In this document: one piece after another, positions 1 through 64,000 of the stretch | Numbering within the stretch: the first letter of the stretch is position 1 | Layout: the number at the start of each line of letters is the position of its first letter | IMG/VR virus record: IMGVR_UViG_3300049845_000291 | Span: 1-64,000 of that record | From: a virus | Direction: 5' to 3' (one strand) | Length of the DNA: 64,000 nucleotides | Position numbers and translations under genes: made by a program | Notes under the pieces: model-generated | The model's database searches: none | Told to the model about the DNA's origin: nothing | The model's input: only the letters and a program-made list of their open reading frames with translations

Positions 1-2
1 TC

Positions 3-500
3 GTGGTGGTTGCCGGCAAGAAAAGCAGCGAGGATAAGAAGCGCAACCCACTAACCGCTCAAGAGCGGATCTCGTACATGACAGGATCTGGGCTGGCTGA
101 TGGTATCAAGTTCATGACGGCCACGTCTGCCTTCGACGCGTTCGAGCAGGTGAACGATCAGTACGACATCGGCGCGGTGGCAGCTGGATCTGATCGCGCT
201 GACGCGTACATGAAGATGCTCAAAAGTGAGTTTGGGCTTGAACCCGTACCGATCAAGATCGGGCGCGAGACCTCGAAGGAGGCGATCGACAAGGACGCCC
301 AGATCGCTGACATCCTGAAGTACCTTGACGAGGACCTACCGATCTCGATGGTTTCAGGCTCACTTGCTCGACGAGCCGCCATGTCTGGCGACCTCAGAAA
401 GTTCTCAATCATCACCGGGCTGACGCGTAAGGAAGACCTCGCAAGGAAGCTCATGGACAAGCTACGACGCGCAATGGGAGGCACCAATGAGCCTGAGTAA
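3..500 (+). CDS. Cytidylyltransferase-like (HIGH nucleotidyltransferase) protein, C-terminal part; 5'-truncated by the window edge
   Basis: RNPLTAQERI, AGSDR and VSGSLAR motifs match the phage cytidyltransferase-like family; the ORF is open at the window start. Confidence 0.65.
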   Translation: MVVAGKKSSEDKKRNPLTAQERISYMTGSGLADGIKFMTATSAFDAFEQVNDQYDIGAVAAGSDRADAYMKMLKSEFGLEPVPIKIGRETSKEAIDKDAQIADILKYLDEDLPISMVSGSLARRAAMSGDLRKFSIITGLTRKEDLARKLMDKLRRAMGGTNEPE

Positions 501-1740
501 GTTCTTTGAAAGCTCCCTGCCAAAGGTCACGAGCAACATCCAGACAACTATCTCCAACGCCGTTGGGGATAAGGTTTCTGGCGCCATCAAGAACTTCTCG
601 TTGGCCGATGCCAAGACCATGATCAACGAGAGCTACAACAAGATCAAGGAGAGCTTCAGCCCAAACCCGTTCTCGAAGATCACGGGTGCCGCAGAGACCT
701 TTGCAAAGCAGGGCGCCGATGCGCTCGCTGGTAAGGTTGGCAAGGCTGACTTCAGCCTCGTGGCAGCTGGTGAAAAGGTCAAGCTCGGTGGCGACATCGC
801 CGCCAAGTCGAGCCCGGTGTCAGCTGGTGAAATCAACCAGGCCACCGGTGGAACTGAAACCGTCAGCAACACGTACCACATGGTCAAGCTGACCTCAACG
901 TACGAGCTTGATGAGGTCAAGGAGGTCCCGTTCGTGGTGATGCCAGAGGTCACCGAGGTTCGATCGGTTGAATACGAACCTCTCGCACCGCCACAGCTGC
1001 CTGGTGAATTTCAAAAGTACAAGGGCACTAAGAGCACGCAGTGGACCATCACGGCACAGCTCACAGCTCGCACGCGTGAAGAGGCCGCTCGGAACTTCTC
1101 GTACATGAACGCCCTGCGCGGCTGGACCATGCCGTTCTTCGGTGAGAAACAGCTGAACACGACCAATGGTCGCCTTGGCGCGCCTCCACCTGTGCTGCTG
1201 TTCTCTGGCTGGCGTGGTGTCGTTGGCCAGGTGCCCGTGGTGATCACGAACCTGAGCTGGACCTGGCCAAGAGATGTGGACTGGCTGCCAACTGGGATCT
1301 TTGACGAGCTCAACCGCCAAGAGGTGCCGTTCCCATCGGTCATGACGGTGACGATCAACATCGTTGAGTCCTTCTCTGCCGAGAACTTCAACAACTTCGA
1401 TCTGATCGAGTTCAAGGCCGGCCGAATGATCGGGGCGTTCTCATCGAGCGCACGAGAGCTCATGGGGCCACCACAGATCTCTGAACCAGTTGGGGGCTTG
1501 CAAGGCATCGCGAACGGCGTCCCAGTTCCTGGGGGCTCTGGCGGTCTGAACGCGGTGACCTCGGCAATCAGCAACGCCGAGGCTAAGGCGAACTCGCTCA
1601 GCACGTCAAGCTTTTCGCTTAGCAGCGCGACGGATGTTGCGTCCTTCAAGAGCCAGCTTGGTGAGGCTAAGACGCAGGCCACGAACTCACTCGGATCGCT
1701 GACCAGCGGTGGACTGCCAAGGCTTGGCGGAGGAGGCTAA
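487..1740 (+). CDS. Baseplate/tail-tube initiator-like protein (gp48/gp54-like tube domain)
   Basis: Central domain with GAPPPVLLFSGW...PVVITNLSWTWP resembles contractile tail tube-like domains; first gene of the baseplate cluster. Confidence 0.55.
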   Translation: MSLSKFFESSLPKVTSNIQTTISNAVGDKVSGAIKNFSLADAKTMINESYNKIKESFSPNPFSKITGAAETFAKQGADALAGKVGKADFSLVAAGEKVKLGGDIAAKSSPVSAGEINQATGGTETVSNTYHMVKLTSTYELDEVKEVPFVVMPEVTEVRSVEYEPLAPPQLPGEFQKYKGTKSTQWTITAQLTARTREEAARNFSYMNALRGWTMPFFGEKQLNTTNGRLGAPPPVLLFSGWRGVVGQVPVVITNLSWTWPRDVDWLPTGIFDELNRQEVPFPSVMTVTINIVESFSAENFNNFDLIEFKAGRMIGAFSSSARELMGPPQISEPVGGLQGIANGVPVPGGSGGLNAVTSAISNAEAKANSLSTSSFSLSSATDVASFKSQLGEAKTQATNSLGSLTSGGLPRLGGGG

Positions 1741-2112
1741 ATGGAAAAGAGCTCAGTGCTCGTCAAGAACTCGCGGTACGTTTCAGGCGGCACCAGTGAG
1801 GTGAATGCCCGAGCGATTGAATGGTGGGAACGCACGGTCTTGACACCAGATGCCAGCGACATCATCTACGTCGTAGAACGGCGGTGGGAAGGGCGCATTG
1901 ATTTGATCGCGAACGCGCTGCTCGGAGACAGTCGACTCTGGTGGCTGATTGCACAGTACAACGCGGTGCTGGATCCAGTGAACGAGATTCGAGAAGGTCG
2001 CGTTCTGCGTGTTCCACTGAAAGACCGTGCGCAAGCCTTCTTGAATGGGCGCATTGGAGGCGTCGACAGCCTTCGTGAAGTGCCAACAAACAACATCACC
2101 CCTATCGTATGA
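1741..2112 (+). CDS. Baseplate wedge subunit, gp53-like (LysM-like)
   Basis: GRIDLIANALLGDSRLWWLIAQYN motif; GGAGG RBS upstream. Confidence 0.75.
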   Translation: MEKSSVLVKNSRYVSGGTSEVNARAIEWWERTVLTPDASDIIYVVERRWEGRIDLIANALLGDSRLWWLIAQYNAVLDPVNEIREGRVLRVPLKDRAQAFLNGRIGGVDSLREVPTNNITPIV

Positions 2113-4247
2113 AGCTCAAGAACAGGTTGGACCAGTTCAGGTCGCACTCCGTGCATTACGTGGTCATCGCGGCCAGGTCGACTGAGGATGTGCGTGCTTT
2201 CACTGATGGTTCAGCTGACGCCCAAACCAGAACCCTTCAGGCCATCGAGGCCGCTAAGCAGCTTGGTGATGAGATCGTGCTCCCTGGCAAGTCGAGCTCA
2301 AACGTCGCGTTCTTGATGCTTGACACACGCCGGTTTTCGCAGTTCACGATCGACAACTTCAGCCTGGAGACCGTGATCGATGGTTTCAGGGTCCCAGGCA
2401 GCACGTCGCCGCACGTCACTGGCACGAACATGACGTTCACGGTGACAGACAACGTTGGGATCTCGTTTGCCAATTTCTTGCAGTACTTGATGGACCAGAA
2501 GCTGCAGGTTTCGTACGACGGCATGACCTTGTTGGTGAGGTTGTTGTTCATCGGGCACCTGAGCGACGGCAGCAGTCAAGTGGTTCAGAGTGTCACGGTG
2601 CCAGCGATCTTCAACAAGATCGAGCTTGAGCTCACTGACACCAAGGGCGTGTACAACTGCACGCTTTTCCCGCTGATTGGGATGAGCTCAACGCGAAACA
2701 TGAATGCCCGATGGACCAGCATTGGAAACGCGGTCACGTACTTCACTGGCAAGGGCGCCAACACCCTTGGGGCCATGGTCGCATCATTCGAGAAAAGCCT
2801 GAACAAGGAATCACTGAAGCGGTACGCGCAGTTGAACGCGCAGACACAGCAGCCCGGCAAGGGTGCCAAACAGGGTACTCGATACGGCCGCCCAGTGCAA
2901 TACATGATCACCATCCCAAAGACCTGGGAAACGTATCGATTCTCTGGCCCCGCACAGGGCTCGGCCGTTGAGATCAACTTTGCGGAGCTGCTCAAGGAAG
3001 AAGAGGCCCGCCGGCAGAACCAAGCGAACCAGAGCCAGCAGAAGAACGCGCCAAACGCTTCAGCCCCTGCCAGAGACACTTATCTTTCAGTCGATCCCGA
3101 TTGGACCATCACTGATGTGTTAGACAAGATGTTCGCGCAGACTGGAGAGGTATCAAAGCTTGCGAACTTCTCAACGGTCTCAGCCAACACGCCTTCCATC
3201 AAGTTCTACAAGCAGCTGGTCAGTGTGACCAGCGACAACGAGGCCTTCACGGTGCACGTTGACGTGGTGGAGTTCGAGATTCCGAACGTTGAGCTGGCAA
3301 CGAAAACCACGACGGTGTCGCAGCAAGATGAGTTCATGTACCAGGTTGTGCAGGAACCAGGACGGGCGCCACGCAAGGAGCCTCGGAACTTCATCGAGCT
3401 GGATTACATCTTCTCCGGCAAGAACATGGACGTGCTGTCGCTTGACCTGAAGATCGAGAACCTGAACATCATGCTGATGCAGGGCGTCAAGATCGGATCT
3501 GGTGAGCTTGAAGACGCCACCATCCGTGGGCAAGATCAGCCGAACGGTGAAGGAGTTGGCGCGGACCGTCGCACCGTTCAGGGCATGCGTCAAAAGGATC
3601 CGTTGCTGATGCCTCAGATGACGGCACTGCAACGAAACAACTTCTCAGACATTGGGACGCGTGCAAGGGACGAGTCGAACTTGACACCACAGGAGGTGAA
3701 CCAGCAGTACGTTCGGAACCTGTCGGCGTTCTACAACGCCGGACCTGTGACGGCCAAGCTCGTGCTGCGTGGCAACCCTGACATCATGGCTGGTGTCACG
3801 CTGCAGGACATCCAGCAGCACGTGACCGCGGTTACGGTCACGGCCGCTACAGGTGAGATTAGCAGCACAAACACCTCCGTCAAGGCCAAGTACCGTGCTG
3901 ATCTTGAGAAGAGCTTGCTTGGTCCTGGCATCACTCGCGCAAGCTCTGGCGCCTTCAGGGTCTCAAACCCGCTAAGTGGCCCGAGCCCCATGACCAGCCC
4001 AGTGTTTGTCAAGGTCAATGTGTTCGGCCCGAACGTGAACTTCGTCACGAACGCCCCGATCGCAGGACAGGACTTTGCACAGCAGCTGTTCTACCAGAAC
4101 TTCTACTTCTTGCAGAAGCTGACCAGCAAGATCGAAGGCTCGAAGTTCACGCAGGAACTTGATCTGTTGTCGTACAGCGTGTATGGGTACACAGGTTGGA
4201 CAGCCCAGGGCCCACAAGCCAACGTTCGTCCACAGGAGGCAAAATGA
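2109..4247 (+). CDS. Baseplate hub protein (gp27-like)
   Basis: Lies between the gp53-like and gp5-like genes with ATGA coupling on both sides; C-terminal LRGNP and KIEGSKFTQEL signatures. Confidence 0.55.
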   Translation: MKLKNRLDQFRSHSVHYVVIAARSTEDVRAFTDGSADAQTRTLQAIEAAKQLGDEIVLPGKSSSNVAFLMLDTRRFSQFTIDNFSLETVIDGFRVPGSTSPHVTGTNMTFTVTDNVGISFANFLQYLMDQKLQVSYDGMTLLVRLLFIGHLSDGSSQVVQSVTVPAIFNKIELELTDTKGVYNCTLFPLIGMSSTRNMNARWTSIGNAVTYFTGKGANTLGAMVASFEKSLNKESLKRYAQLNAQTQQPGKGAKQGTRYGRPVQYMITIPKTWETYRFSGPAQGSAVEINFAELLKEEEARRQNQANQSQQKNAPNASAPARDTYLSVDPDWTITDVLDKMFAQTGEVSKLANFSTVSANTPSIKFYKQLVSVTSDNEAFTVHVDVVEFEIPNVELATKTTTVSQQDEFMYQVVQEPGRAPRKEPRNFIELDYIFSGKNMDVLSLDLKIENLNIMLMQGVKIGSGELEDATIRGQDQPNGEGVGADRRTVQGMRQKDPLLMPQMTALQRNNFSDIGTRARDESNLTPQEVNQQYVRNLSAFYNAGPVTAKLVLRGNPDIMAGVTLQDIQQHVTAVTVTAATGEISSTNTSVKAKYRADLEKSLLGPGITRASSGAFRVSNPLSGPSPMTSPVFVKVNVFGPNVNFVTNAPIAGQDFAQQLFYQNFYFLQKLTSKIEGSKFTQELDLLSYSVYGYTGWTAQGPQANVRPQEAK

Positions 4248-5353
4248 GCTTGATGGAAGGCATTGTTGTTGACAACAACGACCCTCAACAAGCTGGTCGC
4301 GTCAAGATCTGGGTACCATCACTTGATGGTGACCTGTACGACATCGAGCTGCTGCAGTGGTCGGTCTGTGTCACGCCATTTGCTGGGCAAACAAGGGACT
4401 ACCCAGCTGGACCAAATGGAGCTAAGACCTCCGGACTCATGTCATACGGTTTTTGGGCGGTGCCAAAGATTGGCTCACTGGTGATCGTTGGATTCTTGCA
4501 CGGCGATCCAAACCGCAGGATGTACCTTGGGTCGTACTTTCGTGATCAAGGCAATCGGTCGCTTGGAACCGGGCGCATGCGCAAGGACCTGGCGCCGACC
4601 CCGTTGTCTGACACCTTTGAGCCAGTTGAACCAGCCAGCACAAACCTCAAGGAACAGTTCAAAGGCAACCTAGAGGCCAGTGAAGCGCAGACACGTGGTG
4701 TGTACGAGCGCATGGTGGCTCAGGACAAAACCGACAAGGATGGCACAGAGGGGTATCAGCAGAGCCTGAGCACACCAACTGATGAACAAGGCAATCCGGT
4801 ACTCGACCCCCAAACGTACCTGTTGTCGACTCCTGGCCGACACACGCTGATCTTCCAGGACAACCCAACAACCGGCCGCATCAGGTTGAAGACCGCGGCC
4901 GGTCATCAGATCATCCTTGACGACGCAAATGAACGCATCTACGTCAGCACGGCCAAGGGCAAGACCTGGCTTGAACTGGATCAAGACGGGCGTGTGCACC
5001 TGTTTGGAACCGACAGCATCAGCATCACAACTGGCGCGGACTTCAACATCACAGCCGTTGGGAACCTGAATTTCGATGTTGGCGGCGACGTGAACATCCA
5101 AGCTGGCGGCGCGATGCGTCTTGCAGGATGCAAGCTTACCAGCTTGTCAGGTGATGGGCTGAACCTTGAATCCGGCGCGAACTTGAATCTTAAGGCCGCA
5201 GCCCAGATCCTACAGACAGGCAGCCAGATTCACCTAAACGGTCCTGGCGCCGCGGCTGCCGAGTGCCCCGTGAAGCCCAGCACCGTTCCTGAACATGAAC
5301 CATGGACTCGTGCCGCCACCAAGGGCAGCCGTGGTCCGAACTGGAAGGCGTAA
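4244..5353 (+). CDS. Baseplate central spike, gp5/VgrG-like (OB-fold + beta-helix), no lysozyme domain
   Basis: VVDNNDPQQAGRVKIWVP and PKIGSLVIVGFLHGDPN OB-fold motifs; beta-helix repeats ending IHLN; GGAGG RBS before ATG 4244. Confidence 0.85.
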   Translation: MSLMEGIVVDNNDPQQAGRVKIWVPSLDGDLYDIELLQWSVCVTPFAGQTRDYPAGPNGAKTSGLMSYGFWAVPKIGSLVIVGFLHGDPNRRMYLGSYFRDQGNRSLGTGRMRKDLAPTPLSDTFEPVEPASTNLKEQFKGNLEASEAQTRGVYERMVAQDKTDKDGTEGYQQSLSTPTDEQGNPVLDPQTYLLSTPGRHTLIFQDNPTTGRIRLKTAAGHQIILDDANERIYVSTAKGKTWLELDQDGRVHLFGTDSISITTGADFNITAVGNLNFDVGGDVNIQAGGAMRLAGCKLTSLSGDGLNLESGANLNLKAAAQILQTGSQIHLNGPGAAAAECPVKPSTVPEHEPWTRAATKGSRGPNWKA

Positions 5354-5355
5354 CC

Positions 5356-5736
5356 ATGGCAACAAGACTTCCAACCTACCGTGGCTTCAGCACCGCGAAC
5401 TTCCTTCGTACTGGATCGTTCTTGAACACGAACGTGGACACGGTCAAGCAGGACCTGCTGAACCACATCTACACCGTGCCAGGAGAACGCGTTCATATGC
5501 CAGACTTCGGCACACGCATTCCACTTCTGGCGTTTGAGCCGATGGACGAGACCACGGTGACGATCATTCGGGAGGACCTGCAGAAGGTCTTCGCGTACGA
5601 TCCACGTGTGCAGCTCATTGACATGGCGATCACCCCTATTCCTGACAACAACTTCATCGCGGTCTTTGTTGACCTGCTGTACGTGGAGTTCAACATCAAG
5701 GAAACACTGAAGCTCGAGTTCGGAGTTGGTTCGTGA
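5356..5736 (+). CDS. Baseplate wedge subunit, gp25-like
   Basis: VKQDLLNHIYTVPGERVHMPDFGTRIPLLAFEP...YDPRV is the GPW/gp25 family signature. Confidence 0.9.
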   Translation: MATRLPTYRGFSTANFLRTGSFLNTNVDTVKQDLLNHIYTVPGERVHMPDFGTRIPLLAFEPMDETTVTIIREDLQKVFAYDPRVQLIDMAITPIPDNNFIAVFVDLLYVEFNIKETLKLEFGVGS

Positions 5737-6155
5737 AGCTGAGAGAACTGCTTATGGAAGAGAAAATCCTCAAGACGCCGGACGGCGAGCTATGGTACGG
5801 CTGGCGCAAGGACCTGGAGGAAGAAGAGGAAGAGGGGTACATCCCTGACGGGTACAGCAAGCGTGTGCTCGAGCTGAGTCTCCTCAAGGTCAAGAAACCT
5901 GGGCAGGGCTTTGGTGATGAGCTCATGAAGGCATTCCTTGACACGCCGGAAGCCAAGAAAGCTGAGCTGATCTTTCTTGACCCAAACCCAGGCATTGGGG
6001 TGAACTTCAAGAGCAAGCAGAGTGAGGAAGAACAGGTCGCTCGGCTGGTCAAGTTCTACCAACGGTACGGTTTTCGTCACAATCCTAGGTCGGCCACAAA
6101 GCGCATGTGGTTGGTCAGAAAGGGTTCAATCCCGGATCACGAGCTCCCAACGTGA
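5733..6155 (+). CDS. GNAT-family acetyltransferase with a putative capsid-targeting leader
   Basis: PGQGFGDELM acetyl-CoA loop and LVKFYQRYGF motif B; N-terminus MKLRELLMEE. Confidence 0.65.
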   Translation: MKLRELLMEEKILKTPDGELWYGWRKDLEEEEEEGYIPDGYSKRVLELSLLKVKKPGQGFGDELMKAFLDTPEAKKAELIFLDPNPGIGVNFKSKQSEEEQVARLVKFYQRYGFRHNPRSATKRMWLVRKGSIPDHELPT

Positions 6156-7831
6156 TCAAGTAAGAAGGCGTAGTGTCCAGCGCCAAAGATCCGAAACCAC
6201 CCGTTCGCTTCCATGTTCTGAACCTCTGTAAGCTCAGGATCGAATTTCTCCAAAAGATTAGGCAACTTGTGTTTTTGGCAGGCAAGGCGATTGACACGCT
6301 TCATCTCTTTTGGGTGCACGTAAAAGTAGTCTACTGGTGTGAGATGTGTTTCAACAAATCCATTGGTGCTGTACACATTACCAATTCCAAGTCGGGCGTC
6401 TGCATATGTGATGATAGAGCCAACTGGCCTTCTCTTGAGAAGCTTGCTGAAGGCGCCCACAACGGCCATATCTCGCCGTGAGCAGAACCTGATAAGTTCC
6501 CAATCAGCGTGTTTAGAAAATCGCGGGCGCCCAAAGGTCATCAGTGCCAGTAATTTGTCTCCGTCATACAGACCGATTCGGATTGAAGCGCGGTCCGGGC
6601 CTTGGAGATGGTTCGCCAACAGAAATGATGATGCCTCTTTAGGAGGCACGTCCCCGACAGTAAGTTTTCTGGCGTAAACGCGTTGGCACAGTCCAAGATT
6701 TGATCTAATGATACTATGCACCAGTTCATGGTTCTGCACGTACTCATCCTCAAAAATCTGGATGAGCTTTATCCCAGCCTCCCGAGCCGCTAGATGCTTC
6801 TTTTGGTGGTACTGATTGTCTCCCAATCTCTTGGTGCTGTGCCAATAGATTCCATGGAACTCTACTGCCAGCCGGTGTTCTGGGAAATAGAAGTCTAGCT
6901 CATACCCCTGCAGCACTTTTCTGTTCCGCGTTTCGTACTTCACGCCAAGACCGTCAAGAAACGCTGAGATTTGAAGCTCAGGCCGAGACTGGCGGGCAGG
7001 TCTGCATTTCCTACAACCAAGCCAAATGCTAGATAGGGTTGTCGAGAAAACCCTATCATGCTCCACACAGCGCCACTTTAGAACGTCAGCCTTTTGCGCA
7101 TCAAGTGCCGCATCACAGGCTTCAAATCCTGATTGCTTGGCCCTCTTCAGCAGGAGCTTTCTGGTGGTGATCGCTCTTCGTTGCTGAACTCCTGGAATCT
7201 TTGATGGGTGATCAACCCCATATTTTGTTAGCAGATGCTTTTGCCGAACTTTGGAGCTCAACGGGTGTTCCCCAAACCTCTCCAAGACAGTATTCCTGAC
7301 TTTCGTTTTGACAGCTTCAACTTGGCTTACGTTAACAACACCGTACCGAGAAGCCACAGTGTTTTTGACACGGTCTTTGATCTCGCTAGATTTTCCCTTG
7401 CACCTCAGAGAGCACCAGCCGGCCTTATAGCCGATAGCGAACGACAAAAAGGTTTTCAGGGCGGCACCGCACTCTTTGCACCTCTCAGGATAATCATACA
7501 GGTCGTGGTAGTACCAGTACAGCAGTTCATCGTTTGGAAGTGCTGGCCTGCTCTCCTGCATCACCTGAAGCCACTTCGGGCTCATGAACGTCCAGCTCGT
7601 GATCTGATCGTCTCGCACAAGCAGCGCCATGATCTGCTCTTTCGAAGGCGATTCGAAAAACAGCCTGTCACTCTTACGGTACTGACCTCTAGATGAGGTT
7701 AAAACACCTAGGGCTCTGAGCTTGCGGATGGTGTTCAACTTCAGCCCAGACAAGCTCACGAGTTCTGACAGCCCACCCTCCAGTGGATCATCTTGCTGAC
7801 TAAATACCTGAACTTCAGGTCTCGGGTTCAT
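6137..7831 (-). mobile_element. Free-standing homing endonuclease (Hef/Vsr-DUF559-like PD-(D/E)XK), antisense to the structural operon; start codon uncertain
   Basis: ELDFYFPEHRLAVEFHGIYWHS...IQIFEDE nuclease motif; CxxC zinc ribbons; YGVxx repeats; C-terminal YARK...NHLQG...ELIRFC...TYADAR domain; visibly more AT-rich than its flanks. Confidence 0.8.
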
Positions 7832-10800
7832 ATGGCTTTCCGGAACACAAACAGCGCAGAATCGTGGGATAAGATCTACGAGGCATTCACTCAAGTGAAC
7901 TTTACCTCGTTTGACTTTGACACGATCAAGGCTTCGCTGGTCGATTACCTACGTATTTACTACTCTGAGATATTTAACGATCTCATCCAATCATCAGAGT
8001 TGATTGCGTTGCTTGAGATGTTCGCGTACGTCGCCGAGCAGCTCGCGTACCGCGTGGACATGGTGTCGCATGAGAACTTCATCACGACCGCTCAGCGCAA
8101 GCAGAGCATCCTGCGGCTGGCGAAGCTGATCTCGTACAAGGCCACGCGGAACATCCCAGTTCGCGGGCTGGTAAAGATCACAAGTATCAGCACGACTGAG
8201 CAGATCATTGACAGCCGCGGTGTTGACATCTCTGGGCTTGTCATCAACTGGAATGATCCAAACAACCCGAACTGGAAAGAGCAGTTCCTGCTGATCATGA
8301 ACCGCGTCCTGAGCACGCAGTTCGGTCAGCCGCAGAAGTCCTTCCAGGTCGGTGACGTGCTGATGGACCTGTACTCCGTGAACGCGGCAGAGGGTTCGTT
8401 CACGAACGGGGTGTTCCCATACACGGCCACCACCGGTCTCGATAGCTTCCCAATGGAGATCGTGCCGGCTGACATCGACGAGAACGGCCCGTTCGAGCGT
8501 GAGCCTGATCTGTCAGCGGCCATGTCGATCGTGTACTCCAACGACGGCATTGGTGATGGCTCAGACTACACTGGGTTCTTGGCGTACACCAAGCAAGGCA
8601 CCCTAGCCCGTATCGACTACAACATCAGCGAACGGCTGCCGAACCGCCGACTGGAGTTCCTGCCAGACAACGTGAATCACACCGACGTTTGGGTGCAGAA
8701 GCTTGCAGGTGACGGCACAATCAGTGAGCGTTGGAAGCAAGTTGAGACCATCAGCGAGCAGAATCTGATCTTCAACGAGGACCGCAGCACGCGAAAGAAG
8801 TACGAGGTCGACACCCTTGAGAACGACCAGATCGCGGTGGTGTTCGGGGATGGTGACTTCGCTGAGGCCCCAGTCGGCCTGTACCGGTTCTGGATGCGGC
8901 AGTCCGCGAACCAGGCGATCGTGATCGCCAAGAACAAGGTCGTGAACGCACCGCTGACGTTCACGTACATCTCGAGCACCGGCAACACCGAGACGTGCTC
9001 GATGACCTTCAGCCTGACGACCACGCTGCAGAACGGCGCGGCGTCCGAGACCATTGAGCACGTTCGACAGGCAGCCCCTGCCACGTACTACGCCCAGAAC
9101 CGCATGGTGAACGGGCAGGACTACAACACGTACATGCTCAAGGATCCTTCGATCCTTCGGTTGAAGACCGTGAACCGCACCTTTGCAGGGCAGCCAAAGT
9201 ACATTGACTGGAATGACGCGTCAGGGTCATACGAGAACGTCAAGCTCTTCGGTGATGACCTGGCGATGCGGTACGACCTGTCACTGAACTCACTGAGCAC
9301 CTCGCTGTCTGGTCAGGCACTGATCGACCGCGTGATTGAGCCGCTGCTCTCAGACAGCGGTGTGGTCACAGCCATGGTGCACGTGTCGGCAACGCACCCA
9401 CCAACCAAGGACGTGGTGTCGTCTCCTCGTCGCACGTTCATTGAGGACAACCGAGCGAACCTGTTCAACAGCACGAACGGCACCGCGGTCTCACTGATCT
9501 CTGGCTCGACACCAGATGGCTCGCTCAAGGAAAAGACTGCCATGCAGGCGCTCATCGACCGGCACTGGTACGGTGAGCCCATCGAGTTCGTGGAAGCTCC
9601 AGGCAACCAGGTCTGGGCGCGCATTCCAGACCCAAGCCTGTTCCCGAAGGATGACTCGCGGATCTACGCGGCAAACGTACCTCGCACGATCGACGGCGTG
9701 AACCGCTTCCCACCAGGCGACATTGGTTCGGGACTGCAGCCCATCGCCGAGCAGGATTACTTCGCGCTGCGGTACAACCGCACGATGGCCGGCATCGGGA
9801 ACGGCTCGATCACGTTCAGCTTGCCGTCAGCATATAAGCGCGCTGGCGAGGTCTGGACCATTGAGGTCGCCGCGAACGGCACAACGCTGTACGTGCGCTC
9901 AAACCTACGTGGCACGTTCCCGAGTGGCACGGTTGGGGAGCCATACGAGATCACACCGCCAGATCAGGTGTCGCCGGCGCCGTTCTTCACGGTGACGCAG
10001 GGCAGCACGCCGTTCGAGCCAGGTGACGCGTTCATCATCCAGACAGGTGTGGCTCCGGGGTTGACGCTGACGCAGCGCACGAACGCATCAGGCTCTGGTT
10101 GGACGTACTTCAACAGCGCCGGTGTCATCAACCTGAACGGCTGGTGGCAGATTCTTGGCACCCCTGAGCTTGGTGCCGAGTACGCCAACGGACCAGTCAG
10201 CACCGCGCCGTACTACCACGACCAAGCGTTCGCCATGAACGGCCCGCTCAAGAACTCGTGGCTGATCTTGGTTCGCAAGATCAAGCCGGCGGGGGTGGTC
10301 ATTGGGTACGAGGTCTACTACCGCGACCTGAAGCTGACGGTGGAGTCACCAACTACCAAGTTTTGGTTCAACGAGGTTGATCAGATCCTTGACAACGAGA
10401 CCAAGAAAAGGGTGTACGACAACATCAAGATCCTGCGCTCGAACAACGACTACACAGGTGTGCAGCTCAAGAGCACGCAGCTCTATGATGTGGTCGGCCC
10501 AATCAAGAACGAGCTCGGGGAGATTGACTTCAACCAGCTGCAGGTGGTGCCAACTGACCTGCTGCAGGAGGACGAGAGCGGCAACCTTGAACCAGATCGT
10601 CTGCTGCAGTTCGTGACGTTTGCCGGGTTTGATGAGCTTGACAGCTTCGAGTACTTCCGTCTTGACAACCCAAGTGCTGCCCTGACACCTGGTGAGCTCT
10701 CGGCAGCGGTAGCGGCCTTTGGAACACTGAACGATGACAGCGCCTTTGCCGTCCAGGCTGGCGGCATCTGGTACGGCCGCAAGCAGGTTGCCAAAAACCA

Positions 10801-11434
10801 ATCAGACCCTGAAGCCAAGGGCCTGGACTTCATGTGGCAGCACTTTGCGCCTTACACCAACATCATCGATCCTTCGGTGACGAACATCCATGATGCGTAC
10901 GTGATCACACAAGGGTACTATGATTCGGTGGTCGCGTACCTACGCGGGCTGTCCAGCACCGCACCGACCCCGCCAACGCCGCTCGACCTGCGGAACTCTT
11001 ACTCGTACCTGCTCAAGAACAAGATGCTCAGCGACACTGTGGTGCTGCATCCAGGTCGCATGCGCTTGCTCTTCGGTTCACTGGCTGAACCTCAGCTTCG
11101 CGCAAAGTTCAAGGTTGTGCGTGCTCCTCAAGGCACCCTAACCAATGAGCGCGTCAAGGAAGAGCTGTTGAACGTGATCAACACGTACTTCGACATCCGG
11201 AACTGGGACTTCGGTGAGACGTTCTACGCCACCGAGCTGATCGCCTTGATGCACCAACGCCTGCCAACTGAGATTGCCTCGGTGGTCCTGGTACCGCTGT
11301 ACAGCGCGAACTCGTTCGGTGATCTGTTCACGGTCGAAAGCGGTTTCGATGAGATCCTGCAATCAGCCGCGCAGCTCAGCGACATTGAGGTCGTCGAGGC
11401 GCTTACTCCAACTACCATCCGACAGGTACGCTAA
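7832..11434 (+). CDS. Baseplate wedge subunit, gp6-like, enlarged
   Basis: N-terminal FDFDTIKASLVDYLR...ENFITTAQRKQSILRLAKLISY; FGDG and QNRMVNGQDY motifs; late promoter at 7801. Confidence 0.85.
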   Translation: MAFRNTNSAESWDKIYEAFTQVNFTSFDFDTIKASLVDYLRIYYSEIFNDLIQSSELIALLEMFAYVAEQLAYRVDMVSHENFITTAQRKQSILRLAKLISYKATRNIPVRGLVKITSISTTEQIIDSRGVDISGLVINWNDPNNPNWKEQFLLIMNRVLSTQFGQPQKSFQVGDVLMDLYSVNAAEGSFTNGVFPYTATTGLDSFPMEIVPADIDENGPFEREPDLSAAMSIVYSNDGIGDGSDYTGFLAYTKQGTLARIDYNISERLPNRRLEFLPDNVNHTDVWVQKLAGDGTISERWKQVETISEQNLIFNEDRSTRKKYEVDTLENDQIAVVFGDGDFAEAPVGLYRFWMRQSANQAIVIAKNKVVNAPLTFTYISSTGNTETCSMTFSLTTTLQNGAASETIEHVRQAAPATYYAQNRMVNGQDYNTYMLKDPSILRLKTVNRTFAGQPKYIDWNDASGSYENVKLFGDDLAMRYDLSLNSLSTSLSGQALIDRVIEPLLSDSGVVTAMVHVSATHPPTKDVVSSPRRTFIEDNRANLFNSTNGTAVSLISGSTPDGSLKEKTAMQALIDRHWYGEPIEFVEAPGNQVWARIPDPSLFPKDDSRIYAANVPRTIDGVNRFPPGDIGSGLQPIAEQDYFALRYNRTMAGIGNGSITFSLPSAYKRAGEVWTIEVAANGTTLYVRSNLRGTFPSGTVGEPYEITPPDQVSPAPFFTVTQGSTPFEPGDAFIIQTGVAPGLTLTQRTNASGSGWTYFNSAGVINLNGWWQILGTPELGAEYANGPVSTAPYYHDQAFAMNGPLKNSWLILVRKIKPAGVVIGYEVYYRDLKLTVESPTTKFWFNEVDQILDNETKKRVYDNIKILRSNNDYTGVQLKSTQLYDVVGPIKNELGEIDFNQLQVVPTDLLQEDESGNLEPDRLLQFVTFAGFDELDSFEYFRLDNPSAALTPGELSAAVAAFGTLNDDSAFAVQAGGIWYGRKQVAKNQSDPEAKGLDFMWQHFAPYTNIIDPSVTNIHDAYVITQGYYDSVVAYLRGLSSTAPTPPTPLDLRNSYSYLLKNKMLSDTVVLHPGRMRLLFGSLAEPQLRAKFKVVRAPQGTLTNERVKEELLNVINTYFDIRNWDFGETFYATELIALMHQRLPTEIASVVLVPLYSANSFGDLFTVESGFDEILQSAAQLSDIEVVEALTPTTIRQVR

Positions 11435-11676
11435 TGAAGCTTCAAGAAATTACCTTAAAGAACGATTTTCCAAAGAAGGACGTCACCATTGAGAACGTCT
11501 TGGACACGCTTCCAGCGTCCCCAGGTGACATTTTCTGGAAGCTTGGGCGTGTTGAGGACTATCAAGATCGAGCCAAAAGCGCGGCGTTGCGAGGCATGCT
11601 AGACAAGCTCGTTGCTGAAAAGAAGGTGCGCGCAAAGCACCGCACCGCAGACGATCCAGTGTACTATAAGGTCTGA
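11434..11676 (+). CDS. Small hypothetical protein, possibly winged-helix, with MKLQEI leader
   Basis: Translationally coupled ORF (TAATG); leader shared with neighbours. Confidence 0.55.
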   Translation: MKLQEITLKNDFPKKDVTIENVLDTLPASPGDIFWKLGRVEDYQDRAKSAALRGMLDKLVAEKKVRAKHRTADDPVYYKV

Positions 11677-11686
11677 AGCCCGAGCT

Positions 11687-12067
11687 ATGAAACTCAATGA
11701 ACTCAAGCTTGGGCACGTTGTTGGTGACGTCATCGGGGTGGCAAAAGCCGGCAAGAAGCTTGTTGGCAAAGAAGACCCAAAGGAACAGAGCAAGCTCAAG
11801 AAGTCAATTGCACTCGGCGAAGGCCTGGGCGATCTGCACGCGAAGTTCCAAGGTTGGCTCGACCAAAACAAGCTCCCAGGTGACGAGCTCCAGCGGCTGT
11901 TGAAGGACCTAGAGGTTGAGGCTAAGAGCCGCGGATCGCTTCACACCATGATCGATGACCTGATGAGCCCCCTGACCGTGAAGCAGCTCAAGACCCTGAT
12001 GAAGATCGGCCCCGCTGACCTGAAGCTGGCTGCCAAGGAAGAGTACGCGCACCGGAACCAATCATGA
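11687..12067 (+). CDS. Hypothetical protein with MKLNEL leader (putative internal head protein)
   Basis: ATG at 11687; phage-typical codon usage; coupled to the next gene. Confidence 0.6.
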   Translation: MKLNELKLGHVVGDVIGVAKAGKKLVGKEDPKEQSKLKKSIALGEGLGDLHAKFQGWLDQNKLPGDELQRLLKDLEVEAKSRGSLHTMIDDLMSPLTVKQLKTLMKIGPADLKLAAKEEYAHRNQS

Positions 12068-12969
12068 TCCTGCAAGAGATCTTCGACAGCACGTACGAGT
12101 ACGAGGTCAAGCTTGATCATCGTGGTATCTACCTGGTCGAGTTCCGAGATAAGGACGGGCGGTACATTGAGGTTGAGTTCTCAAAATCCAAAGATCAAGA
12201 CATCTGGCTGATTGAGTTCACCCGCGATGGTTCCGTTGTCGCGACTGGTGAAGGCGATGCGCCAAAAATCCTGAGCACCGTAGCGGCCATTACTCAAGAA
12301 TTCATCGACAAGAAAACACCTGCGTTCCTGGTATTCTCGGCTTCAAAGCACGACCGAGCTCGCGCTAGCGTGTACCGTCGCATGATCATGCGCAAGGTGC
12401 TGCCGTATTACGTTGAGCTCAAGTACCCGCAGTACCGTTTCAAAGTCCCCTTTGGAGAGACCTTCGACGAGCTCTGGCGCTTGTACCGTCGGTCTGGAGG
12501 TGAGGACACGACCTTCATGGTGATTGCTCACCAGGATGAGCTTAAGGAAGCGCTCATGACCGAGGTGTTTGATGCCAAGGTCGAGTACGAGGTCACACGC
12601 CAAACCGCCAAGCACTTCCAGACCAAGGCTGAGATCGGAGGTCGAACGATTGTGTTCACCGCGCTGCTCGATGATGGACCGAACGGTGCGTACTGGGACG
12701 TGGCGTTCGAGGAGTACGATGGTCATCTTGGGACCTTCAAGGCCACCGGCAAAGGCAAGGCCTTCGAGGTCCTGTCCATGGTCAAGGCCAGCCTGACCGA
12801 GCTCAGGGACAGGTACCAGCCCGAGATCGTGTACTTCACCGCCGACTCGACCAACGGCGCCGCGCGGGCCAACATCTACCGTCGGATGGTTGGCGACGTC
12901 TTCAACGGCTACGAGCTCGAGGAGACGAAGTCGGAAGGTGATCACGTCTTCATCTTCCGCCGTCCATAG
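12064..12969 (+). CDS. Hypothetical protein made of two tandem homologous domains (putative internal head polyprotein)
   Basis: Both halves follow the pattern E[IV]FD..EYEV...TG.G.A..[IV]LS.V...F[ST]A....RA..YRRM. Confidence 0.7.
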   Translation: MILQEIFDSTYEYEVKLDHRGIYLVEFRDKDGRYIEVEFSKSKDQDIWLIEFTRDGSVVATGEGDAPKILSTVAAITQEFIDKKTPAFLVFSASKHDRARASVYRRMIMRKVLPYYVELKYPQYRFKVPFGETFDELWRLYRRSGGEDTTFMVIAHQDELKEALMTEVFDAKVEYEVTRQTAKHFQTKAEIGGRTIVFTALLDDGPNGAYWDVAFEEYDGHLGTFKATGKGKAFEVLSMVKASLTELRDRYQPEIVYFTADSTNGAARANIYRRMVGDVFNGYELEETKSEGDHVFIFRRP

Positions 12970-13058
12970 ACCGGCGACACCAGGCGACACCCAGAGGCTT
13001 CAAAGCCTCTGGTCTGTTAGGTACTACAGTCACGCCTTCGAGGTGCCCGATCGTCGCC
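12970..13058. repeat. ~88-bp intergenic element, copy A (GGCGAC...TAGGTACT...GTCGCC)
   Basis: Collinear similarity to 39565-39652; internal hairpin CCAGAGGCT-tcaa-AGCCTCTGG. Confidence 0.7.
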
Positions 13059-13128
13059 TTCCGTTACATGGGGGCACTTTTTGGCACTCTGACAGGGTCC
13101 TAAATACCACGCACTCGCGTGAGATCCT

Positions 13129-16100
13129 ATGGCCAAAGACTACAACCTTCCTCGCCTTGACCTGATCAACCTGGTTCCTCAGGAACTCAGGAACGTTGCT
13201 TCTCGGTCCTTGCTCGACAACCTGTTCAACAGGTTCTTGACCAAAGACGAGGCGGTGCCGTTCTACGGGTTTGTTGGCCGTAAGCCGTCTGGCGTCGAGG
13301 ACAAGACGCCAAAGATCCCACAGCCAACCGTCGAGCGTGACATCAACGCCCTGGTGCCAGTGTACTCGTTCAAGCTCGGCGCCGAGACGTACTCATTCAC
13401 GCCGCACGACATCATCCGCAAGATGAGCGTTCTTGGTGGGTCCGACGATCAGGAGAACTGGTTGTACTCGCAGGGGAACAACTACGCCCCACCAATCGAT
13501 CTCGATCGGTTCACAAATTTCTTCAACTATTACTGGGTGGCTGGTGCTCTCGAGAATCCTCCGAGCATGCCTTGGAACCCGGAGCTGCGTCCAGAGTACT
13601 ACACCATCCAGCGACCGCCAATCGATGACATCGACAAGCTGAACGTTCGGGTGGCCAGCACCGCGAACATCATTCTCACCGGTTCTGGGTACTTTGACCA
13701 GACTTGGGAGGTCACGTTCACGTCGCCAACGACGTTCACGATCACCGCCACTGGCCCACTGACGGGCATCACCACCGCGGTTCAGGGCCCATTCACGCTC
13801 GGTGCCACCCCGTTGGCACCGCCGTACACCGCCATTGACCAGAACTTCACGTTCTACAACAACACCGCAATCCCTCTGGCCAGCCGCCTAACGCTGTTGA
13901 CCTTCACGATTCGCCGTGAAGCCGTGTACGACGGTGTCGGTGCGTTCGTGTCGTATGAGTCCTTTGCCGCCGGCGACAAGTTCACAATCACCGCGCCGTT
14001 CATCTCATCAGTCAGCAACGTGGTCTTCGTCGGCAGCTCGGGCGTCAAGGGCAAGATCCTGAACGTGAACTCACGCGACATCTACCAGACCGTTGACGGG
14101 GTGGTCCTCAAGAACGGTGATCGAGTGCTGGTCAAGAACAACACCGCTGCAGAGAACGGGATCTACACCGTTCGTCCGGGTGCATGGGAGCGCGCACCCG
14201 ACTCAGCGGTCGGCATTCAAGCCGTCGGTGACCGAGTCTTCGTCCTGCAGGGAACGGTGAACGCAAACCGCCTTTACAGCGCAACCGCGTCAGGAGCCGG
14301 TTTCACGTACAACCTCGTTGCCACGAACACGGTCTCGAACACCAACACCTGGCAAGAGCACAATTACTGGGTTCACCGTGACGAGCTCGGTTCGTACGAC
14401 ACGTCAAAGGTCTTCCAGGCCACTCGCCCGATCATCGAGTTCCAGGCTGGCCTGCGGCTGAACCAGTTCATCGGCACCGATGGGCGCCCATCAGACATCG
14501 GCACCTCGTACCAGCAGGTCAAGCACGAGTTCAACCAGCTGCCACTGTTCGATCTGTACCGGTACGATGGCACGCACGCAAGGGTGGCGTCTGGCCTATT
14601 CTACTACGTCGAGGATCCAACGGCTGACATTGATGTGCCGTTGCAGCGCCGTGTGGCGCGTGTGAACAACGTGTCACGTGATTTCTTGTTCGAACACGGC
14701 ATGCTAGAGCAGCCCAACACCTTGCTGTTCTACAAGGACCGTGCTGGTACCTTGAAAACCGTGTGGCACCCTGGGTACTCTGCAGCGCAGTATGTTGACC
14801 AGGAGTTTGAGGGCGACGGTGACGGCACACTGACCGTTAACCTGTCTGGCGGCACCCCGTTCACCGCACAGCAGATCTGGCAGCTCGTCGCTGACGAGGA
14901 TCCATCGCGATTCAAGGTCGTTGGCTCCAAGCTCAAGGTTTTGCCGGAAACCATGGAGTTCGTGTACGTTGGTGTGCCGTACTTCAACGGTCACTTCAAC
15001 GCCTTGATCACCGCTGGCAGCACGCCATTTTCCCCGGGCGACACCTTCACCTTCCGTGTTGGCAACCTCGAAACCACGCGGTACGTTTACCGAGACGCCA
15101 ACGATCAGATCTATGATCTGTACGGTGGTGCGCCTGCTGACGATGAAGGCATCGGCTCATGGCAGATCCCAAGGATGTTCTACAACAACATAGAAGCCAG
15201 CTCAGGGGAACCAATCTCGGAGGGCACACTGTACTCTCACTTCCGTGGGATCTTGGCGAACCAACTGAAGACCGGTGTTGAGGACAAGGCCTTTGGAGGC
15301 TCAATCAAGCTCTGGTCAGAGCAGGTGAACTTGCTCTCGTCGCTGATGATGCAGCGCGACAACACGCCACCGTCCATTGTTGACTTCGCGCAACGGCAGC
15401 ATGAGAGCGCGTTGAACTCCATCGTTGACCTGTTCGTCAAGAACGCGCGGGCGTACGTGACGTCAAACGGTGCGGTGGACACCAATGCTGAGCTGGATGC
15501 CTTCGTTGACATGCTGCTCTCCATGCATGCTCAGACGGAGCAAGCTCGAAAGGTGCTGTACGACAGCACCTCACCGATCCCTGGTTTCCCAGCGACCCTG
15601 CCGCTGCTTGGTGTTCTGCCTCTGTCGGTTCCAGGTGCGGTGTTTGAGAACGAGCTGAACACCGTGCTGTTCAGGCGGCATGATGGGAGCTTGGCACCGT
15701 TTTACACGAACACAGTGCAGTTCCTGGATCAACTTGGTCCTGTTGGCAGCACGTACCCGCAGGACATGGCGATGCTGCTCAACGACGTGCTGCTCACAAT
15801 TGAGCAACGGCTGTTCGACGGCATCTCCGAGCTGCACCGCACGTACTTCACCGAGGAAGAGGTCAAGAACGCCATCCAATCAAATCTTGGACCACAGCTT
15901 GAACGTGAGCTGGCATCATGGGCCATTGGCAATGGCTTTGATCCGACGGCGCCGGACTATGTTCCTTCTGACGCCCTGACGTGGAACTATCGCGACGCGA
16001 TCGTGTTCGCGCCTGTTGACACCACAGAGGTCCCAGCGCGTTGGTACAACGCGCTGCAAGCACACCAGCGCACGGTGCCCGGCGTGCTGCCAACATCGCG

Positions 16101-19100
16101 ACCTGATCTGGAGCCATGGCGCCTTGTTGGCTTCCCTGAAGATCCTGGTGCCAGCTGGGACGTGTACCGCGCGCCGGTGACGCCAGATGATCTGGCCGCG
16201 GGTGGCTTCATTGATGGCGGCACCGCAAGGCTCGTGATTGGCGGCCCCGGTTCATCGAACACTATTCGCTCTGGTCTCCCAGTGATTGATGGGCGAACGG
16301 CGGCGGCTGGTGACGTTGTCTTGTTGGCGAACGAGATGGCGCCGCAGTTCAACGGCCTGTGGGTCGTCAGCACCGGTCTTTGGGTTCGGTCGAGTGTGCC
16401 GCTGACCGCTGGCACAGTGGTGCAGATCACCGACGGTCAAGAGTACGAGGACTCATCATGGGTCTTCATGAACACGCCCGCTTCACCCGGTGTCAACCCG
16501 CTGCAGGTTGAGCTGGTCCGTCGCTGGACCGACCAGATGTGGGACGACATTCAAGCTGCTCGCCCGACGTTGAAGCTCAGCGTGAACACGCTCCGTGATC
16601 AGCTGTTGCCACCGTACGTGTCAAGCTTGTTGTCGTACAGCGTGCACGCGCTGACGAACACGATTCCATCTGGCGTTGATCAATCGTACTTCTTTGGTGA
16701 AGGTTCACCAGTTGAGACGGTCTGGTTGCGAACACTGGAGTACCGGTACTCGCTTGCACGTGCTCTGTTTAGGCAGGATCCACTGGCATTCCTCGGACAT
16801 CTCTGGGGCTTCGAATGGCTCGAGGTTGATCGCGTGCTGTACGACGCGTTCGAGGTCGCGGTGCCGGCAAAGGACTCGAAGCTGCACGGCGAGAGCATCA
16901 GCTCGGTTCAGCGAACCGCGCCCATCAGCTTGACCCTTGCCACGGGACCGGCCCCGTTCACGATCACCATCACCCGTGATGCATTCACCTCATCGCGTCA
17001 GCAGGCTTGGAGCATTCGAGCACAAGACGGCATGTTCATTGAGTACGCGCTCGAAGGGGTGACATACCCCACGATCAGCGCCGCAGGGTACACGTTGACG
17101 AACCTTAGGATTGAGGACGAGGGCAAGCCGTTCCGCGTTGGTGACAAGTTCACGATCAGCGCCAACGCTGATGGCTCAGGCTCTCTCGTGACCTTCGAAG
17201 GCGCCTCATATCGTCGGTACAACGGGTTCGCACAGCTGTTCGCGCAGTCCTTGCGCGAAGCCAGCATTGACACCACGCAAGGGTACGCGATCAAGGCCTT
17301 CCGTGAATGGGACGTCAACCTCGGCTACCGAGCTGCCGGTCTGGTCAGCACCGACGACCTGCAGGTCTTCTCTGATCGTGTCGAGATCCCTGAGAACTCG
17401 TACGAGCTGCGGTTCAAGCGCTCACCATACGCCGGTGACCTTTGGCTACAGGCCTTGCGCGTCACGCCAGTGGTCATTGGTGCCAGCCTGCCTGGCAGCA
17501 CTGGGGCACCAGCCGCAACAACTGATGCCTCAGACTGGGTGTTCCGAGTTGAGGGCTACAATGGTCGGTACCTCGGCATTGAGTACTACACCCTGAATAC
17601 GAGTGGTCCGTTCGTGACCTTCAACGCGCTGAACGGTGCGACGACAACACGCGAGTTCAAGCAGTACACCGAGACATCGGGCATCGTGAACGCGCAGCTG
17701 CCGTTGACCATCCGTGGTCTACAGAACGTCGTTGACTTCATGTTCGGGTACACCCGCCGGCTCGAAGATCTTGGCTGGAGCTTCGAGGACCAGCTGAATC
17801 CAAACATTGACGTGGTCACTGGCCGCGTTCGGAACTGGCAGCTTGAGATTGAGAAGCTGATTGACGTCGTGTACAAGGGCATCGAGCTCGGTCAAGGCCA
17901 CATCTTGAACCCATTCATCGATCGTGTCTGGGTTACGCAGCAGACTGGTCTGCTGTCGCCGTTCTATGACAGCGCGCTCTTTGACGTCTCGGCAGACCCT
18001 GGGGTCTTTGACACCTTGGGCGCGAAGATCTCCACCTCTGATCTGCTGGTCTTGCGGCAGCTGAATCGTTCGCAGATCAGCTCTGTGGTGCCAATGTTCT
18101 CAGTGCACGCCCAAGTTGACGAGTTTGAGCACCTGTTCGTGTTCAGCAAGTACATTGAGCCCAGCACCGAGAGCGGGCTGATCTACGACCCGTTCAGCGC
18201 TGCACGCATCACCTCATTGAAGTTCAACGGTCGACGTCAAGGCACGTACACCCTGCGTCCTGAGCTTGGTGGACATTACCTTGTGAATGGCAAGGTCCGC
18301 ATGAACATGCAGGCCAGCACCGACAAGGTCGCACAGTACTATGACGCGGATCACGTCTTCGAGGACAACCTGAGCACGAGGCACGCGCTGGCGCTGCTTG
18401 GGTTCTCGCCAAAGGAGTACATGGACTCGCTTGACCTGACAAACCGGTCGCAGTTCAACTTCTGGCGTGGCCTGATCCAGATGAAGGGCACGAACCTGTC
18501 AGTCGACGCGTTCTTGAACAACGACCGCTTTGAGGACGCTAAGATCGATGAGTTCTGGGCGTACAAGGTCGCCGAGTACGGTGACAACCGCATGCGCATG
18601 TTCCCTGAGCTCAAGCTCACCGTGGCTGACACCGTGCAGCAGTTCACGAAGCTGCAGTTCGACCAAACCAGCGGTGAATTGACGGACTTCACTCAGATCC
18701 AGGCCGATGATGAAGCCCGTTGGTTCAGCATCGAGGACTTGAATGGTGAAACGCGCTTCCAGGCGCAGCTCGTTGGCACGTATAACAAGAGCACCACGGC
18801 TGGTGAGATCATCACCCTGCCATTCATCGCTGACGTGCTTGAGATCACTGGAGCTACGCAGCTGAACGCGAACACGTTGGTCGCCACTGGTACCAACGTA
18901 TCAGTTCGTGGCTTCGGGCCGGCCACGCCAAAGTTCAACCCAATCAAGCTCCTGAACTACGTTGACAACCAGCTCGTTGAAGAGATTCCGATCTGGCACC
19001 CAGTCATTGGACAGCACACGCCAGTGGCACTGGAATCGATCAACATCATCAGCACCCGTGATCCAGCTCGGTACAACGTGTCGACACAGGTCGTCGGGAA

Positions 19101-21621
19101 CGCGAACTTCGACCCGCTGCGGGCCTGGGGTTCCAAGGAACTCGGTCGTGTCTGGTGGGACACCACCAACCTGGAGTACGTACCGTACTACGACGAGCAG
19201 ATTTTCCCCGATCTCGAGGCCCGCCTGAATCGCTGGGGGACCTTGACCGACTTCAGCACGATCGACGTTGTGGAATGGGTTGAGTCATCCGTACCGCCCG
19301 CCGAGTACGACGAGCAGGCAGCCATTGATGCAGGCAACGCGGACCTGGATCCGATGACGCGTGCCGACGGTCAGGTGTACGGTGCAAAGACCTACAGCCG
19401 TGAGCGCTCGTGGGGCATTCGTCCGATCGCTTGGAGTCGTGCTGGTAAGCCAGCTGAAGGTGCGCACATTGGAGGTGTTATCGGTTCGCGAGGTTCATTC
19501 AGCGCGGACTTCGATGCGGCCTTGCACCTGACAGAGCAAGGCCTCGCGATTCTAGATGGTCGTACATTCAGTGATATGGGCATCATTGCTGGCATGCGAT
19601 TTGGCGCTTTCGAGGACAGCATTGTGGCACTCCGTGCTCGCTCAGAAAATGTGATCTCCTCGTTCACAAAGTCCATCAGGACTGGTGTTGGGGCCGGCAG
19701 TATCGGCGTTGCGCACACACCTGAGATCGGCACAGCAAGCACCCTGTCAGCTCAGGTCACCATTCAGGTCACTGAGCCAACCTTGGTCATTGGCCAGCTG
19801 CTGTTCACCCGTCGCGAAAATGAGGTCCAGATCTTTGACGCTGATGGTGTGCCAACGGGCGAATCAGACTTTCAGTCCTTCTTGAGAGTGCGCGTGCCAG
19901 GCACCGACTTCGACGAGGAGGTCCTGGTGCGTGCTGAACGTGGCAATACTGGGGCTCCGACAAGTGCAACCTTTGACGCTCAGGCCAATCAGTTGATTTT
20001 GGTCGACTTGCCGAGCTTTGGGCTGCGGCTGCGGCTGCTTGTTCAGGCTACCGCGTTGGGAGTTCGGTACGATCGTGTTGCTGAGCTGATTGTCAACACC
20101 CTGAACACCAAGATCTGGGTGTACGACGCCGCGCTGTACGAGTCAGTTTGCGACTACGAGGAAATTGGGGATGGCTACCCGGCCAGCCTCTCCGTGCTGA
20201 TCAACGATTTCACACTCGTTTCACCGGCTTCTGGGCTCTTGTATGATGATGCCGATCCAGCAAAGGGCGGTCTTGGCTGGCGTGCTTGGGAGGTTCCAAC
20301 TCAGGCACAGCTCAACGCTGACAGCCGGTACCCGAACAGCGAGTGGTACCCGATGGTCGGCCCACTGCTGCCACTTGACCCAACGATCACGCAGATCCAG
20401 GAGGCGGCTGAGGGCGCATCGTTCCTGTTGAACAACGGCGTCACCATCCAGCGGTACGGCACGAGCTGGGGTGAGTGGACTGAACTGGAGACGCGCAAGC
20501 TTCGCCAGGTCGCCACCAGCACCGGAGACCTGTCGTTCGAGCTCGGGGAAGCCGTGAGCCCGGACCGTCTGTCCGTGTACGTGAACGGGGTGGCTCAGCT
20601 CACCGGAACCTTCGGGCTAGATGGTACCACACTGACCGTGTTCGGGGTGCCCTCGGGCCACCTGGTGGTCGCCGTCGTACGTCCGTACAGCCCAACTCCT
20701 GAGGAGCTGGAGTTCGATCCAGAGATTGAAGACGACCTGCTGGTCCAGCGTCAGTACAAGGTCGACTACCAGTACGTTGAGCTTCCGATCCGAGACGCTG
20801 GCGGCGCGATCATCAGCACCAAGTACTTCTTCTGGGTCAAGAACCGGTCAAGCGTCGCTCGTCGCAAAAAGCTCTCAGTCAAGGCCATCGCGCAGCAGCT
20901 CACGACCGGCCCAGCACAGTACATGACCTTCCAGAACATCCAGGAGTCAAGCCCGAGCGCTGGTGATTGGTTCTACGACGCCATCACGGTCAGTGGCCTG
21001 TCGTACGTGGTGACAAAAGACGACACCTTCAAGCTCCGGTTCACACGGAACTTCACGCTACGTGACGATCCAAATGAGCTTGACCTGAAGAATGTGCACG
21101 CTGAGTGGGCGCTGATCCGTCCAGGACAGCGCGTCAGGATCCCTGAGGACCTTTGGAACAAGCTTGTGAACGCCGCATGCGGGCAAGACCCCGCTGGGAA
21201 CCCGCTACCGTCACCTCGTCGCGTGTCGTACGACGAGCGGAATGGACGGAGCACTCAGTTCGGCTTCGGGCCAGAACAGATCTTGGCACCCTCTGACTTG
21301 GTGAAGTCGACACTCCAGTACACGATCCTAAATACCACATTGATCGATGATGGTGGTGCCGTTCCAGTCCCTGACTACATGTTGTTCCTTGACTTCAACC
21401 AGAGCGATCAATGGTTTAGCACACCTGAAAATGCACGTGCGACCATGACAAAGATCTGGAATGAGGGCAAGGTTGCTCAGATCAACGAGCTGTTCTTCGC
21501 CGTTCTCAACGAGATCGCCGCCGCGCAGTACGAGATGACGGATCTGTTCAAGACATCAAGGCTGAGCGCGTACTCCATCAAGATTGTGCAGAACAATCCT
21601 GTGGAACCGACGTACGAATAA
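13129..21621 (+). CDS. Giant baseplate wedge/structural protein (2830 aa; gp7-like position)
   Basis: PPIDLDRFTNFFNYYW N-terminal block; embedded fibre modules (DG...GDRVLVK...NG.Y...W.R); YFFWVKN near the C-terminus; late promoter at 13101. Confidence 0.65.
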   Translation: MAKDYNLPRLDLINLVPQELRNVASRSLLDNLFNRFLTKDEAVPFYGFVGRKPSGVEDKTPKIPQPTVERDINALVPVYSFKLGAETYSFTPHDIIRKMSVLGGSDDQENWLYSQGNNYAPPIDLDRFTNFFNYYWVAGALENPPSMPWNPELRPEYYTIQRPPIDDIDKLNVRVASTANIILTGSGYFDQTWEVTFTSPTTFTITATGPLTGITTAVQGPFTLGATPLAPPYTAIDQNFTFYNNTAIPLASRLTLLTFTIRREAVYDGVGAFVSYESFAAGDKFTITAPFISSVSNVVFVGSSGVKGKILNVNSRDIYQTVDGVVLKNGDRVLVKNNTAAENGIYTVRPGAWERAPDSAVGIQAVGDRVFVLQGTVNANRLYSATASGAGFTYNLVATNTVSNTNTWQEHNYWVHRDELGSYDTSKVFQATRPIIEFQAGLRLNQFIGTDGRPSDIGTSYQQVKHEFNQLPLFDLYRYDGTHARVASGLFYYVEDPTADIDVPLQRRVARVNNVSRDFLFEHGMLEQPNTLLFYKDRAGTLKTVWHPGYSAAQYVDQEFEGDGDGTLTVNLSGGTPFTAQQIWQLVADEDPSRFKVVGSKLKVLPETMEFVYVGVPYFNGHFNALITAGSTPFSPGDTFTFRVGNLETTRYVYRDANDQIYDLYGGAPADDEGIGSWQIPRMFYNNIEASSGEPISEGTLYSHFRGILANQLKTGVEDKAFGGSIKLWSEQVNLLSSLMMQRDNTPPSIVDFAQRQHESALNSIVDLFVKNARAYVTSNGAVDTNAELDAFVDMLLSMHAQTEQARKVLYDSTSPIPGFPATLPLLGVLPLSVPGAVFENELNTVLFRRHDGSLAPFYTNTVQFLDQLGPVGSTYPQDMAMLLNDVLLTIEQRLFDGISELHRTYFTEEEVKNAIQSNLGPQLERELASWAIGNGFDPTAPDYVPSDALTWNYRDAIVFAPVDTTEVPARWYNALQAHQRTVPGVLPTSRPDLEPWRLVGFPEDPGASWDVYRAPVTPDDLAAGGFIDGGTARLVIGGPGSSNTIRSGLPVIDGRTAAAGDVVLLANEMAPQFNGLWVVSTGLWVRSSVPLTAGTVVQITDGQEYEDSSWVFMNTPASPGVNPLQVELVRRWTDQMWDDIQAARPTLKLSVNTLRDQLLPPYVSSLLSYSVHALTNTIPSGVDQSYFFGEGSPVETVWLRTLEYRYSLARALFRQDPLAFLGHLWGFEWLEVDRVLYDAFEVAVPAKDSKLHGESISSVQRTAPISLTLATGPAPFTITITRDAFTSSRQQAWSIRAQDGMFIEYALEGVTYPTISAAGYTLTNLRIEDEGKPFRVGDKFTISANADGSGSLVTFEGASYRRYNGFAQLFAQSLREASIDTTQGYAIKAFREWDVNLGYRAAGLVSTDDLQVFSDRVEIPENSYELRFKRSPYAGDLWLQALRVTPVVIGASLPGSTGAPAATTDASDWVFRVEGYNGRYLGIEYYTLNTSGPFVTFNALNGATTTREFKQYTETSGIVNAQLPLTIRGLQNVVDFMFGYTRRLEDLGWSFEDQLNPNIDVVTGRVRNWQLEIEKLIDVVYKGIELGQGHILNPFIDRVWVTQQTGLLSPFYDSALFDVSADPGVFDTLGAKISTSDLLVLRQLNRSQISSVVPMFSVHAQVDEFEHLFVFSKYIEPSTESGLIYDPFSAARITSLKFNGRRQGTYTLRPELGGHYLVNGKVRMNMQASTDKVAQYYDADHVFEDNLSTRHALALLGFSPKEYMDSLDLTNRSQFNFWRGLIQMKGTNLSVDAFLNNDRFEDAKIDEFWAYKVAEYGDNRMRMFPELKLTVADTVQQFTKLQFDQTSGELTDFTQIQADDEARWFSIEDLNGETRFQAQLVGTYNKSTTAGEIITLPFIADVLEITGATQLNANTLVATGTNVSVRGFGPATPKFNPIKLLNYVDNQLVEEIPIWHPVIGQHTPVALESINIISTRDPARYNVSTQVVGNANFDPLRAWGSKELGRVWWDTTNLEYVPYYDEQIFPDLEARLNRWGTLTDFSTIDVVEWVESSVPPAEYDEQAAIDAGNADLDPMTRADGQVYGAKTYSRERSWGIRPIAWSRAGKPAEGAHIGGVIGSRGSFSADFDAALHLTEQGLAILDGRTFSDMGIIAGMRFGAFEDSIVALRARSENVISSFTKSIRTGVGAGSIGVAHTPEIGTASTLSAQVTIQVTEPTLVIGQLLFTRRENEVQIFDADGVPTGESDFQSFLRVRVPGTDFDEEVLVRAERGNTGAPTSATFDAQANQLILVDLPSFGLRLRLLVQATALGVRYDRVAELIVNTLNTKIWVYDAALYESVCDYEEIGDGYPASLSVLINDFTLVSPASGLLYDDADPAKGGLGWRAWEVPTQAQLNADSRYPNSEWYPMVGPLLPLDPTITQIQEAAEGASFLLNNGVTIQRYGTSWGEWTELETRKLRQVATSTGDLSFELGEAVSPDRLSVYVNGVAQLTGTFGLDGTTLTVFGVPSGHLVVAVVRPYSPTPEELEFDPEIEDDLLVQRQYKVDYQYVELPIRDAGGAIISTKYFFWVKNRSSVARRKKLSVKAIAQQLTTGPAQYMTFQNIQESSPSAGDWFYDAITVSGLSYVVTKDDTFKLRFTRNFTLRDDPNELDLKNVHAEWALIRPGQRVRIPEDLWNKLVNAACGQDPAGNPLPSPRRVSYDERNGRSTQFGFGPEQILAPSDLVKSTLQYTILNTTLIDDGGAVPVPDYMLFLDFNQSDQWFSTPENARATMTKIWNEGKVAQINELFFAVLNEIAAAQYEMTDLFKTSRLSAYSIKIVQNNPVEPTYE

Positions 21622-21622
21622 C

Positions 21623-24600
21623 ATGGCGGCAAAGTACCTGAACTCATTGGTGTCCTACATCCTGGACACCAAGCCCTACCACAGCAAGCTCTCTGAGGTT
21701 GTTGAGGAGTACCTGTTCGAAGAGTCGATGACGGTCAACATCGTAGAACGTTTGTTCTCGAACACGACCATCAAGGCCGCCTGGCCGTACACATTCTTCT
21801 CCGGCGGCCCGAGCTCGGGCCGCACGATGCCCCTCAAGCGTGTGCTGCACAACTCAGTGCGTGGCCCTTGGGCCAACAACCAGACCCTGAGCCGTGGGGC
21901 GTTCAAGGCTTTTCGTGATGAGATCGCTGAGCTGCCTGGTGTCGGCTTCACGTTTGACCCAACGTCGATCCAGGGCATCGGCATCAAGGACGTTGTCCTG
22001 CAACGAACTGGCAACACCAGTCGTGTCGAACCTATGCTGGAAGGACATGATTTCTTCCTGAGCCATGGTGCGTACACCTTCCAGATCCTGAAAACCAGGG
22101 CATCAAACGTCATCGGCACGTTCATTCGACTTTACGAGGATGATGACGGTCCGTTCCCGATCACCGTGACCATGCCGTTCATGGCGCCAGGAATGGAGGT
22201 CTTTGGGCCAGCGGTGCAGGTCACAAGCAACCAGATCTCGGTCACCGCTGCCGGCTGGGTCAGGGTCTTTGGTGTCCAAGAAGGTCCACGGTACGCCCCA
22301 GAGTTCATTGAGCTACGTGACAAGACCGTGATCTCGGACATCACGGCTTTCACCCAGCAGCGCGCACTTGATTTTACCCAACCGGGTTCATCATTGAACC
22401 TGATCACCGAGCTCCTCGATCAGATCGAGACAGAGCTGCCTTCACGCTCAAACATCACCCCAACGCTTCTGACACAGGCAAACGCTGAGATCGCGAAGCT
22501 GCGAGCCGTGCTGGCGGACGATCGCCTGCCCAGCACGTACGAGGCCCTGCTTCGACCACTGCACGTCGCCAACGTTGGGCGACCAAGTGGCTTCAACACC
22601 TGGTACGCCGAGATCGGTGTTGATGGCTCTCCTGACGTTGGGTTGAAGTTCGCCGAGCTCACCCCTGGGTTGTACTTCAACGCATACACCGACGTCGCCA
22701 TGCGTCGGAACGGGGCGCTGCGATATGACGACGTTCGTCTGCCAGATCTGAGCATCACGAACATCGTGGCTGACCCCGAGCGCGCCACGTACGAGGAGTT
22801 CACCCTCACCGCGGTCACTGACACATTCTTCACCGTCACTGGCTCGGCATCTGGTCTCGTTGGGTCCTTCACGATCGGTGAGATGTTCAGCTCACCGTAC
22901 CTATCATTCAGCACCTCTGGTACGAACTTCACACCAGGGGCATCAGTACTGTTGACGCCCGCTGAGCAGATCACGGTGCACGCCAAAGCGCCGCTTGAGC
23001 AGTGGAGCCTGATCAAGGTGAACCCACTGGCTTACAGCCGACCGATGTTCAACTCAACGCGTGTTGGGTACCTGCAGTCAGCAACTAACCAGATCGGTCG
23101 CGTGACGATCTTGGACAGCACGTTCCCTGACGGTACACTGGTCATTCGAATGACCAGCTCGACCGCGTACACGGTGAGAACCACCGGAGATCCGCTGTAC
23201 GCTGGATCTGGCACCGTCGGTACGCTGTACAACGATGGGCGCGTGTCCTTCCGCGTCATGGCCGGTTCCGCGTACACGTACGCCGTGAACGACGTGTTCT
23301 ACGTCGAGATCACCAACCCTGTCGCAACGCCAGTTGATCTGGATTTGGTGTGGGGCTATGACGTCGAACCTTACAGCGACGACACCTTGCAGTACACCAG
23401 CCCGCTGTTTCCAGCTTATCTGGAGACGCTGGACTTTGGCTTCAACGGCCGTTTCATTGGATACGACTTTGACGCACTTGGGCTGACGCTGACGCAAACC
23501 GTCTCAAGTGGTGGCGCATGGCGCATTCGCGCGCTACCCGACACCAGCGCCCCAATCACACCGCTTGGTCTTGATCCCTCGATCCAGCTGTGGTACGCCA
23601 ATCGATTCGCACTCGAACGCCACAATGGCAACGACTGGATTGTGCTGGATTCGAACGTGCCGATCGGTACACCGTACAACAACAGCACGTACGGAATTGC
23701 CTTCACGATCGTTCCAGCAGCCAAGCCCTTCATCGCTTCTCGAGTCACGTACAGCAACGGCACCGATGGTCCGTTCACGGCCGAGGGCGGTGATGCTTTC
23801 ACCTTCACTGTCGACAATGATGGCGCATTCCAGCAAGATCCAGCCGGTCTGACCTCAGGTCGCGTACCACGTCTTGTGATGCACGGTGACAGCTATCAAA
23901 CTGCCACCCCGGCCTCTTGGACGCTGACCTTCACCAGCACTAGTGCTTACACCCTGCAAGGTGTCTACACCGCAGGACCAAACACCGGCGCTTCGGTCTT
24001 TACCACACCAGTTTCATTGCTCTTTGGAAACGGGCGGTCATATCAGAACGCTGAACATGGCTTGCATTGGACCGTGTTGTCTGGCTCGTCGATTGGTCAC
24101 GCAGCTGGCGATACGTACACGTTCGAAACCTACCAAAGCAAGCCATCTTACCTGGTTCATGGCTCGGTCAGTGGTTGGCAAGCACCAGCTGAGCTTGACA
24201 AGTGGTACTGGAATGGCAAGATCGGCTTCAAGCTCAAGAAGCCAACTGTCAAGTTCATCAACCCAGCAGTTGATTTTGCGCCGACGCCAGCGCTGCAGCG
24301 TCAGGGTGACAGCCCATTCGCGGTCACGGTCCCTGTGACTGGCACCCTGACGCTGAATTCAGTTCGACCTGACACTAAGGATCATGTGTATGTGGCACGC
24401 TCGAACGCCACAAACCGTTGGACCTTGTACCGCGATGGCACGGTCGTTGGCACCGGTAGCACGACTGTGGCTGATCAGTTCATCTCGGTCACCCTGCCCA
24501 ACGCCCCCATTGACACTGAGTTCAGGATCTGGGTTGAGAACCATGAACCTGATCTGTTCATGGGGAATGACCTGGCGATCATCAAGGCCAGCCCAGGACG

Positions 24601-27600
24601 CATGCCGACGAGCGCGGACTTCATTGTCATCGAGCGCACGCGCTCGGACGACGTTGGCATCGCCATTCGATCGATTTCCAGCACGCATGAGACCACCCTA
24701 CAGCAGCTTGAACCGCTGACCATCGACGTTCGGTACGTTGACTTGAACGCCAACTCTGGCGTTCCACTGTCATCAACCTCCCCAGAGGTCACGGTGCTGA
24801 GTGGCTGGCTGCCAATGATCGTGGAAGACCAGGACACCAGTGCTGGATCGACAGCAGTCTTCAGCGATGCTAGCACTCGCACTAGGCTGCTTTCGGCGAG
24901 CACCGGTGAGGTCATCGGCACGATCGCCAGCACGAGCACGAACCCTAATTCACCGGTGTTCCTGACCTGGGACACCGCGTTCTACAACAAGTACCTGCCG
25001 TTGAATGCAGAGGCCAACGTCGTGACGTACGGCTCAGGCACCAATGAGAATGTGCATGTCACCATCACGGAAGGCATTCGGTTCTTGCTGAGCGGTGGCA
25101 GCCAAACCGAGAGCGCCCTGTTCAGTGACGAGCTCAAGGTCAACTTCCGTGAAAACACGAACTGGTTGATCCGCAGCACGTACGACCAGGCCCTGACGGT
25201 TCAGATCAAGGACAGCCCGTTTGGCGGCTTCTTGCCTGGCTATGACAACACAGGCTATGACTTTGAAACCGGAATTGGAGATGTCAGCGGGCTGACAGGT
25301 GGTTCATACGACATGGGCTTCCCGCTGCAGTCGTGGTTTGAGCGCGCGAAGTTCTTGAGCGTCCAAAGCACGTTGACGCCGCAGGAACAGGATGAGCTGA
25401 ACACCCTGATCACGATGCTGAATGGCTCGCTGGTGGATGGGCAGATTGAGGCCACGACGCTTGATGACTTCATCAAGAACACGACACCAGCTATTACGGT
25501 TCGTGCTGCAACAACCGCGAACATCACGCTTTCAGGCTTGCAGACGATAGACGGTATTTCTCTGGTTGCTGGAGATCTGGTGTTGGTGAAAAGCCAGACA
25601 ACAACAAGCCAGAACGGCGTGTACATCGTGGCTTCAGGCGCTTGGACACGCCACCCTGACTACAACATCGCGGCCGAGCTGAACAACACCAGGTTCATTG
25701 CCGTAAGTCAAGGTACCGTGAATGGTGACAGCTGGTGGTGGCGCGTGCAGCCATTCGTGTCGTACACCTACCAAGTGGCGTACAGCACCAGGAACGTTGG
25801 CTTTGGTTTGCCTCAGGTCGGCATGGCCATGTCGATCGAGCAGCGGCATGAGAAGACCGGCTGTGAGCTCATTGATTTGACCCGCGCAGGTTTCTCGGTG
25901 CTGAGTGGCAACGGGGCGCTGTTCACGAACGGAACTTCGGAGTTCGGTCCTACCATTGCGATCGCTTCGCAGAACACCAGCACGATTGCGACCATTGAGA
26001 AGAACCTCATTGATCAGAAGCTGCTGCAGCTCCGTGTCAAGGTCAAACTCGACGCCTTGAATGCTGACGACGGTGGAACTATCGCGCTGTCGTACGGTGC
26101 GAACGGGCTCTTGGTGCTCAACCCGGCGCGTGAAGCAACGTTTGACGCTGCGCGTCGTCCTTACGTGTCGTACCGCCCATCTACATCTCTTTCGTATACC
26201 AACACCGTGGTCTTCCCGACTGCCTTGGTTGTTGGGCGCTGGTACCAATTTGAGTTCTACCGAGACGGATCTAACTTCGTATGTCGAGTGACGGATCTCG
26301 ACACAAGTGTACATGTCGTCACGACCGTTGGATCATTCAACTCAAGCTTCCAAGGACCACTCTTTACATCGACTTCTGCTGGTGGATCGGCTGGTTTTGT
26401 AGGTGGCCCTAGCACCTTTGGGGGCGGGGTGTTCGTTGCGATCAACAACGGCTCTGGAGGTTTTGCCACAAGCAGCACTTTCAAGCGTTCAGCTGACTTC
26501 GGGCAAACCTGGCAAACTATTACCACAGGTTTGACAGCACTTCAAAACTGGGACATTCGATACGCTGCGGGTGCATTTGTTGTGGTGACAGGCGTTGCGA
26601 GTGCTGACCGTGGGGTCTACCGGAGCATCGACGGCGGTCTGACATGGACGCTGAACACCACCGCGCTACCGGCCAGCGGGTTTTGGTACGCATACGGTTC
26701 GAATGGCTCACGATTGCTGGCGGCACGGTGGGGTAGCAACCAACTGGCGGTGAGCGACAATGGTGGAGCTTCATGGACCACACGTACGCTACCAGCTTCA
26801 TTGAACTGGTATGGCATGATCTTTGTGAATGGGCGCTGGCTGCTGTCATCACGCTCAAACCGTTCCATCTACAGATCAGATGACAATGGCGAAACTTGGA
26901 GCCTACTGAGCACGGTTCCGGGGTCTGGCACACTTGCGCAGCTGATCACATCAAATGGCAAGGCCTTCATTCGAAATCTTGGTAGCCCAGACGCCAACAT
27001 GTGGGTCAGTGATGATGGCAGCAGTTGGACAACGGTAACCCTTCCATTCAGCTCTGGAGGCTCTCCCGGTGCTCAGTACTTTGAACCTGGTGGATACTGG
27101 TACCTGTTCCGCGGGAACAGCACTGGCTTGGTGGCAATAAGCACCGACACCGTGAACTGGCAACTTGCCACGAACACCGTGCCGTTCAGCACTGCTTTTA
27201 GCAGCAGCTACGGTGGTGGCACCATCGTGGTGCACGACTTCCCGAATAACCAGACCGCTCGTGCGGTCCTAGACAACTTCAGCGTGCTTGAAGAGCCGCT
27301 TGTGAACAGGCTCTCGTTCACCGCGGACTCTAACGGTGTCACCACAGCGGTTAGCTACAGCGATGTCGTGCTGTGTTCCGAAGAAGACAGCACGGCGGCC
27401 GTTGGGGTCGATGAAGGTATTACGGTGATTGCGAACGACCTTGGATACGCTTTCGCAACCGACGGCTTTGATGTTGGTGAGCTGGACGCGCGGCAAGAGA
27501 TCTACGCCACCGTGATCAGCGTGGCACCCACACCGCTCCCAAGCGCCGGTCTTCCACCAGGTGGAACGTTGTACGAGAACTTCCAGACACCGTTGTACGT

Positions 27601-27787
27601 CAGCATGCCCGCACGAATCATTGACCTGTCATTTAACGTGCCGCTAGGTGGCACGCCAACCGTCTATTACTGGGCTCCAGGAACTCCTGCCCCTATTCAG
27701 GTCTCTCTGCTGGAGACCCTAACACCAAATCGCGTGTTCAGGTTCACCGTTCCGTCGCCCACTGAGATGAAGATCATCGCGGTCTGA
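21623..27787 (+). CDS. Giant baseplate/tail-fibre protein with lectin-like and BNR/Asp-box beta-propeller modules
   Basis: N-terminal YILDTKPYHSKL; fibre module VRAATTANITLSGLQTIDG; repeated SxDxGxTW motifs at about 26.5-27.2 kb. Confidence 0.7.
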   Translation: MAAKYLNSLVSYILDTKPYHSKLSEVVEEYLFEESMTVNIVERLFSNTTIKAAWPYTFFSGGPSSGRTMPLKRVLHNSVRGPWANNQTLSRGAFKAFRDEIAELPGVGFTFDPTSIQGIGIKDVVLQRTGNTSRVEPMLEGHDFFLSHGAYTFQILKTRASNVIGTFIRLYEDDDGPFPITVTMPFMAPGMEVFGPAVQVTSNQISVTAAGWVRVFGVQEGPRYAPEFIELRDKTVISDITAFTQQRALDFTQPGSSLNLITELLDQIETELPSRSNITPTLLTQANAEIAKLRAVLADDRLPSTYEALLRPLHVANVGRPSGFNTWYAEIGVDGSPDVGLKFAELTPGLYFNAYTDVAMRRNGALRYDDVRLPDLSITNIVADPERATYEEFTLTAVTDTFFTVTGSASGLVGSFTIGEMFSSPYLSFSTSGTNFTPGASVLLTPAEQITVHAKAPLEQWSLIKVNPLAYSRPMFNSTRVGYLQSATNQIGRVTILDSTFPDGTLVIRMTSSTAYTVRTTGDPLYAGSGTVGTLYNDGRVSFRVMAGSAYTYAVNDVFYVEITNPVATPVDLDLVWGYDVEPYSDDTLQYTSPLFPAYLETLDFGFNGRFIGYDFDALGLTLTQTVSSGGAWRIRALPDTSAPITPLGLDPSIQLWYANRFALERHNGNDWIVLDSNVPIGTPYNNSTYGIAFTIVPAAKPFIASRVTYSNGTDGPFTAEGGDAFTFTVDNDGAFQQDPAGLTSGRVPRLVMHGDSYQTATPASWTLTFTSTSAYTLQGVYTAGPNTGASVFTTPVSLLFGNGRSYQNAEHGLHWTVLSGSSIGHAAGDTYTFETYQSKPSYLVHGSVSGWQAPAELDKWYWNGKIGFKLKKPTVKFINPAVDFAPTPALQRQGDSPFAVTVPVTGTLTLNSVRPDTKDHVYVARSNATNRWTLYRDGTVVGTGSTTVADQFISVTLPNAPIDTEFRIWVENHEPDLFMGNDLAIIKASPGRMPTSADFIVIERTRSDDVGIAIRSISSTHETTLQQLEPLTIDVRYVDLNANSGVPLSSTSPEVTVLSGWLPMIVEDQDTSAGSTAVFSDASTRTRLLSASTGEVIGTIASTSTNPNSPVFLTWDTAFYNKYLPLNAEANVVTYGSGTNENVHVTITEGIRFLLSGGSQTESALFSDELKVNFRENTNWLIRSTYDQALTVQIKDSPFGGFLPGYDNTGYDFETGIGDVSGLTGGSYDMGFPLQSWFERAKFLSVQSTLTPQEQDELNTLITMLNGSLVDGQIEATTLDDFIKNTTPAITVRAATTANITLSGLQTIDGISLVAGDLVLVKSQTTTSQNGVYIVASGAWTRHPDYNIAAELNNTRFIAVSQGTVNGDSWWWRVQPFVSYTYQVAYSTRNVGFGLPQVGMAMSIEQRHEKTGCELIDLTRAGFSVLSGNGALFTNGTSEFGPTIAIASQNTSTIATIEKNLIDQKLLQLRVKVKLDALNADDGGTIALSYGANGLLVLNPAREATFDAARRPYVSYRPSTSLSYTNTVVFPTALVVGRWYQFEFYRDGSNFVCRVTDLDTSVHVVTTVGSFNSSFQGPLFTSTSAGGSAGFVGGPSTFGGGVFVAINNGSGGFATSSTFKRSADFGQTWQTITTGLTALQNWDIRYAAGAFVVVTGVASADRGVYRSIDGGLTWTLNTTALPASGFWYAYGSNGSRLLAARWGSNQLAVSDNGGASWTTRTLPASLNWYGMIFVNGRWLLSSRSNRSIYRSDDNGETWSLLSTVPGSGTLAQLITSNGKAFIRNLGSPDANMWVSDDGSSWTTVTLPFSSGGSPGAQYFEPGGYWYLFRGNSTGLVAISTDTVNWQLATNTVPFSTAFSSSYGGGTIVVHDFPNNQTARAVLDNFSVLEEPLVNRLSFTADSNGVTTAVSYSDVVLCSEEDSTAAVGVDEGITVIANDLGYAFATDGFDVGELDARQEIYATVISVAPTPLPSAGLPPGGTLYENFQTPLYVSMPARIIDLSFNVPLGGTPTVYYWAPGTPAPIQVSLLETLTPNRVFRFTVPSPTEMKIIAV

Positions 27788-27823
27788 CGCACTAAATATC
27801 CGCAATCCAACAAAGGAACTGCT

Positions 27824-28456
27824 ATGCAGGAAACCCTCAAGACAACCGTCACTACCAATGTTCTTATCAAGGATGATCTTGGGAACGTGCTGGTTGACAA
27901 AGCTAACGCCATTCACCCCGGGAACATGGCCACGGCCATTGCTCGGGGCCTGTCGAACTCGCCGAACTTCCAGATCTTCAAGATCAAGCTTGGCAACCAG
28001 GGCACGTACGTTGACAGCTCGCTGCAGGTTGTGTTCCGACCGCCAAACACCACTGGGACGACAGCTGATCTGTACAACCCAACATATGTCGAGGTTGTCG
28101 ACGACGCCAACTCCGGAGTTGGCGTCGGTAACAGCGTGACGTTCACAAACATCCCTTCCAGCACCTCAACTCGTGTGATCGTGACGTGCATCATCTCGGC
28201 TAATGAGGCGGTGAACCGGCCGACTGATGAGGCCGATTCAAGCACGACCAACGGTCTCGATGGTGTTGATGACGCGCCGGCCGAAGGCGAGTTCTACTTC
28301 GACGAGCTCGGTCTCTTCACCTCAGGTCTTGGCACACCATCGCTTCTGGATGAAAGCGAAGAGTTGATGCTGACGCACCTGATCTTTTCGCCGATTGAGC
28401 ACACAGGCAACCGTGAGCTCACCATCGTGTACACCTTGACCATCACGGTGACCTGA
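27824..28456 (+). CDS. Baseplate/tail-collar structural protein
   Basis: NAIH, FDELGL and THLIFSPIE..NR...YTL motifs typical of myophage baseplate proteins; late promoter and AAGGA RBS. Confidence 0.6.
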   Translation: MQETLKTTVTTNVLIKDDLGNVLVDKANAIHPGNMATAIARGLSNSPNFQIFKIKLGNQGTYVDSSLQVVFRPPNTTGTTADLYNPTYVEVVDDANSGVGVGNSVTFTNIPSSTSTRVIVTCIISANEAVNRPTDEADSSTTNGLDGVDDAPAEGEFYFDELGLFTSGLGTPSLLDESEELMLTHLIFSPIEHTGNRELTIVYTLTITVT

Positions 28457-28492
28457 TAGTTTCTAAATACAGCGACCAACACGGGAAGCACA

Positions 28493-30169
28493 GTGAAGCT
28501 CAATTTTCGTCAAGGCCTAGCTCGGTATCAGCGTGACAGCTCAGGAAACCCGACGTTCCTACAGAAATCGTCGGACGGTCTGCATGTCAACCTAGTTGTT
28601 GCCCCCACCACGACACTGATCGTGTTCGCGCACCGTGACGCCACGTACTTGGTCGAGGAACCAAAGACAGTGCTCAGCGCGTGGGGTCCACTGCCAGGCA
28701 TCAACACCAAACACCTGTACTGGGATGTGAATGCGCTCACAGGTCAGCTGACCCGCGGGTTCACCACCATCACTCCACTGTACACCTCGACGGCACCGAA
28801 CTCCCCTGTCTTCGATCAGCATTGGTTCAGCACCGTTGATCAGGTGATGTACGTCTGGAACGGCAGGACATGGGTCGAGAAGATCCGCTGCTTTGCCGGT
28901 ACCTTCACCACGAATGTCACGCCAGCACCTCTTGGATCGCAGGCTGGCATCAATGGTGATTTTGAAGCTGGACACATCCTGCTTGATTCGTACGGCCAGC
29001 CGCTGCGGCAGCGAAACCCAGCTGATCCACCTCATGTGCTTGCTCGGTTCGTCACGTCAGTCTCGTGGCTGAACGTCGTCAACAACTCGAACACGCAAAC
29101 TCGGGTCGAGTCCAAGCTCATGTCCGGCATGGCCTCGGAAGAGATCGGCGAGAACAGCTGCGTCATCCTGCAGCCAGGACGCCGCATCGCCCTAGCACGC
29201 AGCACTGATTACACGACTCGTGTCGCTGGCATCGTGCTCGAGGGTTTGAACGAGAGCGAGATCGGCACGATTATTGAAAGTGGCGTCGTCAAGTCTGACA
29301 CATGGAACTGGCCGGATACTGCCGTCAACCGCCCACTGTTCTGTGGCGCAACTGGGCAGCTCACGCTGACACCGCCTGGCGTCGGCGTTAGTCAGCAAGT
29401 CGGCTTTGTGCTAGATCCAAACTCGATCTTTGTGCGGATCCAATCGCCCATTGTTTTGGAGGATCCTGGCACCATCCCTATCGGGCCGCCGCCAACCAGC
29501 GCGCCAACTGCGAACTTCACGCTGACTCCAGCGACGGGCACGGCACCGCTCACAGTGAACTTCACGAGCACAAGCGAGATTGGCGACACGTACGAGTGGG
29601 ACTTCGAGAACAACGGCTTTTGGGATGGTACCGGCCCCGTTATCTCGCACACGTACTCCACGCCTGGGAGCTACACAGTTCGGCACCGCGTTGCCAACAC
29701 TGTCGGCGACGACACCGAGATCAAACCGAACGTCGTCACGGTTCTCCCAAGTGTCACTGATCCGATCAACACGAACCTTGAGATCATCTTTGGCGCGCCG
29801 CCAGAGGTCTTTGGTGGTTCAGCATTTGGTGTTCAGGTCATCTCTCGCAATGACGGCTTGCTCAGCGCGTCAGCTGCCTCGAGGATCGTGATCATCAGGA
29901 CGAGCACTGGCGCACCCGTCGAGATCTTGAACAATGGTGGCGCAACGGTCACGAGCACAGGTGCTGGCACTTCTGGTTCTCCGACACTGACAACCTTGAC
30001 CTTCCCATTGATCGGCCTGCCGTCAGGCGATTCAGCGGTATCAACCATCACACTAAGAGCGCCGGCCGGCTCAATGAGAGTTCTGCTGCAAGCCTCCATC
30101 AGTTCACCTGAGGTAGACGCTAATCTCGGCGACAACACCTCAACGACCGAGATTCGGGTGCGCACATGA
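28493..30169 (+). CDS. Structural protein with PKD and C-terminal Ig-like (DUF11-like) domains
   Basis: PTANF...GTAPLTVNFT...YEWDF...HTYSTPGSYTV PKD motif; D.N..DN at the C-terminus. Confidence 0.7.
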   Translation: MKLNFRQGLARYQRDSSGNPTFLQKSSDGLHVNLVVAPTTTLIVFAHRDATYLVEEPKTVLSAWGPLPGINTKHLYWDVNALTGQLTRGFTTITPLYTSTAPNSPVFDQHWFSTVDQVMYVWNGRTWVEKIRCFAGTFTTNVTPAPLGSQAGINGDFEAGHILLDSYGQPLRQRNPADPPHVLARFVTSVSWLNVVNNSNTQTRVESKLMSGMASEEIGENSCVILQPGRRIALARSTDYTTRVAGIVLEGLNESEIGTIIESGVVKSDTWNWPDTAVNRPLFCGATGQLTLTPPGVGVSQQVGFVLDPNSIFVRIQSPIVLEDPGTIPIGPPPTSAPTANFTLTPATGTAPLTVNFTSTSEIGDTYEWDFENNGFWDGTGPVISHTYSTPGSYTVRHRVANTVGDDTEIKPNVVTVLPSVTDPINTNLEIIFGAPPEVFGGSAFGVQVISRNDGLLSASAASRIVIIRTSTGAPVEILNNGGATVTSTGAGTSGSPTLTTLTFPLIGLPSGDSAVSTITLRAPAGSMRVLLQASISSPEVDANLGDNTSTTEIRVRT

Positions 30170-31095
30170 GCTACAAAGTCCTTTACTACAACACCCAGAC
30201 AGGCGAGTGGGGTCGCCTTCCAGACAACTCGCTCATCAACGCGGGCGGTGTCGAAGGGCCGTACTTCACGGTCGGTGGCCGCGCACTCATGTTCGCGGAC
30301 GGCACAAGCACCAGTCCAACTGGCGGTGGTGTCACGCTGCAGAGCGTGTACGAGAATTCCCCATCAGGAAATCTTGACCTAGTCACCGGCAAACACCTGT
30401 CGTTTACGGCCGGGAACAACTCGTACTTTGCGGTCAACGCCGATACCGGCAAGGTCACGATCAGCGGCGACCTTGAGGTTCTTGGCAGCTCCACGGTCAT
30501 TGAAGGCGTCATCGCTAACACCGACCAGGTCTTTATCCGCCCACCATCTGGTGCCGCGAGCGCGCTGATCATTGAGCCGATGACCGCGGTCGCGATGGCT
30601 GCCCCGCTGATATCGATTCGGCACAGCAACGGCGGGCCGATCGACCTGCAGCTTGATCCGAACGGCAACACATACATTCGGAACCTGAGCGTTGGCTCAA
30701 ACATGACAGTTGTTGGCACGATCAACGGTGTTGATCTTGTCACTCTGTTCAACAGCTTTACAAACCACACTGACGGGTCTGCTTCAACCAAGCACCGTGC
30801 TGATCAGGTCTCAGTAGACGAAACGAATCTTGATGTTCTTGAGGGCAATGATGTCCAGGAGATCATCGAGGACTTGGATCAAAAGCTGGTCCGCACATTC
30901 CGTCATAACCAATTGACTGCAGGTTCAGTCTGGACAGTTACCCACAACCGCGCGTCAAACAGCCCGACGGTGACCGTGTACGACAGTACCGGCGAGCAAG
31001 TCTGGCCGGACCGCATCCAGATCGTATCACCGAACCAAGTACAGATTCACTTCAACACGCCAATCGCTGGATCAGCCGTCATGCTGTTCTTTTGA
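30166..31095 (+). CDS. Fibre-like structural protein with a C-terminal W-x-V-x-HN domain
   Basis: VTLQSVYE and GTINGVDL fibre motifs; C-terminal WTVTHN domain. Confidence 0.6.
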   Translation: MSYKVLYYNTQTGEWGRLPDNSLINAGGVEGPYFTVGGRALMFADGTSTSPTGGGVTLQSVYENSPSGNLDLVTGKHLSFTAGNNSYFAVNADTGKVTISGDLEVLGSSTVIEGVIANTDQVFIRPPSGAASALIIEPMTAVAMAAPLISIRHSNGGPIDLQLDPNGNTYIRNLSVGSNMTVVGTINGVDLVTLFNSFTNHTDGSASTKHRADQVSVDETNLDVLEGNDVQEIIEDLDQKLVRTFRHNQLTAGSVWTVTHNRASNSPTVTVYDSTGEQVWPDRIQIVSPNQVQIHFNTPIAGSAVMLFF

Positions 31096-31144
31096 TGGTC
31101 CCTGAAGAGAATCTCGTAAATAGGTTCGGAAAAGAACAGCTAAG

Positions 31145-31372
31145 ATGAAGCAAGACGTAGAAACCAGCGATATTGTTCTGGCGGCGACCTTGAAAGTCAA
31201 GGGTTTTCGTTTGGACCGTATTGAAAAAGATGGTCGAAGAGGAGTCTTTTGCTTCGCAGATGTCGACACGAAGGTGTTGGACGAATTCAATCTTGGACAG
31301 GCGTTGGTGGAGCCTGTTGCCTTGAACAACGCCGTTAAGGCACTGACCACCGCGACAAAGAGGATCCTTTAA
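31145..31372 (+). CDS. DUF5659-like small protein
   Basis: TSDIVLAATL...GFRL......GVFCF pattern; late promoter at 31117. Confidence 0.55.
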   Translation: MKQDVETSDIVLAATLKVKGFRLDRIEKDGRRGVFCFADVDTKVLDEFNLGQALVEPVALNNAVKALTTATKRIL

Positions 31373-31381
31373 GGAGAAATC

Positions 31382-34282
31382 ATGAAGATCAATGGCTCAC
31401 TCGTATTTGACGCGTCATCCGCGTCAGAGATTCAAAACCTTCGCATTCAGAAGGTCACTGGCACCAATCCGACTCACACCGAAGCGGACCGCGGTCGCCT
31501 GATTTACAACACGACCGACAACAAGGTCTACGTTGGTGGCGCTTCCGCATGGGTTGCAATCGCTACTGGCGGTGACGCTGCGGCGCTTGCCGCTCGTGTT
31601 GACAACCTGGTCACGACCCTCGGGCTGACTGACTCGGAAGGCGTGTTCAACGCTTCCGCTGTCAACACCGCGCTGGCAAACGCCGACGGTGCAACGAACC
31701 TGTTCGAAGTCCTGCAAGACCTTGACGCTGCTATCACGGCAGCTGCTGGTGTTGACACCCTCGACGAGCTGGCTGACGTCACGCTGAACACGAACGTCGC
31801 TGGGCAGGTTCTGCGCTACACCGGCACGGTTTGGGCGAACCACACTCCAGTGTTGGCTGACATCACTGATGTTACTGCCACCGCCGCTGAAGTGAACTTG
31901 GCTCTGGACGGCATCACCGCATCGGCAGCTGAGCTGAACATCCTAGACGGCGTCATCGGCACGAGTGCTGCTGACATCTCGTCGATTGCTGGCTATGCTG
32001 CTCAAGGCGTTTCCGCTACAGAGTTTGGTTACGTCAACAACGTCACATCGCCAATCCAAACGCAACTGGACAGCAAGCAGTCCGGTGATGCAACGTTGAC
32101 CGCCTTGGCCGCGTTGAACAGCGATGCTGGACTCGTCGTCCAGACTGGCGCTGATACCTTCACCAAGCGTTCACTGGTCCAGCCTTCTGCTGGCATCACG
32201 ATCGCCAATGCCGACGGCCAAGCTGGCAACCCAACGTTTGCTCTGGCAAACGATCTGGCGGCCCTTGAAGGTCTTGCAACGACGGGCTATGTTGTTCGTA
32301 CAGGCGATGGCACCATGGCCACGCGTACGATCGACGGCAATGCTGGACGCATCGTTGTTTCGGACGCAGGTGGCGTTGCCACCAACACCAACATCGATCT
32401 GGCAACCCTGACCGACGCTGGCACTGGCACGTTCCTGAAGTTGACTCGCGACACCTACGGTCGCGTTTCAGGCACGACGGCTGTTGTTCAATCAGACATC
32501 ACCGGTCTGGTTGACAGCGTGTACGTCAAAATTTCCGGCGACGCCATGACCGGCTCCCTGGACATGGGTGGAAACTCGGTCACCAACCTGGCAAGCCCAG
32601 TTGGCGCCACCGATGCAGCTACCAAGGGGTACGTTGACGCTGTTGCTTCTGGCTTGGCCGCTAAGCCAGCCGTTGAAGTTGCTGCCGTTGGTTCAGCTGG
32701 CCTGACGTCTCTTGGTTCGTTCACGTACAACAACGGCACCGCTGGTGTTGGTGCTACGCTGACTGCCACCGCAAACGGCGCGTTCCCAACTGTTGACGGA
32801 TACACGCTGAACAGCACGACCCCGGGTCTGAACGGTGTCCTGATTGCCTTCCCGAACGGTACTGCTGACGCGGTGTACAACGGTCGGTACAACCTTACAC
32901 AGCTCGGTAACGGCTCAACCCCTTGGGTACTGACTCGTTGCGGCCTGTGCGATGAGAGCACCGAGATCGAAGGTGCATACGTCTTCGTCAAGCAAGGTAC
33001 GAACTACCAAGGTACTGGTTGGGTTCAAGTTCACAACCCAAGCGATCCAGACAGCACGATCACGGTCGGCACCGATCAGATCTGGGTGTACCAGTTCTCG
33101 TCAGCTGGTACGGTCCAAGCTGGTACTGGTCTGTCGCAGTCTGGTACGGTCATCAACGTCAACCTTGGCGCTGGTATCTTTGAAGGTCCAGCTGACGCAG
33201 TTGGTATCGATCTGTTCACGCCAACTGCTGGCGCGCTGATCCTGACGACAAACGGCACGACTCGTGAGAGCCCAATTTCACTGCTTGGCCAGCTGCACCT
33301 GTTGCTTGCCTCTGGTGGTGGTCTGACGCAGGACTCAACTGGTCTGTACATCCCAGCTTCTGGTGTGACGAACGCCATGCTGGCGAACAACACGATCACG
33401 ATCAACGCTGATGCCGGTGGCACTGACAACGTGGCGCTGGGCGAAACGATCCTGTTCGCTGGCAGCTCGGTTCAGGGTATCTCCACCAACCGCTCTGGCG
33501 ACAACACGATCACCATCGCTGGTATCGATGCCTCGGCCACGCAGAAGGGTGTTGCAAGCTTCAACGCGACCGAGTTCTCGGTCACTGCTGGCGCCGTGTC
33601 TCTTGGTACCCTACCAGTTGCGAAGATCGCTACCCCGACAATCGGCTTCGTTGGTACGAACGCCTCGTCGGACACCGTAACACTGGGTGAGTCCTTCACC
33701 TTCGTCGACGGCGGTTCGCTGGCGCAAGCTGCTCTGGTATCGGTCGTCATCGGCACGAACAGTGGAACGATCGCACTGCGTCAAGCAACAACCACCGCAG
33801 CTGGCGTGGCAAGCTTCAGCGATCAGCACTTCAGCGTCACGGCTGGTGCAGTCAGCCTGAACGCAACGATCGGTGATCTGACGAACGTTGCAGCCGGTGC
33901 TGATGCAGCTTCAGCTAATGACGTTCTGTCGTTTGTTGGTGGTGAGTGGACGAACGTTACTCGCGCTGCAGTCGTTGGATCTGCCAACCTTGGTGACCTG
34001 GCTGACGTTGGTACCGCAACGCCAACTGACGGCCACCTGCTGGTCGGCAACGGCACATCATGGAACAACCAGAAGGCTTACCACCTGCACGACCAAACCG
34101 CACCGGACACGACGTGGACCGTGGTGCACAACCTTGGCCAGCAGTTCTGCGTCGTCACCGTGATCGACAGCACAAATGAAGTGGTCATTCCACAGTCGAT
34201 CGTCTTCGGTGGCGTTTCGGAACTGACCGTGACCTTCAACACTGCCATCACCGGCAAGGTTGCTGTCATGGGTATCGCGTAA
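31382..34282 (+). CDS. Long fibre protein (Gly/Ala/Thr-rich, LxDLxDV repeats)
   Basis: AELNILDG, TSPIQTQLD and DAATKGYVD fibre motifs; strong AAGGAG RBS; followed by a terminator. Confidence 0.75.
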   Translation: MKINGSLVFDASSASEIQNLRIQKVTGTNPTHTEADRGRLIYNTTDNKVYVGGASAWVAIATGGDAAALAARVDNLVTTLGLTDSEGVFNASAVNTALANADGATNLFEVLQDLDAAITAAAGVDTLDELADVTLNTNVAGQVLRYTGTVWANHTPVLADITDVTATAAEVNLALDGITASAAELNILDGVIGTSAADISSIAGYAAQGVSATEFGYVNNVTSPIQTQLDSKQSGDATLTALAALNSDAGLVVQTGADTFTKRSLVQPSAGITIANADGQAGNPTFALANDLAALEGLATTGYVVRTGDGTMATRTIDGNAGRIVVSDAGGVATNTNIDLATLTDAGTGTFLKLTRDTYGRVSGTTAVVQSDITGLVDSVYVKISGDAMTGSLDMGGNSVTNLASPVGATDAATKGYVDAVASGLAAKPAVEVAAVGSAGLTSLGSFTYNNGTAGVGATLTATANGAFPTVDGYTLNSTTPGLNGVLIAFPNGTADAVYNGRYNLTQLGNGSTPWVLTRCGLCDESTEIEGAYVFVKQGTNYQGTGWVQVHNPSDPDSTITVGTDQIWVYQFSSAGTVQAGTGLSQSGTVINVNLGAGIFEGPADAVGIDLFTPTAGALILTTNGTTRESPISLLGQLHLLLASGGGLTQDSTGLYIPASGVTNAMLANNTITINADAGGTDNVALGETILFAGSSVQGISTNRSGDNTITIAGIDASATQKGVASFNATEFSVTAGAVSLGTLPVAKIATPTIGFVGTNASSDTVTLGESFTFVDGGSLAQAALVSVVIGTNSGTIALRQATTTAAGVASFSDQHFSVTAGAVSLNATIGDLTNVAAGADAASANDVLSFVGGEWTNVTRAAVVGSANLGDLADVGTATPTDGHLLVGNGTSWNNQKAYHLHDQTAPDTTWTVVHNLGQQFCVVTVIDSTNEVVIPQSIVFGGVSELTVTFNTAITGKVAVMGIA

Positions 34283-34301
34283 TCCAAGTCATTGGATCTT
34301 C

Positions 34302-34324
34302 AAGGCGGCTTCGGCCGCCTTTTT
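34302..34324 (+). terminator. Rho-independent terminator
   Basis: AAGGCGGC-TTCG-GCCGCCTT followed by a T-run. Confidence 0.85.
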
Positions 34325-34368
34325 AGTTTCCGGAAGCATTGATCTTTTAGTTTCCGGAAGCATTGATC
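34321..34368. repeat. Perfect 24-bp tandem duplication TTTTAGTTTCCGGAAGCATTGATC x2
   Basis: Read directly from the sequence. Confidence 0.95.
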
Positions 34369-34400
34369 CCATAAATAGGATGACGAACTAAGGATCCAGC

Positions 34401-35003
34401 ATGAAGTTCTACGGGCACGCAAATCTCCAACAAAATGAGCTGCAGAACGCAGCTCTTTCGACTGTCACCGCTTTTCCACCCGACGCAAAGGTTGGTCAAG
34501 TTGCTTTCGTCAACAAGCGCGTGTACATCTGCGTGCAGGTTGATCCTGCGCCACCAATCTGGGTGCCGCTCACTCAGGAGATCACCGCGCACAAACATAC
34601 CCAGGAAACCTCGGCATTGACATGGACGGTGACACACAATTTGAACACCACGGCGGTTTCTGTGCAGGCCTTTGGCACCGACAACCGTGTCCTGATTCCC
34701 GACGAGATCGACGCGGTCAGTAACAACGTTGTGTCTATCTCGTTCAACACACCGTTGTCAGGTCGCGCAACGGTGTTGTCTGGCCACGAGACTGGCGAAG
34801 CAAAGCCAACGTACGCGTTGACGTACTACCAGAACACCGCCAGCACCACATGGACCATCGTGCACAACCTTGGGTACAACCCAATCTTGCGCGTGTTCAT
34901 TGGTCTCAATGAGGTGCAGCCCAACACGATTGCCCACCCAGATACGAACACCACGGTCATCACCTTTAGCACCGCCCAGGTTGGTTACGCGCGCTTGATC
35001 TGA
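34401..35003 (+). CDS. Fibre-associated protein with two W-x-[VI]-x-HNL domains
   Basis: N-terminus resembles that of the 31382 protein; two HNL domains; late promoter at 34372. Confidence 0.65.
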   Translation: MKFYGHANLQQNELQNAALSTVTAFPPDAKVGQVAFVNKRVYICVQVDPAPPIWVPLTQEITAHKHTQETSALTWTVTHNLNTTAVSVQAFGTDNRVLIPDEIDAVSNNVVSISFNTPLSGRATVLSGHETGEAKPTYALTYYQNTASTTWTIVHNLGYNPILRVFIGLNEVQPNTIAHPDTNTTVITFSTAQVGYARLI

Positions 35004-35011
35004 GGACAATC

Positions 35012-35236
35012 ATGTTGACCAAGAAGATCGCCACAACTTATCGGCACGTTCAGTCAACCGCCTCGACAATCTGGTCATTGGGGCACAACCTAGACATGCA
35101 TCCAATCATTGAGGCCTATGTGACCGAAGGTGGACAGCTGCTCAAAGTGATTCCGCAGCGGATTACATACGTAGACCCTAATAACGCTGAGCTTGAGTTC
35201 AGTTATCCAATCACTGGCTTTGCCACGGTGGTCTGA
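35012..35236 (+). CDS. Stand-alone W-x-x-x-HNL domain protein
   Basis: HVQSTASTIWSLGHNL...F..PITGFA; GAGG RBS. Confidence 0.65.
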   Translation: MLTKKIATTYRHVQSTASTIWSLGHNLDMHPIIEAYVTEGGQLLKVIPQRITYVDPNNAELEFSYPITGFATVV

Positions 35237-35442
35237 TGAATGCAATAACCTTCACGCAACTCAATCCGGCAACCACATGGACCATCAACCACGGCTTTGG
35301 GCACAAGCCAGCGGTTGACGTGATCATCGACACTGGGCAGGGTCGGGTCAAGATCATGCCACAAGAGGTTCGCCATGTATCTGACACGCAGCTCATGATC
35401 ACGTTTGCAAACCCAGAGTCTGGGGTTGCCAGGCTCGCATAA
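35236..35442 (+). CDS. Stand-alone W-x-I-x-H domain protein
   Basis: FTQLNPATTWTINHGFG...F..PESGVA. Confidence 0.65.
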   Translation: MNAITFTQLNPATTWTINHGFGHKPAVDVIIDTGQGRVKIMPQEVRHVSDTQLMITFANPESGVARLA

Positions 35443-35460
35443 CCAGATGAAAGATCTCCC

Positions 35461-35862
35461 ATGTTCAGCACGAAACTTGTTGCGATCGCGGCAGCGGCCG
35501 TTTTGATTCCAACCCTGGCCTTTTCTGGCTGGACATACATCAAGCTCAAGAACGCTGAGGCTGACAAAGCTGAAGCGATCTCTCAGCGTGATGCGATGGC
35601 AACACAGCTTGATCTGGCGGTGCAGGCTAACCAAACCAGCCAGGCCACGATCGATCAGCTCAAGGCCGAGAAGCAAGACATTGAGGCCGCGCTGGCCAGC
35701 CTTGAGGCCCTACGTCGGAGGGACCGCGCCACCATCGCCGGTCTGTCTAAGGCCATCACTGAACAAGCCAACAACCCTGAAAACCAGGTCAAGCTTAGTC
35801 CCGTGCTGCAGCAGATCGTTGATCAGATCCAGCAACAGCGTAGCTCTCGAGGTGTCAAATGA
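35461..35862 (+). CDS. Inner-membrane spanin (Rz-like)
   Basis: N-terminal hydrophobic segment followed by a coiled coil; overlaps a lipoprotein gene. Confidence 0.7.
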   Translation: MFSTKLVAIAAAAVLIPTLAFSGWTYIKLKNAEADKAEAISQRDAMATQLDLAVQANQTSQATIDQLKAEKQDIEAALASLEALRRRDRATIAGLSKAITEQANNPENQVKLSPVLQQIVDQIQQQRSSRGVK

Positions 35863-36182
35863 GAAGCTTACTACTCATCCCCGTTCTGTTGGCCCTTGTC
35901 GGCTGCGAGACGTTCGTGAAGCGTGAAACGGTCGTTGAGACGCGGTACGTGGTGCGCACCGCCGTCGAGGACCAGAAGCGACTGCCACCGTACCCACCAC
36001 CCATTGACGTCAAGACCGCCTCTCAGCTGGAGCTTGCACAGTGGATCCTAGCCAGTGAAGAGCGCCAATGGCGGCTCGAGGCGATCATCGCCGAGCTCAT
36101 CAAGTTCTATGAGAAGCCGGTGACGAAGGAAGAGCAAGACAAGGTCAAGGACGAAAAGAAAGATCCTCCTAAGGAGAACTGA
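35859..36182 (+). CDS. Outer-membrane spanin lipoprotein (Rz1-like)
   Basis: Signal MRSLLLIPVLLALVG|C with lipobox; Pro-rich segment. Confidence 0.75.
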   Translation: MRSLLLIPVLLALVGCETFVKRETVVETRYVVRTAVEDQKRLPPYPPPIDVKTASQLELAQWILASEERQWRLEAIIAELIKFYEKPVTKEEQDKVKDEKKDPPKEN

Positions 36183-37813
36183 TGGGAACATGCTGCCCAC
36201 CAGCACCAACACCTGAGACCATTGGCGCCGCCGGTGCCGAGGCAGGAGGACCAGAGAGCGACATCAGGCCAGGTGAGAGCGTTGAGTGCTACATGGCTCG
36301 AGGTGGCAACACCTCCGGGTTGCATGACGACGCCACCTCAAACGTGCTGAACAAGATTGAGAACTCGTCGATTCCAATCAGCCAAAATCCGGTGCGCTTT
36401 GACGGCATCCAGTTCACCTTGACAGATGGCAGCACCAGGATTCCAACGTCATGGGGTTGGGTGAACGATGGAGGGGAGCCACTGGCGACTTTGGGTGGAG
36501 TCACTCTATCCAGCACCGGTGTGTTGTCTGGTAACATCCCACCGGCAGCTTTCAACAAGACCTTCAAGGTCGCTGTCACAGCATCTGACGCAACAGGTGT
36601 GATTGACCGACGAGGCTTCACCTTCTCTCCTGGCGAGGCAGGTGATGATGATCTTCGGTTGATCTCACCGCTGCCGGGAGCCACCGTGAACTCGCTGTTT
36701 GGTCCGCGGCTGCACCCAATCCAGAAAGTGATGAAGCCGCACACGGGCATTGACATGCGGTACGATGACCGCTCCGTCAAGGACGTGGTGGCGGCAGCTG
36801 ACGGCACCGTCACGCTGACTGGTGGCAACCGAAGCACTGGGTACGGTTTACGTGTCTGGATCAAGCACACCACAAAGTCTGGCAAGGACCTGGCCACCAC
36901 CACGTACAACCACCTTGAGAAGATCTACGTCAAAAACGGACAGAAGGTCATGGCTGGGCAGTCCATTGGTCTTGAAGGCAGCACAGGTGCCAGCACCGGA
37001 CCGCACCTGCACTTCGAGTGCCGGCTACCTGATGGCAAGTTCATTGACCCGTTGCCGCTGATTCGTGGGCAGATCTTGGTGGCAAGAAGCACCGGATCTC
37101 GCGGTGAAGCGCAGAACGTATCGGCACGTTCTTCCAATGCATCGCTGTCTGCGGCTGAAGTGGCGGCAAGATCTTCAAGCTGTGCCCCGTTTGGTCCGAC
37201 CTATCCTCCAGCCGATCCACCAGAAACCAACGACACCCCTCCAACACCAACTGCCACAGAGCCGTTTGAGCTGGCTTGGTTCTTCACCATGTCCCATGAG
37301 GTCGGGCCTTTCTGGAGCAACACGTTGGCTGGCACACCTGATGTTGTTGCTGGACTGATTGAGACAGCTATTCAGCGCCGGAACGTTGGGTACGTGAACA
37401 CGCCGAACTTTCCTGGCGGTGAAACCAAGTTCGGCGTGGCGCAAAAACCAAATCCAAGCGTCGCCGTCAGGTCGATTGACTACGCGGCGGCGAAGAAGCT
37501 TGGGTTCAACAATTACTGGAAGAGCGCCCCGATCAGTTGCGTTGGCAAGGGATCGTACATCGCGGTCTTGCTGTTCGACCTAAATTATCTGCATGGTGGC
37601 GGCAACGCCAGAACAATCTGGCAGAATGCCATCGACGCTGGCATGAACGCCAGCGTGTCATCGAGAGACGATCAGCTGATTGCATGCGAGATCCTGACGG
37701 ACGCTCGTGTGCAGTTCATTGAAGATATAACCCAACCTGCGTACCAGCGGGGTTGGCTGCGACGAGCTAACGAGACGTTGGCGTACGTGCGCTCATTACC
37801 ACCTGGACTGTGA
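36182..37813 (+). CDS. Multidomain peptidoglycan hydrolase: Ig-like + M23 peptidase + GH108 lysozyme
   Basis: HTGID, YNHL and STGPHLHFE (M23); HEVG...GGETKFGV and GWLRR (GH108 / PG-binding). Confidence 0.8.
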   Translation: MGTCCPPAPTPETIGAAGAEAGGPESDIRPGESVECYMARGGNTSGLHDDATSNVLNKIENSSIPISQNPVRFDGIQFTLTDGSTRIPTSWGWVNDGGEPLATLGGVTLSSTGVLSGNIPPAAFNKTFKVAVTASDATGVIDRRGFTFSPGEAGDDDLRLISPLPGATVNSLFGPRLHPIQKVMKPHTGIDMRYDDRSVKDVVAAADGTVTLTGGNRSTGYGLRVWIKHTTKSGKDLATTTYNHLEKIYVKNGQKVMAGQSIGLEGSTGASTGPHLHFECRLPDGKFIDPLPLIRGQILVARSTGSRGEAQNVSARSSNASLSAAEVAARSSSCAPFGPTYPPADPPETNDTPPTPTATEPFELAWFFTMSHEVGPFWSNTLAGTPDVVAGLIETAIQRRNVGYVNTPNFPGGETKFGVAQKPNPSVAVRSIDYAAAKKLGFNNYWKSAPISCVGKGSYIAVLLFDLNYLHGGGNARTIWQNAIDAGMNASVSSRDDQLIACEILTDARVQFIEDITQPAYQRGWLRRANETLAYVRSLPPGL

Positions 37814-37820
37814 GGACCAC

Positions 37821-38366
37821 ATGAAAACGTATGACGACATCCGAGGCCAGATCAAGAACGGTGATTTGATCCATCTGTACCGGGCTGACAAGCCACTCCC
37901 AAGAACCGTGCTTCATTGGGTGATCAACTTCTTCACTGGCTCACCGATCTATCACAACGTAATCGCGCTCTGGATGAGCACTGACAGTGGTGAACGTCGG
38001 CTGATGTGCGTTGAGTCGCACATCAAAGGCGGCAAGCGCATCGTTCCACTCAGTGTGTATGCGGACGAGAAGATGGAGATCCATCCTTTGCCTGATGACG
38101 TTGACTTCACAGACATGGAACCAACGCTGATGCACCGAGTCGGCCGTCAGCGGTATGGGATCTTTGACTTCATCGCCATCGGGTTGCGCGAGTTTACTGG
38201 GATCAAGCTTGGCGATGCGGGCGGTCAGGTCTGCAGTGAGATGGCCGCTGAGGCGTGGATCTCGGCTGGTGTCCATCTGCCAGGTACCTTGCTGAGCCCG
38301 GGTCGTTTGCGTGGCGAGCTGATCAAGCTTGGAATCACCCCAACCATCAGGGCGAACATGGTATGA
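37821..38366 (+). CDS. Permuted NlpC/P60 (YaeF/YiiX-like) papain-fold enzyme
   Basis: IKNGDLI, FTGSPIYH (His before Cys), VCSEMAAEAW and SPGRL. Confidence 0.75.
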   Translation: MKTYDDIRGQIKNGDLIHLYRADKPLPRTVLHWVINFFTGSPIYHNVIALWMSTDSGERRLMCVESHIKGGKRIVPLSVYADEKMEIHPLPDDVDFTDMEPTLMHRVGRQRYGIFDFIAIGLREFTGIKLGDAGGQVCSEMAAEAWISAGVHLPGTLLSPGRLRGELIKLGITPTIRANMV

Positions 38367-38662
38367 GCGGCAACACCGTTCGAATCGGCGACAAGGTCAC
38401 CTGCGGTGACAACTCCGCTTCAGGGTCTGGCAACGTATTTGCGAACGGCATGCCAATCACTCACGCTGGGCAGAAGAACACCACAGGTCATGGATGCTTC
38501 CCCCCAACGGTGTTTGCCGGGCCGTGGTCTGCGACCGTGTTCGTGAACAATCAGCCCGTCGCGCTCAAGGGCAAGACCAAGATCACGCCGCACCGGTGCG
38601 GGAAGAGCGTGCATGATGGGATTGCAAGCAGCGCGTCCCCAGACGTCTACGTTGAAGCCTGA
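38363..38662 (+). CDS. PAAR spike-tip protein (gp5.4-like)
   Basis: RIGDKVTCGD, GSGNVFANG, GHGCFPP, TVFVNN, PH.CG..VH. Confidence 0.85.
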   Translation: MSGNTVRIGDKVTCGDNSASGSGNVFANGMPITHAGQKNTTGHGCFPPTVFAGPWSATVFVNNQPVALKGKTKITPHRCGKSVHDGIASSASPDVYVEA

Positions 38663-39558
38663 TGCCTCTCAATCTTGCCAAGGCGTACTCGTACGTTCCT
38701 AAGGTCAGCGGACCGGTGCAGCTCGTCACGCGGTCATCTAGACGTGCCAGGTTGACAGCGGGCGGCACGTACTTCAGGTCAAAGGAGTACGGTGAGAGCG
38801 CTAACCTGATTCGGGTTCAGGTCATTGAGAACACGAGTCCAGAGGGTGCCCTGGTCGTCCAGCACGGAGCTCTCAAACCTGATGAGATGATCGCATGGAC
38901 TGGGTCAAATGCTGGCGTCGAGGTCGAGCTTTTCGAAAACAACCTGGAGTGGAACCAAGAGCTACGTGTCACCATTGAGGGCTCAACCACAGTGGCGAAT
39001 TTATACGGCATTAGGTGGCAAATAGCGGGCGGCGAGGACTTCATTTCAGCCGTTGGGCCTGTCGTCAGTGGGATCTTTTCAGGTGCCGGCGTCGTCATGA
39101 AGCTCAAGTTCACCACATGGCCAGCTGGTGGGGTACTGACGATCCGTGCTCGCGTCAAAAAGATTCCTTTGACCCGAATCACGGTGACAACCGACACTGG
39201 AACTGAAGATGGTTGGGCCATCCCAGCCCTGCGAACGGCCGTGAACAGCGACTCGAACCAGTGGATCTACATGCCCACGCGATCAGGGCCTGTCGAACCT
39301 CCAGCGCTCCCGGCAGCTGGAGAGGACGCGCAAGACACTGGGACCGATGCCAAGTTCCTGACGGCGTTCTCATTAACGAACCTGGCCGGTGGCGATGGTC
39401 TACCAACCTCGCCAGCCGGGCTAAACACCGGACCCGATCGAACCTTGGTGCACCTGAACTATGCCGAGAAGGAGGACGGCTCGCTGGGCGAGCTTAACGT
39501 CGTCCATGAGTGGGTCGGCGACAGCCAGCTCATCGGCAGCTGGCAGCGGTACTCTTGA
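38662..39558 (+). CDS. Hypothetical structural protein
   Basis: Coupled ORF at the end of the late operon; LAGGDG motif. Confidence 0.6.
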   Translation: MPLNLAKAYSYVPKVSGPVQLVTRSSRRARLTAGGTYFRSKEYGESANLIRVQVIENTSPEGALVVQHGALKPDEMIAWTGSNAGVEVELFENNLEWNQELRVTIEGSTTVANLYGIRWQIAGGEDFISAVGPVVSGIFSGAGVVMKLKFTTWPAGGVLTIRARVKKIPLTRITVTTDTGTEDGWAIPALRTAVNSDSNQWIYMPTRSGPVEPPALPAAGEDAQDTGTDAKFLTAFSLTNLAGGDGLPTSPAGLNTGPDRTLVHLNYAEKEDGSLGELNVVHEWVGDSQLIGSWQRYS

Positions 39559-39564
39559 TGCAGA

Positions 39565-39652
39565 ACCGGCGACACGAGGTGTCGCCGGTGGGCCTTAAAT
39601 TTCTAAGATGATAGGTACTGTGTCCGGCAGACCGGGTGTCGCCGGCGTCGCC
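39565..39652. repeat. ~88-bp intergenic element, copy B, containing the perfect hairpin ACCGGCGACAC-gag-GTGTCGCCGGT
   Basis: Between convergent genes; similar to 12970-13058. Confidence 0.7.
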
Positions 39653-40260
39653 TAAAGCTCTTTGCCTGGCGTGTTGTTTCGACCGTCGGCGCTCACGAAG
39701 ATCTTCTCTACCGCGCCCCGAATCAGACCACCAGCCTGCGCAAACAGGCCCTGCTTGAGCTCGTCGATGAGCTCCTTGTTCTTGTACAGGTCGCTGGAGC
39801 GCATGCCGCCGGTTAGCTTCAGGTGCACAGGAATCGGATCATCACCGAGCACGCGCTTGATCATGCGCATCCGGCCGCGGCCTTCATGGCCGGTGACCTT
39901 TGGCAGGCTCTCACCCTTCTGATCGAACCGAATGTCGAGGAACGGAATGCCAACAGCGTACCCTTGCTTGACGACGAGCTCTTCGAGCTCGTACGACGTC
40001 GGTTCCTGGTGGCCCTCATCGTCGAGGGCCAGCTTCAGGAACGTGCTCGGTTTCATGAGCGCCACAGCACCCTCGTGCCAGATGTTACCGTTCAACGGCA
40101 CGGATCCTAGGCCCTTACGGGCCGAGAAGGTGATGGGGCCGATCTGGTACTCGAACTCGGCCACGGCTGGAGACCAGGCTGGAGCGTTCTCGAACTTCTC
40201 CGCGTAGATCTTGCGTGGCTCGTTCTCGGCCAGAAAGGATTTGAAGGTGATGTGCCGCAT
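39652..40260 (-). CDS. Putative head-packaged protein with a ParB/Srx-like motif
   Basis: ITFKSFLAE leader (T4 internal-protein-like); P.L......VTGHEGRGR motif; TAAATA 4 nt upstream of the ATG. Confidence 0.55.
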   Translation of the reverse strand: MRHITFKSFLAENEPRKIYAEKFENAPAWSPAVAEFEYQIGPITFSARKGLGSVPLNGNIWHEGAVALMKPSTFLKLALDDEGHQEPTSYELEELVVKQGYAVGIPFLDIRFDQKGESLPKVTGHEGRGRMRMIKRVLGDDPIPVHLKLTGGMRSSDLYKNKELIDELKQGLFAQAGGLIRGAVEKIFVSADGRNNTPGKEL

Positions 40261-40469
40261 CAAGTATTTATGAGACGGGCTCTGAACTGGGCTCGGGGCC
40301 GATGCTCGTACGAGCGGTCCATGGCCTGCCAGCTCCTACAGAACGGCTTGACGACAACCTCGACAAGCGGGTCCTTCAGCAGCTCGAGCGCGTTCTGCTG
40401 GCAGATCGGGACCCAGCCGCCGGCCTTCAGCCGCAGCCTGACTCTGGCGATGGAGTCAGGCTCACGCAT
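40260..40469 (-). CDS. Small hypothetical protein
   Basis: Coupled to the flanking ORFs. Confidence 0.45.
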   Translation of the reverse strand: MREPDSIARVRLRLKAGGWVPICQQNALELLKDPLVEVVVKPFCRSWQAMDRSYEHRPRAQFRARLINT

Positions 40470-40705
40470 CAGAGCACTGGCCCGAGGGCCATGGCCAGGC
40501 CTCGCGTGGTCGGCGTGACGTTTCGCTTGTGGTGCGGCACGCGCTTCACGGCGCCATGATCTTCCAGACGATCCAGCAGCAGGTGCACGCTCGGGCCGGT
40601 GATGCCGAGCTCGGCGCCGAGCTCCTCACGAGTGGGCGAGTGTCCGTGCACGACCATGAAGGCCACGAGATGCTTCAGGCAGTTCAGCTGTTGGGGGGTG
40701 ACCAT
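40469..40705 (-). CDS. LexA-like N-terminal DNA-binding (winged HTH) protein lacking the peptidase domain
   Basis: TPQQ...L......GHSPTREEL...LG.....V...L.RLE..G.V.R.....R.V matches the LexA DNA-binding pattern; AAGGAG RBS. Confidence 0.75.
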   Translation of the reverse strand: MVTPQQLNCLKHLVAFMVVHGHSPTREELGAELGITGPSVHLLLDRLEDHGAVKRVPHHKRNVTPTTRGLAMALGPVL

Positions 40706-40706
40706 C

Positions 40707-41015
40707 TTAGGCTCCTTCGGAGTTCAGAACTTCCATGATGTCGGGAATCTGCTCGCTGAGCTCGAACAGACCTTGCGGCAGCTCGGTCACAGGCGTGACC
40801 TGCTCTCCTTGGACGCGGAACCGATGGAGCTCGGTGCTCAGGCGGCGGGAGGGCAGCTCGACGACGTACGTGATGTAGAACTGGTGCTTGGCCGCATCGT
40901 ACCACAGTCCGTCGACGTGGCCGTCCAGCGCCACGAGCGGTGAGGTGCCGATGAACTTGCCGACCTGACGCACCGCGTCTTCGGCATCGATCAGCAGCTC
41001 CTTGAGTTGCCCCAT
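40707..41015 (-). CDS. Hypothetical protein
   Basis: GGAG RBS before ATG 41015; downstream of a TAGAAT promoter. Confidence 0.6.
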   Translation of the reverse strand: MGQLKELLIDAEDAVRQVGKFIGTSPLVALDGHVDGLWYDAAKHQFYITYVVELPSRRLSTELHRFRVQGEQVTPVTELPQGLFELSEQIPDIMEVLNSEGA

Positions 41016-41043
41016 TGTGCTCTCCGTGACTAGGATGAATGGA

Positions 41044-41084
41044 ATTCTATCCAGTCTAGAGGACAGAGTGTAACGCGTTACACT
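41044..41084 (-). promoter_or_regulatory. Putative early/middle promoter (TAGAAT) with a perfect 18-bp palindrome AGTGTAACGCGTTACACT over the -35 region
   Basis: Read directly: -10 at 41049-41044, palindrome at 41067-41084. Confidence 0.55.
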
Positions 41085-41713
41085 TCTGCCAGGAACCACT
41101 CCTGATACGTGCCCGGGAAGGACATGGGGTCATACGACCAAGCGGCACCCTCTGGTGTCGTGAGCTTCGTGGTCAACAGGATCTGTTCCATGGAGCCAAA
41201 CATCACGTGGCTCAGTGCATGGACGAAGTGCGGCGTGGCTGGGAAGAACACCGCCATACCACGAACCGGCGTCAGGCTGAAATCGTACGCTGGGAATTCA
41301 AGCTTCGCACCGTACACCTCGAACCGTGGGTCAAGAGGTACGGATGAGTTGAAGTCCTTGAGCCAGAGGAAGCCGACCAGATCGATGTCTCGAACCTTAT
41401 GCCACTTCTTTCTGGAATACATCCAGCCTTGGGCACCGATTGGTTCAGCGGGCTTCTTCGGATCTTCCCAGTACTGTTGGAACATGCCATTCCAGTCGAG
41501 CACTCGAGAACCGTACCGTTCTTCAATAGCTTGGCGATGAGGTGCGAGCGCACCTCGAATCATCGTCAGCTCGGCTGGTGGCAGCAGTCTTTCGTACTTG
41601 AGAGGACGACCGTCTTCGTCAAGACTCGGCTTCAGCAACCCAAGTTCCTTGATCAGCTGCTCGCAGCGGAGCGGGCTGATCAAGTCCTCAATTACGTGGA
41701 ATGGTGAGTGCAT
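41078..41713 (-). CDS. 2OG-Fe(II) oxygenase-fold protein, first metal-binding motif degenerate
   Basis: VIEDLISP..C, LWLKDF, GAKLEFP, P.RG.AVFFP and F.H....V..G. Confidence 0.65.
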   Translation of the reverse strand: MHSPFHVIEDLISPLRCEQLIKELGLLKPSLDEDGRPLKYERLLPPAELTMIRGALAPHRQAIEERYGSRVLDWNGMFQQYWEDPKKPAEPIGAQGWMYSRKKWHKVRDIDLVGFLWLKDFNSSVPLDPRFEVYGAKLEFPAYDFSLTPVRGMAVFFPATPHFVHALSHVMFGSMEQILLTTKLTTPEGAAWSYDPMSFPGTYQEWFLAEV

Positions 41714-42299
41714 TGGCGGTTTGGAGCTCTTCAAACACGCCGCGGTCAAGCTTCAGGAGTGGGGTCTCGCCAGCCTCTGTGACGCGCACCGTCACGAACT
41801 TTGCAAGATCGCCGAGCTGGACCTGAACGTCGTGTTCAAGGTTCTGGGTATCGCCGGGCCAGAACGAGAAGTGCGTCTCGTTTAGCGCGTACGCTGTTTT
41901 CTTACCGACCATCAGGCCGTTTGGCGTCAGTTCGTTGAGTCCCTCAGTGAGCTCGACCTTGACACGTTCGCCATCTACGACAATGAACAGCTCCTCTGAG
42001 AACTTAGACCACTCTGGGTGAGGATCATCAGCAGGGGGCGGTTCTTTCCTGATCTTGTCATCTGCCTTTGGGGCATCATCCTTCGGTGCTTCGGGCTCTT
42101 CCTTCGGAGCCTCGTCCTTTGGGGCCTCAGGCTCCTTCGGCGGTTCATCGTCTTCACCGGCAAGGGCGCCAAGAAATTCAACCAAACGGGCGGTCTTTGT
42201 GTTCAGGACCCGAACGTCAAGGCCTTCATCTTTGAAGATCTCCACTGCCTTGTTGATGGCTGGAGATTTCTCGTAGCACATGATCACGACTGGATGCAT
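41688..42299 (-). CDS. Hypothetical protein with an acidic Pro-rich repeat linker
   Basis: GGAGG RBS; (E/D)APK repeats. Confidence 0.6.
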   Translation of the reverse strand: MHPVVIMCYEKSPAINKAVEIFKDEGLDVRVLNTKTARLVEFLGALAGEDDEPPKEPEAPKDEAPKEEPEAPKDDAPKADDKIRKEPPPADDPHPEWSKFSEELFIVVDGERVKVELTEGLNELTPNGLMVGKKTAYALNETHFSFWPGDTQNLEHDVQVQLGDLAKFVTVRVTEAGETPLLKLDRGVFEELQTANALTIPRN

Positions 42300-42300
42300 G

Positions 42301-42882
42301 TCAGTCCTCCATCGTCACGCGAGTGATCTTTGGGTTCGTCATCTTTGGGGCGTGCTTCACCATGAAGACGTGGCGTGCATGCGCTTTGTCCTTGACAGCC
42401 TTGATCTTTACCTGCCCAGTTGCGCGCTGTTTCATGTTGCCTTCAGGATCAGCCTTCTTAGCAGATTCGCTCTCGTCGTCGCAGCTGTACAGCACCGTTG
42501 CCGTTTTGTTTCCAGCAGATTCGGTCAGCCCAGCCATCTCACGGGCGCGGCGGGCCGCATAGAACTCATCCATCTCCTTGGCCACGACAGTTGGATCCTC
42601 TCCCTCAAGGACCTGCACAGGCGCCATGGTTTCAGCCTGCAGCGCGAGCTTGCACTTGTCCATGGCAATGCGCTTCACGATCTTGTATGTGCTCTGGGCG
42701 TATGTCACGGGGTCAGTGATGCAGACACACAACACCAAGTCCGCCATGACCATTGGGTCATTTGGTTGGGAGCTTACTGCTGGTTGGCTGTCAATCCAAA
42801 CTGAGATGTGTGAACAAGATGAGGTGTCAACATCAGCTGGCACCTGCACCGCTGCAGTCAGGTCGTATGAATCGGGGTACAT
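42301..42882 (-). CDS. Hypothetical late protein with REMAGLTE motif
   Basis: AAGGAG RBS; late promoter at 42903-42908. Confidence 0.65.
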   Translation of the reverse strand: MYPDSYDLTAAVQVPADVDTSSCSHISVWIDSQPAVSSQPNDPMVMADLVLCVCITDPVTYAQSTYKIVKRIAMDKCKLALQAETMAPVQVLEGEDPTVVAKEMDEFYAARRAREMAGLTESAGNKTATVLYSCDDESESAKKADPEGNMKQRATGQVKIKAVKDKAHARHVFMVKHAPKMTNPKITRVTMED

Positions 42883-42905
42883 TGCTGCTCCTTTTTGAGG
42901 ACTAT

Positions 42906-43643
42906 TTAGACCTTTTGAAGCACCTGTGCCCAGAACCGCGCGGCGCGCTCTCGCAGCTCGGAGAACTTGCTTTCGACGTCTACAATGAACTCCAGTGGGA
43001 AGCCCTTTGCCGCAGCCATCAAGATAACACCCTGTTTGATGTCAGTTCCGAACCGCTCATTGTGTGCCATCGCATAGAACGCAAGCTGGATCTCATAATC
43101 CGCAACATCGTCGCGGTTCTTGATCCGAGCGGCGGTCTTGAAGTCAATGATCGATGGGACGCCCTTGTATTCCCCAGCACAATCAAATCGACCCGCCACT
43201 TGAACCTGGTCAGAGTACAGCGCCTTCTCTTGACCCCAGATCTCGTTGATCAGGTTCAGCTTGAGCTTCAAGGAATTGAAGGCGTTTCGATCGTCCTGAG
43301 GAATGCTCTGACCATCAACCGGTGCAAAGACCTCCTGATCTTTCAGGTACCGTTCGACCAGCGTGTGCACCATCGTGCCATGCTGGGTTGCTTCAAGGCT
43401 TTTTTGCGCGGCGCTTTTTTCGCCTAAGGATTTTCTCCACTGCTCGAGCGAACGCTTTTTCTCCGGCGCTTCGGTTATTCCCAAGACGGTGGTGATCGAT
43501 GGCAGCGCGCCAATTGGTGTGCTGTACCACCGCATTCCAAGCTCATTCGTGGTCTCGTACTCGACGTACGGAAATGGGCGGTGAACTCGTTGAGCTGTAC
43601 TTGACGGGGCAACCTTGTCCTTCAGCCAGTTCTTGGGGGTCAT
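42906..43643 (-). CDS. PD-(D/E)XK exonuclease (Cas4/RecB-like, T4-superfamily)
   Basis: PSITTVL, GTMVH, AGRFD, IIDFKT and QLAFY. Confidence 0.85.
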   Translation of the reverse strand: MTPKNWLKDKVAPSSTAQRVHRPFPYVEYETTNELGMRWYSTPIGALPSITTVLGITEAPEKKRSLEQWRKSLGEKSAAQKSLEATQHGTMVHTLVERYLKDQEVFAPVDGQSIPQDDRNAFNSLKLKLNLINEIWGQEKALYSDQVQVAGRFDCAGEYKGVPSIIDFKTAARIKNRDDVADYEIQLAFYAMAHNERFGTDIKQGVILMAAAKGFPLEFIVDVESKFSELRERAARFWAQVLQKV

Positions 43644-44194
43644 GTGTGATTCAAGCGCCGCAACCGCATTGAAGCTGACTTACGTCGAGTCAACTTTGAC
43701 TTCATCGCTCGGATGAACTTCTTTCTAGTTGCTGCAATTCGGAGCTTGTTCCTCGTCTTGGCTGGAATAGGCGGCTTGAATGCGGTCTTTGGGTTAACTA
43801 CGACCCGACCTTTGCGGCGCCCGCTGGTTACGCGGAATCCACGCTTGATCTTGTTGCCGACTCTCCTGAAAGCTGGTCTGATGCCCTCTTGCAGATCGTC
43901 ATCAAGTTCAGAGAACGCTTCTACAGGAAGGACTATACCATGTGGGAACCTGTCGTCATTCTCTTTCTTAAGGATGACATCATTGTCATCGAGGGTTGCT
44001 GTGAACAGATCACCATGAACGTCTTTGAACTGCCCACTGCCCGAATTGAGAGCGGCCAAGAAGTCGTCGACCTTTGATCGGTCGAGCTTCATCACAAAGT
44101 CGTCGGCGCTGAGCAGCAGGCCACCCGCGAGCTCAGCAACGTTCCAGCCGTCGACAGTCTTCGGCTTAGCTGTCGAAGTGCTCGTCGTGTTCAC
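43640..44194 (-). CDS. Putative prohead core protein (acidic N-half, highly basic C-half)
   Basis: LQE|G followed by an Arg/Lys-rich tail containing TSGRRKGRVV. Confidence 0.5.
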   Translation of the reverse strand: MNTTSTSTAKPKTVDGWNVAELAGGLLLSADDFVMKLDRSKVDDFLAALNSGSGQFKDVHGDLFTATLDDNDVILKKENDDRFPHGIVLPVEAFSELDDDLQEGIRPAFRRVGNKIKRGFRVTSGRRKGRVVVNPKTAFKPPIPAKTRNKLRIAATRKKFIRAMKSKLTRRKSASMRLRRLNHT

Positions 44195-44555
44195 GATACC
44201 AGACTTTCGTGAGACCGTTCAGGAACGACAAGATGTCCTTGCTCGTATCACCGATGCTGCCACAATAGATGTCATTCTTCTGACCTTGGACAACCGCCAT
44301 CCACTCATTCGTCCAGGTGAAGCGAACAACATCGCCTTTTTTGGTCCGAACGTCAAGATGGTTCTTGCGGCGCTCGCTCGTAACTGACTCGATCGCCTTG
44401 TTTGCGCGAAGCTCATCTGCTGTCTTCGCAATGCGATCTTTCATCTGCCGCTGAGCAATGTACTCTCGATCGGACTGTTCAACGTCAGCAGCGCGAGCTG
44501 CCTTGGACATGCCCTGCCCAAGAACGCGCGCCTCAGATAGCTCGCTGAACTTCAT
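44166..44555 (-). CDS. Hypothetical protein with MKFSELSEA leader
   Basis: GGAGG RBS; coupled. Confidence 0.6.
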   Translation of the reverse strand: MKFSELSEARVLGQGMSKAARAADVEQSDREYIAQRQMKDRIAKTADELRANKAIESVTSERRKNHLDVRTKKGDVVRFTWTNEWMAVVQGQKNDIYCGSIGDTSKDILSFLNGLTKVWYREHDEHFDS

Positions 44556-46795
44556 CAGTTCCTCCAGCCCTTTGGGCGACCGCCAGTTTTGAGCTTGGTG
44601 GTCCTCAGCATGTTTGCGTACTCCAAGGCAGCCTTGTAGCCTTCCTTCGAGTTCTCAAAGTACCTGGAATGCAGCGCCCCGTCGAATGGACCGTCAATGC
44701 CGACACGCAAGGTCTTCATCCCCGTAGCATCAGGATCAACACCAAGTGCGAGAACTGTCTCCTCGTGCGTATCATCACCGACGTGTGTGGCCATCATGGC
44801 TGGGCCGGCCGCCGGCTCAAACATGTTCAGGTACTTCAGGTCGCTATCTGTGAGCGCTGAAAGCTCGCTGAAGGCCTCATTCAGGTTCTCGTTCTTTTGG
44901 CCTGGTTGAACGCGGGTGAAGGTACGATTTGGCTCGTTTTCCTCATTCAGGGCGGTCAGCAGATTCTTCATCTTCTGCATCACCAGTGCCTTGTTCTTGA
45001 GCGACTGGCGCTTTTCACGAAGGGACTTGATCAGATTGGCTTCTTGGAAATCCAGGTGCTTGGCTGGAATACCAAGGGCAACAAAGATAGCCTCAACCAT
45101 GTTGAGGTACGGATCTGCACCAACGTTCAGGTCACCATCACCTTCAGCCAGCGGCTTACCAGCGCGCTGAAGTCCGGCCATGATTGGCTCGTTCACGTCA
45201 TCAGTCTTGATGCCCATGCGTTGCGCCAGCACGATCATCGCACGGCGTAGCTCGTCATTCGTGCCGATGAGCTTGGCGGCACGCAGCAGAGCCGGAGCAG
45301 CCGGGCCTGGACCTTCAGTGCTGACGACTTCGGCTGGAAGCCCGAGCTTGATCAGGATGGTCTCGAACATCTTCTGGATCGCCGCACCGCGCTTTGGCAC
45401 CGCACGCTCGGCCTCAAGGGCGTACCCCTTGACGGTGGCCATCATGTTGTAGAACTTGTTGAAGGCTGTCAGGACTGACCTCTCCTTGCGAAGCATGTCG
45501 CCGGCCGCTTGAACAGCTTCCTTGACGCCATCAACGTTCACGAAACGGCCAGGGATACCAGTCATCGCGTAGAACGCGACAAGCTTCTTGTCAATGGCAC
45601 GTGGCAGCTGAGCAACCAGCGCCATGTACTGCTTGTCCATCGGGATAGCCATGCCATCCTTCACCGAGTCGCGGTCAACAACCGGAGCTTTTGCTTCCAG
45701 CACGCGCGACAGAAAGTTTGCACCAATTGTCATGTCAACTCCTTGAACACGGAACTTGATCTCGTCCGTTGATTTCTGTTCAGCCATCAGTTCAGCAGCT
45801 TGTCGGCTTGCGAACATTCCCGGCATGTATCCCAGTGCGCGACCTTCGGCAATCGCCTCAAGCACGAACTCACCTTCACCTGATTTAGCAAGCTTGGCGA
45901 GCTGGCTAAGGCCTTCTTCCGTTTGGACAGGCTCCTTCTTCTTTTTCTTCTTGATCACGTTCCCATTCTCGTCTTTCTTGGGATTTCCGTCATCATCGAG
46001 TTCGACCTCTTCGTCTTCCTCACCAGCATCGCCTTCAGCATCGCCTTCAGCATCGCCTTCAGCATCGCCTTCAGCATCGCCTTCAGCATCGCCTTCAGCA
46101 TCGCCTTCAGCATCGCCTTCAGCATCGCCTTCAGCATCGCCTTCAGCATCGCCTTCAGCATCATGACTCGAACCATTTGGGGGCGCTTCATCAGCACCTG
46201 CGGCCAAATCGTTCTCGACCTCACCAGCTGTCGGCTCATCGGCTGAAGTTGTAGGTTGATCCGAAGTATCCTCTGGAGCAGGCTCGTCATCTGCAGCCAG
46301 GGCTGGTTCTGATTCCTCGTCACCAAAGAGCTCGTCAAAGTCGCTGTCGATGGTCAGATCGTCTTCAGATCCCTCTGGGTCGCTTGGCCAAACAACGTCG
46401 ACGATCTCGAACTTCTGCGCAAGAGTCGCGATGGCTTCTTCTGGGTCACCTTCAATACCCAGTAGTTTCGACATTTCAGCTTCGAACTCGTCAGCCTGGT
46501 CAGCACGCACATACACCTTGATGATGTCACCTTCAGGATCGGCAGGATCTTGCAGACCGAAAAGAATGGTGTCAACCTCATCGTTGATCTCAGCTGCACG
46601 CTCAAGATAGTTGTTGATGTCAGATCCTGACAGCTTGCCGTCAGAGTTCAAGACGTTGCGCATCATCGAGAATTGCACATCAACAGGCTTCGCGGAAACG
46701 TCACCACTACCCGCGTTAGAACCATCTGAGCTCTTGAGGTCAGCTTGGAAATTGCCTTTTGACGAGATACCCGCCAGCTCTTGAATCAACTTCAT
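44555..46795 (-). CDS. Large acidic putative internal head/core protein with DAEG repeats
   Basis: MKLIQELAG leader; several LxE|[AG] sites; acidic low-complexity linker. Confidence 0.6.
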   Translation of the reverse strand: MKLIQELAGISSKGNFQADLKSSDGSNAGSGDVSAKPVDVQFSMMRNVLNSDGKLSGSDINNYLERAAEINDEVDTILFGLQDPADPEGDIIKVYVRADQADEFEAEMSKLLGIEGDPEEAIATLAQKFEIVDVVWPSDPEGSEDDLTIDSDFDELFGDEESEPALAADDEPAPEDTSDQPTTSADEPTAGEVENDLAAGADEAPPNGSSHDAEGDAEGDAEGDAEGDAEGDAEGDAEGDAEGDAEGDAEGDAEGDAGEEDEEVELDDDGNPKKDENGNVIKKKKKKEPVQTEEGLSQLAKLAKSGEGEFVLEAIAEGRALGYMPGMFASRQAAELMAEQKSTDEIKFRVQGVDMTIGANFLSRVLEAKAPVVDRDSVKDGMAIPMDKQYMALVAQLPRAIDKKLVAFYAMTGIPGRFVNVDGVKEAVQAAGDMLRKERSVLTAFNKFYNMMATVKGYALEAERAVPKRGAAIQKMFETILIKLGLPAEVVSTEGPGPAAPALLRAAKLIGTNDELRRAMIVLAQRMGIKTDDVNEPIMAGLQRAGKPLAEGDGDLNVGADPYLNMVEAIFVALGIPAKHLDFQEANLIKSLREKRQSLKNKALVMQKMKNLLTALNEENEPNRTFTRVQPGQKNENLNEAFSELSALTDSDLKYLNMFEPAAGPAMMATHVGDDTHEETVLALGVDPDATGMKTLRVGIDGPFDGALHSRYFENSKEGYKAALEYANMLRTTKLKTGGRPKGWRN
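46025..46162. repeat. Perfect 12-bp coding minisatellite (AGCATCGCCTTC) x11.5 encoding (DAEG)11
   Basis: Counted directly. Confidence 0.95.
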
Positions 46796-49116
46796 GAATC
46801 TTTCCTTGGATCTGGGAACTGGAGCGACAGCCGTTGAGCCGCCTTAGATCGCTTACGCGGCACAATAACTCGGCCTCTTGCAACTGGTTTCCGAAGGATC
46901 TTTGACTCCCGGCTTGCGATGGCACTTGCTGTCGTAGAAACACCAGGAGTCGCTGCTGTTGAGGGTGCTGCAGGCGCGACAGCGGCGCCCTCATCTTCCG
47001 ACAGGCGACTGATTTCTTTGAGAAGCGACCCCTCAAAGACCATTGGATCGGTGGTTGCAGGACTTGTCATGAGCAGTGTAGGTTGCAGTGCACGGAATCG
47101 AGTAAAGAGGAATGATCGTGGAATGAACTGCAAGGCGTACATGTACAGCCTGTTGGAGGCCTTGATCTGTTCGTCTTGTGTAAGTTCTGGCCATCTAACC
47201 ATCCAATCAAGCAGGCTATTTAGCCGTTCACTGCGCAGCCCGGATAGATCAATAAGGCGCTGTAGCGTTTTCCGGTGATCTGCCCAGTCGATCTTGACCT
47301 GCTTGTCAAGTGAAAAGTCCATGTGCAGGAACTTCCACCAAGGCGCCGGGATGTGTCGCGTGACCTTGAACAGCTCGGCTTGCACTTGCTTCGTCATGTG
47401 TTTCTTGACGTCAGGACGGCTGTTCCGCCAGAACATGTACCCCCAGTGATTCAGCGGGCTCATGTCGGCTGACCAGCGCTTCAACATGTAGTTCTTGCGG
47501 TCGCGGAGCTTGCGTAGGGCTAGCTTGTCTTGAACATGGAACATGAACATCGTCATGAAGGCCATAGCGAAGTACCCATTGAACAGCTGGAAACTGTCCT
47601 TGCGATCAAAATCACTCAGGTCGATCTCACCAAAGCTCGCCCGACGGGTCTTGATCTTCTTGATCCTGGCTTCGAGCAGTGCCTCGTTTACCTTTTCATG
47701 TGCGGCCTTTGCGTGCACACCGTACAGCACCGCGAGCAGCTGGTCGAGCCGATCAGTTCCCTTGACCTTGTTAAACAACTCAGTTAGGTTCTTCTTGGTC
47801 TCGGCGAAGCTTGCGAGGGTCTTCTTGACCGTATCGTCAGACAGACCGAACTCACGACCGTCCTTGAGACGGAGCTTGTACTCCTCACGGGACTCTTTGA
47901 ACTCCTTGAGCTTCGCCCCAAGGTCCTTGTTCGCGTTCGAGATCAGAGCCAGGATTCTAAGCCGCAGACCTTGAAAGTCATCAAGATCGGGCATACCTTT
48001 CGCCATGTTCCGAATGGTGTCAGCTGGCGTTTCACCCTTGATGCTGGCCAGCAGCTTGCGTGCGTTTGCGCTCTTTGCCAGCTCACGGTTGCCAAGCGTG
48101 TCGGCGATCTTGATCTTCAGGTCACCAACCAGGCCACCACGCGCCTCAAGCCCAGCTTCAGGATCGGTGGTGTTTATTGGTCCTTGGAGCTCTGCTCGGA
48201 CTGCCTGGTTGAATCGATTCACGGCCGTGAACACGTCACGATCAACGATCTTGAGCTGGCTACCATCTTCAGCCCGAAGCACGATACCTTCAACCTCAAG
48301 GTTGTCACCGTTCTGGGCCCGCAGGGATTTGACGAGCTTGTTGATCAGCAGCTTCTTAATTGGCAGCTTATGCTCTTGGTGGAGTGCGGCTTGGAGCTCA
48401 GCACGAGCCTCTTTGGCCTTTGGGCGATCGTCCTTGGAGACTTGATTCAAATTCAGGGTGAGCAGCTCGTACTTGGTCTTGCCAGCTATCGCGCTTGGCT
48501 CCTTAAGGAACTTCTCAAGCTTCTGGATCGCTGCATCAAGGCCATCAACCTGAAGCTTTGATGGGTCAATTTCCTTGGGCTCAACGAACTCGAAGGTCGT
48601 GATCTCAGGGCGGAGCTTCAGGTTCTCGCCGTCGTCCGAGCTCACGGCGTTGAAGCGAGCATCAACACGATGTCCCTTCAATGACTTTGCTAGCGCGGCA
48701 GCGGTCTCATCTGACGTTCCTTCGACGCCACGCAGGATCGCAATCTGTGATCCGCCCGTGTTGTACGACACCGCGTTTGGTTGTTGACCGAACAACACCT
48801 CAACTTCCACGATGGAACCAGGCTGCAGGTGCTGCTTGATGATCTCCTGCTTTTGCTCCAGCGCCGAGTGCGCGGCTTTGAACTGGTTGTGCGCCGAGAC
48901 GTCTGGCCAGTTTACAACCTTGAACTTTCGTTCAGCGTTTGCGTGTTTACCTTCACGTGACGTGAAGAACCGACCTTCTTCGTCAACACCAACCCACAGA
49001 TTAGCGCCATCGAGCTTTTCTTGCGCTTTCATCCGAGGAAGCTCACGCAGGGCCTGAATGAACTCATCCAGGTCCAAGTCCTCGATATGCGTCACTGATT
49101 CCAAGAGTACTGGCAT
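46792..49116 (-). CDS. RNA-ligase-like covalent nucleotidyltransferase (DUF6267-like) with extra C-terminal domains
   Basis: Motif I EKLDG, Ia TSR, III EVEVLF, IV EGIVL, V LKIV; THIEDL N-terminus; TAAATA 5 nt upstream. Confidence 0.7.
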   Translation of the reverse strand: MPVLLESVTHIEDLDLDEFIQALRELPRMKAQEKLDGANLWVGVDEEGRFFTSREGKHANAERKFKVVNWPDVSAHNQFKAAHSALEQKQEIIKQHLQPGSIVEVEVLFGQQPNAVSYNTGGSQIAILRGVEGTSDETAAALAKSLKGHRVDARFNAVSSDDGENLKLRPEITTFEFVEPKEIDPSKLQVDGLDAAIQKLEKFLKEPSAIAGKTKYELLTLNLNQVSKDDRPKAKEARAELQAALHQEHKLPIKKLLINKLVKSLRAQNGDNLEVEGIVLRAEDGSQLKIVDRDVFTAVNRFNQAVRAELQGPINTTDPEAGLEARGGLVGDLKIKIADTLGNRELAKSANARKLLASIKGETPADTIRNMAKGMPDLDDFQGLRLRILALISNANKDLGAKLKEFKESREEYKLRLKDGREFGLSDDTVKKTLASFAETKKNLTELFNKVKGTDRLDQLLAVLYGVHAKAAHEKVNEALLEARIKKIKTRRASFGEIDLSDFDRKDSFQLFNGYFAMAFMTMFMFHVQDKLALRKLRDRKNYMLKRWSADMSPLNHWGYMFWRNSRPDVKKHMTKQVQAELFKVTRHIPAPWWKFLHMDFSLDKQVKIDWADHRKTLQRLIDLSGLRSERLNSLLDWMVRWPELTQDEQIKASNRLYMYALQFIPRSFLFTRFRALQPTLLMTSPATTDPMVFEGSLLKEISRLSEDEGAAVAPAAPSTAATPGVSTTASAIASRESKILRKPVARGRVIVPRKRSKAAQRLSLQFPDPRKDS

Positions 49117-49141
49117 GCCACTATTTAGGCCCGGATACCAA

Positions 49142-49164
49142 AGAAGGGGCCAATGGCCCCTTCT
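49142..49164 (-). terminator. Stem-loop terminator
   Basis: AGAAGGGGCC-aat-GGCCCCTTCT downstream of 49183. Confidence 0.65.
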
Positions 49165-49182
49165 GTTTCATCCACCTCGATC

Positions 49183-49431
49183 TCAGGCGGCAGCTTCAGC
49201 TTCAGCCGGCTTTTCGGCGGCCTGCTCCTCAAGCTCGCGCTTCACGGCCTCAGTGATCTGATTCGCCACCGATTGAACCGCCGCGTTGGACTTGATGACC
49301 TCGAGCTGAGCGGCCTGCAGGTCAGCTTGGAACTTGTTGTACACCGCGACAGCGGATTGAATGCCCTGGCTGAACTTCGACAGCTCGTGCTGAACACCGT
49401 CGATCGTGATGGTTGGGGTGCCTTGATCCAT
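49183..49431 (-). CDS. DUF6447-like small coiled-coil protein
   Basis: ITIDGVQHEL N-terminus plus coiled coil; AGGAG RBS; late promoter at 49475-49480. Confidence 0.55.
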   Translation of the reverse strand: MDQGTPTITIDGVQHELSKFSQGIQSAVAVYNKFQADLQAAQLEVIKSNAAVQSVANQITEAVKRELEEQAAEKPAEAEAAA

Positions 49432-49477
49432 GTTGGATGCTCCTATACGTATGGGTTGTGGTTGGTACCGCAGGTAT

Positions 49478-50836
49478 TTATCGTGGCCGGAGACCAATCA
49501 GCTCTTGAAGGCCGTCGCCACCATCTTTCTTTGGGACAACGGCTGATGGGCCGGACTTCAAGAGCTTCGGCCGAGTGTTCACCAACGGTAGATCGTCGGC
49601 GTCACTGATCCGCAAGCTTTCGGCATCCCAGCGCATCTCAAGCTTCTTGTTCACGGCGTTGCTGTTCCGTGACTTCAGGAACTCGAAACGGTACAGACCA
49701 GCCGCTTCCATGTCCTCGGTCTTGACCAAGGCGATCACTAGATCAGAGGTGTTGATCTTAGAGATGCCGCCCTGAATGTGCGCCTGATCAAGCGACTTCT
49801 GTTCACGGGTGGCCTCAATCGCCCCTCGGCCAAGCTGTGACGCGCTGATCATCAGGCAATCGAAGTCGAAACCGATCGCTCGAACCTCTTCGGTGACGAA
49901 CTTGTCCTTCGTGAACATGTTGTCGCCGCCGTGCTTCTGCACCGACGCCATCAGGTCGATGTAGTCCACGATCACGAAGTCTGGTCTGAAGCCGTGCACC
50001 GCCTCAAGCTCACGGAGGTACGAGATGATGTGGTCAGCGGTCGTCGTTCCCTCGCGCATGCGCTTGATGAACAATCGACCATAGCCCTTCTCACGGGCCA
50101 GCTCAACCTCCTGGCCAACCTTGAGCTTGTTCGCGAAGATGTTCTTGCCGCTGATTCGGCTGATCATCGAGTCTAGGCGCTTGGCCACCACTCGATCTCG
50201 CATCTCGAGAGAGATGTACACCCCGTGCAAGCCACGCTTCAGCAGGTTGTGCCCAAGGTTCAGCATGGCAACGGACTTGCCACCACCGGAGTTCGCCGTG
50301 AACAGCACCAGCTCTTGTCGGCCAACGCCACCACCAATCAGATCGTCTACGGTGCTCCATCCGGTCGGAATCAGGATCTCGGCCGCCTCGGCCTCGGCAA
50401 GTCGTCCAGCGGGGTCGGCAAAGTAATCGATGCCCAGATCAGAGTGCAGCGCGATCTGTGAGGCCAACTTGATCTCATTGACCATCTGGCCGAAGTTGCC
50501 CTTCTCAATGTGAGCTGGAGCGCGCAGCACGGCCTCAGTGACGGCACGAATCTGGCAGAACGAGGCAATCTGCTCGGCCAAGAACTGCAGGTCGCCACGC
50601 TGCAATGACGGCACCGCATCAAGCTTGAGCTTGGTCGCCGTATGGAAGATCTCCGGTGCTGGCACTGCCCGCTGATCGTGGAAGTACTCCTTCAGGAACT
50701 TTACGCCAGGTTGGAAGTTCGTGTCAAAGTACGAGGCCTTGAGCAGGTGCTGCACACGTGCAAATAGCTCTGGGTGGCTTAGCATGCTGGCCAGATATAG
50801 CCGCTGAGCCGCGTCGTCAATCAAGTGATCACTCAT
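49478..50836 (-). CDS. Replicative DNA helicase (DnaB/T4 gp41-like)
   Basis: Walker A ANSGGGKS, ISLEM, VIVDYIDLM, SASQLGR and KSRN. Confidence 0.93.
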   Translation of the reverse strand: MSDHLIDDAAQRLYLASMLSHPELFARVQHLLKASYFDTNFQPGVKFLKEYFHDQRAVPAPEIFHTATKLKLDAVPSLQRGDLQFLAEQIASFCQIRAVTEAVLRAPAHIEKGNFGQMVNEIKLASQIALHSDLGIDYFADPAGRLAEAEAAEILIPTGWSTVDDLIGGGVGRQELVLFTANSGGGKSVAMLNLGHNLLKRGLHGVYISLEMRDRVVAKRLDSMISRISGKNIFANKLKVGQEVELAREKGYGRLFIKRMREGTTTADHIISYLRELEAVHGFRPDFVIVDYIDLMASVQKHGGDNMFTKDKFVTEEVRAIGFDFDCLMISASQLGRGAIEATREQKSLDQAHIQGGISKINTSDLVIALVKTEDMEAAGLYRFEFLKSRNSNAVNKKLEMRWDAESLRISDADDLPLVNTRPKLLKSGPSAVVPKKDGGDGLQELIGLRPR

Positions 50837-51056
50837 CCTTGAGGCGCTCCGCTACTTCTTCAGCCACCTGAACGGTCTTGGTGCTGTGCTGCCAGATGGA
50901 CTCGATCTGATCAGCTCCCAGATGAATTGGGCGCGGGCCTTCAGCGTACCGCCAAGTGCAACCACTCTTGGAGTACGAGAATGAGTACACCCAAAACCTT
51001 TGTCGCTGCCCTGACTGGTACACGACCTCAATTTCAAAAAGTGGAACGTCAACCAT
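50829..51056 (-). CDS. Small hypothetical protein
   Basis: AGGAGG RBS; overlaps the helicase start. Confidence 0.6.
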   Translation of the reverse strand: MVDVPLFEIEVVYQSGQRQRFWVYSFSYSKSGCTWRYAEGPRPIHLGADQIESIWQHSTKTVQVAEEVAERLKDE

Positions 51057-51106
51057 TTTCACCTCCTGATCAATTGTAACGATCAGGAGATTTGGCGAAT
51101 CCCAAG

Positions 51107-52126
51107 TCAGTGACGACCGATCTTGGCAAGCTCTAGCTGGAGCTTGGATTGCAGCGAGATGCCTTCGGCGGTCTTGATTGGGCTTGGGCGCGTCCGGTTC
51201 TTCATCAACGTCCAGACGGTGTAAGGCAACCCGAAGAGCTGCACGCTCTTGTTGATGTCGCTGGCTCGAGGATCAACGAACGTGATCTCCCAGCCGTGTT
51301 TCAACGCGATCTCTCCAAGCAACCCACCATTTGAATCTCGATCAATGACCACGACTTTAGTGCGACGGCAGCGATCAAGCACCTCAAGCTTTGCATCGTT
51401 GATCTCAGAACCAAGCAGTGCGACGCCCCGCACAGGGGCCGCGTCGGTAATCCCTTCAGTCACGAACAGCGGCTGATCAAGATCCTGCCAAAGGTGATCG
51501 TACCCCCAGAGCACCGCCGCTCGAGGTGCTGTGCACGAGATGTACCGTGGTTTGGAGTCCTTCACCGTTCGTGCTTGCCAGAAGATGACCTTGCCTGCGC
51601 GCATGCAGGGGATGATCACGCGGTTCAGGAACTTAGGATCGGTGCTGAAGTGCGCGTTCAGTTCCAACGGATCAAGCCGACGACTGAACAGGTACTCGAT
51701 CAAGGGGATCTGCAAGTCCTCACGGAACTCACTGCCCAGCGGATATGAACTTGGTGGAAGGTCGACATCAGGTGTGAACAACGAGACCGGCGGCTTCAGG
51801 GTTTCAAGCGTGATCTCTTTAGGCTGGTTCGCCTTGTTGAAGAACGCGGTACCAACAAGCTCGTCGAGCTTTGCACCTGGAACCCCATGTGCCTCTAGGA
51901 TTCGTCGGGCGCTCTTTGAGATTGAGGTGCTGCCTTCCTCATGCAGGAACTTGGCCTTGCAGTTGAAGCAGTGAAAACCGACGGTTGAACCATCGAACTT
52001 GAACCCGGCACGCTCACTGTGGTCATTACAGACCTGACACCGAAGGGCGCGAAAGCCAGTAGCCGATTCGCGCCCTAGGTGAACGTGCTCTTCAACGAGC
52101 TCCCTAAGCGTCAGCGGTTTGACCAT
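51107..52126 (-). CDS. DNA primase (T4 gp61-like)
   Basis: CQVCND...HCFNC zinc finger; RVIIP, WQAR; TOPRIM VTEGITDA and DRD. Confidence 0.9.
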   Translation of the reverse strand: MVKPLTLRELVEEHVHLGRESATGFRALRCQVCNDHSERAGFKFDGSTVGFHCFNCKAKFLHEEGSTSISKSARRILEAHGVPGAKLDELVGTAFFNKANQPKEITLETLKPPVSLFTPDVDLPPSSYPLGSEFREDLQIPLIEYLFSRRLDPLELNAHFSTDPKFLNRVIIPCMRAGKVIFWQARTVKDSKPRYISCTAPRAAVLWGYDHLWQDLDQPLFVTEGITDAAPVRGVALLGSEINDAKLEVLDRCRRTKVVVIDRDSNGGLLGEIALKHGWEITFVDPRASDINKSVQLFGLPYTVWTLMKNRTRPSPIKTAEGISLQSKLQLELAKIGRH

Positions 52127-52355
52127 CTGGCCCTTGAATGTCGTACCGTCCGCCGCACTTGCCGCAGTAGAACCAGGTCCAACCAAACCCGTTGTCGTGG
52201 AACTTGCCACCGCTGTGACCTTCTTTGGCGCAGCGTTCACGGATCTCTTTCAAGGCTGGGTAGTACACGGTGCGGTCGTACTCGCCCATGGCGTGCTTCA
52301 TGAACTCGCGGCGTGCGGCCTCAACTCGGCCACGATCTTCCCAGACAGTGCTCAT
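52104..52355 (-). CDS. Small zinc-ribbon hypothetical protein
   Basis: C...GH...CGKCG; coupled ORF. Confidence 0.55.
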   Translation of the reverse strand: MSTVWEDRGRVEAARREFMKHAMGEYDRTVYYPALKEIRERCAKEGHSGGKFHDNGFGWTWFYCGKCGGRYDIQGPDGQTADA

Positions 52356-52489
52356 GAGGCGTACGACATGAAGAGCAACACCAGTGCCCCTGCAAGGTAT
52401 GGGCTTGGGTTGACGCTGAAGAACATCGCCCCGATCACGGCAATCAGGATCATCACCAGCCCACCGATCTTAAGGCGATCTTTGTTCAT
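52352..52489 (-). CDS. Small two-TM membrane protein
   Basis: Two hydrophobic stretches; ATG 7 nt after TACAAT. Confidence 0.5.
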   Translation of the reverse strand: MNKDRLKIGGLVMILIAVIGAMFFSVNPSPYLAGALVLLFMSYAS

Positions 52490-52556
52490 ACGCCTCATTG
52501 TAACGTCAGGCGACGACAGGGCACCTCGGCTCTTGGGCTGATGAGCCAAACACAAA

Positions 52557-52574
52557 GGGGACCCGAAGGTCCCC
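52557..52574 (-). terminator. Rho-independent terminator
   Basis: GGGGACC-TTCG-GGTCCCC followed by TTTGTGTTT on the - strand. Confidence 0.8.
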
Positions 52575-52597
52575 TGCGTTGTTCTGGTGTCACGAGC

Positions 52598-52849
52598 CTA
52601 GGTCTGTTGGCTACCTGCTCGCTTCTCCTTGTAGAATGCGATCGCCGCACGCATCAGCGGCTCGGTCACCGTGAGGTGCTCGGGCATGTGTGCACGCTGG
52701 TACAGCGCGTGCCACTGCGGCTTGCCCTTGAGCTTGATCTGCGCGACTTGCCAGAAGTCCTTGCCGTCCCTGGTCTCGTGACCCTGGCGTCGGCAGAACT
52801 CGAGGAAAGCCTCGAGGTCGTTCTTATGCAGCAGGCTTCTTGACGCCAC
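52598..52849 (-). CDS. Hypothetical phage protein
   Basis: GTG start after an AGGAG RBS; SRSLLHK..L..F motif. Confidence 0.55.
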   Translation of the reverse strand: MASRSLLHKNDLEAFLEFCRRQGHETRDGKDFWQVAQIKLKGKPQWHALYQRAHMPEHLTVTEPLMRAAIAFYKEKRAGSQQT

Positions 52850-53204
52850 GGGCTCTCCTGTTTCCGTCTGCCCAGCACTCACGCGCCCGTTGAAGGGTTC
52901 GGTCCAGCACGCCAGCTTCGGTGCCTGTGCGGTACACACGACTGGCCTTGAACAGGCAACCTGAGCGTCCGGTGCGGGGGTTGTTGAAGACCAGCAGGAC
53001 GCGAATCGCATCCGCACCGGCTGGCCGAACGTCGCCGCCGTTCAGCGGCAACGACGTGTAGATCTTGACGAACATCGTCGGGTCCAGGTCGTGCTGTCGC
53101 TGGTACACCAGCTCACCACGAGCCTCTGGATCCGGTTTGAACCCGGCCTGTTCCAGACGCGAGATGAAGCTCTCTCGGCTGACTTCGACGTAGCGTTCGC
53201 TCAT
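52824..53204 (-). CDS. Hypothetical early protein
   Basis: ATG 6 nt after TAGAAT. Confidence 0.6.
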   Translation of the reverse strand: MSERYVEVSRESFISRLEQAGFKPDPEARGELVYQRQHDLDPTMFVKIYTSLPLNGGDVRPAGADAIRVLLVFNNPRTGRSGCLFKASRVYRTGTEAGVLDRTLQRARECWADGNRRARGVKKPAA

Positions 53205-53210
53205 GTGGGC

Positions 53211-53257
53211 ATTCTACACCCCAAGTCAGATGAACCTGTAACGGTTACAACTAAATA
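53211..53257. promoter_or_regulatory. Divergent control region: - strand TAGAAT promoter, palindrome TGTAAC-G-GTTACA (53237-53249), + strand late TAAATA (53252-53257)
   Basis: Read directly. Confidence 0.55.
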
Positions 53258-53284
53258 GTCCAAATTCTCTCTTAGAGGCTCCAC

Positions 53285-53797
53285 ATGTCTAATCTTCTCG
53301 TATCCGTCATTGATGATCTCATCCACGATCGCCGTGAACAGGCTCAGGTTACCATCCATGACTATATCTTGGGCAGGATGCAACAGCTTGCTGGATTGAC
53401 AGAAGCCAAAATCAGCCCGATGAATTTCTCGGCTCTCAAGGGTGGTGAGACGCCTGATGAAAAAACAAAAGCTGCTTTGCAGAAGATGTGCGACGCTGCC
53501 GAGAAGAAGATGCTCAAGGATGTTGTTGCAAACCCAGACAACTTTGGCATCGACACGTACGAAACTTCCAAGGCTGAGATTCGTTCAGGAACAAATGTTT
53601 GGGCGCAGTTCGTGACGGTTTATGAGAACGGGTTCAAGATTGCCTTGAACGTTGACACCGATAACATCGGTGGAGACAGCACGAACCACGAGGAACAGTA
53701 CGCCGACGCCTCAGGCAAGATCGTTGCGGAGATGCCCGCATTTGGAAAATTGATCTGTTCCCTCGACGTGCAGAGCGATTTCATGCGTGATGACTGA
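53285..53797 (+). CDS. Late protein with a prohead-core-like leader (RMQQLAGLTE|A) fused to an unknown domain
   Basis: Lone + strand gene with its own TAAATA and a GAGG RBS. Confidence 0.6.
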   Translation: MSNLLVSVIDDLIHDRREQAQVTIHDYILGRMQQLAGLTEAKISPMNFSALKGGETPDEKTKAALQKMCDAAEKKMLKDVVANPDNFGIDTYETSKAEIRSGTNVWAQFVTVYENGFKIALNVDTDNIGGDSTNHEEQYADASGKIVAEMPAFGKLICSLDVQSDFMRDD

Positions 53798-53810
53798 CCT
53801 GGCAAGGTGA

Positions 53811-54062
53811 CTACACCGGCTTGAAGTCGAACGGATCGCCGCCCTGTTGCAGGAACTGCAGGAACTGTTGTCCCTCAGCGTACGTCAGTCGGGGCGGGAT
53901 GCAGGCGTACGCTTCGATGTGATGCACCGGAACCCACTGTCCGTCGTTCAGGTACTCGATGCGGTACCACAGCCGGTTTGTCACGAGACGAAAGCGATCA
54001 CCCAAGGTAGTACTCCAATCCGTAAGCTGACACCGGCCCGGCGTTGATGTACTTCCCATCAA
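53811..54062 (-). CDS. Hypothetical protein (start uncertain)
   Basis: ORF in a run of small - strand genes. Confidence 0.4.
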   Translation of the reverse strand: MMGSTSTPGRCQLTDWSTTLGDRFRLVTNRLWYRIEYLNDGQWVPVHHIEAYACIPPRLTYAEGQQFLQFLQQGGDPFDFKPV

Positions 54063-54267
54063 CGAGCTGCAGCAATCGCCAGACCTGATCGCGACCGCCG
54101 AAGTAGTACGCCGTCGCTTCCATCCAGGAACCGTGCTCGTTGCTGTACTTGCGCACCAGGTACTGGCGCACCTCTGGCGGTTCGTTGATTGCCGAGCGCC
54201 ACTTTCCAGGATCGAGCGATGGCCGCCAGATTGGGTTATTCAGGAAGCTCATCTGCGGCACAGTCAT
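53998..54267 (-). CDS. Hypothetical protein
   Basis: ORF in a run of small - strand genes. Confidence 0.5.
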   Translation of the reverse strand: MTVPQMSFLNNPIWRPSLDPGKWRSAINEPPEVRQYLVRKYSNEHGSWMEATAYYFGGRDQVWRLLQLVDGKYINAGPVSAYGLEYYLG

Positions 54268-54502
54268 CTGGGTTCATCTCGTACTCGTCGAAGTCCGTCG
54301 GGGAGTCCAACAGGTGATCGTTAGGATCTTCCCATGGCTCATTTAGCGTGACCTGGCCAGTCTCAACCAGCGCCATGATGGCGCGTTGGATCTCTTCTGG
54401 CGGCCAGGCGTAGAAGGCCCGCACACGCTCGGTCAGCTCCTCAAGGCTGCACAGCCCTTGGTTGGCCGCCTTGAGGACCAGATCTTCCAGTTCAGCGTCC
54501 AC
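54236..54502 (-). CDS. Hypothetical protein, possibly winged-helix
   Basis: EIQRAIMALVETGQV; acidic tail. Confidence 0.5.
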   Translation of the reverse strand: MDAELEDLVLKAANQGLCSLEELTERVRAFYAWPPEEIQRAIMALVETGQVTLNEPWEDPNDHLLDSPTDFDEYEMNPDDCAADELPE

Positions 54503-55148
54503 TTTGGTTCAGCTTCCAATGTGTGTTGATTCGGCGAACATGCTGCTCAACCCCAATCGCGTAATGATACGAGTCATCGACAGCCTTGACACCGCCGGGC
54601 CCGCGGTTGTACGCGTTCAACAGCTCACGGCCTTGGAAACCGTACTGGCGGGTCAACAACAGCAGGTACTTCGACGTGATCTCGATGTTGAATGCCGGAT
54701 TGAGGATCAGATTCGCCTTGAGCTCGTCGTCGGTCCGAGTCTGGAACTTGTACTTCTGCCAGAGCTCCGGCCAGCGGGCCAGCACATCACGCGCCGCACC
54801 AACCTTGATCTGACCAAGCCCGTAGTACTCGTCACCTCGGTTTCCAGCCACGCGGTATGAGTCCATGCCGCCGGCCTTGGACTCCTGCAGGATGACACCC
54901 TGCACCAGCTCAGGATGACGGTGACCGTCGGCCTTCGCTTGCAGATAGGCCTTGGTGAGCACTTGGTGCTGCTCTTTCGTCAGGCCACGCGGAACCACCA
55001 CGGCCGCCTGGTTTCCCATGCGCGGTCCGACGGGCTTTTCACCGATCACGGTGGTCCCAGTCGGTTGTGGCATCGTTTCGAACAGCTGTGCTGCTCCCAT
55101 CGCCAGCGCGCCTAGCACCGCCAGCATCCCGATCATCACCTTGGTCAT
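54492..55148 (-). CDS. Lytic transglycosylase (SLT domain) with an N-terminal signal/SAR-like helix
   Basis: LQES catalytic motif, GLGQI, NPAFNI...YL and AYNRG; AAGGAG RBS. Confidence 0.85.
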   Translation of the reverse strand: MTKVMIGMLAVLGALAMGAAQLFETMPQPTGTTVIGEKPVGPRMGNQAAVVVPRGLTKEQHQVLTKAYLQAKADGHRHPELVQGVILQESKAGGMDSYRVAGNRGDEYYGLGQIKVGAARDVLARWPELWQKYKFQTRTDDELKANLILNPAFNIEITSKYLLLLTRQYGFQGRELLNAYNRGPGGVKAVDDSYHYAIGVEQHVRRINTHWKLNQSGR

Positions 55149-55234
55149 GAAGCACTCCTTAGTACTGATGGCGGGTTCACCGCCAAGATTGGTCAGAGCT
55201 CGGTCCATTGTATCAACAAAGTTCACCTGAAAAC

Positions 55235-55262
55235 ACAAAGGGCCGCTCTCGCGGCCCTTTGT
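55235..55262 (-). terminator. Rho-independent terminator
   Basis: ACAAAGGGCCGC-tctc-GCGGCCCTTTGT with a U-rich tail on the - strand. Confidence 0.8.
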
Positions 55263-55284
55263 TCAGGACGATGAGCCTCAGATC

Positions 55285-55713
55285 TTACATTCTGGGTGGT
55301 TCGCCAGCGACCACGCCACCGCGTGGGTCTGCAAACTCTGCGCCGATCATCTTGTCGTCATCGCCGCCGAGCTCGACCGAAGCCAGCCCGCCGCCGATAA
55401 CAGCGCCCTTCGGGCGCTTGACCTTGACATAGTTCATGTGGAAAAAGTCAAGGGCGTTCATGCCGTTGTTCAAACGACCCTGAGACAGGAGCTCCCAAAG
55501 TGGGTACTTGTCAGCGTGAACTGACGTGATAACCGACTTCAGCCGCTTCTTGTCGATGGGGTGCAGCTTGTCAACTTCAATCCCAAAGAGCGTGCCGTCA
55601 GCTGTTTCCTTGACAATGGCGATCTCCTTCAGGAGGCCATCGTCGTTCCAATCAACCAGCCATACGTGCTTCAGGTCAGTGGGACGCTTCTCAATTTTCG
55701 TTTTTGCAGCCAT
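55285..55713 (-). CDS. Hypothetical late protein
   Basis: AAGGAG RBS; TAAATA at 55799-55804; own terminator. Confidence 0.65.
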   Translation of the reverse strand: MAAKTKIEKRPTDLKHVWLVDWNDDGLLKEIAIVKETADGTLFGIEVDKLHPIDKKRLKSVITSVHADKYPLWELLSQGRLNNGMNALDFFHMNYVKVKRPKGAVIGGGLASVELGGDDDKMIGAEFADPRGGVVAGEPPRM

Positions 55714-55817
55714 GATAGACTCCTTCACGGGACATCGTGAACGATTTACCGCTTGAGCACATGCTCTCGCGAACCCTTTGTACGCCGAAGCGTAAGTCTA
55801 TTTACATGGCTGGTCGT

Positions 55818-56117
55818 TTAGACCTTGTAGATCTTGACGCGGTACTGGTACGGCTCTCCCTTTTTCAAGGCGTGCTCTTCCTCGAGCTCGATGCAGAACC
55901 CAGCCTGCGATCTCTTCTTGAAGAACCTGAGGACCTTCGCGGCGTGAGTCCAGTTCTCAAGGACGACATGATGAACAAGCTTTGGGGCCTGCGCTAAGAC
56001 CTTGTCGATCTCATCGATGAACTTTCCCTCGGCATCTGGGTCAACGACCTCGACGTCTGGAAATCGAGCATGCAGGGCGTACAGCAGCTCTTGCAGCCGG
56101 CGATGGGAATCACTCAA
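55818..56117 (-). CDS. Hypothetical protein
   Basis: Overlaps the RNase H 3' end; GGAGG upstream. Confidence 0.55.
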   Translation of the reverse strand: MSDSHRRLQELLYALHARFPDVEVVDPDAEGKFIDEIDKVLAQAPKLVHHVVLENWTHAAKVLRFFKKRSQAGFCIELEEEHALKKGEPYQYRVKIYKV

Positions 56118-57144
56118 AGGACAGCCCTCCGATTGGTTTCGCCGCTGGCTTCTTCTCGAGCTTCACTGGTGGGGCGCTTGGCCGCGTGCCACTAAACATC
56201 GGAACAAAATCGATTGCGCGCTCGGCGATCTGTGCAAGCTTGTACTTCCCAAGGAACTTGTTGAAGTGGAAGAAGTTGAACGTGCCGTGATGCTCACTCT
56301 CGTGCTCGATCACCTCGGTGATGAGCTGGCGGATCCGTTCTGGTTGCGCCGACAGGTTCATTAGCAGGTTGTTCTCTTCGAACATCCTGGCCACGGACAT
56401 CATGCGCTTGTCGCCGGTCTCAGGGTCCATGAACTCCCACTGCGACTCGAGCAGGTTTGACATCGTGAACGCGTCGGCCTTGAGTGGATCGACCTTGTTG
56501 CCGACAACGCCGTACGCCTTGTGCAGCTTGGTGGCGCGAACACGAGGAAAGGCTGGCAGCACGTTGTCGCCTGCATCACCACGCATGCACTTCTCGAACA
56601 TGAAGTACCCAGCGTCGTCAACGCCGCAGACCGCCTCGACGGTGCGTTGCTTTCCGTCGTCCGGATTCAGAAGCTTGATGTTCGGGCTGCCCAGGAGCTG
56701 CACGAAGTCCTTGTCGCCAGACAAGATCACGACCTCATCACCAACCGCACTGAAGTGCTGCGCGTACCCAGCAATCAGGTCATCACCCTCAAGCTCTGGA
56801 TGGACCAGGGTCACGATGTTTGTGTGCTCACGAGCTAGGTCCTCGAAGGCCCGCATGACGTCGAACAGCACGGCCATGCTCGGGTCGGCGGTGCGGTTCC
56901 CTTTGTACAGGCGCTTGCTGTAGCACTCGTCAGACTTGGTGTACTCCTTGCGCCAGTTCTTCTTGCCCTCAAAGACGATGGCCAGACGATCAGGCTGCAC
57001 GTTCATCCAGTGCTTTCGCAGCGACATCAGGGACATGTGCAGCCCGAGCCCCGCGGATTCAGAGGCATCAGCCGGGCCGTACCTCTGCTGGGCGGCCACG
57101 GTTCGCCAGAACAGGTTTGAGACGTCGCAAACAAGTCGTTTCAT
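56110..57144 (-). CDS. rnh: 5'-3' exonuclease / RNase H (T4 Rnh-like, FEN/PIN fold)
   Basis: CDVSN, WRK...YKGNR, EGDDLI, SGDKDFVQL and GDAGDNV. Confidence 0.88.
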   Translation of the reverse strand: MKRLVCDVSNLFWRTVAAQQRYGPADASESAGLGLHMSLMSLRKHWMNVQPDRLAIVFEGKKNWRKEYTKSDECYSKRLYKGNRTADPSMAVLFDVMRAFEDLAREHTNIVTLVHPELEGDDLIAGYAQHFSAVGDEVVILSGDKDFVQLLGSPNIKLLNPDDGKQRTVEAVCGVDDAGYFMFEKCMRGDAGDNVLPAFPRVRATKLHKAYGVVGNKVDPLKADAFTMSNLLESQWEFMDPETGDKRMMSVARMFEENNLLMNLSAQPERIRQLITEVIEHESEHHGTFNFFHFNKFLGKYKLAQIAERAIDFVPMFSGTRPSAPPVKLEKKPAAKPIGGLSFE

Positions 57145-57356
57145 AGCTCTTCCAAAATCTCGTCTTGACTGACGCCAAAGGTCAGTCCATCAGTTCGGTC
57201 TTCATGAGAGACCTTGAAGGGCCATTGGCCAGCATCACGGATCTCGCGAACAATCAGACGGTCACCCTTCTTCGCCAAGTACCCGCCTGGGTGACAGTCA
57301 TCGGGACCTTCATACAGGTCCCTCTTCATGATCACCTTAGATCCAACTGCAATCAC
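57141..57356 (-). CDS. Small SH3-like hypothetical protein
   Basis: Coupled ORF; VGSKV...AKKGDRLIV. Confidence 0.55.
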   Translation of the reverse strand: MIAVGSKVIMKRDLYEGPDDCHPGGYLAKKGDRLIVREIRDAGQWPFKVSHEDRTDGLTFGVSQDEILEEL

Positions 57357-57667
57357 AGCAGGTTCCCGAGCAGCCGTTTAGTGGCCTGTACCCCTATCCG
57401 ACGTTCGAACAACTCACGCGCTTCATTGAGCAGCGACTGCCAGTTCTCGAGCCGTGCTCGCTCTGAGCTCGTTGCGCGCAGCGTCGCAATGATCTCTTCA
57501 TTGTACAGATGCTCGAGATCGGTGCGCACCTCATTCAAGAGCTCTTCGACGGCTTTCTTGGAAGCATCGAGCTCGGCCTGATGGTCGGATGAACGCCAAA
57601 GAACCATCATCCAAGGAACAAGCTCCTTGAGACGTGATTCAGCTAGATCGTATCCAGAGTGTGTCAC
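57353..57667 (-). CDS. Hypothetical protein
   Basis: Coupled ORF. Confidence 0.5.
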   Translation of the reverse strand: MTHSGYDLAESRLKELVPWMMVLWRSSDHQAELDASKKAVEELLNEVRTDLEHLYNEEIIATLRATSSERARLENWQSLLNEARELFERRIGVQATKRLLGNLL

Positions 57668-58008
57668 TTCATGTTCATCCGGCCAGACAACGTTGGGTGC
57701 GAATCAGATTGCACTGGGTCATCACCACCTGTCAGCTCAGTAGGCTTCATCTGAGAGGCATAGAAGAACAGCTGCACGGTGTCCTCCTCGGTCTCAGCCT
57801 GAAACCCCATGCTGTTCAATCGGTCAATGAAGGCCTGGTTCCAGTTGAAGCCAACCTTGATACGACCATCGTCCTCAAAGCCAACGACCTCGAACATCGC
57901 CCAAGGCTCGTCGAGCTTCTCTTGCTGCTCAACGAACAGGGCCTTGCCGTCAATGGGCTTTGGGGCCTCATTGAACCAGTTCTTGAAGCGCTTGAGGAAG
58001 CTCACCAT
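57664..58008 (-). CDS. Conserved-looking hypothetical protein (EPW...FNWN..F motif)
   Basis: Coupled ORF in the replication module. Confidence 0.6.
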   Translation of the reverse strand: MVSFLKRFKNWFNEAPKPIDGKALFVEQQEKLDEPWAMFEVVGFEDDGRIKVGFNWNQAFIDRLNSMGFQAETEEDTVQLFFYASQMKPTELTGGDDPVQSDSHPTLSGRMNMK

Positions 58009-58364
58009 TTACCCGCCGTGGCCATGGCCTTGACCGATGGCATGACACGCTTCAGCTCAGGCTCAACTGTCGTACGCAGACGCTCAGCGGCCATACTCTC
58101 GATGAGCGTGTCGACGATCGCTGATACCGCTGTTGTGGGATCCGTTTGCTGCAGCGCCTGCACTGTGATCTGCGCCGTGGTGCGCTTGCCGCCGAAGGCC
58201 AGCGTGAAGCCAACGATCTGCTTGTGCGGATCAATCTCTGCGTTGCAGCGTGGCTCCCACTTCTCAGCGAGCTCTTTGTACTTCGTGAGCTCGCTCATGG
58301 CGTGCTCGAGCTGGGTTTCAAGTCGAGCAACGTACTCGCTGCGGTTCTTTTCGATGTCGTCCAT
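58002..58364 (-). CDS. Hypothetical protein
   Basis: AGGAG RBS. Confidence 0.6.
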   Translation of the reverse strand: MDDIEKNRSEYVARLETQLEHAMSELTKYKELAEKWEPRCNAEIDPHKQIVGFTLAFGGKRTTAQITVQALQQTDPTTAVSAIVDTLIESMAAERLRTTVEPELKRVMPSVKAMATAGKW

Positions 58365-58372
58365 GGGCGCTC

Positions 58373-59095
58373 CTATGAGTATTGGATCTTTGGGATGGCT
58401 AGCAGGGTGTGCTTGTGCGCCTGAAGCTTGAACTGCCCAGAGCGCATCAGCGCTGTACTTACAACGTCGTTCTGTGACGCAAGATGCTCAAGCATCCCAA
58501 GAAGCACACCGGCGTTCGTGCAATCGAAGTTGTTCACTGCTGGGTAAGGGGCCTCGATGAACTCCGCCGGCACTGAGAGCTCGGTCTCAAATCGGTCGTT
58601 GTTCTGATCCATGGCCTCAACACGAACCTGTCCATCCTTCCTGACCTGGAAGGTGACCTGCTCGGCGCCAATGGTCTTGACGGATTTCGCGATCAGGGCG
58701 ATCTCTGGCTTGGTGAGCTGCACCACCGCCATCTCCTGATCGGTGTTGGTCTTTGGATACTTCAGGAGCTTCGGGTCGGTGCAGCGGAACTCGATCTTCG
58801 ATGAAGCTCCGCGCAGCGTAAGCTTCTTGACCAGGTTGGTGTCAGTGAGCTCGCCTTCGATCAGGATGTTGTCGCCAAAGAGCTTCATGCGCTTTTCGAG
58901 CTCGACCAAGCGGCCGATCCCGAACGCAACACTTGGATCGATTGAGAGCTCAATCGTGCTGAAGATCGCGCCATGGTGTTGTGGGTTCAGGCCACGTACC
59001 AAGCCTTCATGGATCACCGCATCTTCCACTCCAGCGAGCTTGCAGGCGGCCAGCGCCGAGCGCAGCTTGAGAACGTCATCAGAGTTCAATTTCAT
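58373..59095 (-). CDS. DNA polymerase sliding clamp (gp45-like)
   Basis: 240 aa, directly downstream of PolB; MKL...L N-terminus; FGI..L..L and IEFRCTDP pattern. Confidence 0.65.
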   Translation of the reverse strand: MKLNSDDVLKLRSALAACKLAGVEDAVIHEGLVRGLNPQHHGAIFSTIELSIDPSVAFGIGRLVELEKRMKLFGDNILIEGELTDTNLVKKLTLRGASSKIEFRCTDPKLLKYPKTNTDQEMAVVQLTKPEIALIAKSVKTIGAEQVTFQVRKDGQVRVEAMDQNNDRFETELSVPAEFIEAPYPAVNNFDCTNAGVLLGMLEHLASQNDVVSTALMRSGQFKLQAHKHTLLAIPKIQYS

Positions 59096-59110
59096 GATCG
59101 AATTGTACCG

Positions 59111-61930
59111 TCAAAAGGTGAAAACGGATTTCAGATACGCGGTTTGAGGAGTTGGAAGCTCTTGACCCAGAGCCTCAAAGATCCCCTTGATCTTCATGTC
59201 GATCAGCTTCTGTTCAGTGACCTGCATGTCGATCTGGAAGTTCTCCTTAAACCACTCTGGCAGGTGCATCATGTCCGCCGGGAACGCGATGCTCTTGAAC
59301 TGCCAGCTGTTGGGTCTCAGGTAGAAGATCACGGCCTTGTCACCAGAGCGAATGGCCTTACCACCTGGGTCAAAGGCCTCAAGGCACTCGTTGTAGTTCA
59401 CCGCGGCTCGCACGTGTCCTGGAAGCCGCACCTTGCCTCTACCGATCTTCTCGGTGCGCTTCCACTCAGCGTACAGCGCATCCAGGTTGTTCACCTGCTT
59501 CGCGGTACCGAGCGCCAACAGGTCCTCGGTGCGATGAATCAGCGACCCGCGGTGAGTGTTCACAAAGCGCTCAAGCTCATCATGGTCCTTGCCACTCAGC
59601 ACCAGGTCCATCAGGCCCTTCAGGAACTCCTGCACGACCTTTGGCGTGTCGGCTTTCTTGATCTCAGAGCCCATGCTCTTGAGTTTCGGCTTTGCGCGAA
59701 GGTCAGCTCCCTCAAGGTTCACCACCTTCAAGGTGTATTTTTTCTTGGCGAACAGGAACAGCCCCGCTTCTGCAACGACCTCACGGGCTGCCTGAATTAG
59801 GTTCTCGCGGCCACCAGTGCAGTTGAACTTGGAGGCCATGAACTCAGGGAAGGTGGCGTTCGTGCGAGCCGCAACCTCATCAGCTGTGGCGACGGCCTCC
59901 TCGTAGTTCGAGGCGCGCGTCATGAAGTAACACGAGTCTGTATCCCCGTAGATCACCTCATCCGTTCGAGTGTAGTACACCGCACCTTGGGTCTCGTCGT
60001 TATCACCGTCTTCCTCCCCAAAGATCATCGGGGCAGGTTCGGTTGGAAGCCTGTCGAGGGCCTCAAAGTTCTTGGTGTACCTGTTCAGCGAGTGCGAGAT
60101 GCCTGGCACGTACGTGGACTTGTTCCCAGCCTCGCGCGTGTACGAGTACCGCTTCTCAATCTTGCACGGCTGTCCCGTGACCAGCTCACCAATGGTCTGC
60201 CCCATGTGGATGCTGATCTGGCGGCCAGTGCCAGTCACTGATGCACCGATCTCTCGACGACCGAAGCGGAATGCCTCGTTCAAGAGCGCGCCGTACGTTG
60301 AGTTCAGCTGGATCTTCTTGGTGAGCTGCAACAGGTCGTAGTGCTCGGCCTGCCGTTCGTACTCAGCTTTCTTTACTGGATCGGTCTCTTCCTTGGCGAG
60401 CTTGGAGTACTTCTTCTTCTCAGCTTGCAGGCGTTTTCGCTCACTGAACCAGAAGGTCAGCGTGTCAGCCACCATGCCTGGTCGCGCTTGATCGAACACC
60501 GTACCAAACGCGCTGATCGCCCAGTTCATCTCACGCAGCACGTCGTACCATTCCGCGCCAGTGCGGGTATCAGCACCCCAAGGCATGTCAAGACACCAGA
60601 GGTTGTCATCGCGGGCATTGATGCCGTTCCAGGCTTTCTCTTCCTCGGTGAACTGTCCAATGAAGGTCTCGACCGACATGTTCAGGGCGCGAATCACTGA
60701 GGGGTACAGTGACGTGATGTCGACAGATCCGATCCAACGGTGCAACCCGGCCAGCGGAGTCATAACGATGGCACCTTCGACCTTGGCGTTCTCGGTGTCT
60801 GGAATCACCTTGTCCGTGCAGATCAGGTTGTGCACCTGATGCGCGCGGTTCATGATGCCGGTTTCGACATATCGAACGGTGCCAAGAATTGCCTCGAACG
60901 GCACCGTGTTCTCGTGCGCCATCTGGTTCACGAGCTGCATGAGCTTGAACTTCTGGTCAAGCTTGACAAGCACCTCAACGTCACGTGCGTTGTACGTGAT
61001 GAAGTGCACAAAGTCGCGGTTGTACAGCTGCTCTAGGGTGCCATCGTAATCGAGCTTTGGAACGTCAAGCTCCTCAGCGGCAATGTTCGCCAACGAGTAC
61101 GAGACACGACCTTCGAACGTGAACTTCTTGAACAGATCAAGATAGTCGAGGTGGGTGCGGCCACGCAACGAGTACACCGTTGTCTCAGTGCCGAAGCGAT
61201 TCACCTTCCTTGCACGTGGCAGCCCACCACCTGGAAAGCACAGCCTACCAGTTCCCTTGGTCCCAAAGAGCCGCTCAAGTCGCTTGATGATGTACGGCAG
61301 ATCGAAGAACTCAGAGTTCCAGCCGCTGACAATGTCGGCTTCTTCGATCTCCTCGAGCATCCCCGCAAGAAGCTCACGCTCGTTCTTGCAGATGAACACA
61401 TTGGGCTCGAAGCCGAGCTTGTTCTCGATCCATGACTGAACGAGCTTCTCGCGGAACTCCTTCTCGTTCAGCTTGAAGCCCTTGGGCGGCACCACGTACG
61501 TGATGTACTCGCGAGTCCAGGACTGGTAGATCGTGACCGCGTTGATCGGGGCGTACGGGTTCTCTGGCGAGCTGAAGCCGATCTTAGAGTCGTAATCGAC
61601 CTCGATGTCGATGAACGCGTAGTTCACGACCGGCGTGGCGCGGCCTTGGTACACGTCCATCAGCAGACGTGCAAGTGGTTGCACGTCTGACTCGAAACGG
61701 CGGCTGAACTTCTTGATCAGCGCCTGGAACTCGTCCTTGTCATTTGCCTCGACCTTGGCGAGCTTCTCACCCGTGATCGAGGTGTACTCACCGTCCGGGC
61801 TCGGCACGTAGAAGTACCGAGGCGGTTCGTACTCACGCAGGCCGCGTGGGCCACCGGCGATTGGACGCTCCCAGACCAGGATCTTGTCGTGATCCTGGTC
61901 GTAGACCGCGCTGATGTACGTGTTACTCAT
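59111..61930 (-). CDS. Family B DNA polymerase (gp43-like)
   Basis: Exo DIEV, GWNSEFFDLPY, YNARDV; Pol DITSLYPS, KIQLNSTYG, YGDTDS and KKKY. Confidence 0.96.
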   Translation of the reverse strand: MSNTYISAVYDQDHDKILVWERPIAGGPRGLREYEPPRYFYVPSPDGEYTSITGEKLAKVEANDKDEFQALIKKFSRRFESDVQPLARLLMDVYQGRATPVVNYAFIDIEVDYDSKIGFSSPENPYAPINAVTIYQSWTREYITYVVPPKGFKLNEKEFREKLVQSWIENKLGFEPNVFICKNERELLAGMLEEIEEADIVSGWNSEFFDLPYIIKRLERLFGTKGTGRLCFPGGGLPRARKVNRFGTETTVYSLRGRTHLDYLDLFKKFTFEGRVSYSLANIAAEELDVPKLDYDGTLEQLYNRDFVHFITYNARDVEVLVKLDQKFKLMQLVNQMAHENTVPFEAILGTVRYVETGIMNRAHQVHNLICTDKVIPDTENAKVEGAIVMTPLAGLHRWIGSVDITSLYPSVIRALNMSVETFIGQFTEEEKAWNGINARDDNLWCLDMPWGADTRTGAEWYDVLREMNWAISAFGTVFDQARPGMVADTLTFWFSERKRLQAEKKKYSKLAKEETDPVKKAEYERQAEHYDLLQLTKKIQLNSTYGALLNEAFRFGRREIGASVTGTGRQISIHMGQTIGELVTGQPCKIEKRYSYTREAGNKSTYVPGISHSLNRYTKNFEALDRLPTEPAPMIFGEEDGDNDETQGAVYYTRTDEVIYGDTDSCYFMTRASNYEEAVATADEVAARTNATFPEFMASKFNCTGGRENLIQAAREVVAEAGLFLFAKKKYTLKVVNLEGADLRAKPKLKSMGSEIKKADTPKVVQEFLKGLMDLVLSGKDHDELERFVNTHRGSLIHRTEDLLALGTAKQVNNLDALYAEWKRTEKIGRGKVRLPGHVRAAVNYNECLEAFDPGGKAIRSGDKAVIFYLRPNSWQFKSIAFPADMMHLPEWFKENFQIDMQVTEQKLIDMKIKGIFEALGQELPTPQTAYLKSVFTF

Positions 61931-62261
61931 CGTCACCGTACGATGAGTGATCGGGCGGCAGCAGCCCCATCACCGCGTTGATGAGTGCTTCAAGCTCCAA
62001 GACGTTGTCTTTACGCGCCGAGTAGTCGTTTGAGTACACCATCGCCACGTAGTAGTTGAAGAGCTTTGGGTTCAGATCAAGCTCGTTGCGAGCAACGTCT
62101 CGCAAGCTCTTGATGGTTTCTTGCTCGAGCTGGATCTTGGTCTTCGACCGAACGGCCTCATCAACCAGGTTTGTCAGCTTGGCCTTTGCCGCCGGGTCTT
62201 TGAGGATGTCCTCAATCGGGCGAAAACGGCGAGTGGGCGGTTCTTTGGTGATCAGGTTCAA
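61923..62261 (-). CDS. dsbA: T4 DsbA-like dsDNA-binding protein
   Basis: L..LV.EA...K..I......IK.LR..A..EL.L..KLFN pattern matches T4 DsbA. Confidence 0.7.
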   Translation of the reverse strand: MNLITKEPPTRRFRPIEDILKDPAAKAKLTNLVDEAVRSKTKIQLEQETIKSLRDVARNELDLNPKLFNYYVAMVYSNDYSARKDNVLELEALINAVMGLLPPDHSSYGDDE

Positions 62262-62326
62262 GGCTTTCTCCTAGTACGAAGAAAGATTGTAACGAACGCG
62301 TGATGACGTAACACCCAGCCGGTGGA

Positions 62327-62719
62327 TCAGTTCAGTGTACGTTCTTGTTGGACCTCGATCAGCTGCGCCAGGCCAAAGGCGTGAATTGCCTTACCCTCAG
62401 CTGGGTCTACATTGGAATCTACCACCCAGACCTTCGCGATCTCGTTGGCGCCCCAATCCTTCGAGATCGTTGGCTGCCCGCTGTGTTTTGGATTCACCTC
62501 ACTGAGGAGCTTGAACTGCCGGGAGGTGGAGGCCTCATTCAGCGCACGCGTCAGGTCGCCAAGCACCCCATTGCATGACTCGACCGCTGCTTGCAACGTG
62601 TCAAATTTCTTCGAGCTCAAGATCAGGTCCTCGGCCCCCGGGACGATGGCCTTGAGCTTCGTTGGAATCACACCTGCTTCTGAGAGCTTGACGCTCATGG
62701 CGAACTGGTACTGCATCAA
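62327..62719 (-). CDS. Hypothetical protein
   Basis: Coupled ORF. Confidence 0.55.
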   Translation of the reverse strand: MMQYQFAMSVKLSEAGVIPTKLKAIVPGAEDLILSSKKFDTLQAAVESCNGVLGDLTRALNEASTSRQFKLLSEVNPKHSGQPTISKDWGANEIAKVWVVDSNVDPAEGKAIHAFGLAQLIEVQQERTLN

Positions 62720-63165
62720 TGCACCTTCAACGGTTCAAACTCGTACAGCTCCTTGAGGGGTGGCAGTGGGAACTGGTGATAGCAGACCTTGGCCTCAATG
62801 AAATCCTGGTCCTCGTGCTTGACGGTGACCTGGCTGAAGATGAAGGGGTTGTTGAAACCTGACACCGATACGATGTCACCTTCTTCGTCGAACTCGATCT
62901 TCGAGTCGTCTGGCTCGGCCGTCGGCAGGTACATCGGGTTGAACTCGGTCGAAGGTTCAAGCTTGACCTTTGACAGCTCCAAGATCGTCTCCACGGCTTT
63001 GTGAAGCTCCTTTGCAGCCTGAATGTCGGAGTCGTATGAGGTGCTTGTCACGAGCACTGTGCTGATCGCATCTTGGTTCGTGAACAGCTCAAGCAGCGAG
63101 CTTGCGGCCCGCTCATGCAAGAGCAGCGTGTAGAACGACTTTGTGGTGCTTGGAGGGGTGATCAT
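62716..63165 (-). CDS. Hypothetical protein
   Basis: Coupled ORF. Confidence 0.55.
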   Translation of the reverse strand: MITPPSTTKSFYTLLLHERAASSLLELFTNQDAISTVLVTSTSYDSDIQAAKELHKAVETILELSKVKLEPSTEFNPMYLPTAEPDDSKIEFDEEGDIVSVSGFNNPFIFSQVTVKHEDQDFIEAKVCYHQFPLPPLKELYEFEPLKVH

Positions 63166-63998
63166 GAGTCAGGACCTATGACAAGCTCGTGATCCAAGGA
63201 GACTGCTTCATCCGATCCTGAAAGGCCAGTTCGGATGAAGGTCGGCTCGTTGTGTCGCTGCACCACCAGCGCCGGGAAAACTTCAGCCAGGGCTGTTGCC
63301 GTGACCATCAGGGTCTTCACGGCGTCATTGAGCTTCACGACCAAGTACCCATTCACCAAGGAGCTCAGAGGTGCCCAGATTGATCGCTCGCGGTCCAGGG
63401 ACGTGTATGGCGAGCGGGCAAACAGGATTGCCACATCGCTGAGTGGCGTGCCGGCGCCGGCAACTGTGACGCTCTTAACACGGAGCTTCACGTCGTTGAT
63501 GGGCTGAACGATCTCGTCAAAGTCGAGATAGAACAGGTGCCACTGGTCGGTGCTGGGTAGTTTCCTGACGTAATCAATGCCTTCCCACGACCCAAGGCCA
63601 ACGCGCGAGTCGTCGTCAATCACGTGCTCTAGTGTGAACAAGACCGTGCTGGTGGCCGAGGCCTTGCGCACGATAATGTCGACCTGCGTGTTTGTGCCGG
63701 TGATCTGGGTGTTGAACAGCACCGAGTTTGGCGGAACTGGCGACCCAACGGACCCGTCATACAACTGGTACTGATTTGCGCCGGTGCCGGCGGTTCGCTT
63801 GACACCGTTCACGTACACCTCAACTTGATCGGGCGTTGGGCCGGTAAGGTCGTACCTCAGCACCTTTCGGTTTACACCATCTTCGACACCGTTGATGATT
63901 GTGAACGCACCAGAGCGACGGTAGGTGTACTGCCGATAGTCCTGGGCCGTTTGATTCTCGGCCTCGAGCTCCAGTACGCACGGCCCGACGGACTTGTT
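63162..63998 (-). CDS. Beta-rich structural-like protein, 5'-truncated by the window edge
   Basis: Frame is open to the window end; VEVYVNGVKRT motif. Confidence 0.6.
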   Translation of the reverse strand, partial: NKSVGPCVLELEAENQTAQDYRQYTYRRSGAFTIINGVEDGVNRKVLRYDLTGPTPDQVEVYVNGVKRTAGTGANQYQLYDGSVGSPVPPNSVLFNTQITGTNTQVDIIVRKASATSTVLFTLEHVIDDDSRVGLGSWEGIDYVRKLPSTDQWHLFYLDFDEIVQPINDVKLRVKSVTVAGAGTPLSDVAILFARSPYTSLDRERSIWAPLSSLVNGYLVVKLNDAVKTLMVTATALAEVFPALVVQRHNEPTFIRTGLSGSDEAVSLDHELVIGPDS

Positions 63999-64000
63999 AC

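Follow-up and report, generated by a model that had tools for sequence, protein, structure and literature searches.

The late genes of this jumbo phage likely include a set of proteins that carry a short N-terminal leader of the T4 type and would be loaded as cargo into the prohead. The analyzed window is the 64-kb start of a 152-kb fragment, and the fragment represents about 43% of the genome of a ~340-kb jumbo myovirus. The source phage falls within the RsoM2USA/XacN1/PA5oct group, whose head and baseplate genes are of the T4 type. No cultured phage matched when 40 kb of the window were searched by Megablast. In the proposed mechanism, a set of late proteins would be marked for incorporation into the prohead core by a short N-terminal propeptide. 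Two interchangeable propeptides (A and B) would serve as the marks, with an [LM]-A-G-L-x-E joint as a third element. As the head matures, a protease of the gp21 type would cleave behind the Glu of [LI]-x-E, and the mature proteins would stay alongside the DNA and reach the host cell upon infection. The putative cargo would include, besides several unknowns, a small GNAT, a ParB/Srx-fold protein, and a ligase-type nucleotidyltransferase-like protein. The original interpretation is partly supported. Its core, the loading of diverse late proteins into the prohead by a generic T4-type leader with its removal at [LI]-x-E, stands up well against comparative data and indirect experimental evidence from relatives; targeting to the head core, leader removal, injection, and any anti-defence role are what we infer. 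Genes are named here by their start coordinates (Table 1).

The original prediction was that about 11 unrelated late proteins share [LI]-x-E leaders. All of the N-termini and internal motifs quoted for these proteins were located at the expected positions in the window. The closing motifs are LME (5733), LAE (40260), LSE (44555), IQE (46795), and LLE (49116), and an internal LTE is present in 53285 and 42882. The tripeptide as such did not hold as a shared leader: with random interior 11-mers as the chance model, 19.1±3.9 genes were expected and 25 of the 175 genes of the source genome were observed. The MKLxE[LI] trio showed no excess in a look-elsewhere shuffle (P = 0.88). The expected preference for late genes likewise did not exceed chance in the tripeptide counts of the source genome (11/53 late versus 14/122 other genes, p = 0.09). 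After these failed chance tests, the tripeptide was dropped as the criterion, and a leader-scoring matrix learned solely from the relatives was used with a threshold of at least 8 bits. Two window genes, 5733 and 44555, reached this threshold versus 0.05 expected (p = 0.001). The source genome alone provides thin statistics, with 2 type A and 3 type B genes.

The generic leader survived in another form, as extended and modular leaders across the clade, while the tripeptide alone was not discriminating. The type B leader reads M-(x)-[IK]-T-F-K-Q-F-[LI]-x-E, with MITFKQFLLE, MRHITFKSFLAE, and RsoM2USA MKTFKQFLSE as examples. The type A leader reads M-K-[LIV]-x-[EQ]-L-x-E, with MKLRELLME/E, MKFSELSE/A, and MKVSELFE/A as examples (the slash follows the closing Glu). 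A third element, [LM]-A-G-L-x-E, is proposed to join segments within longer proteins. The complete relatives contain about 20-40 leader genes each, on dozens of unrelated families. With a reduced alphabet, KL.EL was counted 14 times in genome G002 versus 5.7±1.1 after shuffling, and 14 times in G001 versus 5.2±1.0. Of 65 leaders, 27 have Glu at position 8, which was unused in the selection and where the background is 5.6% (p = 3e-17). N-termini of at least 8 bits were found in 28 of the 482 genes of G003, whereas interior positions reach this score at a rate of 0.0002. These leaders are unmentioned in the papers on RsoM2USA and PA5oct that were consulted.

The listed proteins are mutually unrelated, as predicted. 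All-against-all BLASTP linked none of them, and hhalign detected no profile similarity between the GNAT family and the DUF6934 repeat. When the first 15 residues were removed from 155 leader proteins, the remainder fell into 92 BLAST clusters. Hidden paralogy of the carriers was ruled out by the BLASTP and hhalign (GNAT versus DUF6934) comparisons, save for one 37-member family in RsoM2USA: 37 of the 47 MKLxEI N-termini of this phage come from a single tandem paralogue family of ~200 aa, in which MKLxEI may be a family trait.

Leaders of the two types replace each other within the families of 40260 and 5733. Among 71 homologues of 40260, nearly all start with M[IKQ]TFKQF[LI]xE and five have type A instead. 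About 28 homologues of 5733 carry a variable leader of 9-15 aa ending in [LIV]-x-E, and one has MMITFKQFLAE in place of the usual leader. Further swaps were found between G002_145102 (B) and G003_95164 (A), and between RsoM2USA ORF88 (A) and ORF89 (B). In the AF2 model of the 5733 protein (pLDDT 88.7), residues 1-10 are disordered and the GNAT fold starts from residue 11; in that of the 40260 protein (pLDDT 95), the leader is modelled less confidently, as a short helix of its own. By these sequences and models, the leader is a transferable, cargo-independent module lying outside the predicted fold.

It could be argued that the type B genes alone are true cargo and that the MKLxEL-type starts of the window are amphipathic N-terminal helices or chance, which would shrink the system in the window to one or two genes. 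The absence of an excess over chance in the source genome for the generic motif and the trio would fit this, as would the low matrix scores of 11434 and 11687, the motif of 12064 at the start of a repeated domain, and the large RsoM2USA paralogue family, a precedent for MKLxEI as a family trait. It is nonetheless unlikely: type A substitutes for type B before nearly identical cores, the frequency of Glu at position 8 is far above background, six type A proteins were detected in PA5oct virions, and the 5733 leader is disordered and outside the fold.

The leader genes are mostly late genes. TAAATA boxes, which are putative late promoters by their position and sequence, lie 21-29 nt, or only 4-6 nt, upstream of start codons, and the chains of genes behind them cover 10 of the 11 listed genes. 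The original claim that all of them lie in late TAAATA units therefore stood for these 10; no box is visible for 5733 because its operon runs past the contig start. The 4-nt spacing at 40260 would imply a leaderless late transcript. At 49116, the box is 5 nt before the ATG in all of five genomes. Miscalled starts at 40260 and 49116, where TAAATA is just 4-5 nt upstream, were ruled out because the homologues keep the encoded leader and the same spacing in five genomes. In G003, 24 of 29 leader genes are late versus 148 of 453 others (p = 1e-7), and the enrichment of leader genes in late units was significant in 5/5 genomes tested.

The predicted wedging of cargo genes into the baseplate module was verified by comparison with RsoM2USA, in which the gp25-like, gp6-like, and giant genes follow one another with nothing inserted. 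Gene 5733, located between the gp25-like and gp6-like baseplate genes, and genes 11434-12969 are true insertions. The carrier genes occupy hot spots after gp25 and gp6, adjoining a homing endonuclease.

These hot spots, together with the swapping of leaders between families, are what would be expected if the conserved gene starts were DNA-level recombination joints for cassette exchange with no peptide function. We find this barely credible, as codons at the conserved residues vary freely and the motif is retained across genomes of 41-57% G+C. The codon changes at the conserved leader positions are synonymous, and selection on the leader is, judged from this pattern, at the protein level.

The machinery for loading and cutting was deduced from the relatives, since the source contig (about 43% of the genome) has no protease, scaffold, or capsid gene. 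A Peptidase_S77 protease of the T4 gp21 type was found in 5/5 related contigs and in 4/4 cultured relatives. The scaffold homologues contain 14-22 [LI]-x-E sites versus about 3 expected (p = 1e-6 to 1e-11). The capsid-protein site that aligns with T4 FLTE/A reads ILKE/T, YLTE/T, or MIAE/T in the clade. The density of scaffold sites and the aligned capsid-protein site suggest that the protease of the clade has [LI]-x-E specificity.

Virion data from two relatives were then compared with the leaders. Twelve PA5oct leader proteins were picked blind to the mass-spectrometry notes, and 8 of the 12 have an ESI-MS/MS virion note versus a base rate of 93/461 (p = 5e-4; PMC7318152), where mass spectrometry reports presence in the whole particle, head and tail together. 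The type A proteins found in PA5oct virions are 0150, 0175, 0230, 0238, 0380, and 0381. In RsoM2USA, two leader proteins rank among the ten most abundant virion bands (p = 0.005), namely ORF89 (MKTFKQFLSE) and ORF132 (MKTFKQFLNT).

The existing proteomics indicates virion association only, and several carrier genes lie inside baseplate operons. Both would agree with leaders that target the virion but stay uncleaved, or that are addressed to some other part of the particle, for example the tail or baseplate; [LI]-x-E at their end would in that case be incidental. In T4, Asp at position 10 stops cutting while packaging persists, so that targeting and processing are separable (PMC9026906). We regard this alternative as quite improbable given the close match of the leaders to T4 head-core leaders, the clustering of leader genes near the genes for capsid and protease in G003, G002, and PA5oct, and the T4-type sites retained in the scaffold and the capsid protein. 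A tag read by a modifying enzyme, a chaperone, a degradation or secretion system, or some other partner unrelated to the virion is very unlikely, as the leader proteins are fourfold enriched among virion proteins and the carrier genes are expressed late. A radical-SAM version of such a tag was rejected, as no radical-SAM gene was found in G000-G003, the complete genome included.

The preferred reading, head loading by a T4-type leader, is further based on comparison with T4 leader sequences taken directly from NC_000866. The T4 capsid-targeting leader (IPII/IPIII MKTYQEFIAE; IPI MKTFKEF...) and the clade type B leader both have 10-12 residues and almost the same sequence. The critical residues of the T4 leader are 4 and 7 for targeting and 8 and 10 for processing (PMC9026906), and all are kept in the clade type B leaders. 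T4 internal proteins and the clade have in common the [LI]-x-E ending, late expression, and unrelated, fast-changing carriers, and the clade also has Peptidase_S77. Since the leaders are nearly identical to the head-loading tag of T4, their carriers are probably packed, trimmed, and delivered with the DNA. The clade differs from T4 in scale. T4 has three internal proteins, whereas the complete relatives have about 20-40 carriers from dozens of families, with enzymes of 130-770 residues. The carrier genes of the clade are scattered, for example in baseplate operons, whereas those of T-even phages are at ip loci; the clade system is known from sequence and from virion data of relatives. This is probably the known T4 principle on a larger scale.

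The type A leader resembles the T4 propeptides of gp24 (MAKINELLRE/S), gp22 (MLKEQLIAE/A), and Alt (MELITE/LFDE). In the clade it is a reusable module on many families and is exchangeable with type B; to our knowledge, such an interchange of A and B leaders has not been described for T4. T4 Alt, which is cut at ITE-6 (PMC5694885), is a large enzyme delivered together with the DNA, like the proposed cargo encoded by 49116 with its six-residue leader. In phiKZ, 201phi2-1, and SPN3US, many head-internal proteins depend on propeptides for loading, and a gp21-related protease cleaves them behind a Glu (PMC9026906, PMC5694885). The propeptides of phiKZ-like phages are long, often >100 residues, and the motif is S/A/G-x-E, in contrast to the T4-length leaders and [LI]-x-E of the clade.

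A more far-reaching reading is that the A and B leaders and [LM]AGLxE form a readable address code, which marks 20-40 families per genome as capsid-loaded injected effectors that act as anti-defence or takeover factors before phage gene expression; an AcrVA5-like mini-GNAT, a ParB/Srx-fold enzyme, and a ligase-type nucleotidyltransferase would be among these effectors. We put this forward tentatively and do not at present lean toward it. If it is true, sequence alone would suffice to predict which proteins uncultured giant phages inject. Should the T4 loading rule hold in this jumbo-phage group, a simple signature would list dozens of candidate injected proteins per genome, mostly of no known function. 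New anti-defence factors could then be sought directly, and the natural leaders could be used to pack foreign proteins into large capsids. The three internal proteins of T4 are the classic case of ready-made counter-defence delivered with the DNA. Among them, IPI blocks GmrSD, and IPIII is required on some hosts (PMC3012670; bioRxiv 10.1101/2022.04.14.488369).

The list of about 11 genes was sorted into 3 strong, about 5 moderate (11687 included), and 3 weak candidates (Table 1). The type B start of 40260 and the type A starts of 5733 and 44555 clearly resemble T4 leaders; for 11434 and 11687 the resemblance is weak. Most of the candidate cargo had no match in Pfam and PHROGs.

Table 1 Candidate cargo genes and putative late promoter boxes in the window. 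The slash follows the Glu of the proposed cut.
Gene or feature	Coordinates	Strand	Description	Grade	Remarks
5733	5733..6155	+	Predicted GNAT-fold protein, 140 aa; type A leader MKLRELLME/E (nt 5733-5759)	strong	GTG start; 10.5 bits on relatives' matrix
TAAATA box	7801..7806	+	Putative late promoter		26 nt upstream of gp6-like gene; heads unit containing 11434-12969
11434	11434..11676	+	80-aa protein; MKLQEITLKN start	weak	Matrix score -0.3
11687	11687..12067	+	126-aa protein; MKLNELKLGH start	moderate to weak	3.4 bits
12064	12064..12969	+	301-aa tandem DUF6934 duplication; MILQE/IFD start	moderate	Pfam DUF6934, E = 4e-9
40260	39652..40260	-	ParB/Srx-like protein (weak but consistent support), 202 aa; type B leader MRHITFKSFLAE/N (nt 40225-40260)	strong	
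TAAATA box	40265..40270	-	Putative late promoter		4 nt upstream of 40260 ATG
42882	42301..42882	-	193-aa protein; internal joint REMAGLTE/S (nt 42517-42543)	weak	
44194	43640..44194	-	184-aa protein; internal LQEG (43894)	weak	Motif presence is the sole support
44555	44166..44555	-	129-aa protein; type A leader MKFSELSE/A	strong	10.7 bits
46795	44555..46795	-	746-aa protein; MKLIQE/L start (MKLIQELAG)	moderate	
49116	46792..49116	-	Putative ligase-type nucleotidyltransferase-like protein, 774 aa; MPVLLE/S start	moderate	
TAAATA box	49122..49127	-	Putative late promoter		Heads operon 49116 to about 41078
53285	53285..53797	+	170-aa protein; joint QLAGLTE/A (RMQQLAGLTEA, nt 53375-53407), then ~130-aa extra domain	moderate	

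The acetyltransferase label of 5733 was confirmed by fold. The Pfam search of this protein gave no match; Foldseek placed AcrVA5, an anti-CRISPR acetyltransferase, first (E = 6e-5) as the solved structure closest to the model, followed by many GNATs, a suggestive fold among the candidates. The family conserves PGxGxGD.LM and FY.RYGF, and the product is predicted to adopt the GNAT alpha/beta fold, P-loop-like acetyl-CoA motif included.

The ParB-like label of 40260 received weak but consistent support. There was no Pfam match, and the PDB sequence search gave nothing significant. The top Foldseek matches of the model are nearly all ParB, Noc, KorB, Srx, or Osa, with E values of only 0.04-0.5, and a GHEGRxR motif is invariant throughout the family.

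The closing [LI]-x-E is missing at the expected position in 11434 and 11687, and 11434 is a weak candidate because of this missing Glu. The G002 gene at the position of 11434 has a full leader, MKVAELFEN. The first eight residues of 11687, MKLNELKL, also head a fused GNAT homologue at locus L008. In 12064, repeat 1 aligns with repeat 2 including a vestigial leader, with an LKE/A site at the inter-repeat joint, and the paralogues in relatives start with MITFKEFLGE, MLLQEIL, or MKLDEIL.

The G002 gene at the position of 44555 starts with MNLQELFEA. All orthologues of 46795 have [LI]-x-E in the first 6-10 residues (IKE, LKE, INE, and LLE); no family or fold match was found for this protein, and the protein Atlas returned nothing. 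The orthologues of 42882 have EMAGIFE/S in G002, and the G001 protein terminates exactly at ...LAGLE.

Gene 49116 opens a late operon that is kept throughout the clade, and L-x-E immediately precedes the conserved core in 4/5 orthologues. The ligase-like label derives from a sub-threshold Pfam RNA_ligase match (E = 0.006). The PA5oct homologue was not detected in virions. The RsoM2USA orthologue has locus tag 438, a number that is among the virion bands in PMC8504454 with disagreeing masses; the ORF257 and ORF438 masses in that paper are irreconcilable with the GenBank genes, and the ORF438 link is therefore tentative. As for the other labels in the original prediction, the nucleotidyltransferase amounts to an Atlas lead for gene 131982, which is outside the window and for which the PDB sequence search gave nothing significant, and the winged-helix label could be attached to no verified leader-bearing protein.

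The late promoter of 53285 is 28 nt upstream. The first ~42 residues of this protein resemble the small head-module proteins of relatives, and its BLASTP matches to genes between the protease and the scaffold have E values of 2e-11 in G001 and 1e-10 in G002.

The window spans the opening 64 kb of its source contig, a 152,208-bp IMG/VR sequence with 57% G+C on which 175 genes were called anew. CheckV estimated its completeness at 43%, and the phage genome is therefore about 340 kb. A T4-type baseplate module is present in the window and includes gp5-, gp25- and gp6-like genes. The nearest cultured relative is the Ralstonia jumbo phage RsoM2USA (43% identical across the gp6-like protein of 1200 aa), followed by XacN1, GAP32, CBB and PA5oct. 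When the gp6-like protein was used as a query, 79 related loci were recovered from IMG/VR. Three near-complete genomes, G001 (311 kb), G002 (336 kb) and G003 (343 kb, with terminal repeats), were taken in full, together with RsoM2USA and PA5oct.

The original prediction held that about 11 unrelated late proteins with [LI]-x-E leaders are loaded into the capsid and processed by a gp21-like protease. Its eight N-termini and three internal motifs were all found as given, and the carriers are not related to one another by BLASTP. Late expression was also borne out, as TAAATA heads the chains that contain 10 of the 11 genes. This hexamer is rare in the genome and occurs 21-29 nt upstream of many start codons; it therefore acts like a late promoter. 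The claimed wedging among baseplate genes was verified for 5733 and 11434-12969 (genes are named by start coordinate). These are insertions in the conserved module, because in RsoM2USA the gp25-like gene, the gp6-like gene and the giant gene follow one another with nothing in between. The tripeptide itself did not hold up. Of the 175 genes, 25 have it within their first 12 residues, where random interior windows give 19.1±3.9, and it occurs in 11/53 late versus 14/122 other genes (p = 0.09); the MKLxE[LI] trio was lost under a look-elsewhere shuffle. The phenomenon is real, with leaders of 8-12 residues as its evidence, but the criterion was too loose, and the tripeptide is no evidence.

Two extended leaders were identified across the relatives. 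Type A is M-K-[LIV]-x-[EQ]-L-[LFH]-E-[AGSE], such as MKVSELFEA or MKLQQLHES, and type B is M-(x)-[IK]-T-F-K-Q-F-[LI]-x-E. The type A/type B gene counts were 39/1 in G003, 17/7 in G002, 15/4 in G001, 47/6 in RsoM2USA and 4/3 in the 152-kb source contig. The commonest N-terminal pattern occurred 14 times in both G002 and G001, against 5.7±1.1 and 5.2±1.0 in column shuffles. Glu at position 8, which played no part in leader selection, was present in 27/65 leaders versus a background of 5.6% (p = 3e-17). When the first 15 residues were cut off, the 155 leader proteins fell into 92 BLAST clusters, one being a 37-member RsoM2USA tandem family and most others singletons. Codons at conserved leader positions differ synonymously, which indicates that the peptide is under selection and makes a DNA-level recombination signal at the gene starts unlikely. 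The shared N-terminus is also unlikely to be a tag for a radical-SAM enzyme, which was found in none of the four genomes searched. Leader genes were enriched in late units in 5/5 genomes; in G003, 24/29 were late versus 148/453 others (p = 1e-7). The RsoM2USA family (MG752970.1) comprises paralogues of about 190-215 aa, all starting M[KR]LxE[IV] and mostly in tandem arrays at 171-210 kb; it is not discussed in the phage paper.

The clearest evidence for modular leaders comes from single families. Nearly all of the 71 metagenomic homologues of 40260 start with M[IKQ]TFKQF[LI]xE, followed at once by the conserved core REIYAKKIEDAPAWSP... In five homologues, type A replaces type B before the same core (MKIKELFEE, MKIRDLFEE, MKLVELLES, MKIQDLLEN, MKLAELFEA). 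In the 5733 family, a variable 9-15-residue segment, nearly always ending in [LIV]-x-E, precedes the conserved core G.L.YGWK.DLEDEE..YIP.GY..., and one member has MMITFKQFLAE in its place. Further A/B pairs are G002_145102 with G003_95164 and RsoM2USA ORF89 with ORF88. In the AlphaFold model of 5733, disorder covers residues 1-10 and the GNAT fold runs from residue 11 on; the 40260 leader is modelled, at lower confidence, as a short helix that stands apart.

The leaders were compared with T4 sequences from NC_000866 (here and below, a slash marks the known or predicted cut after Glu): IPII and IPIII MKTYQEFIAE/A, IPI MKTFKEF...ITE/A, gp24 MAKINELLRE/S, gp22 MLKEQLIAE/A, gp21 MNEPQLLIE/T, Alt MELITE/LFDE and gp23 ...FLTE/AEIGG. 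From this match, type B is, at sequence level, a conservatively altered version of the T4 capsid targeting sequence. It keeps the residues that were reported to be critical in T4, namely 4 and 7 for targeting and 8 and 10 for processing (PMC9026906). Type A is similar to the propeptides of gp24, gp22 and Alt. Because Alt is cleaved after ITE-6 (PMC5694885), the six-residue MPVLLE/S of 49116 is not implausibly short. The putative mechanism is the known T4 one, in a jumbo-phage group and with predicted cleavage; unlike T4, this group has many more carriers per genome. Leaders and processing are discussed in neither the RsoM2USA nor the PA5oct paper (PMC8504454, PMC7318152).

Neither a capsid gene nor a prohead-protease gene was found on the 152-kb fragment. 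Pfam searches identified, above the cut-off, a gp21-type protease (Peptidase_S77) in 5/5 related contigs and 4/4 cultured relatives tested, all of which encode a Gp23-type capsid protein. The scaffold homologue adjoining these genes has 14-22 [LI]-x-E sites versus about 3 expected (p = 1e-6 to 1e-11), and the site aligned to T4 gp23 FLTE/A reads ILKE/T, YLTE/T, MIAE/T or FLVE/N. This site density and the aligned site argue that the T4 cleavage rule is kept in the clade. Leader genes directly adjoin the protease, scaffold and capsid genes in G003, G002 and PA5oct. A recurrent [LM]-A-G-[LV]-x-E or R.LGLRE peptide, at domain boundaries and N-termini of small head-module proteins, may be a second protease-site class or a core-binding element.

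Virion proteomics of cultured relatives was then considered. ORF89 and ORF132 are among the ten most abundant RsoM2USA virion bands (PMC8504454). Their GenBank genes start MKTFKQFLSE and MKTFKQFLNT, with masses that agree with the bands; 2/6 type B genes within ten bands gives p = 0.005. PA5oct virion proteins were taken as those with an ESI-MS/MS note in the GenBank record (PMC7318152). Twelve proteins picked by leader pattern before these notes were seen included 8 with a note, versus a base rate of 93/461 (p = 5e-4). Virion proteins whose leaders stay uncleaved, or leaders that address the tail, have a small though real probability on these data. For ORF257 and ORF438, the masses in PMC8504454 (17.57 and 51.69 kDa) differ from those of the GenBank genes (19.65 and 62.43 kDa), which could come from processing, another start codon or error.

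Features of the window, its source contig and relatives
Feature	Sequence	Position	Strand	Remark
Small GNAT gene	window	5733-6155	+	predicted fold
Homing endonuclease gene	window	6137-7831	-	HNH/Vsr-type, 564 aa; PHROG 3339, E = 1e-110
DUF6934 fusion gene	window	12064-12969	+	two domains in tandem
Giant late proteins	window; contig	13129-27787 (window); 127742-151822 (contig)	+ (window)	2830, 2054, 3362, 1992 aa
Gene 44555	window	44166-44555		MKFSELSE/A
[LM]-A-G-[LV]-x-E / R.LGLRE sites	window; G002; RsoM2USA	42517-42543, 53375-53407; 167536; 259705		also proteins P0079, P0080
Close-TAAATA genes	window; contig	40260, 49116; 131982		class also in G001-G003, RsoM2USA
Putative type B cargo gene 131982	contig, outside window	131089-131982	-	MITFKQFLLE/GGKA, 297 aa
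37 paralogues	RsoM2USA	about 116-210 kb

The strong cargo candidates are 5733, 40260 and 44555. The closest solved structure to the 5733 product is AcrVA5 (6iuf, E = 6e-5, target TM-score 0.76); this modelled likeness is no more than a lead towards an anti-defence role. The 40260 product has a predicted ParB/Srx-like fold. Gene 44555 scored 10.7 bits on a leader matrix built from relatives only, and the same-position gene in G002 starts MNLQELFEA.

The moderate candidates are 46795, 49116, 53285, 12064 and 11687. All orthologues of 46795 keep [LI]-x-E within 6-10 residues. The ligase-like 49116 heads a conserved operon, and L-x-E immediately precedes the core in 4/5 orthologues. Its RsoM2USA orthologue, which has MLTFKQYAQPILTE/G, may be virion band "438", but the masses disagree. 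The first ~42 residues of 53285 resemble small proteins whose genes lie between those for protease and scaffold in G001 and G002, and are followed by QLAGLTE/A and an extra domain. The joint of the 12064 fusion holds an LKE/A site, and its paralogues elsewhere have type B leaders. The first eight residues of 11687 also start a fused GNAT homologue. Weak candidates are 11434, LQEG in 44194, and 42882. The EMAGLTE/S of 42882 does recur as a domain boundary: its G001 orthologue terminates at ...LAGLE, and in fused GNAT forms the core is preceded by R.LGLRE/.

Several further observations were made. The best conserved putative type B cargo is 131982, found in all four related genomes; an Atlas structure search (TM 0.74) pointed for its protein to clusters of nucleotidyltransferases of the Pol-beta type. 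In relatives, 4-5 single-domain DUF6934 copies form arrays downstream of the gp6-like gene (loci L009-L011). The giant late proteins, all with common repeated segments, are presumably fibre or baseplate-periphery proteins. The homing endonuclease gene lies on the opposite strand between 5733 and the gp6-like gene, contains the gp6 late promoter box (7801) inside its 5' end, and has homologues at varied positions in 9 related loci. About 4-12 late genes per genome have TAAATA only 3-8 nt (mostly 4-6) upstream of ATG, an arrangement that implies putative leaderless late mRNAs; 49116 has it in 5/5 genomes.
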